NCBI GenBank assembly: GCA_041746255.1
Contig: JBGTHM010000116.1
Span: 1-28,713, forward strand
Direction: 5' to 3'
Length of the DNA: 28,713 nt
Source of the DNA: Fibrobacteria bacterium
GTDB lineage: Bacteria; Fibrobacterota; Fibrobacteria; UBA11236
Shown here in pieces: positions 1 through 28,713 of this stretch. The notes under the pieces were generated by a model that saw nothing but the letters and a program-made list of their open reading frames with translations, did no database searches and had not been told where the DNA came from. How positions within the stretch are numbered: position 1 is the first letter of the stretch; the number at the start of each line of letters is the position of its first letter. The translations under genes and the position numbers were made by a program.

Positions 1-153
1 CGGAGGAAGGACTTCGACGGTAACCGGGGGATTGGCTTCCTCGGTTTTACAACCTGTGAAAAGTCCCGTCGACAGAAGTGCCAAGGCAGCAAGGGCGAAA
101 AGGGCCCCGGAGCGGTTGTGGTTGGAATGGGTGTTTTTGGAATCGGGGCGCAT
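1..153 (-). CDS. Partial (5' end) lipoprotein of unknown function, running off the window
   Basis: Manual translation MRPDSKNTHSNHNRSGALFALAALALLSTGLFTG-CKTEE shows a hydrophobic stretch plus a lipobox-like FTGC. A GGAGG RBS lies just upstream of ATG 153. Not in the ORF track. Confidence 0.7.
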   Translation of the reverse strand, partial: MRPDSKNTHSNHNRSGALFALAALALLSTGLFTGCKTEEANPPVTVEVLPP

Positions 154-203
154 GAGCCTCCTATTGAAACTGGCAATATTAAAATCGGCAAGATAACCCG
201 GTA

Positions 204-238
204 AGAAAAAGGGGTGGAACCTATGCCGCACACCCCTT
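204..238 (-). terminator. Possible intrinsic terminator after the sigma/TPR genes
   Basis: AAGGGGTG...CACCCCTT stem with a 14-nt loop, followed by a T-run on the minus strand. The loop is long for a terminator. Confidence 0.3.
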
Positions 239-299
239 CCAATATAGGGCTGGTCTTTTGGGTTCGCCAGGTAAAAATTCTCAAAAAACATAAACGGGA

Positions 300-1316
300 T
301 TAACGCCAGCCTTTATCGGCAAAAAGCTTTGCCAGGTTGCATAAGCGCTTATCTTCGGGAAGGGTTTTTGGGTTGAGTCGGACCAGGCGCACCTCCTTGG
401 GTTTATGCCCAAAAAGCGCCATAAACTCGAAGGTATCCTCGTTTTCCCAGATAACCCCCTGAAAATTCTCCATATTGGGGCATTGCGCCTCCCCCGTGCC
501 CTTTCCCGGGCCGGAAATCATGGTTTTGAGATGAATCAGCCTTCCAAACAAATCGCCGGTATCTTGGTATTCCCGTGCGGTTACGCTTACGCCCCAGAGC
601 GCGCTTTCAGAATAGGCGAGGGTATTCTCATAGCTCACCCCCTGATGATTGAAGGTTTCGCGGAGGTTGCCGGTTTCCGTATCGGCGAATTGTTTGTCGG
701 GATAGGCGCGCCGTACCTCACCCGGAGGAGTGCCCCAACCCACGGTATAGGTTCCCAGCAAAGCCAGCCGCCCGGGAAGTATCACCTGGGTTTCCTGAAA
801 GCGGGGGAGGCCTTCACTCAATTCAATCACGGTATCGGAATTCACCGGGGGTGTCGCTGAAATTGCCGGAGGCTTGGCCGGGGGCGGCGAAGTTCCCGCT
901 TCGGCAGACCAGGCGGAAAAAGCGGCGGCGCGCAATTCCTGAGCTTCCTCAAGCGAAGAATCGAGCGCCAGGGCGCTATCCAAACTTTCCGTGGCCAAAC
1001 CGAAAAATCCGCGGTGAAAATAGGCTTCGGCCAGGGCCAGCCGCAGAGGAGCATTTTCCGGATGCTTTTCCACTTTACGCTTGAGCAGAGTTATGGCAAA
1101 GACTGCCTGTTCCTCTTTGTGCGAACCTCTTTTACCGGGAACACCCATGCCGGATTCGGCTGCGCTGATTCCAAGCTCCGAGGCGGGAATATTCACGGAA
1201 TCGGAAGGGGAGGCCTGCTCTGGGGAATGGATGAGGGATTGGCTTCGTAACAAGGCAAGAACCGCCAGCCCGACTACGATTGGAAGCAGGAGTAGAAGCC
1301 CGAGACGCCTGCTCAT
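300..1316 (-). CDS. Membrane-anchored or exported tetratricopeptide-repeat protein
   Basis: N-terminal hydrophobic helix, TPR-like segment (HPENAPLRLALAEAYFHRGFFGLATESLDSALALD), Pro-rich linker and an unknown C-terminal domain. Confidence 0.7.
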   Translation of the reverse strand: MSRRLGLLLLLPIVVGLAVLALLRSQSLIHSPEQASPSDSVNIPASELGISAAESGMGVPGKRGSHKEEQAVFAITLLKRKVEKHPENAPLRLALAEAYFHRGFFGLATESLDSALALDSSLEEAQELRAAAFSAWSAEAGTSPPPAKPPAISATPPVNSDTVIELSEGLPRFQETQVILPGRLALLGTYTVGWGTPPGEVRRAYPDKQFADTETGNLRETFNHQGVSYENTLAYSESALWGVSVTAREYQDTGDLFGRLIHLKTMISGPGKGTGEAQCPNMENFQGVIWENEDTFEFMALFGHKPKEVRLVRLNPKTLPEDKRLCNLAKLFADKGWR

Positions 1317-1331
1317 GTAGGGAGGATAACC

Positions 1332-2168
1332 CTATTTCCCTTCGGACATGAAGGGAAGGAGCTTGTCTTTATAATCTTTGGATCGCAAGAGTTTGCGCAG
1401 GGATTTGTGCTTGATTTGCCGCACGCGCTCGCGAGTGAGCTTTAATTCCTTGCCGATTTCGTCGAGGGTGAATTCACGCGAATAATTGATGCCGTAATAC
1501 ATACGCAAAACTTTCTCTTCGCGTTCCGACATTTGGCCCAGCACCGAATCGATCACGCTTCGGAGTTCGGCGCGTTCGCTTTCGGGCTCTTGATTGCCCT
1601 CGGATCCCAAAACATCCATCAAGGTGGTTACCGCATCGCGTGAACCTTCGCCGTCCGAACCGATGGGCGCGTTCAAGGACACGTCGGCGATTTTTTCCAT
1701 CACCTCCGCGATTTCACGTTCATGTTCGGCGAAGTCGCCCGTGTTTATGGTCTTTTCGTAATCGCCGCCGTTTTGCACCAAGGCTTTTTTGAAACGGTTG
1801 ACCATGGCCAATTTATTGGGCGGAATCCGCACGGCGCCCACTTGCTCGAATAGCGCCTTTTGAATGGATTGTCTTATCCACCACACGGCATAGGAAATGA
1901 ACTTCACTTCGCGAGCGGGGTCGTAGCGTTTGGCCGCTTTGTATAAACCGAGGTTGCCTTCGTTGATCAGTTCCAAGAGCGAAAGGCCTTTACCCTGATA
2001 GCGCCGGGCGATGGATACCACGAAACGCAAATTGCCCAGAATAAGTTTGTGCATGGCCTTGGTATCGCCCTGCTTGATGCGCTTAACGAGATCCTTTTCT
2101 TCATCCGGCGTGATGATGGAATGCCGGTAGAGATCTCTGAAATAAAGCTGTTCGTTTTGATCAACCAA
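1332..2168 (-). CDS. RNA polymerase sigma-70 factor, RpoD/RpoS-like, lacking region 1.1
   Basis: Region 2 NLRFVVSIARRY...LINEGNLGL...KFISYAVWWIRQSI; region 4 TLDEIGKELKLTRERVRQI; TTG start with GAGGA RBS. Confidence 0.93.
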   Translation of the reverse strand: MVDQNEQLYFRDLYRHSIITPDEEKDLVKRIKQGDTKAMHKLILGNLRFVVSIARRYQGKGLSLLELINEGNLGLYKAAKRYDPAREVKFISYAVWWIRQSIQKALFEQVGAVRIPPNKLAMVNRFKKALVQNGGDYEKTINTGDFAEHEREIAEVMEKIADVSLNAPIGSDGEGSRDAVTTLMDVLGSEGNQEPESERAELRSVIDSVLGQMSEREEKVLRMYYGINYSREFTLDEIGKELKLTRERVRQIKHKSLRKLLRSKDYKDKLLPFMSEGK

Positions 2169-2320
2169 ACGAATGTCCTCGCAATAGATTCAAGCAATAG
2201 GCTTGAGTCAAACTAAAAACTTTTAACGGTTCTTCCCAAACCGCCTACCCGTAACCCTCGGTTTAATAAAGGGTTAGCTTACAGGGTCTCTTGTCATTTT
2301 GACTGCAGGAGCCTGGTTTG

Positions 2321-2650
2321 TCAACCTCCATCGCCTTTAACGGCATTTTCGCCCAGTTTCCTTAGAAAATCATAAGCATAAATACCGGTGGAATGGCCAT
2401 CCGACCAGTGTATGCCGACGGCATAGCGCCCCACGGAATGGATTTTAAGGGGATGGATAGCCTCGGAAATACCTTTGGGATCGAGCATACGCTCTCCTGT
2501 CCATTCATTGACGCATACCGCGCAAGGGCATACGGAGCGCAAAAAGGTAAATGCGTATTCGCTTTGGGAACCGTCGTTCCAATGGATAATGAGTGCCTTA
2601 CCGTTCTGTTTCTTAAACAGGCCCGTGGGAATAGCAATCGTCGTACTCAT
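2321..2650 (-). CDS. DUF971 (GBBH-like N-terminal) domain protein
   Basis: LRSVCPCAVC and VGRYAVGIHWSDGHSTGIY motifs; start overlaps the mrp stop. Confidence 0.88.
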   Translation of the reverse strand: MSTTIAIPTGLFKKQNGKALIIHWNDGSQSEYAFTFLRSVCPCAVCVNEWTGERMLDPKGISEAIHPLKIHSVGRYAVGIHWSDGHSTGIYAYDFLRKLGENAVKGDGG

Positions 2651-3777
2651 ACACGTATCTCTTCGGTGGAGGCGACGGGAAGGGTTTCCCAGGAATAATT
2701 GAAGTCGGTGAGAAGCCCACCTCCTTCGACGCCCAGAATCGACAATTGCGCCGCAATGCGACCGGTAATTTCACGGTAGGCCTTGGCCGAAGCGGAGTCG
2801 GGCCTGAATTCGACAATGGGCTTGCCCACATCGCCCCCTTCCGCCACATCGGGTTCAATGGGAATTTCTCCCAAAAAGGGCATGCCCAGGGATTCGGAGA
2901 TGCGGCGGCCGCCGCCCTGCCGGAAGATGGTATGTCTTTTTTCGCAATTATCGCAGATGAAATAGCTCATGTTCTCAATGATGCCCAATACGGGAACATT
3001 CACCTTCTGGAACATTTTAAGGCCTTTTTTGGCGTCCAATACGCTTACGTCTTGCGGTGTGGTGACGATGACGCCGCCCGAAAGCGGGGCGCTTTGGGTT
3101 AAGGTGAGCTGAACGTCGCCGGTGCCGGGGGGCATATCGATCAGCAAATAGTCGAGTTCACCCCATACCACGTTATGGACGAAGTTCTGAATCATTTGCG
3201 AAACCATGGGGCCCCGCCAGATAACCGGTTTTTCTTCTTCGGAAAACATGGCCATGGAAACGATTTTAATGCCGTTGACGACCACGGGATGCAGCTTCTT
3301 ATTGTCGTCAAGAACGGGCGCTTCGCGCACTTTGAACATCATGGTTTGCGACGGTCCGTAAATGTCGGCGTCCAGGATTCCCACTTTGGCGCCCGTTTGC
3401 GCGAGGGCCACCGCGATATTCGCCGTGGCGGTGGACTTTCCGACTCCGCCTTTTCCGGAAGCCACGGCCAGGATATGCCTTACCTTTTGCAAATGCTCGG
3501 TGCGCTTGCCTCCGGGAGTGGGTTTTTGCACTTGGGCGGTCATGTTGACGGCCACCGAGGTCACCCCGGGAATGGCGTTCACTTCCTGGATGCATTGGGC
3601 TTGCAAATCTTCTTTGACGGGGCAAGCGGGGGTGGTGAGTTCAACGTCGAAGCGGACTTCGCCGCCCTTGATTTCGAGGTTTTGCACAAAACCGAGTTCG
3701 ACGATATTCTTGTGCAAATCCGGATCGCGGACCTTTGCCAAAGCTTGCAAGACCTGCTGTTTTTCCACTGTTCTCAT
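2647..3777 (-). CDS. apbC: Mrp/ApbC/NBP35 Fe-S cluster carrier ATPase with N-terminal DUF59 domain
   Basis: [14 protein letters not shown] and LTTPACP (DUF59); [11 protein letters not shown]alker [21 protein letters not shown]..CxxC. Confidence 0.95.
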
Positions 3778-3854
3778 TGCGAACCAATATAGCTATTTCT
3801 AAACTTGACGCTTTGCTGGAGCGGGGTGGAAGACACGATCGGGGTTATTCAATA

Positions 3855-5150
3855 ATGAGCGCTAATCGAAAAATTGCAGTGGTGGGTTTGGGGTATGTCG
3901 GACTGCCTATTGTAGTCGCCTTCGGTCGCAAGGGTCCCGTGACGGGATTCGATATCAACACCTCGCGCATACGCGAGTTACGCGATCAATTCGATCGCAA
4001 TCGCGATGTCGCCGCCGAAGACTTCCGGGACTCGCAGGCGGTATTCACTTCCGACCCCGCCCAATTGCGCGAAGCCGATTTTCTCATCGTGGCGGTGCCC
4101 ACTCCCGTCGATGGCTCCAAACGTCCGGATTTGCGGCCGCTTATGGCCGCCTCGCGCACCGTGGGCCAGAATCTGGCGCGAGGCACCATCGTGGTCTTCG
4201 AGTCCACGGTTTTTCCCGGCGCCACCGAAGAGGTTTGCGTTCCCATTCTGGAAAAGGAATCGGGCCTTATTTGCGGGAAGGATTTCAAAGTCGGCTATTC
4301 CCCCGAGCGCATCAATCCCGGCGACAGCGACCATACTTTTACCAAAATCATCAAGGTCGTGTCGGGTCAAGACTCGGAGACTTTGGATACCGTGGCATCG
4401 GTCTACTCTTCGGTGGTTGACGCGGGCGTATATAAAGCCGCGTCCATCAAAGTGGCCGAAGCCGCCAAGGTGATTGAAAACACCCAGCGTGATTTGAACA
4501 TCGCCCTGGTCAACGAATTGGCTCTTATTTTCAACCGCCTGGGAATAGATACCACCGACGTGCTGGAAGCTGCAGGCACCAAATGGAATTTTCTGCGTTT
4601 CTCCCCGGGCCTGGTGGGTGGACATTGCATCGGAGTCGACCCCTATTATCTCACCGACAAGGCTGAACAAGTGGGCTATATCCCGCAGGTGATTCTTTCC
4701 GGAAGGCGCATCAACGACGGCATGGGAACATATGTCGCCGGGCAGGTGGTGAAAATGTTGTTGCAGGAAGGGCGCATCAGCGCATCGGCTTGCCAACCGG
4801 TGGTCACCGTCATGGGTCTTACCTTCAAGGAAAACGTACCCGACCTGCGCAATACCCGCGTGGTGGATATCGTGAACGAATTAAAATCGTATCATTTCCG
4901 GGTGCAAATCGTAGACCCCATGGCCTATGCCGAAGAGGCTGAAGAAGAATACGGTATCACGCTGACGAAAATGGACGACCTTGAGCCCGCGCATGCCGTG
5001 GTGATGGCCGTAGCGCATGCGCCCTTCCGGGAGGGTGGCTGGAAACTGGTGCAAAGCCTGTTGCTGGAGGGTAAGGGCGTAGTGGCAGATATCAAAAACA
5101 GCCTGCCCCGCGCCGATAAACCCGCAGGCGTGGAACTTTGGCGTCTTTAA
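3855..5150 (+). CDS. Nucleotide-sugar dehydrogenase (TviB/WbpO-like UDP-N-acetylhexosamine 6-dehydrogenase)
   Basis: GLGYVGLP Rossmann motif, [35 protein letters not shown]. Start moved to ATG 3855 because the longer ORF overlaps mrp. Confidence 0.92.
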
Positions 5151-5167
5151 GTTAAGGGATTTAAAAC

Positions 5168-6184
5168 ATGTCCGAAAAAATTCTGGTTACCGGCGCCGCC
5201 GGGTTCATCGGTTTTCATCTTTCCAAACTGCTCATGGAAAAAGGCCATGCCGTCATCGGCGTGGACAATCTCAACGAGTATTATGACGTGACTTTGAAAA
5301 AGGCGCGTCTGACCATTTTGCAGCAAAACCCGAATTTCGCTTTCGAGCGGCTCGACATCGCGGATGCCAAACGCTTTATGGATATGTTCGAAGCGCATCG
5401 CCCCCATCGCGTGGTGAATTTGGCGGCTCAGGCGGGGGTGCGCTACAGCATCGAAAACCCCCGCGCCTATATCGAAGCCAATATTTCCGGATTTTTAAAC
5501 GTTTTGGAAGCCTGCCGGCATAATCCGGTGGAACACTTGGTTTATGCCTCCTCGTCTTCGGTGTATGGGGCGAACCTGAAAAAACCGTCTTCCATTCACC
5601 ACAACATCGACCATCCGGTAAGCCTCTACGCCACCACCAAGAAGTCGAATGAGTTGATGGCCCATACTTATAGTCATCTCTATGGCACCCCCACCACGGG
5701 GCTGCGTTTTTTTACCGTTTACGGGCCTTGGGGCCGTCCCGATATGGCCTTGTTTCTGTTCACGAAAAACATTCTGGCCGGTAAGCCCATTGACGTTTTC
5801 AACGAAGGCCACCACCGCCGCGACTTCACTTATATCGACGATATTGTGGAGGGTGTGTACCGGACTTTATTCCATACGGCCCAGCCCAATCCGCAATGGG
5901 ACGGAATGGACCCCGATTGCGGCACCAGTTTCGCCCCCTATCGCGTTTACAATATCGGCAACGGCAAACCAGTGGAGTTGATGCGCTTTATCGAGCTGAT
6001 CGAAGAGAAATTGGGTAAAAAATCGATCAAAAACCTGCTTCCCATGCAGGCCGGCGACGTGGCTGAATCCCATGCCGACGTCGAGGATTTGATGCGCGAC
6101 GTGGGTTTTCGACCCAACACTCCGGTGGAAACGGGTATTGCCCGCTTTCTGGACTGGTATACGGGGTATTACGGTACGAAGTAG
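5168..6184 (+). CDS. NAD-dependent epimerase, UDP-glucuronate 4-epimerase/CapI-like
   Basis: [24 protein letters not shown] (YxxxK), [16 protein letters not shown]. Confidence 0.92.
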
Positions 6185-6195
6185 TTACTGGAACT

Positions 6196-6855
6196 TTACT
6201 GAAACCCGACCATGACGCGGCCGTCGAAATGGGGTTCGGGCAGCCGGGGCAGCGAGAGGTAGGCGGCCGCCGCGTGTTGGACTCGCATGGGAAACGCGCG
6301 CGCGTAGTCTTCCAGTTTGCGCGCCTCGATGCGATGGGCTAGCCGGAAGCCCTCGGAGCCTAGCCTTTCAATATCCCACTCTCCTTTTTCCAAATACCAA
6401 TAATCGAGCAAGGCCTTTTCCGGGTCTGCGACATAAATGGGTTCGAACCATAACCGGGTCCAAGAAAAACCGATGAAAAGTTCGGGCTTGATTTGGGAGT
6501 AAGTGAAGGTTCCGAAGTGGTTTACGATTTTGCGGCTGGGATGGGGAGTTACGCTGGTAAAGGCCCGGTGGTCGTGTGGCAAAAGGACATAATTGCACAG
6601 CACCCAATGGCCGGTGAGATAGGAGGGCTTGACCATTTGATTGGCGACTCCAAGGGCAGTGGGACCTTTTCGGTTGTAAATATCGGCGAGGGCGAATTGA
6701 CCTCTTTGGAGGGGGATGAGTTTCCCCGCGCGCACCCAGCGGTGGATTTGCACTTGCACATAGGGTTTGGGCTTGGGTATGAGGTCGTAAATTTGGCTGG
6801 AGGTCAGATAGTCGGGGTAGGGACCTATCTTTTTTAGAAAAGTGGGCCAATCCAT
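6196..6855 (-). CDS. AbiEi-like type IV TA antitoxin/transcriptional regulator, with no adjacent AbiEii
   Basis: WVRAGKLIPLQRGQF, PSYL...W.L, TSVT, FGTFTY, ADPEKALLD; paralogous to 21831..22463. Confidence 0.75.
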   Translation of the reverse strand: MDWPTFLKKIGPYPDYLTSSQIYDLIPKPKPYVQVQIHRWVRAGKLIPLQRGQFALADIYNRKGPTALGVANQMVKPSYLTGHWVLCNYVLLPHDHRAFTSVTPHPSRKIVNHFGTFTYSQIKPELFIGFSWTRLWFEPIYVADPEKALLDYWYLEKGEWDIERLGSEGFRLAHRIEARKLEDYARAFPMRVQHAAAAYLSLPRLPEPHFDGRVMVGFQ

Positions 6856-6860
6856 TCGCT

Positions 6861-6884
6861 GAACTTAGCATTTATGATAAGTTC
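6861..6884. promoter_or_regulatory. Palindromic operator just upstream of AbiEi
   Basis: GAACTTAGCAT-TT-ATGATAAGTTC (11-bp arms, one mismatch), 5 bp before ATG 6855. Confidence 0.7.
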
Positions 6885-7162
6885 GAGCGGAATTTTTCCA
6901 GTGCATGGGAAAAAAGGGGCCCGGGTTGGTTGGCGGTTCAGGCTAATTGAAGCTCCGTTGGGTTGGGGTATCTGACAGGTTGAGTCTTCGGTAGGTTAGT
7001 GGCGTTGGTGGGTCGAGTGGGCACTGGTGGTTCGGGGGACCGAGGCTGGGTTAGTGATGCCGGTGTGTCGGAGGCACGGCTGGGTTTGAGGGCGATGGCT
7101 GGTCGACTCTGGCCGATTGGGCATTTTTTTGGGTGGGGGCGCTGGCTGGTTCAGGCTCCCTG

Positions 7163-7315
7163 GGTTGAGGACCTGCACTGGTTGAGGACTCGCACTGGTT
7201 GAGGACTCGCACTGGTTGAGGACCTGCACTGGTTGAGGACTCGCACTGGTTGAGGACCTGCACTGGTTGAGGACTCGCACTGGTTGAGGACTCGCACTGG
7301 TTGAGGACTCGCACT
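7163..7315. repeat. Tandem repeat, 9 x 17 bp, GGTTGAGGAC(CT/TC)GCACT
   Basis: Nine contiguous units in two variants, followed by two degenerate AGTTGTGGCT units; no spacers. Confidence 0.95.
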
Positions 7316-7427
7316 AGTTGTGGCTCCCACTAGTTGTGGCTTCAGTTGGTTGGAGGCGCTGGTTGATTGGAGGTTGGACTATTGGTCAGGGGACCGTTCC
7401 TTTTTAACTGCACAAATTTAATCGGAC

Positions 7428-7490
7428 GAACTTATCATAAATGATAAGTTCAAGCGGAATTTTTTAAGTGTGTGGGAAAAAATAGGGTCG
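7428..7490. repeat. Second copy of the AbiEi upstream region with a perfect palindrome
   Basis: GAACTTATCAT-AA-ATGATAAGTTC (7428-7451) followed by AGCGGAATTTTT..AGTG..TGGGAAAAAA.GGG; imperfect direct repeat of 6861-6920. Confidence 0.85.
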
Positions 7491-7744
7491 GGGTCGGTTC
7501 AGAACGGGGTTAGGGGTACGGAAAGGATAGTAGCCTGGGGTACTAACTGCCTTCCGATCTTTTAATATCCCTTCCAGGTCTCCTGAGGCAATCTCCGTCC
7601 AACTTTTTTAGAATTTTGGGTCCATCAAGTCCGTAGGTCTACATCGGAAACCCGCTTCAGACTATAATCCGCCTAAACTTCGCCTCCCCTCCCTATCACT
7701 TTTCCTTGCCTCCCCCCCCTCCGAAGACTTGTTTGTGCCCCTGT

Positions 7745-9970
7745 ATGGGTACACCCCGATGCAACATTCTCTGGCTGGGAATCGCTCTATTTTCAGCCTT
7801 CCTTGCCGGAGAGCAGGTTTTCTCTCAGCCGACCCTGCCCGCTCTGGCCGCCCGGCAAGAGAAATCCCTCGATACTTTGGTGAATCCCTCCGGAGCACCT
7901 GTGCCGAATGAGGCAAAGAAGGCGGGCGAAGCCAGCGAGGCGAAGGACGCGAATGACTTCGACGGCCCCCAACCCTGGTACGGCCCCACCGAATTGCCGG
8001 GGATTCTGGCCGTTGCCACTCGGACCCACGGGCTGACCGCCGGAGCGCATGAGCCTGTCGGCGCCTTCCGATTTTCGCACAGCGAATTGGACGGCGCGAT
8101 TTCGTCCTTGGGCGACCCTTCGCGCGTGGTGCAGACCCTCCCGGGAGTGGGGCGCCCCAGCGATTGGCTGACCACGCTTATCGTACGCGGTGGCGCCGCA
8201 GACCAAAATGCCTATTTGCTCGACGCCATGCCTGCCTTAAAGGTGAGTCATTACGAAGAATCGCGTGGGGGCAACGGGGGCGTGGGCATGGTGAACCTGG
8301 CTTTCCTGGACGAACTCTCCTTCCACAACGGCGCCTTCGCGGCGCGGTATCCCGATAAACTTTCCAGCGTGGTGAAACTGAAGTTCCGCGACGGAAACAC
8401 CGAGCAGCATTCGGGGCGATTCACGGCCGATGTGACGGGCGTGGGCGGGGTGGTCGAAGGTCCCGTCGCAATGGGTGAAAGGACCGGATCTTATGCCTCG
8501 ACTTTCCGTTACAGCACCATGGCGCTTTTGCTCGATGCCGGCATTGTGGATGCCTTCGGGGTGCCGACCTATTACAACGGGCATGTGAAGCTGTACGCCC
8601 CTTTTCACAGGGGAGAACTGAGGCTGAACGCCCTGGGCGGGGAAGATGTATGGCTCAATAAAATTCTTCTAGGTCGGGGAGACATCCACCATGCCATGCT
8701 CAATTATTCCGGATGGACGGGAGCCCTGGGAGGTGAATGGAAACAGGAAAGCCGATTCGGACAAAGTGAGGTGGCCCTTTATTACAGCCAGCGCACGCAA
8801 GACGCCGAATTCTTTTTCACGGATAGGAACGGTCGGCGGATGGCGGATAGCCTCGGACACGAAGAACATGCGCGAGATGAGCGGGTAAGCCTTTCCATCG
8901 ATCACGGCTTCAATCCCCATCCACGCTTGGCGGTGCGGGTGGGAGGCCTGGAGGAATTCCTGCTGCGCGATTACCACCTCGACTATGCCAATCAGAAAAC
9001 CTATCTACCGCGACGCGATACGGTGATGGTTTATAGCGAAGGCCAAAGAGTGATCAGCCCATGGCATTCGCATACGGCTGTTTATGGCGAGGCGACCCTC
9101 AGCCTAGATGCCTGGAATTTCTACGCAGGCTATCGCCATCTCTATGAGGAATATACCGACAACCACGGCTTCGGTCCCCGGCTGGGCGCCAAGTTCCATT
9201 TCGGACCGGACCAGGCGCATGCATTCAAGGGAGCTTTCGGACGCCATACCCAAGCCCATAGTTTCGCGGACCTGGCCCTGCGCGACAATCCCCATGTTGC
9301 CGAATTGCCCTATAATTGGCAAACCGTGGCCGGCTATGAATGGCAGGCTCCCCAGGGAGTGCTGCTTTCCTTGGAGGCTTTCGACAAACAGGCTTTCCGC
9401 CTTCCCCGGCAACGCTTTTTCCTGGAGGGCGAGCGGTATCGATCCACCTTTGTCGACACGGGAAGAACTTCCAGTCGCGGTTTCGAAATCTACGCGAAAA
9501 AATCCAAGCTGCAGCGATTCTCCGGATCGGCCACCTACAGTTACTTATGGCATCGCGAAGCGAATGTGGAAGGCCGGGAACTCCCCACGCAATTCAGCGT
9601 GCCCCATCGCTTCAATGTCGCCGTGGGATACGATCTCCTGGCTAATCTAACGTTCAGCGCGCGCTACAGTTTCGCTTCCGGGCAGCCCTATGTTCCCTTC
9701 GACAGCACGCTGTCCTATCGCATGGGCACGGGAGTCTACGATTATCAGGAAGCCTACCAAGTGTCGGAACCGCATTTTGCCCGTCTGGACCTCCGCATGG
9801 AGTACCACCACTTTTTCGAGCAAATGGAGATGCGCACTTTCACCGAAGTCGCCAATGTGATGAACCGACCCAATCGGTTCGAGCGCATATGGGACCCACT
9901 GGACGGCGGAGATATGAACTTTCCCGGCATGGGTCTGCTGCCGATGGCAGGGGTGACGCTGGTGTTTTGA
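7745..9970 (+). CDS. TonB-dependent outer-membrane receptor
   Basis: Signal peptide; plug motifs DPSRVVQTLPGV, LIVRGG..DQN and GAFAARYPDKLSSV; beta-strand pattern; C-terminal Phe. Start codon uncertain. Confidence 0.85.
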   Translation: MGTPRCNILWLGIALFSAFLAGEQVFSQPTLPALAARQEKSLDTLVNPSGAPVPNEAKKAGEASEAKDANDFDGPQPWYGPTELPGILAVATRTHGLTAGAHEPVGAFRFSHSELDGAISSLGDPSRVVQTLPGVGRPSDWLTTLIVRGGAADQNAYLLDAMPALKVSHYEESRGGNGGVGMVNLAFLDELSFHNGAFAARYPDKLSSVVKLKFRDGNTEQHSGRFTADVTGVGGVVEGPVAMGERTGSYASTFRYSTMALLLDAGIVDAFGVPTYYNGHVKLYAPFHRGELRLNALGGEDVWLNKILLGRGDIHHAMLNYSGWTGALGGEWKQESRFGQSEVALYYSQRTQDAEFFFTDRNGRRMADSLGHEEHARDERVSLSIDHGFNPHPRLAVRVGGLEEFLLRDYHLDYANQKTYLPRRDTVMVYSEGQRVISPWHSHTAVYGEATLSLDAWNFYAGYRHLYEEYTDNHGFGPRLGAKFHFGPDQAHAFKGAFGRHTQAHSFADLALRDNPHVAELPYNWQTVAGYEWQAPQGVLLSLEAFDKQAFRLPRQRFFLEGERYRSTFVDTGRTSSRGFEIYAKKSKLQRFSGSATYSYLWHREANVEGRELPTQFSVPHRFNVAVGYDLLANLTFSARYSFASGQPYVPFDSTLSYRMGTGVYDYQEAYQVSEPHFARLDLRMEYHHFFEQMEMRTFTEVANVMNRPNRFERIWDPLDGGDMNFPGMGLLPMAGVTLVF

Positions 9971-9971
9971 C

Positions 9972-10664
9972 CTAAATAACCGCTTTCATTTTTTCTTCAA
10001 TGAACTTTGCCCTTTCACTCGCAGAAGTATCAAAACCGAGGTGCCCCGAAATCGACCTTCTGAAATTGTCATCTCTCAACAGCGTTCGGAATGATTCGGA
10101 AATAAAACCTTTAACTAGATCCGGCGCCGCGAGAATTTCTTCAATATTATCATTCCCATCAATTACCGTTATGATATCCTCGATATCATGGTCGTTCCAA
10201 TAATCACCTTGCCCTCTGTCCTTTGAAGCTTCGAGCTTCGTCGCCAGGAAATACGCCAATGGTAGGATGTTTATAGCCAGTCCCGATGGCAATGTCTTTT
10301 CCAGAGCGTGCTTCCTGCCTTCCCTGAACCAGGGTATATCTCTATACCCCATAATTGCGCAATTATCGGGAATGGTATCTACAATTACGCCTTTAAACTT
10401 CCACCTGACCATTGGGGCGTTTTCCGACATGTCGTTGGAAAATCCAAGTAGCCGAAGTTTTTCACTGAATCTAGCGAATTCAACCGGGGTAGATATTTGT
10501 ACGATACAATCCACATCTTTTGTCGGCCTGATGTCTGTGAGGTCCGGATTTTCAACATAGAACTGCGTGCAAGCACCACCGATAAAAATCGCATCTTTAG
10601 CCATTTCTTTAAGGCCAACGACGATTACTTCCAAGCGTTCGAGGTTCTCACTCATATTCGGCAT
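9972..10664 (-). CDS. Putative nucleotidyltransferase (AbiEii/pol-beta-like), candidate toxin
   Basis: FIGGAC...RPTKDVD (GG + DxD), VDTIP, FLATKLEA..RG, HDIEDI; overlaps the stop of the upstream wHTH gene. Confidence 0.72.
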   Translation of the reverse strand: MPNMSENLERLEVIVVGLKEMAKDAIFIGGACTQFYVENPDLTDIRPTKDVDCIVQISTPVEFARFSEKLRLLGFSNDMSENAPMVRWKFKGVIVDTIPDNCAIMGYRDIPWFREGRKHALEKTLPSGLAINILPLAYFLATKLEASKDRGQGDYWNDHDIEDIITVIDGNDNIEEILAAPDLVKGFISESFRTLLRDDNFRRSISGHLGFDTSASERAKFIEEKMKAVI

Positions 10665-11181
10665 GGCCGTTCCTCTCTTCGAGCAAGGCGTTCAGCTTTT
10701 GGATTGCCAGTTTTCTCTCCCTTGCCTTTCCTATCCTAATCGCATCAACCAACGCCAATAGATCATATAGTTTCCTGTCCTTGAGAGCCGCTTCAGGAGC
10801 ATGCTCACTAAGCGGCCTGATGCCTGTTCCCCTGATCTTTCCCTTAGCATATGGCCACACATAAACATCCTGTTCTTCCATTACCAATTCGCCGTTAAGG
10901 ACCGGCGCCGAATGGGAAGTGGGTACTCCTCTCTCAAGGGCGCCGGTTCTTGCTGGAAAGGAATATTTCACTCCATGAATGAGGAATTCGGACATGGCAG
11001 CGGGTAGAACTGTTCGGGTATGCTCATCGAATAGTCGCGAAAGTTTAAGTCTTTTGACCGATGCATGAGTCTCACCAACGCTTAAACCAACTTCACTCGA
11101 TAGCTGAGAATAAGTCCAGCTCCTGTTTTCACTCTGGAGAATGAATAGCTTGCATAAGACAACCACGTCCAAGGATTTCAA
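10648..11181 (-). CDS. Winged-HTH protein, candidate antitoxin/regulator
   Basis: WTYSQLSSEVGLSVGETHASVKRL helix-turn-helix; EFLIHGVKYSFP, RGVPTSHSAP, YVWP, LVDAIRIG. Start set at TTG 11181 after an AAGGAGG RBS, matching paralog 26485..27036. Confidence 0.75.
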   Translation of the reverse strand: MKSLDVVVLCKLFILQSENRSWTYSQLSSEVGLSVGETHASVKRLKLSRLFDEHTRTVLPAAMSEFLIHGVKYSFPARTGALERGVPTSHSAPVLNGELVMEEQDVYVWPYAKGKIRGTGIRPLSEHAPEAALKDRKLYDLLALVDAIRIGKARERKLAIQKLNALLEERNGHAEYE

Positions 11182-11202
11182 CTCGACCTCCTTTTTATTC
11201 AA

Positions 11203-11286
11203 TATTCATGAATCGTGAATATACCCGGAATAATACGCTTTTATGCTGAAATACGCAATATATTCATTATTCATGAATCGTAAATA
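11203..11286. promoter_or_regulatory. Two copies of a near-palindromic operator
   Basis: TATTCATGAATCGTGAATA (11203-11221) and TATTCATGAATCGTAAATA (11268-11286). Confidence 0.7.
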
Positions 11287-11401
11287 CCCTCCTCTAAATC
11301 AGGGATAGGGGGGAGGGATTATGTCGACCGGAAACGCGAGTACGGCAATTGCTTTCTATACCTACGCACACATCTGTCTCAAAATGCTAAAATGAATCCC
11401 T

Positions 11402-12517
11402 ATGCCAAAAGTCATGCTCGTTTGCGGGGCCCGCCCCAATTTCATGAAGGTGGCGCCCATCCTGGCAGCCATGAAAAAATCCGGGCGTCTCAGCCCCTAC
11501 CTGGTCCATACCGGTCAACACTACGATGAAAAAATGTCGAAGTCGTTCTTCGATCTGTTGAATATTCCCCGGCCCGACATCGATTTGGAAGTGGGGTCGG
11601 GCACCCATGCCGAACAAACCGGAAAAATCATGGTGGCCTTCGAAAAGGTATGCCAAAGTGAAAAACCCGACCTCGTACTCGTAGTGGGCGATGTCAACTC
11701 GACCATGGCCTGCACTATCACCGCCAAAAAGTTGTGGATACCCGTGGCGCATGTGGAAGCGGGCCTCCGGTCCTTCGATATGAAAATGCCGGAAGAAATC
11801 AACCGTATGGTAACCGATGCCATTTGTGATTTATTTTTTACTACCGACCCCGATGCCAATGCCAACTTGAAAACGGCAGGCGTTGAGGCAAGTAAAATCC
11901 ACTTCGCGGGCAATGTCATGATTGATACTTTGCTGGCCAATCTGGAAAAGGCCCGGGACAATTCCATTCTGGAAGACTTGGGAGTCACCCGAAAGAAATA
12001 TGCTTTCCTGACCATGCACCGCCCTTCCAACGTGGATAACCAAGAGATTCTCCACGCGCTGCTGGGCGCTTTCGAATATATCCAGAAAAAGATTCCCATC
12101 GTATTCCCCGCGCATCCCCGCACTTTGAAGATGATGGATGCTTTCGGATTTTTCCCATGGCTTAAAAGCATGGAAAATCTGAAGGTTTGCGAGCCACTGA
12201 ATTACCATCAAATGCTGAAGCTCAACTCGGAATCACTATTCGCCCTGACGGATTCCGGAGGTTTGCAGGAAGAAACGACGGTGTTGGGCATCCCCTGCAT
12301 CACCATGCGGGAGAATACCGAGCGGCCGGTAACCGTGGAAGTGGGCACCAGCGAAGTGGTGGGGGCCGATCCGGAGAAAATCAAATCCGCGGCAGACAGG
12401 ATATTGGCTGGCCGGTGGAAGAAAGGCGGCATTCCCGAAGGGTGGGATGGGAAAGCCGGGGAGAGAATCGTGCGGGGAATTGAAGTCTATTTGGGCGCAC
12501 TTGACGACGGCGCGTGA
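11402..12517 (+). CDS. wecB: UDP-N-acetylglucosamine 2-epimerase (non-hydrolysing)
   Basis: GARPNFMK, HTGQHYD, HVEAGLRS, PEEINR, TDSGGLQEE, RENTERP. Confidence 0.95.
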   Translation: MPKVMLVCGARPNFMKVAPILAAMKKSGRLSPYLVHTGQHYDEKMSKSFFDLLNIPRPDIDLEVGSGTHAEQTGKIMVAFEKVCQSEKPDLVLVVGDVNSTMACTITAKKLWIPVAHVEAGLRSFDMKMPEEINRMVTDAICDLFFTTDPDANANLKTAGVEASKIHFAGNVMIDTLLANLEKARDNSILEDLGVTRKKYAFLTMHRPSNVDNQEILHALLGAFEYIQKKIPIVFPAHPRTLKMMDAFGFFPWLKSMENLKVCEPLNYHQMLKLNSESLFALTDSGGLQEETTVLGIPCITMRENTERPVTVEVGTSEVVGADPEKIKSAADRILAGRWKKGGIPEGWDGKAGERIVRGIEVYLGALDDGA

Positions 12518-12560
12518 TGCCGCGATTTCAGGCGACCGGAATGTTAACGCTTAGGAGAGG

Positions 12561-13823
12561 TTACCCGATCCATTTATCCAAGGGCATGAGACGCACCCTT
12601 CCTTTTACCGCCGAATCCTTTCGGGTCAACACCAACAACTCCTTTCCGACCGGTATGACTTTTTCCGCCCAGTCGAATTCCTCGACCGATACATGGTTTC
12701 GATATTTCACCTCGATGAGCGAATCACCCACGAAATCAATTTCCCGCGCTCCCAGCCAGTAGGAAAGCCTGGGACCTTTATTTTGGCGGCGAAGTTCGGT
12801 GGCGACAATGCCTTCTACCATTCTGCCGACGATGGCCGGATCCTGGGTTCTGTTTTGAGCAGCAGCGAAAGAGAATTCCCATCCCTTTCCAAAATCGCTG
12901 AAAAGATGAAACAGGAAAGGATCCAGGGCGTAAAACTTCCGATTCTTGCGCGGCGCAGGGGGACCGCCATGCGGGTCGGTCCAATAGCAGGAAACCACCA
13001 TGAAGATTTGTTCCAGCAAGGCTAGGTATTCCTCGGCCGTCCGATTGCTACCCACGCCACAGTCGCGCGATAATTTGAGCACACTGGTCGGCGTTCCCTG
13101 ATGCTCGGCCAAATATGGAAGGATGTGGTTAAGGAGATGGCCTCTGTGATTTTCCTTTTGAAAGGCTCCTTGAATGGCGGCGGCATGAATTTCGAAGACA
13201 TGGGAAGGAATCGCCTTCAGGCGCAAGTACTCGTTGATGCTCCAGGGAAAGCCGCCCGTCAGAAGGAACTCCTCGAACCGCAGACGATCTTTCACCATGG
13301 AATAGGGAATGGGGAGCAACTCGAAGTCGACGGGATGACGACGCCCTCTCCTTCCGGGAAGGCGATCCGCGCCGGCGTGAAGATCTACCGCTGAGGATCC
13401 GGTACCTAACAATAAGCTATTGGAAGCTTTGCCTGAGTCGGCCAGCACCTTCAAGGCCAACCACCACTCGTCCAAGGCCGTGATCTCGTCGATTAGGAGA
13501 ACCGTGTACCCCGATTGCTCCTCGATAAATGCTTCCATTTCCCCCAAGAGATGGTGACGGTCCGTGAATCGCTCGGCATCGAAGAGGACGATATTCTCCG
13601 GTGCAATCCCTTGGTTTAAGCACCGGGCGGCAAATTGTCTGAGGAAGGTGCTTTTCCCGATTTGCCGGGGCCCACGCAATAAAACGATTCCCGGAGGACG
13701 AGGGTCGAGCGCCTTGACCAATTGCTGGGTATGGGGAAGGTAGAGTGGCTGACCTTGGGCCTCCGCCAGCTTGAAATCGCGCTTTTCCCAGTCCGGAGAC
13801 CTAAGCCAGGGTTGATACCGCAT
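12561..13823 (-). CDS. AAA_14 ATPase with DUF4143 / PD-(D/E)xK-like C-terminus
   Basis: Walker A GPRQIGKST, Walker B LLIDEI, GTGSS, GGFP, KFYALDP, EIDF...IEVK. Confidence 0.85.
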   Translation of the reverse strand: MRYQPWLRSPDWEKRDFKLAEAQGQPLYLPHTQQLVKALDPRPPGIVLLRGPRQIGKSTFLRQFAARCLNQGIAPENIVLFDAERFTDRHHLLGEMEAFIEEQSGYTVLLIDEITALDEWWLALKVLADSGKASNSLLLGTGSSAVDLHAGADRLPGRRGRRHPVDFELLPIPYSMVKDRLRFEEFLLTGGFPWSINEYLRLKAIPSHVFEIHAAAIQGAFQKENHRGHLLNHILPYLAEHQGTPTSVLKLSRDCGVGSNRTAEEYLALLEQIFMVVSCYWTDPHGGPPAPRKNRKFYALDPFLFHLFSDFGKGWEFSFAAAQNRTQDPAIVGRMVEGIVATELRRQNKGPRLSYWLGAREIDFVGDSLIEVKYRNHVSVEEFDWAEKVIPVGKELLVLTRKDSAVKGRVRLMPLDKWIG

Positions 13824-13956
13824 TGCCGAATCCCTATTCCAAACTTTATATTTAGCTATATTTTAAATTATATATAATTTATATTTAATGTCTATAGAAT
13901 TTATATTTAAAGGGGATTTTCCCATCATTGGCGTAGAGGCTCTCTTTTAATTTTAG

Positions 13957-13979
13957 TATAATCTAGACAGTCTAGATTA
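13957..13979 (+). promoter_or_regulatory. -10 box overlapped by a perfect palindromic operator of the Phd-VapC operon
   Basis: TATAAT at 13957-13962; TAATCTAGAC-A-GTCTAGATTA at 13959-13979; AGGGAG RBS follows. Confidence 0.8.
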
Positions 13980-13992
13980 AAGGGAGCGGATC

Positions 13993-14232
13993 ATGGAATG
14001 GCAATTTCAAGTCGCGAAAAACAAACTTAGCGAGGTTGTGGATCAGTCCCTGATAAACGGCCCTCAGGAAATCACCCGCCACGGAAAAAAAACGGCCGTG
14101 CTGCTTTCCATCGAGGATTACCGTCGTTTGAAAGGAAGGAAAGGCAATCTCGCCGACTTTTTCCGCAACTCACCTTTAGGTGAAATTTCACTTGAGCGCT
14201 CCAAGGATTTTCCGCGCGAGGTGGACCTGTGA
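13993..14232 (+). CDS. Phd/YefM family antitoxin
   Basis: WQFQVAKNKLSEVV..GPQEITRHGK..AVLLS; GTGA overlap with the PIN gene. Confidence 0.9.
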   Translation: MEWQFQVAKNKLSEVVDQSLINGPQEITRHGKKTAVLLSIEDYRRLKGRKGNLADFFRNSPLGEISLERSKDFPREVDL

Positions 14233-14651
14233 AATACCTCTTCGATACATGCCTGGTATCCGAATTGGTGCGAAAGATCCCTGAAAAAAAGGTTGTCGAA
14301 TGGACGGCTGAGTGCGATGAGGAACTGGCCTATCTCAGCGTTCTTACTGTCGGAGAAATTCAAAAGGGCATTTCCAAACTGGGTGATAAAAAAAGGAAGG
14401 CCTCTTTGCAAAACTGGCTGGACTCCCATTTGCTGTTGAGATTCAACGGGCGCATCCTTCCCGTCAGCGAAGAGGTGGCGCAAACCTGGGGGTTGCTGCA
14501 GGGTGAAGCCGAATCCAAAGGCATAGCCATCTCCACCATAGATGGATTGATAGGAGCGACCGCAATCACCCACAATCTGACCGTAGTCACCCGCAACGAA
14601 AAGGACTTGACTCCCACCGGAGCGAAAATCTTCAACCCCTGGTCGTTGTGA
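14229..14651 (+). CDS. vapC: VapC family PIN-domain toxin
   Basis: YLFDTCLVSE, SVLTVGEI, DGLIGATA, VVTRN.KD acidic PIN motifs. Confidence 0.92.
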   Translation: MKYLFDTCLVSELVRKIPEKKVVEWTAECDEELAYLSVLTVGEIQKGISKLGDKKRKASLQNWLDSHLLLRFNGRILPVSEEVAQTWGLLQGEAESKGIAISTIDGLIGATAITHNLTVVTRNEKDLTPTGAKIFNPWSL

Positions 14652-14799
14652 CCGTTCGCTATCATTGTTCGGTCTGGATGCTGCGGGCAGACAGGTGGAG
14701 GAGTTTCACGGACTGGAAGTGGGGAACATCGGCTAGCCCCATAGGGAACCTTTCAGACCTGGAGTGTCAACCCGGAATTGGGTTGAACCTTACACCCCA

Positions 14800-15654
14800 T
14801 CAAACCAGGTAGGCCAGAAATTCCTGGGCCGAGGCGATCAGCAAATCCTTCTCTCCCACCTTTGTCCAACTCCACTTCCCAGGCTCGGCGATAAGCTGAA
14901 CGGCCATGATGCTCCCCAAAGGGGGTAGGAACTTCTTCCAGTTCGGCGAAGGCGCTCCGTCTCCCCATTTGGTTTCCACGGCCATCCAAGGCCGCCAGTC
15001 TCGGGCGACCAGGAAATCGATTTCTTGCTTTTCCTTGTTCCGAATATAATGCAGGGTGAATCCGCCCAAAAGTGACAAGCCTTCAGGAGGTGGCTGGCGA
15101 CCAGATTTTCATAGCGTGCGGATTTGTCCCGCACCTCGCTGAAATCCCAAAGGTATGCCTTACCTTCTTTTTTGAGCGACCGGGTTACTGCTCCCTGATA
15201 GGGCTTGATTTCGAAGAGGTAAAACAATTCCTGCAGGAACGTCACCCAGCGCTTCACGGTTTCATGGTTTACTTCCAGATGCTCCCGTAAGGAAGCGATG
15301 CTGAATAGGGAGCCGACTTTTTCCGGCAGCAGTGAGGCCAGCATTTCAATGCGACTCAACTCGGGAATGCGGCTCAAATCCCGGAGGTCTTCCCGGATAA
15401 CCTTTTCCATTCGGCCCCTGCGCCATAATCTGGCCTTTTTTTCATCCTGTGAGAATAGTGGGTCGGGAAATCCGCCGAACCGCATCAGGTTCAAAAATGC
15501 CTCCGTCCACTCTTTCTTTGGAGTAAGGGCCCTGCCGTGCAAGGCATCGAAAAGCGAATCGGGAGACTGTACCCCGCTCAGAACCATTTCCCGCAGCGTA
15601 AACGGATGCAAGCGAAAATGAAAATACCGGCCGAGCAAGCTATCGCGTCTTCAT
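14800..15654 (-). pseudogene. AAA_14/DUF4143 ATPase pseudogene with two internal deletions or frameshifts
   Basis: ATG 15654 gives MKTR then a stop, and joins out of frame to DSLLGRYFHFRLHPF, so Walker A/B are missing. A second frameshift near 15060 joins HFWAD to FTLHYIRNKEKQEIDF..VETK. Confidence 0.85.
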
Positions 15655-15661
15655 GTGGCCA

Positions 15662-15713
15662 AATTACGATCAGATCGTAATTGGGTCAGGTTCCGACCCA
15701 ATTACGATCTGAT
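15662..15713. promoter_or_regulatory. Nested perfect inverted repeats upstream of the AAA_14 pseudogene
   Basis: AATTACGATC-A-GATCGTAATT (15662-15682), and 19-bp arms ATCAGATCGTAATTGGGTC / GACCCAATTACGATCTGAT (15669-15713). Confidence 0.7.
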
Positions 15714-15888
15714 GGAAAAACGGTCAGAACGGGGCTGAGCGCTATTTTCGGACGAGCCCTAGCGTCACGTTTCCCCCCTCAAAGGCCATGGGATGATTAA
15801 GGTTTCAAAGTCCGATCATGGGGCGAAGACTACGGGCAGAAAGGTTAACACCCTGGATGAGGGAAAAATCTATGCTATCCTTTATGGG

Positions 15889-17367
15889 ATGGTAACGTTA
15901 TGCAACCGGTTTTTGCCGCGACTGATCCTTTCCGTTTTCTTCGCATCCCCTTTCACCCTTGCCGCAAACTATAACCTTCCTCTGGATCGCGCCTATACCT
16001 TGCGCAACGCCCAACCCTTTGTCCTGGAAGCCGAATACCATCGGATGATCTCCGGAGACAAGCAGCGATCCTATCTCTTTCCCAGACCATGCTTTTCGGA
16101 AGTGGACGGCAGCCGGGTTTGCCCAGACTCACGGTTGTTGCATTTCCAGGATGAGGAAAGCCAAGGACAGGTGGACTTCGGTTTTCAGGCGGGCTTCGAA
16201 TACCGTTATCAAGGCGAGCATGTCCAGGCTTACTATCCCGGATTTTCCGCGCATGGGCATAGCGGCCCCATTTCCTTCTATGTAGACGCCGCGACTTTCA
16301 CCGAATCCCATGAGAACTTTTTCCACCCCAGCTACGACCGGGAATTCGTCGAAAGGCAAAGCAAGGAAGTATCCGAATCCGTGGCTTACTCCTCCTATTC
16401 CCGTTATCGGAGCAATGTTTCCTATGATTGGAGCTGGGGCCGATTGACGGCCGCACGCGATGCCGTGCATTGGGGCCCGGGTCTTTTCCACAACCTGGTT
16501 TTTCATCAGGATGCGGTGCCTTTCAATCAATTGGTCTTCACCACTCATTTAGGTCCTTTTTCCATTTCCACGCTCTATTCTCCGCTGCAAATTAACGCCG
16601 ATGAATCGGGCAAGTTTCAAGCCGACACCGCTTCGAGAAATCTGTACGGGCATCGCTATGAATGGCGCATGAGTTCCAATTGGTTGCTGGGTATCAGCGA
16701 GCAGTTGATTTTCTACAACAAATCTGCGCCTTTCGCCTTCGTGCCCGTAGTGCCGTTGTTCATCGCCAAGGGATACGAGCATGAGCTGTCGAATAGCGGG
16801 CGGATCGCCCTCGATTTATCCTATCGAAAACCCGGAGTGGGCACGGTTTATTCGGAGTTCATGGTGGATGACGTGCTGGCGCCGACGTCGATATTCAACG
16901 ACTATTGGGGAAACAAATGGGCCTGGATGGCGGGCGCGCATGGCATTCTGACCCTGGGAAGTCTCGAGGGCGGGCTTATCGGGGAATACAGCCGCATTGA
17001 ACCCTGGGTGTATACCAGCTATCGGAAAAATGAGCGACAGGCGGCTAATGCCGGCCATCCCCTGGGTAATCAATTGGGGCCGAACTCGCAGGCGATGACG
17101 TTAAAGCCTTATGTGCGCTGGGGAGGTAACGGGTATGTTTCCACCCGCCTGGATCTGGTTTGGAAGGGCACGGATCGAGGTTCGCATATCAATGATGACT
17201 TTGAGGCCGGTAGCCCGGGTAAAAAGGTTTTTATCCAAGGCGTGGGGAAGCCCGATGTTTTGGTTACCCCTTTTCTTTCCTATCGCTGGAAATATTTTAC
17301 GGCGGAAACGTGGGGCACGGTTGGGGCGAGAAAAGAAAGCTTCCTCCGCTTTAATTTTCAGATTTAG
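15889..17367 (+). CDS. Capsule assembly Wzi-like outer-membrane protein
   Basis: Signal peptide; RDAVHWGPG, GHRYEW, GISEQ, EYSRIEPWVY, LGNQLGPNS motifs; beta-barrel-like C-terminus. Start placed at ATG 15889. Confidence 0.7.
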   Translation: MVTLCNRFLPRLILSVFFASPFTLAANYNLPLDRAYTLRNAQPFVLEAEYHRMISGDKQRSYLFPRPCFSEVDGSRVCPDSRLLHFQDEESQGQVDFGFQAGFEYRYQGEHVQAYYPGFSAHGHSGPISFYVDAATFTESHENFFHPSYDREFVERQSKEVSESVAYSSYSRYRSNVSYDWSWGRLTAARDAVHWGPGLFHNLVFHQDAVPFNQLVFTTHLGPFSISTLYSPLQINADESGKFQADTASRNLYGHRYEWRMSSNWLLGISEQLIFYNKSAPFAFVPVVPLFIAKGYEHELSNSGRIALDLSYRKPGVGTVYSEFMVDDVLAPTSIFNDYWGNKWAWMAGAHGILTLGSLEGGLIGEYSRIEPWVYTSYRKNERQAANAGHPLGNQLGPNSQAMTLKPYVRWGGNGYVSTRLDLVWKGTDRGSHINDDFEAGSPGKKVFIQGVGKPDVLVTPFLSYRWKYFTAETWGTVGARKESFLRFNFQI

Positions 17368-18575
17368 GTTCGCGCGGTTTCCAAAACCTGTAAGTATTCC
17401 CGAGCCAGGACGTCGCGATTGAAGTGATCCTTCACATATTGGAATCCCCTCTCTCCAAACTCATTTCCCTCGGTGGCGGCTACTAATTCGCATGCGGATA
17501 TCAAAGCGCTTTCATCCTCCGGCTCGATCGCCATACCGGCTCCGGCGGCCTCCACGATTCCCATCGACTCTCCTTCCACCCCCATCAAAATGGGAATGCC
17601 CATGCCCATGGCTTCAAACATTTTCGAAGGGATTACCGTTTTAAAGAGGTCGGACTTTTTCAAGTGAATCAAACAGGCGTCCAATACCGACCAAGCCGCC
17701 GGCATCTCCTCTTTGGACAGACGCCCGGTGAACACGACATTCTTCAGCCCTTTGCGCTCGGCTTCATCACGCAAGGCATCCAGGCGGGCGCCGTCGCCCA
17801 CGACTAAAAACTTCCAGGGTTTATCCTTCGTTATTTCGGCAGCGCGAAGAACGATTTCCAGACCATGAGCCATTCCAATCGTTCCGATGTATCCGCATAG
17901 GAAATGGTTTTCTAATCCATACTTTTGCATAAAGGCTTGGTCTTTGGGCCTACGCTTGAACTTTTCCAAATCGACGCCATTATAGATGACGGATATTTTT
18001 TCGGGGGCGACGCCTTTCCCGATAAGATTGTCGCGATAGCCTTTGCCGACGGCTACGATATGCCCGGCGGTTTGATACATCTTTTTTTCCATAGCCTCGA
18101 GGCAACGGAAGGCCAATCCTTTTTCCATAGCGCCGACGGTGGAAATGGATTCCGGCCAGATGTCCCTGATTTCGAGCACGAAGCGCCAGCGCCGGATCCA
18201 ATGGATAAGTACCCCCGCCCAACCGCAGAAGAATTGGGGGGAAGTGGCGACAAGGACGTCGGGCTTACGTTCAAATTGCACTGCGATAACGGAAGAAATC
18301 ATGTATGTGACATAGTTCAAGATTCGCCGCCAAGTGCCTTTGTTGGCGGCTATGAAAGTCCAGACGCGCACCACCTTGATGCCATCGACATATTCCACTT
18401 GCCGGGGCAGGTTGCGGTAACCCGCGAAGACCTCGCCGCGTGGGGCATTGGGAGCGCTGGTGATTACGGTGACTTGGTGCCCGGCTTGCACCCAACGCTT
18501 GGCGTTTTCGTAGGTGCGCGAGGCCGGGGCGTTAACCTCGGGGTGAAAGTAATGGCAGAGGAATAGGATTTTCAT
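17364..18575 (-). CDS. Glycosyltransferase family 4 (WbuB-like)
   Basis: MKILFLCHYFHPE, RDIWPES, YIGTIGMAHGL, PSKMFEAM; AAGGA RBS before ATG 18575. Confidence 0.92.
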   Translation of the reverse strand: MKILFLCHYFHPEVNAPASRTYENAKRWVQAGHQVTVITSAPNAPRGEVFAGYRNLPRQVEYVDGIKVVRVWTFIAANKGTWRRILNYVTYMISSVIAVQFERKPDVLVATSPQFFCGWAGVLIHWIRRWRFVLEIRDIWPESISTVGAMEKGLAFRCLEAMEKKMYQTAGHIVAVGKGYRDNLIGKGVAPEKISVIYNGVDLEKFKRRPKDQAFMQKYGLENHFLCGYIGTIGMAHGLEIVLRAAEITKDKPWKFLVVGDGARLDALRDEAERKGLKNVVFTGRLSKEEMPAAWSVLDACLIHLKKSDLFKTVIPSKMFEAMGMGIPILMGVEGESMGIVEAAGAGMAIEPEDESALISACELVAATEGNEFGERGFQYVKDHFNRDVLAREYLQVLETART

Positions 18576-18588
18576 CAAGTCCTTTAAG

Positions 18589-20256
18589 TTAAACTTCGAT
18601 AGACAACGTGCTACTGCATTCCAGCCCTGAAATTTCCACAACCACCACCTTGTTTTTAATTCGCAGCCCGAATGCCGGGCAATACCAGGAATCTTCCATG
18701 CGCATCTCACCTGTGGATTCCAGAATCAGGGAGCCAAAAGGCGTGCGGATATTAACCTTATGTTCCTCCTGTTCCAAAACGCAGTCGGGATGGAAATGGA
18801 AATAGATTCGGGATGTAAAACCCAAATTGGCCGACAGGCTATCCTGAATTGTCACCGAGTTCGCGGTCAACTCGACTTCGCGCTTATGCATAGGCTGGCC
18901 CGGTAGGCGGCTATAGCCATCATGCATGCCCCGGAAGTGGACGGCCCGGGCTTCTTCGTCCACGGAAGCGGCTACATCCGAGGGCCGCCCTCTCCAACCT
19001 ACCCGATGCGACGACCACCATTCCGCCTGTTCCTGCCTGTCCATCACCAGGGTATTATGCGAAGCCGTGGAGCGGCAATAATCGCGCATGGTTCCACCCA
19101 CATATTCGTAATTGCCCGGATGAACGATAAGCGGTTGACTGTTCAACCAAAGGCAGAAGGAAAGCATATCTCCCTGGGCATGCCCCATTTGATGATCGGG
19201 CCCAAGCGCGCCGCCGTCGAAAATCAAGGTGAAGGGCCCGGTCTCGCCCCGAAAAAATCCGGAAGCCTTCAGTTGGGCGAGAGGGGCCTTGGCTTTGGGC
19301 TCAAAGTCCATCACTTGTTTTCCATAGTCCAACAACAGCGCCGCTTCGGGGGCCGTATCGTAAGCGGAGTCATTGAACAAAGCGAACCGGCCGTCCACGC
19401 TCATAACGTCCAACCAATGCAGGCCCGCGAGCGCGATTAAATGGAACCGGTTTTTCAACCCCGGAAAAGGGTCGTTCTCCACCGGCCAGATATTGAGCAA
19501 GTCCAGCATTCTTTCCAACAGAATGGCGTGGTACATGGGGCTCAGTTCATAATGGCCGCCGTCCGCCAAAAATTGCGCCATCAACTCCGCTTCCACTTGC
19601 GACTGAATGTTTTCTCTCACTTGGCCCACCTTCGGGTCGCCGGCGTCGAGGTAAAAACCCACGAAAGTCAGCGCCAACAGGTTTTCCAGCAGGTGGTTTC
19701 CGTCGAGATGGTATTCCAGGTTGGCGATTAAGTGGGCGGCCTGTTGCGACATCGATTCCAGCACTTCGGCTTCCGGTTGACTGCCGGTCAAGGAATAGTG
19801 TTTGCACCAATTGAAAAGCCGCAGGGAGAGGGGATAGGGCTCCCAACCATTTCCCTTTTGGGATGCCGGGTTGGCGCTTATCCATTTTTTGATCCAGGTT
19901 TCACGGCTTTCTTTCAAATCGAAAATCCAAGTCATGTAATGCAAGTTGTAAAGCCAGAGTTTCCGGGCCGTGGGGTCGTTCCAATCACCGTTGAAACCGC
20001 GGGTTTCATTATTGAAGGTGAAGGTCTTTTGGCCATCGAAATAATTGCGGCTGGTGTTCTTGGCGCGATGGAATTTCGGGTGGACGGGTTGCCAACACAA
20101 GGGAAGCGGTTTTCCGGGGAAGCTCGGTAACACGCGTTTTTTCAGTTGGAAATAGATTTGGCGTAGGCGTAGGTGGCGCAGGGTTTCCCAGAGGACGAGG
20201 GGGGCGGGAAGGGATTTCCGGATTTCCTGGTGGTTCGTGGGTGTGGGGTCATTCAT
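18589..20256 (-). CDS. Heparinase II/III family protein (polysaccharide-cluster type)
   Basis: LWLYNLHY, WEPYPLSLR, LEYHLDGNHLLEN, DGGHYELSPMYH, RSTASHNT. Confidence 0.88.
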   Translation of the reverse strand: MNDPTPTNHQEIRKSLPAPLVLWETLRHLRLRQIYFQLKKRVLPSFPGKPLPLCWQPVHPKFHRAKNTSRNYFDGQKTFTFNNETRGFNGDWNDPTARKLWLYNLHYMTWIFDLKESRETWIKKWISANPASQKGNGWEPYPLSLRLFNWCKHYSLTGSQPEAEVLESMSQQAAHLIANLEYHLDGNHLLENLLALTFVGFYLDAGDPKVGQVRENIQSQVEAELMAQFLADGGHYELSPMYHAILLERMLDLLNIWPVENDPFPGLKNRFHLIALAGLHWLDVMSVDGRFALFNDSAYDTAPEAALLLDYGKQVMDFEPKAKAPLAQLKASGFFRGETGPFTLIFDGGALGPDHQMGHAQGDMLSFCLWLNSQPLIVHPGNYEYVGGTMRDYCRSTASHNTLVMDRQEQAEWWSSHRVGWRGRPSDVAASVDEEARAVHFRGMHDGYSRLPGQPMHKREVELTANSVTIQDSLSANLGFTSRIYFHFHPDCVLEQEEHKVNIRTPFGSLILESTGEMRMEDSWYCPAFGLRIKNKVVVVEISGLECSSTLSIEV

Positions 20257-20644
20257 TGTGATTAGGGAATAATAACAGTATTAGCGATTTTTAATTCTTA
20301 AGTACAAGCTCCGTGTTATCGGGTAGCCGATTCAAGTTGCTCAGCAGGTCAACTAGCCCACCCTTTTTCGTCGCTATACTTAATTCGCGTATAGCGAAAA
20401 CAAGCCAAAATCCCCGGAAATACCCTAAAAATGCCGAAAAATACACATTTAAGCTATACGCAATTTGAGTATACTCGTAAAATCATTGGGGCGCCTCCGA
20501 ACCCGAGCTCCACAGGATCACCCAAAGCCCAGCGTCTTTAAGAGCCGAAATTTGCCCTCATCACCTTGTCTCCACCGTAGCGAAAGTTATTTAGTGAACG
20601 GTGGTCGGTTCTCTTATTTTTTACTCCAAAATGGAGTATTATTC

Positions 20645-20835
20645 CCGGAAAGAGTTTTCCCTGTATTGCTCCAGGTTCTCGAATTCGCAGGGCCCACCGG
20701 TCCGCATTCATGGAAAAATTATGGGACTTTGAAAGGTCGGAAAAATCAAAAACTTTATCACTGCCACTTAACTTCGGATCATAAATATGTTGCGTGCTGG
20801 GAATTCCACAAAAAAACAATCGCCATTAAAAGCCA
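20645..20835 (+). pseudogene. Remnant of a RelE-superfamily-like toxin
   Basis: GP..WKNYGTL...YHCHL...YVACWE motif; no credible N-terminus, and the C-terminus runs into the XRE gene. Confidence 0.6.
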
Positions 20836-21173
20836 CAACCCTGCGATTCAGGCCGGGAACACCCTCTAATGTTGCTTCGGAGATTATTCAGAAGTATGGG
20901 TTCTGGCTGGAATCCGATGAGGCAAGCGTCGAATATGCAAAAACGTCAATTAGTAAGCGGATAGATGCTCGCATGAGTCCCGGCCTCTGGCTTAGGACCT
21001 TGCGTAAAGCACAGGGTTTAAGTCAGGCGCAGCTGGGAAAATTAGTAGACGAAGGCGGCCCTGTTTCCGCTTCGAGAATTTGTGACTGGGAAAAGGAGAG
21101 TCGGGCCATTCCTAAAAAAGCCGCCAAGAAGTTCTCGGCTATTTTCAATGTTCCCCTCGAGAAATTTATTTAA
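20787..21173 (+). CDS. XRE-family HTH antitoxin/regulator; N-terminus possibly chimeric
   Basis: SPGLWLRTLRKAQGLSQAQLG...RICDWEKESRAIPKKAAKKFSAIFNV. Confidence 0.8.
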   Translation: MLRAGNSTKKQSPLKATTLRFRPGTPSNVASEIIQKYGFWLESDEASVEYAKTSISKRIDARMSPGLWLRTLRKAQGLSQAQLGKLVDEGGPVSASRICDWEKESRAIPKKAAKKFSAIFNVPLEKFI

Positions 21174-21197
21174 GGGATTTTACATCTTCCCAACAAA

Positions 21198-21838
21198 TCA
21201 TTGAAAATAAGCCTGTTCCAATGATTTAAGCAGAAATTCCCTTTTCAAAAAACGCTCTTCCTCGGGATTCAGCAGAAAGGGTGCGACGTCCCGCAGAATT
21301 TGCTTCTCGTCCATACCCTGCAGCTTGTTCCGAACCGCCTCGATTACGGATTCCAGAGTTGGAAAAACCAAATCCGCCTGGGTTTGCCGGACCGCAGCTT
21401 GAAAGAGAGGCAGCGATGGGATGATTTTTTTGCGGAGGAAAAAGAATACGTCATAATAATCACGGCCTTTGTCATAACCCCGGAAAAGAAAGGCGTGGAG
21501 CTTGGTGGCAAAGAGAGAGGGTAGATCATAGTGGTTAATCATGAATAAAATGGGTTCCTGGAATAAATACTCCTTCACGACTCCGCCGGCAGGTGGCCGG
21601 GTATCCACTTCTACCTTGATTGAAAGCTTCTCGGTTTTAATCGGCGACAACTTCAGAGAATGAAGCAATCCACCGAAGCGCAAGAAGAAGGAGTCAATCC
21701 TCCCGTAAAGGCCAAATGCCGGCGGTATCCTGCATCGTCCAAGGCTTGGAGCACCAGCCATTGCAGGTATTCCCGCAGGACATTCCGTTGCTGATGAAGC
21801 GGTGCGGCAGCTACAAAAGCACTCAAAACCTCAAGCAT
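21198..21838 (-). pseudogene. AbiEii nucleotidyltransferase toxin pseudogene
   Basis: N-terminal NVLREYLQ..LAFTGG joins out of frame near 21699 to IDSFFLRF..IKVEVDTRPP..LFATKLHA..KGRDYYD; the family RxSEDLDF motif is absent. Confidence 0.85.
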
Positions 21839-22463
21839 GGGGCCTCCCAATTAATTCCAGAACGATGGCCGCTCCATTCCACACCCGCGACGAATTGAAG
21901 CGGAGAAGGGCCTGGCGTAGACGCGTCTTTTTCAATTTATCCAAATTCTGCAGCCGATAACCTTCCAACAGCAGCTCAGCAGTGATGGCCTTCGACTTGG
22001 GAATAGATAGGTGGATGAAGTCGAGAACAGCCTTTTCGGGGGTTGCAAGATAATGCGGCGCGGGCAGATTTTCGCGGGTGAACCCGAAGAAAAAAGCCGG
22101 GTCGACGTGGCGGTATACGAAGTCGCCGAACTCATTTCGGAAACGCGCAGTCTTGAGAGTAGTCACGGATGTGATGCTCTCCACCGCTTCGGGAATAAGC
22201 TCGTAACGGCTCAATGCCCATTCCAGGCTGATGTATGAGGGGCGGTAGAGGGGCTCGGCCAGTTCCAGGGCGGAGAGAGGGCGACGCCGATGGTCGGGGC
22301 CCAAGGTATATAACCCCTTTTTAAGCCGGATGACCTTTCCTTGCCGGGACCAATGCGATAGCTGCACCAATTCGTGCTTGGGTGGCAGCCCTTCCATATG
22401 CAGGTCCTGAGGCCTAAAATAGGGAATACCCGCCATGCGGGTGCGTAGGTCTTCGAATTTCAT
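21831..22463 (-). CDS. AbiEi type IV TA antitoxin
   Basis: GKVIRLKKGLY, PSYISLEWALSRYELIPE, ITSVT, ATPEKAVLDF; overlaps the AbiEii start. Confidence 0.88.
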   Translation of the reverse strand: MKFEDLRTRMAGIPYFRPQDLHMEGLPPKHELVQLSHWSRQGKVIRLKKGLYTLGPDHRRRPLSALELAEPLYRPSYISLEWALSRYELIPEAVESITSVTTLKTARFRNEFGDFVYRHVDPAFFFGFTRENLPAPHYLATPEKAVLDFIHLSIPKSKAITAELLLEGYRLQNLDKLKKTRLRQALLRFNSSRVWNGAAIVLELIGRPHA

Positions 22464-22464
22464 G

Positions 22465-22510
22465 TTTCTGATCCTTATATAATTCTATAAAGACCGGAAA
22501 TAAAGGTCAA
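22465..22510 (-). promoter_or_regulatory. Sigma-70 promoter of the abiE operon overlapped by an inverted repeat
   Basis: Minus strand TTGACC-N17-TAGAAT (22510-22482); imperfect inverted repeat TTTCTGATCCTTATA / TATAAAGACCGGAAA. Confidence 0.72.
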
Positions 22511-22663
22511 GCTTTACCTCGACCGGCGCCTCGCACGCCAACCGCGAAAGCATAAAAACAATGCGCTTGAATTTCTGGGACTAATCCGCGTTTGGAACGT
22601 GGATCCGTCCAAGAAAGCGACAAAAGTACCCCGGTGGTATCGCCTCAAAAACTTAACCCAACC

Positions 22664-23599
22664 CTACATCCGCACACTACCCTTGATAAAATCATCGTAG
22701 GCCAATTTAATCCCCTCCCGCAATTTCACCTTGGGTTGCCATCCCATTTTTTTCAGCCGGGTCACATCCAAAAGTTTGCGGGGAGTGCCATCGGGTTTCG
22801 CGCTGTCGAACACCAGATCTCCGGAAAACCCGACGACGTCGGCCACCGTTTCGGCCAGTTCTTTGATGGTGACTTCCTGGCCGCTGCCCACATTGATGGT
22901 TTCGTCGTCCAAATACTCATTCATCAGGAATACACAGGCATCGGCCAAATCGTCCACGAAAAGAAATTCCCTTTTCGGAGACCCGGTACCCCAGACAATA
23001 AACGAAGAGGTCTTATTCGCCTTGGCTTCATGCACTTTTCGGATAAGCGCCGGCAACACATGGGCGTTCATCAAATCGTAATTGTCGTTGGGGCCATAAA
23101 GATTGGTGGGCATGCAGGAAATGAAGGAAGTATGGTATTGCTTATTATAAGCCTTACACATTTTTATGCCCGCGATCTTGGCCAGGGCATAAGGCTCGTT
23201 GGTCGGCTCCAACTCACCGGTCAACAGACACGACTCCGGCATGGGCTGGGGCGCCAATTTGGGGTAGATACACGAACTCCCCAGGAACAACAATTTCCTC
23301 ACCCGGAAAATATAGGCCGCATGGATGATGTTGGTTTGGATGCAAATGTTGCTGTAAATGAAGTCCGCCGGATAGGTATTGTTGGCATAAATACCGCCAA
23401 CCTTGGCCGCAGCCAGAAAGACATAGTCGGGCTTGGTCGCTTTGAAAAAATCAAACACAGCGGCTTGGCTGGTCAAATCCAATTCCTTAGAAGAATGCCC
23501 GATAATATTGGTATAACCCTGCGCTTGCAGCCGACGGGCTATGGCGCTGCCCACCATCCCATACAACCCTGCCACAAAAATTTTTGCGTTCTTTTCCAT
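22664..23599 (-). CDS. fcl: GDP-L-fucose synthase
   Basis: [66 protein letters not shown]. Confidence 0.95.
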
Positions 23600-23842
23600 A
23601 TCGCTTCCCTCTAATCATTCTCTCGAATCTTGATGCAACATTTTAGCCTTTCCGCCCTGTTAAGGGGTAGGAAAACCGTTTAATTATAGGGAATTCCGTG
23701 AGGTTTAACGCCCGTTTAACCAGTTCCAGCAGGCCCGCCATCAAATCCGGCACATCCTCCGGTCGTTTTTCTCCCAATTCTCTAAATCCCGGCTATTTTT
23801 TGGAAAATGCGGTGATTTTACTCGGCAGCAGTTACGATTCCC

Positions 23843-25990
23843 TCACACCCTCATCACCGAATTGGAGGCAATGGACTCCAAAATCCGAAAAGTGCACCGG
23901 GTGGTATTGGCGAGCGATTCAAAAGGAATCGGCGCCGGGGTCTTACCCAACACGGCGTCACAAAAAGCCGCCAGCTCCGCAGCGAAACCCTTGTCCATAC
24001 CCGAAGACTTGAACTTGCTCTTCTTCCCGCTCCGGGTAAAAGTCGTGAGGTGAAAATCCTCGCAAGTAGCGATGCCTCGCCCACTGAACACTTCGATAAA
24101 TTCCTTGGCACAGGACGGATCGCCATTGGCCAGATAATCGATGGTGGATCGCGCGCCATTGGCATGCCGCAAGATGATACTGACATTGTCCTCGTTATAA
24201 TCTCCCGGTGTCTCGAGCACGGTGGCGTAAACTTCTTCCACACCGGCTCCCGCAACGAAAGCGCAAAGATCCACGAAGTGGCAAACCTCACCAATTACGC
24301 GGCCACCGCCCAACTCCGGGTCTTGAATCCAACTGGTTTTGGGAATGGCTCCGGCATTGACGCGATAGCGAATCACAGGTTTCTCTCCAGAAACCTCTAC
24401 CCACTGGCGCAATTTGGCGGCATGCGACGAAAACCGGCGGTTGAATCCAACCATTAAAACAGGTGGATTCGCCTCCCGGGAAATCCCCGCGCTAATCGCT
24501 TCCAGCTCCGCCTCTCTGAGACATAAAGGCTTTTCCACGAAAACATGTTTGCCCGTCTCCAGGGCTTTGAGCACCGCGGCGGCATGGAGATTATGCCGGG
24601 TGGTGATGAATACGGTGTTGACTTCGGAATCGTCCAGCAAAGCGCCGGAGTCGCCGTAGATTTTGCCGATGCCGTACTTTTCCGCCGTCCCCCGGGCCGA
24701 GGCTCCGGTAGCGGTGGCGATGGCTTCGAGGCGTACGTTTTCCATCTTGCCCAGTTTGGGAAGCAACACCGACTTGGCGAAGTTTCCCGCGCCTACCAAC
24801 CCGATTTTTATGGAAGCGGATGTCTTCGCCGGCCCTTTGCTTAAGGTGACATGGCTGGGCAATTGCTTTTGGAAGTCATACTTCAGCAATATGCCCAGAT
24901 AAGGTTCGCCGGCCTTGCCTTCGAATAACGCATAAGCCTTGAGCGCGTCGTCGAAAGGAAACCGGTGCGTTACCAGTTCACCCGGAGTTACCTTCCCGTC
25001 GGCGCATAATTCCAGGAAGGTTTGCATATTGCGCCCTTCGGTCCATCGCACCAGGGAATAGGGGTAGTCGATGCCCTTCTCTTCGTAAACCGGATCGTAG
25101 CGGCCGGGCCCATAGGACATGGACAGCCTGAGGTCGAGCTCCTTTTTATAATACTCATTGCGCGGAATGTTCATGCCCACCATGCCGACAACCACCACCT
25201 TGCCTTTGTAACGGCAGACTTCTCCGGCCAGTTCTATGGGCTGGTTGCTGGAGGTGGAAGCGGTAATGATGATGGAATCCAAGCCATGGCCATCGCTCAC
25301 ATTTTTGGCCATGGAGGCGAAGTTGTCGGTATGGATGGCCCAATCAGCGCCGAGCTTGCGGGCGAGTTGCATTTTCTGTTCGGAGATGTCCATGCAAATC
25401 ACCTTGGCGCCGGAGGCTTTCAAGATTTGCACGGTAAGTTGGCCCAACAATCCCAGCCCCACGACTCCAACGCGATGGCCAAGCTCCACTTCGGCTTGAC
25501 GCACGCCCTGCATGGCGATGGCCCCTACGGTGGCGAAGGAAGCAGCCTCCACATCCAGGCCCTCGGGTAATTTGACCGCGAGGTTTTGGGGAACGTAGTT
25601 GACTTCGGAATGGTTGGCATAACCGGCGCCGCCGCAGGCCACCCAATCCCCGACTTTGAACTGGGAGGCATAGCGGCCGACGGCCATGACTTGTCCGGCG
25701 CAGGAGTAACCCAGGGGGATGGGGTTGTCGAGTTTGGTGAAAACTTTTTCGAGGGTTTGTTTGACGCCCTCTTTTTTCATTTTGGCGACGACTTGGTTGA
25801 CCAAATCGGGGCGGGCCATGGCTTTGCCGACCAGGGATTTCTTGGCCAGGTCGACGAGCATTTTTTCGGTGCCGGCGCTGACCAGGGAGCAGGCGGTGCG
25901 GACAAGGATGCCGTTGTCGTCGCAGGCGGGGGTGGGGACTTCGGTGAGTTCCATTTCACCGGTACGGTAGGATTGGATGATTTGCAGCAT
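23843..25990 (-). CDS. Bi-domain oxidoreductase (MDR/Zn-type dehydrogenase + Gfo/Idh/MocA), polysaccharide-cluster type
   Basis: SLVSAGTE, GLGLLG, SYGPGRYD; second domain GAGNFA, HVFVEKP, VGFNRRFS, GEVCHFVD. Confidence 0.9.
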   Translation of the reverse strand: MLQIIQSYRTGEMELTEVPTPACDDNGILVRTACSLVSAGTEKMLVDLAKKSLVGKAMARPDLVNQVVAKMKKEGVKQTLEKVFTKLDNPIPLGYSCAGQVMAVGRYASQFKVGDWVACGGAGYANHSEVNYVPQNLAVKLPEGLDVEAASFATVGAIAMQGVRQAEVELGHRVGVVGLGLLGQLTVQILKASGAKVICMDISEQKMQLARKLGADWAIHTDNFASMAKNVSDGHGLDSIIITASTSSNQPIELAGEVCRYKGKVVVVGMVGMNIPRNEYYKKELDLRLSMSYGPGRYDPVYEEKGIDYPYSLVRWTEGRNMQTFLELCADGKVTPGELVTHRFPFDDALKAYALFEGKAGEPYLGILLKYDFQKQLPSHVTLSKGPAKTSASIKIGLVGAGNFAKSVLLPKLGKMENVRLEAIATATGASARGTAEKYGIGKIYGDSGALLDDSEVNTVFITTRHNLHAAAVLKALETGKHVFVEKPLCLREAELEAISAGISREANPPVLMVGFNRRFSSHAAKLRQWVEVSGEKPVIRYRVNAGAIPKTSWIQDPELGGGRVIGEVCHFVDLCAFVAGAGVEEVYATVLETPGDYNEDNVSIILRHANGARSTIDYLANGDPSCAKEFIEVFSGRGIATCEDFHLTTFTRSGKKSKFKSSGMDKGFAAELAAFCDAVLGKTPAPIPFESLANTTRCTFRILESIASNSVMRV

Positions 25991-26018
25991 CAGAACTTTC
26001 CTTTCAATCCGAGAAACC

Positions 26019-26306
26019 TTATGCCGCTCTTTTTATTTCCAATGCTTCGTAGGCGGGGAACATAATTATGGCGGGGTGAACATTAAAAGCCATGGCTAAT
26101 TGTTCCGCTCTTCGCTTCCCTATTTCCACCCTATTATTTTCCAACAAACTGAGATTAGTACTTGTTATCCCACATCGTTCCGCCAATTCTTTTTGCGTCC
26201 AACTTTTCAATTCGCGAAGCATGCGAATTACCTCGCCGGTACTGAGATTGGCCATAGGCTTTGCCGGTGCGAAATTCTTTCTGATTTTGGGCATATTTTT
26301 CTTCAT
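26019..26306 (-). CDS. XRE/HigA-like HTH antitoxin
   Basis: GEVIRMLRELKSWTQKELAERCGI..NLSLLENNRVEIGK; start coupled (TAATG) to an upstream toxin remnant. Confidence 0.85.
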   Translation of the reverse strand: MKKNMPKIRKNFAPAKPMANLSTGEVIRMLRELKSWTQKELAERCGITSTNLSLLENNRVEIGKRRAEQLAMAFNVHPAIIMFPAYEALEIKRAA

Positions 26307-26504
26307 TATTTACGTGGTGTAATTTCCAATATGTACACCAAGATTTCTTCTTTTTCTATTAGATTCTTCAGTAACTCGCGGAGGTTCTTCCAAAACATCG
26401 GTGATATAAAAAGGAATGCTGACCCCACCCGCCAGGAAGCAACGCTCCTTCAACTCCCCTAAAGCCAAGGCGACCTGTTCAATGTCATTGTGGGTCGGGG
26501 CCAT
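26305..26504 (-). pseudogene. Chimeric remnant: nucleotidyltransferase 5' end fused to a RelE-like toxin 3' end
   Basis: FLAGGVSIPFYITD..PRVTE (paralog of 9972..10664) stops before DxD. Beyond ~26364 another frame reads LIEKEEILVYILEITPRK*, ending at TAATG. Confidence 0.75.
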
Positions 26505-27036
26505 GAATTTTTCCCTTTATGGTTTCCGCCGCCCAATTGCGTTCACGCGCTCCCCCTATTCGGAGGAGGTCAAGGCACACAAGCAGCTCATACATTTCCC
26601 GATTCTTTAACGACTCCATGGTGGGCTTGCCGCGTACAAACCGCAATTGGCAAGGGTGTATGGGCTCAAGACTGTTACCCTTATGGGTTCCTTGCGGATC
26701 AGGCCAAACATAATCCTGGGTATTGGAATTCCTGAATGTGTCGGCCAAAAAGGGTGCACTATGAGCCGTCGGTATACCCCGAGCGCGCATGCCGATTTTT
26801 GGAGGGAATACATACTTGAAGCCGTGAATGATGAATTCAATGAAGCGTGCTTCAGGTGCATTCCAGGATGCGGACATCCCTTTGCTAAGTAAACCGGACT
26901 CCCGAAGGCGGTTTAATGACAAATGACATTGGGAAAGGGATAACCCTGTTGCCTGGCTTATAGCCGCGTGAGTCCAGGACACCTCAGGGTGGAGCCGGAT
27001 CAGGAGCAGGATGATTATGTCTTGACCTTTTATCAT
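26485..27036 (-). CDS. Winged-HTH protein, paralog of 10648..11181
   Basis: WTHAAISQATGLSLSQCHLSLNRL, EFIIHGFKYVFP, RGIPTAHSAP, YVWP, LDLLRIG. Confidence 0.78.
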   Translation of the reverse strand: MIKGQDIIILLLIRLHPEVSWTHAAISQATGLSLSQCHLSLNRLRESGLLSKGMSASWNAPEARFIEFIIHGFKYVFPPKIGMRARGIPTAHSAPFLADTFRNSNTQDYVWPDPQGTHKGNSLEPIHPCQLRFVRGKPTMESLKNREMYELLVCLDLLRIGGARERNWAAETIKGKIHGPDPQ

Positions 27037-27113
27037 TCTATTTTCTAGAAATTAATATTTTAGGCTAAAATATATAAATAGTCCAATTATTTCTCATTTC
27101 TAGAAAATAGAAT
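27035..27113. promoter_or_regulatory. Pair of 18-bp perfect inverted repeats upstream of the wHTH gene
   Basis: ATTCTATTTTCTAGAAAT (27035-27052) and ATTTCTAGAAAATAGAAT (27096-27113). Confidence 0.7.
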
Positions 27114-27149
27114 TTATTGATTTCCAAAGGGATGGGGTTAAATCCTGTC

Positions 27150-28532
27150 CTAAAGCCCCTCTGCAATCCAGACCTCCAGAATCTTATCCAGATTCCACAA
27201 CAGATACAGCGGCACATTGAGCAATTGGTACTGGACCGGATCGCCTTGGGTGGTCGTCACTTTGACTTCCATCGCACCCGGTGGATTGGCATCGCAACGC
27301 ACGGCCCACTTCAAGTTCTTGTCGTACATGAATTGGTGCAGGCCTTTCATGGCTCCCGTAGCACCTGATTTGAGTTCCACCGGAATGATTCGATCTTTCC
27401 ATGCCACCAAATAGTCGATTTCCCCGGGACGTCCTCCCTCGCGCTGCCAGTAGTGCAAATCCCCATCGCCGGTACCGTCGGTTTTCCGGAGCCGTAAATG
27501 CTGGGCAGCGGTTTGTTCAGCGATACGGCCACGCAGATCCGGAGAGAGGTCCCCCTCCGAAGGGAACGCCCCACTCGCAGGCGTAGCCAGCAAAGCATGC
27601 AACAGGCCTACATCCAGGAGCACTGCTTTACGGAATGAATCCTTGCTTTCCGCTTCCAGCGGCAAACCGTTGGCCGGGCTGTATTTGACCAGGTGGCAGA
27701 GTCGGGACGCAGCCAATAATTCCAGCGCCCGTTTGGCCTGATGTTGCTTTACGCCTTCACCTGCGCGGGCATAAACGAACTTGTGTCCAATGGATCCCGC
27801 TACGCTCTTTAGTACCGAGTCCAAAATTCCGGTTTGCATGCGACCACTATATTTGGCGAAATCGGCACGAAACGCCGTCATCAAATCTTTTTGAAGTTCT
27901 CTGCAATGCGCAGGTGAGGCGCCCGCAACATCCGCAGCCACGACTTCGGGCATTCCGCCGATCATGCAGAATCGGTGAAACCAAACCCGGGCACCGTCAT
28001 GGGCCGCCACAGGGAGAGCCTTTCCCGGACGCCAATCGGAGAGGGCGTTTAGTATCCCTCCTTGGCCATGGGCCATAAGGAATTCTTCAAATCCCATGGG
28101 ATCCAGATTGCGAAACGCCACCCGGCCTACAGGCATGCTAAAGTCGTGATCGGCCAAAGTAAATTCCAGGAGGGATCCCACCGCAACAACGGGTAATTCG
28201 GGCATTTCTTCCGAAAACCATCTCAGCTTGGCCAAAACATCACCGGCTTCCTGAATTTCATCGAGAAAAAGCAGACTTTTCGAAGGGCTGACTTCCTTAT
28301 TGAATAGTAGAGACAACTCGCCCAGAATTTGGGCTGGGTCATTTCCGGCAAAGTAGCGTTTATATTCCGGATTTCTTTCGAAATTGACTTCGATCAGATC
28401 GAGCTTTGCGTTGGCGGCCAGCTTCCGGACCAGCCAGGTCTTTCCCACTTGGCGGGCACCTCTTAAAATGAGCGGTTTCCGCTGCTTCTGGGTCAACCAG
28501 GTGTGAAAATGGGGTCGAAAAAGGCGTTCCAT
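27150..28532 (-). CDS. AAA_14 ATPase with DUF4143 / PD-(D/E)xK-like C-terminus
   Basis: GARQVGKT, LFLDEIQ, GSLL, GGMPE, LDVGLL, EIDY...IPVELKSG. Confidence 0.88.
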   Translation of the reverse strand: MERLFRPHFHTWLTQKQRKPLILRGARQVGKTWLVRKLAANAKLDLIEVNFERNPEYKRYFAGNDPAQILGELSLLFNKEVSPSKSLLFLDEIQEAGDVLAKLRWFSEEMPELPVVAVGSLLEFTLADHDFSMPVGRVAFRNLDPMGFEEFLMAHGQGGILNALSDWRPGKALPVAAHDGARVWFHRFCMIGGMPEVVAADVAGASPAHCRELQKDLMTAFRADFAKYSGRMQTGILDSVLKSVAGSIGHKFVYARAGEGVKQHQAKRALELLAASRLCHLVKYSPANGLPLEAESKDSFRKAVLLDVGLLHALLATPASGAFPSEGDLSPDLRGRIAEQTAAQHLRLRKTDGTGDGDLHYWQREGGRPGEIDYLVAWKDRIIPVELKSGATGAMKGLHQFMYDKNLKWAVRCDANPPGAMEVKVTTTQGDPVQYQLLNVPLYLLWNLDKILEVWIAEGL

Positions 28533-28574
28533 CAGCTAATACTTAGAAACAACGCGTTGTTATTTAAATCTAGT

Positions 28575-28713
28575 TGCAAAATCCGGTTCATGGTGACCGG
28601 CTAATCCGATTCAAAGTGACCGGCCGATCCGGTTCAAGATGACCGGTTCGGACGATTGACCCGAGGGTGAAAATCCGGTTCAAAGTGACCGGTTTTCGTC
28701 CTTCTCAATCCAG
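28575..28713. mobile_element. Probable IS21-family terminal region; transposase outside the window
   Basis: Begins TG; four copies of a 20-bp ATCCGGTTCAAAGTGACCGG-like motif at 28581, 28604, 28627 and 28673 (23-bp period), the multi-repeat end structure typical of IS21. Confidence 0.65.

Follow-up and report, generated by a model that had tools for sequence, protein, structure and literature searches.

Why do toxin-antitoxin (TA) and defense-like genes crowd into one surface-glycan locus of a hot-spring bacterium? The window, which is the whole of the 28.7-kb contig C116, represents 0.63% of a 4.59-Mb genome assembled from a metagenome as a draft of 130 contigs. The original prediction proposed that this locus doubles as a defense or addiction hotspot, or that its cassettes stabilize newly acquired glycan genes. 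We lean towards a different reading, in which one conserved envelope-polysaccharide locus contributes its left flank and its swollen variable interval to the window, and this interval acts as a permissive, high-turnover recombination spot.

Gene content of the locus

The gene order was re-derived with Pfam, NCBIfam, and PADLOC. From the UDP-GlcNAc dehydrogenase/epimerase pair up to the contig end, ten cassettes from five families (AbiE, PDC-M21, DUF4143 ATPase/PDC-S01, Phd-VapC, and RelE-like/XRE) alternate with glycan genes, as originally predicted. The predicted order was likewise reproduced, apart from a RelE remnant beside XRE_2, for which no alignment was obtained. The features are as follows.

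1332-3777, minus strand: conserved left flank with sigma-70 (1332-2168), DUF971 (2321-2650), and Mrp/ApbC (2647-3777) genes (Pfam)
3735-5150 (likely start 3855), plus: TviB-like UDP-GlcNAc 6-dehydrogenase, NDP-sugar type (NCBIfam TIGR03026, 369 bits)
5168-6184, plus: TviC-like epimerase, conserved glycan flank (Pfam Epimerase, 4e-57)
6196-6855, minus: AbiEi_1, orphan AbiEi-type wHTH gene (PADLOC AbiEi, 6e-33)
6861-7492, no strand: repeat-rich spacer holding a 65-nt dispersed repeat in two direct copies (6861-6925 and 7428-7492)
7706-9970, plus: 754-aa outer-membrane protein, TonB-dependent-receptor-like
9972-10664, minus: nucleotidyltransferase-like PDC-M21B, intact pair with the next gene (PADLOC, pair 8e-44 and 8e-47)
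10648-11202, minus: PDC-M21A wHTH gene (M21A_1), intact pair (PADLOC, as above)
11196-11286, no strand: two 26-nt operator-like repeats, imperfect palindromes, 92% alike and 65 nt apart
11402-12517, plus: wecB, UDP-GlcNAc 2-epimerase (TIGR00236, 338 bits)
12561-13823, minus: S01_1, intact AAA_14+DUF4143 ATPase of PDC-S01 type (Pfam, PADLOC)
13993-14232, plus: Phd, type II antitoxin, intact pair with the next gene (Pfam, pair 2e-16 and 5e-12)
14229-14651, plus: VapC (PIN), type II toxin, intact pair (Pfam, as above)
14838-15638, minus: 5'-truncated DUF4143 ATPase (PADLOC profile positions 130-291 of 422 only)
15793-17367, plus: 524-aa Wzi-like protein, accessory glycan gene (via the ortholog in a congener)
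17364-18710, minus: WcaI-like GT4, accessory glycan gene (Pfam/NCBIfam)
18589-20256, minus: heparinase II/III-like gene, accessory glycan gene (Pfam/NCBIfam)
20356-20594, no strand: dispersed intergenic repeat adjoining the RelE-like remnant on its 5' side (at least 8 further copies)
about 20639-20869, inside ORF 20465-20869, plus: RelE-like toxin remnant, own N terminus missing (paralog alignment)
20787-21173, plus: XRE_1 antitoxin gene (HTH_3, 2e-8)
21198-21761, minus: AbiEii without its N-terminal third (PADLOC profile positions 105-267 of 270)
21831-22463, minus: AbiEi_2, intact (PADLOC AbiEi, 6e-46)
22664-23599, minus: fcl (NF047922, 503 bits; cut-off 500)
23843-25990, minus: fused Zn-ADH/GFO oxidoreductase (Pfam)
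26019-26306, minus: XRE_2, XRE-family HTH gene (HTH_3, 9e-12)
26310-26504, minus: 64-aa ORF, possible M21B N-terminal remnant (weak similarity, E 0.003)
26485-27036, minus: M21A_2, intact M21A paralog (PADLOC M21A, 3e-34)
27150-28532, minus: S01_3, intact AAA_14+DUF4143 ATPase of PDC-S01 type (PADLOC, 7.5e-125)
28572-28713, plus: multi-copy IS-like element terminus with four copies of an approximately 20-nt subterminal repeat

Two of the glycan-side labels are tentative. The TonB-dependent receptor named in the original prediction shows a weak Plug match (E 0.011), and its language-model look-alikes in the atlas, scoring 0.99, carry Plug/TonB_dep_Rec_b-barrel domains. The 524-aa protein has no family match itself, and its 78% identical ortholog in congener G001 matches Wzi at an E value of 7e-7, just under the cut-off. 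Among the cassettes, the M21A_1 and M21B genes overlap by 17 nt, with M21A first; this M21B is the only one in the genome and contains a GG...DVD motif, which we take to be a nucleotidyltransferase signature.

Operator-like inverted or paired repeats precede six of the ten cassettes, namely both M21A genes, the first ATPase, Phd, the truncated ATPase, and, weakly, AbiEi_2. The repeats at 11196-11286 lie upstream of M21A_1, facing wecB, and are overlapped by a sigma-70-like match. Phd-VapC is preceded by a palindrome with 10-nt arms (13959-13979), the truncated ATPase by an inverted repeat with 24-nt arms (15664-15718), and M21A_2 by paired 25-nt palindromic repeats (27036-27115). No operator-like repeat was found upstream of XRE_1, XRE_2, and the last ATPase, and the palindrome at AbiEi_1 is part of a dispersed repeat that recurs on at least 8 other contigs. 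In the adjacent spacer, a tandem array of 17-nt units (7146-7340) separates the two 65-nt copies; the ORFs located on it (6996-7280 and 7051-7314) have no family match. The repeat at 20356-20594 is not cassette specific, since its other copies lie between large genes.

Cassette enrichment relative to the rest of the genome

A six-frame search of the whole genome for nine TA and defense families places 11 of 40 matches in the window, where approximately 0.25 would be expected, a ratio that is inflated because seven of the nine families were picked for their presence in the window. The matches include 16 DUF4143, six PIN, four Phd, four AbiEii, four AbiEi, two MazE, and one ParE. A genome that is TA-rich throughout, with no local feature here, is hardly conceivable: DUF4143 ATPases are fairly common, but the share of matches in the window refutes this explanation, and the other families are few genome-wide. 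Elsewhere, cassettes occur singly between unrelated genes.

The data do not support a tie between cassettes and glycan loci at large. Outside the window, cassettes are no nearer to glycosyltransferase genes than random points (3 of 27 within 10 kb of such a gene, with 5.4 expected), and seven glycosyltransferase clusters elsewhere in the genome contain none. The enrichment is therefore a property of this locus and not of glycan loci generally. The predicted hotspot stands locally, both against the genome and in several relatives, whereas its generalization to surface-glycan loci does not. In addition, cassette stretches have a G+C content of 0.47 to 0.49, compared with 0.531 for the genome, and paralogous cassettes within the window are only 34 to 36% identical, which together point to independent arrivals.

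Decay of toxins and constraint on their partners

In five of the seven two-gene cassettes, the toxin is absent, shortened, or disrupted, and the HTH partners are intact. AbiEi_1 lacks an AbiEii partner, the other AbiEii is shortened, XRE_2 has no recognizable toxin partner (it lies 28 nt upstream of the oxidoreductase), and the possible M21B remnant beside M21A_2 measures 64 aa. The disrupted RelE-like remnant is 38% identical to residues 20 to 78 of an intact 88-aa paralog on contig C18 (E 7e-11). One of the three ATPases has lost its AAA_14 P-loop domain; a relative, G007, carries a full-length 389-aa ortholog (77% identical) in the same interval. Overall, half of the ten cassettes are decayed.

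Congener G001 retains seven cassette genes at 71 to 94% amino acid identity. Its dehydrogenase and epimerase are 91% and 93% identical to those in the window, and its ortholog of the outer-membrane protein is 71 to 75% identical. AbiEi_1 is an orphan at the same place (L110). The shared cassette genes have dS values of 0.4 to 1.9, like the flanking genes, and dN/dS values of 0.04 to 0.25, ratios that are rough because dS nears saturation; they thus appear to be old, constrained residents rather than fast-turning junk, which counts against the permissive-spot reading. Individual dN/dS values are 0.25 for AbiEi_1, 0.11 for XRE_1, 0.07 for AbiEi_2, 0.125 for XRE_2, 0.06 and 0.04 for two S01_1 orthologs (90% and 94% identical), and 0.07 for that of S01_3 (86% identical). 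The HTH partners and ATPases are, by these estimates, under purifying selection, and some are probably retained for their own use.

These observations bear on two functional explanations. In the first, addiction modules stabilize newly acquired glycan genes, because losing a TA-bearing segment kills the cell. The interleaved gene order and the intact Phd-VapC and M21AB pairs beside wecB fit this proposal. However, most two-gene cassettes have decayed toxins and so cannot addict. Moreover, protein queries of G001 found neither the heparinase-like gene nor M21B, and the best match to wecB is only 31% identical; cassettes kept without their glycan neighbors argue against stabilization. Photorhabdus TA systems, as described in PMC13617665, did not conserve their chromosomal neighborhoods either. 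We consider this part of the original prediction very unlikely.

The second explanation, an adaptive defense island, is possible but rather doubtful. Working Abi and defense cassettes would sit beside phage-receptor genes through selected linkage, and receptor variants and intracellular immunity would be inherited or exchanged together. AbiE is well established as a family of abortive-infection systems, and of the 18 window proteins scanned, 13 match PADLOC models (E 0.01). The purifying selection described above would suit active systems, as would the helicase and SoFic genes and the PD-Lambda-2_B fragment of G007 (see below). The PDC families are also described as being defined by embedding in defense systems (bioRxiv 10.1101/2024.01.29.577857), but PDC-S01 and PDC-M21 are presented as candidates only (PMC12988326; bioRxiv 10.1101/2024.01.29.577857). 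The decayed effectors, the truncated ATPase, the lack of enrichment at other glycan loci of this genome, and three relatives with the glycan locus and no detected cassette also weigh against it.

Variability of the interval and comparison with known systems

In family relatives, the locus has a conserved order of sigma-70/Mrp, dehydrogenase, epimerase, interval, 596-aa protein, fcl, and Wza-type exporter, and the sigma-70/DUF971/Mrp block is syntenic with the dehydrogenase. The stretch between the epimerase and the 596-aa gene spans 73 bp (G003), 2.1 kb (G004), approximately 3.9 kb (G009), and 16.4 kb (G007), compared with at least 22.5 kb here. At least one cassette occurs in five of the eight family genomes annotated at the locus, and none was detected there in G009, G013, and G015 (Pfam/PADLOC, E 1e-5). 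G003 has a PIN gene at the locus; G004 has a DUF4143 ATPase in the interval and PIN-Phd between dehydrogenase and epimerase. In G007, the interval contains HipBA, two DUF4143 genes, a Fic/PDC-S24 (SoFic) gene, a HigB-like/XRE pair, BrnT, MazE, nucleotidyltransferase fragments, a DpdE/ZorD-like SNF2 helicase, and a PD-Lambda-2_B fragment; Wzi-like fragments also occur in that genome. Phd-VapC homologs occur in five relatives at nonorthologous places, and wecB ends a codirectional heparinase/deacetylase/GT4/wecB run in G018. Since the interval varies in size and holds other cassettes or none, it behaves as a recombination hotspot. The expectation that glycan genes are conserved while cassettes turn over applies to the flanks only; inside, both kinds vary.

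The last approximately 140 bases of the contig recur at 17 other contig ends with an identity of at least 99%, giving approximately 18 copies of an IS-like terminus, which explains the contig break and indicates that a mobile element is present. A related 43-nt stretch occurs at 18 further contig ends, including the left end of contig C90. That contig probably bears the missing right flank: its 567-aa/Wza/fcl genes share 46%, 61%, and 86% identity with the G004 block, and three more cassettes lie just upstream of them. It also has another fcl and a relic of the 3' end of the oxidoreductase gene. This relic and the Wzi-like fragments of G007 show that glycan cargo turns over. C116 may join C90 across one IS copy, C90 being one of 18 candidate ends.

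It is highly improbable that the contig is a chimera in which mobile DNA rich in cassettes was joined to a glycan locus. The draft, metagenomic nature of the assembly, the repeat at the contig end, and the occurrence of the sequence in only one public run, probably its own source, would allow it. Yet the independent G001 assembly reproduces the junctions epimerase/AbiEi_1/outer-membrane protein, outer-membrane protein to ATPase, ATPase/AbiEi_2, and oxidoreductase/ATPase, albeit piecewise on contigs of 1.8 to 4 kb in which strains are possibly mixed. In G007 and G004, long contigs also carry cassettes in this interval, and the window has no long internal repeat where a chimera could form.

Under the permissive-spot reading, horizontally arriving DNA would be fixed in the interval, the conserved flanks probably serving as sites of homologous recombination; an IS-like element and short dispersed repeats also occur here. 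The cargo combines accessory glycan genes with small autonomous cassettes (TA, Abi, and defense candidates) that have presumed promoters and operators of their own. Resident cassettes would then erode toxin first, with HTH partners and ATPases staying constrained; this constraint suggests a present function for some of them.

Chromosomal integron arrays also collect many small cassettes, TA modules among them, in one array. Here, orientations are mixed, cassettes have their own operator-like promoter regions, and neither an integrase nor an attC-like shared repeat is present. The predicted absence of both holds within the window, where no recombinase domain (Pfam) or gene, no tRNA, and no repeat common to different cassettes was found; it overlooked the IS-like terminus, whose element body is not assembled.

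The closest parallel is the TA islets in permissive high-turnover spots described by Belot et al. (2026, Mol Biol Evol, PMC13617665). According to that account, these likewise gather several type II TA modules at one small site flanked by conserved genes, where a recombinase gene is often lacking; they erode toxin first, as seen here, and do not stabilize the neighborhood. The present spot differs in being a polysaccharide-locus interval where cassettes alternate with glycan genes, in mixing TA with AbiE and defense candidates (TA and antiphage loci are reported there as mostly apart), and in orphan HTH genes that look constrained over long divergence. Core defense hotspots and islands of Escherichia coli (PMC10121019) and P. 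aeruginosa (PMC10250203), as described, similarly have a fixed position with conserved flanks, which holds different cargo in different genomes and is sometimes empty; here, cargo is mostly TA and candidate systems, half decayed, and surface-glycan genes make up the flanks and some of the cargo. In the Alteromonas flexible genomic islands of PMC4898812, strains exchange glycan ("glycotype") clusters at a conserved position, and additive islands, found mostly at tRNA genes and separate from replacement islands, gather variable cassettes, a post-segregational killing system among them. In contrast, a single tRNA-free interval here houses both additive-type cassettes and glycan genes of the replacement type. 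The "guilt-by-embedding" studies (bioRxiv 10.1101/2024.01.29.577857; PMC12988326) describe the same PDC-S01 and PDC-M21 families as small genes nested in larger systems (Hma, BREX, DISARM, and type I RM); in a polysaccharide locus as in those systems, they are defense candidates. TA islets and defense hotspots are a known kind of feature, and the polysaccharide-locus setting is new; as a place on the chromosome where selfish genes land, the locus is a clear but fairly ordinary case.

Glycan genes and small cassettes of the window

The window is one complete contig (C116) in the draft genome of the Fibrobacteria bacterium, which comprises 4.59 Mb in 130 contigs, with a G+C content of 0.531 (0.526 in the window). 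The window's sequence is present in one public run only, labelled as a hot-springs metagenome, which is probably its source. Open reading frames (ORFs) of the window were scanned with Pfam (30 ORFs), NCBIfam (25 ORFs) and PADLOC (18 ORFs), and the originally predicted gene order was reproduced nearly item for item. The following glycan genes were identified.

Glycan genes of the window
TviB-like UDP-GlcNAc 6-dehydrogenase, then an epimerase
wecB
WcaI-like GT4
Heparinase II/III-like protein
fcl (503 bits against a cut-off of 500)
Fused Zn-ADH/GFO oxidoreductase

The dehydrogenase has homologues of no more than 67% identity, spread over phyla. Two labels of the original prediction proved weaker than proposed: the "TBDR" has a Plug match at an E value of 0.011 and language-model look-alikes, and the "wzi" itself gave no match, but the orthologue from the congener G001, 78% identical, matches Wzi just under the cut-off (E value, 7e-7).

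The predicted count of ten cassettes, i.e., small toxin-antitoxin (TA)- or defense-like genes or gene pairs, from five families was upheld.

Cassettes of the window
AbiEi gene, orphan (AbiEi_1)
PDC-M21 pair, intact: wHTH gene (M21A_1) and gene of a protein with a GG...DVD motif
DUF4143 ATPase, intact (first ATPase)
Phd-VapC pair, intact
DUF4143 ATPase without the AAA_14 domain
RelE-like remnant and XRE gene (XRE_1)
AbiEi gene (AbiEi_2) and AbiEii gene without its N-terminal third
XRE gene without recognizable toxin (XRE_2)
Second M21A gene (M21A_2) and 64-aa ORF, a possible M21B remnant
DUF4143 ATPase, intact (last ATPase)

We take the GG...DVD motif of the PDC-M21 partner protein to be nucleotidyltransferase-like. 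In five of the seven two-gene cassettes, the HTH gene is intact, whereas the toxin is missing, shortened, or disrupted. AbiE, a type IV TA and abortive-infection system, pairs an AbiEi wHTH with a full AbiEii nucleotidyltransferase; here, the first copy has no AbiEii and that of the second spans only profile positions 105 to 267 of 270. The "RelE" remnant proposed beside the second XRE gene could not be confirmed. The Phd/YefM and PIN genes are full length (Pfam E values of 2e-16 and 5e-12) and overlap by 4 nt, making them, by gene content, a predicted type II TA pair. Elsewhere in the genome, contig C18 carries an intact pair (L108:942-1536) of an 88-aa RelE-like toxin, which has no Pfam or PADLOC match and is a full-length relative of the window's remnant, and a 123-aa XRE antitoxin.

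Paralogous cassettes within the window are only 34 to 36% identical, cassette stretches have a G+C content of 0.47 to 0.49, and Phd-VapC homologues in five relatives lie at other places. Together, these features point to cassettes that probably arrived independently, as autonomous units.

Repeats and mobile DNA

Intergenic sequence (3,573 bases) contains eight perfect inverted repeats whose arms are at least 8 nt long, and coding sequence (25,140 bases) contains seven. Six of the ten cassettes are preceded by operator-like elements, most clearly M21A_1 (two 26-nt repeats) and M21A_2 (two 25-nt repeats that differ from the former); none was found at the two XRE genes or the last ATPase. The palindrome at the first AbiEi gene is part of a repeat with copies on at least eight other contigs.

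Repeats of the window
6861-6925 and 7428-7492: direct copies of a 65-nt dispersed repeat, which opens with a palindrome with 11-nt arms and recurs on at least 8 other contigs
7146-7340: about 11 tandem 17-nt units on a strongly G-skewed stretch between the 65-nt copies
20356-20594: dispersed intergenic repeat of a 140- to 240-nt family, opening with a terminator-like sequence and containing a duplicated palindromic motif
28572-28713: last 140 bases, with four copies of an approximately 20-nt subterminal unit

The repeat at 20356-20594 has further copies on contigs C56, C117, C2, C73, C5 (two), and C90 (two). It was considered as a vehicle for cassettes and rejected: the two C90 copies flank an MqsA-like cassette, but six lie between large genes without an adjacent small cassette. 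In the window, sigma-70-type promoter matches numbered 19 (16.7 ± 4.8 in shuffled sequences), and terminator-like sites numbered 20 (27.1 ± 5.6 in shuffles). Four promoter-like matches overlap cassette palindromes, and the remainder of these scans carries no weight. Rfam at the gathering threshold and a tRNA scan returned no match in the window.

The window differs from an integron cassette array, and its cassette cluster is no integron. No recombinase domain was found among the 30 window ORFs, nor an intI tyrosine-recombinase gene within the contig, which is cut at both ends, such that a gene beyond it is possible. The cassettes are not each followed by an attC-type inverted repeat and have no repeat family in common; their palindromes differ from one another and are placed upstream, as operators are. 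Unlike integron cassettes, which are mostly promoterless and co-oriented, they use both strands. The predicted lack of an integrase or shared attC-like repeat is thus borne out within the window, but the contig ends in mobile DNA. Seventeen other contig ends of the genome match its last 140 bases at 99% identity or more, and the contig therefore stops in the terminus of an insertion sequence (IS)-like element of about 18 copies. For the other terminus, a related 43-nt stretch stands at 18 further contig ends. The element breaks the assembly, its body being in no contig of the genome. Metagenome contigs showed no exact match to 44 nt of the element, and a 20-nt scan gave nine loci, each with a single motif copy and no further similarity to the terminus.

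The locus in related genomes and the rest of the genome

Across the family, the sigma-70/Mrp/dehydrogenase/epimerase block is syntenic. Downstream, a block encoding a protein of about 596 aa without family match, Fcl, and a Wza-type exporter is conserved in four relatives. From the epimerase gene (5168-6184 in the window) to the 596-aa gene, the interval measures 73 bp in G003, 2.1 kb in G004, about 3.9 kb in G009, and 16.4 kb in G007, and at least 22.5 kb, up to the contig end, in the window. The flanks are thus conserved around an interval of variable length and differing cassettes, as in a hotspot. A 527- to 606-aa protein without Pfam or PADLOC match always precedes the fcl/Wza genes of the locus and is an uncharacterized conserved part of the export region; its copies (L119:8893-10683, L120:10821-12641, L125:6847-8589, L122:9140-10723, and L090:13034-14737) are 37 to 61% identical.

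In G004, the interval contains a DUF4143 ATPase, and a PIN-Phd pair separates the dehydrogenase from the epimerase, a position at which G003 has a PIN gene. G007 carries HipBA, two DUF4143 genes, Fic/PDC-S24, a HigB-like/XRE pair, BrnT, MazE, and nucleotidyltransferase fragments; one of its DUF4143 genes is full length and 77% identical to the window's truncated ATPase. Between its dehydrogenase and epimerase genes, which are adjacent in the window, G007 also encodes a 905-aa SNF2 helicase (DpdE/ZorD-like; E value, 1e-118) and a 303-aa protein without match (L121:8019-11649). No cassette was found in G009, G013, or G015 with Pfam or PADLOC at an E value of 1e-5. At least one cassette is present in five of the eight family genomes annotated at this locus, a count that leaves out G012; G018 was used for one operon only. 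In that operon, heparinase, deacetylase, GT4, and wecB genes form one co-directional run, which in the window is split and partly inverted, with cassettes in between. Inner glycan genes differ also in G004, G009, and G003.

The right-hand block of the window's own genome is on contig C90. There, the 567-aa protein, Wza, and Fcl share 46%, 61%, and 86% identity, respectively, with their G004 counterparts, and three cassettes are found immediately upstream. C90 has the related IS terminus at its left end, and the orientations are compatible with joining the window's contig to C90 through the IS. This join is tentative, as 18 contig ends, that of C90 among them, are candidates. As a whole, C90 (L089 to L091) is an approximately 60-kb polysaccharide locus with two Wza-type exporters, Wzz, Wzy, Wzi, two flippases, gmd, a second fcl, a PEP mutase gene (phosphonate decoration), and genes of asparagine-synthase-like and HisF/HisH-like type. 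Close to the left end of C90, 220 nt of the window's oxidoreductase gene persist as a relic.

The congener G001 is highly fragmented at the locus (contigs of 1.8 to 4 kb; genome completeness, 100%). It has orthologues of seven cassette genes at 71 to 94% amino acid identity, namely, AbiEi_1 (an orphan there too, adjoining the epimerase), the first ATPase (two copies), the last ATPase, AbiEi_2, XRE_1, and XRE_2. AbiEi_2, the last ATPase, and the first ATPase are consecutive in G001, and XRE_2 and XRE_1 are neighbors; in the window, glycan genes separate cassettes that adjoin one another there. Protein queries did not find the heparinase-like gene or M21B in G001, and wecB gave only a 31% identical match. 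At the genus level, the cassettes are therefore shared and the glycan genes variable, the reverse of the suggested pattern of conserved glycan genes and cassettes that turn over. This also counts against the idea that cassettes stabilize newly acquired glycan genes, as G001 holds the seven cassette genes without the heparinase-like gene and with only the distant wecB match.

Nei-Gojobori dN/dS ratios between the two species are 0.25 for AbiEi_1, 0.07 for AbiEi_2, 0.11 for XRE_1, 0.125 for XRE_2, 0.04 to 0.07 in three ATPase comparisons, and 0.02 to 0.15 for flanking and glycan genes, all of them rough because dS (0.4 to 1.9 throughout) is near saturation. Rough as they are, the ratios agree in suggesting that the shared cassette genes, including the HTH genes that are toxin-less in both species, are long-standing residents subject to purifying selection.

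To compare the window with the genome average, nine TA/defense families were sought in all six frames of the entire genome.

Matches in the genome and, of these, in the window
DUF4143: 16, 3
PIN: 6, 1
AbiEii: 4, 1
AbiEi: 4, 2
PDC-M21A: 2, 2
PDC-M21B: 1, 1
Phd: 4, 1
ParE: 1, 0
MazE: 2, 0

The window holds 11 of the 40 matches in 0.63% of the genome, well above average, although this enrichment ratio is inflated because seven of the nine families were picked for their occurrence in the window. Despite this biased choice, the genome overall is clearly not TA-rich. Among 290 ORFs annotated around the other matches, cassettes are mostly single and between unrelated genes, such as a Phd-PIN pair between aconitase and dihydroorotate dehydrogenase. 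Cassettes cluster at just two other sites, on C34 (three DUF4143 and MazE/PIN) and within the C90 polysaccharide locus (three cassettes). A general link between glycan loci and cassettes was rejected after 88 GT1/GT2 matches had been mapped: 3 of the 27 cassettes outside the window's contig lie within 10 kb of such a match, versus 5.4 ± 2.1 expected for random points, and seven groups of 4 to 8 clustered glycosyltransferase genes are free of cassettes for 10 kb around. It is one locus that is enriched, not glycan loci generally.

Interpretation and comparison with known systems

These data fit best with a polysaccharide locus that contains a permissive recombination hotspot. The interval would collect two kinds of horizontally moving cargo, glycan genes and small cassettes, and after arrival, the cassettes would erode toxin first. 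Alternatively, the toxin-less HTH genes (two AbiEi, two XRE, and one M21A) and the DUF4143 ATPases could be domesticated parts of the glycan locus, which we consider unlikely. Their autoregulated promoters would then drive or gate neighboring glycan genes (XRE_2 shares its strand with the oxidoreductase-fcl run and precedes it by 28 nt), or they would provide standing "anti-addiction" immunity that allows the cell to take in glycan modules with matching toxins. If so, surface-glycan loci would host embedded cassettes as defense systems do, and the cassettes would help rewire the locus. The apparent purifying selection on toxin-less antitoxin-type HTH genes is the single point that may lead to something new.

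Under the hotspot reading, one conserved chromosomal interval of an uncultured hot-spring bacterium takes up both surface-glycan genes and selfish or defense-type cassettes, usually described as separate island types. The locus also offers a concrete counter-example to TA modules stabilizing neighboring genes. PDC-S01 and PDC-M21 are candidate families defined by nesting in defense systems (bioRxiv 10.1101/2024.01.29.577857; PMC12988326). Here they nest in a non-defense operon, with most partners decayed, which calls for caution in "guilt by embedding" or "guilt by association" screens. A full-text search, whose incomplete coverage leaves absence unproven, found no published description of TA cassettes interleaved with glycan biosynthesis genes.

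The hotspot reading matches three published descriptions: TA islets, defense hotspots (PMC10121019, PMC10250203), and additive versus replacement flexible islands (PMC4898812). Chromosomal TA islets are clusters in high-turnover spots with frequent toxin truncation and neighbors that are not stabilized, as stated by Belot et al. 2026 (PMC13617665); the window likewise holds several TA modules in a small high-turnover spot, with toxin truncation before antitoxin loss. It resembles a defense island or core defense hotspot in clustering above the genome average, as measured with a biased choice of families. With a replacement flexible island, or glycotype cluster, it shares conserved flanks and inner glycan genes that are non-homologous between genomes.
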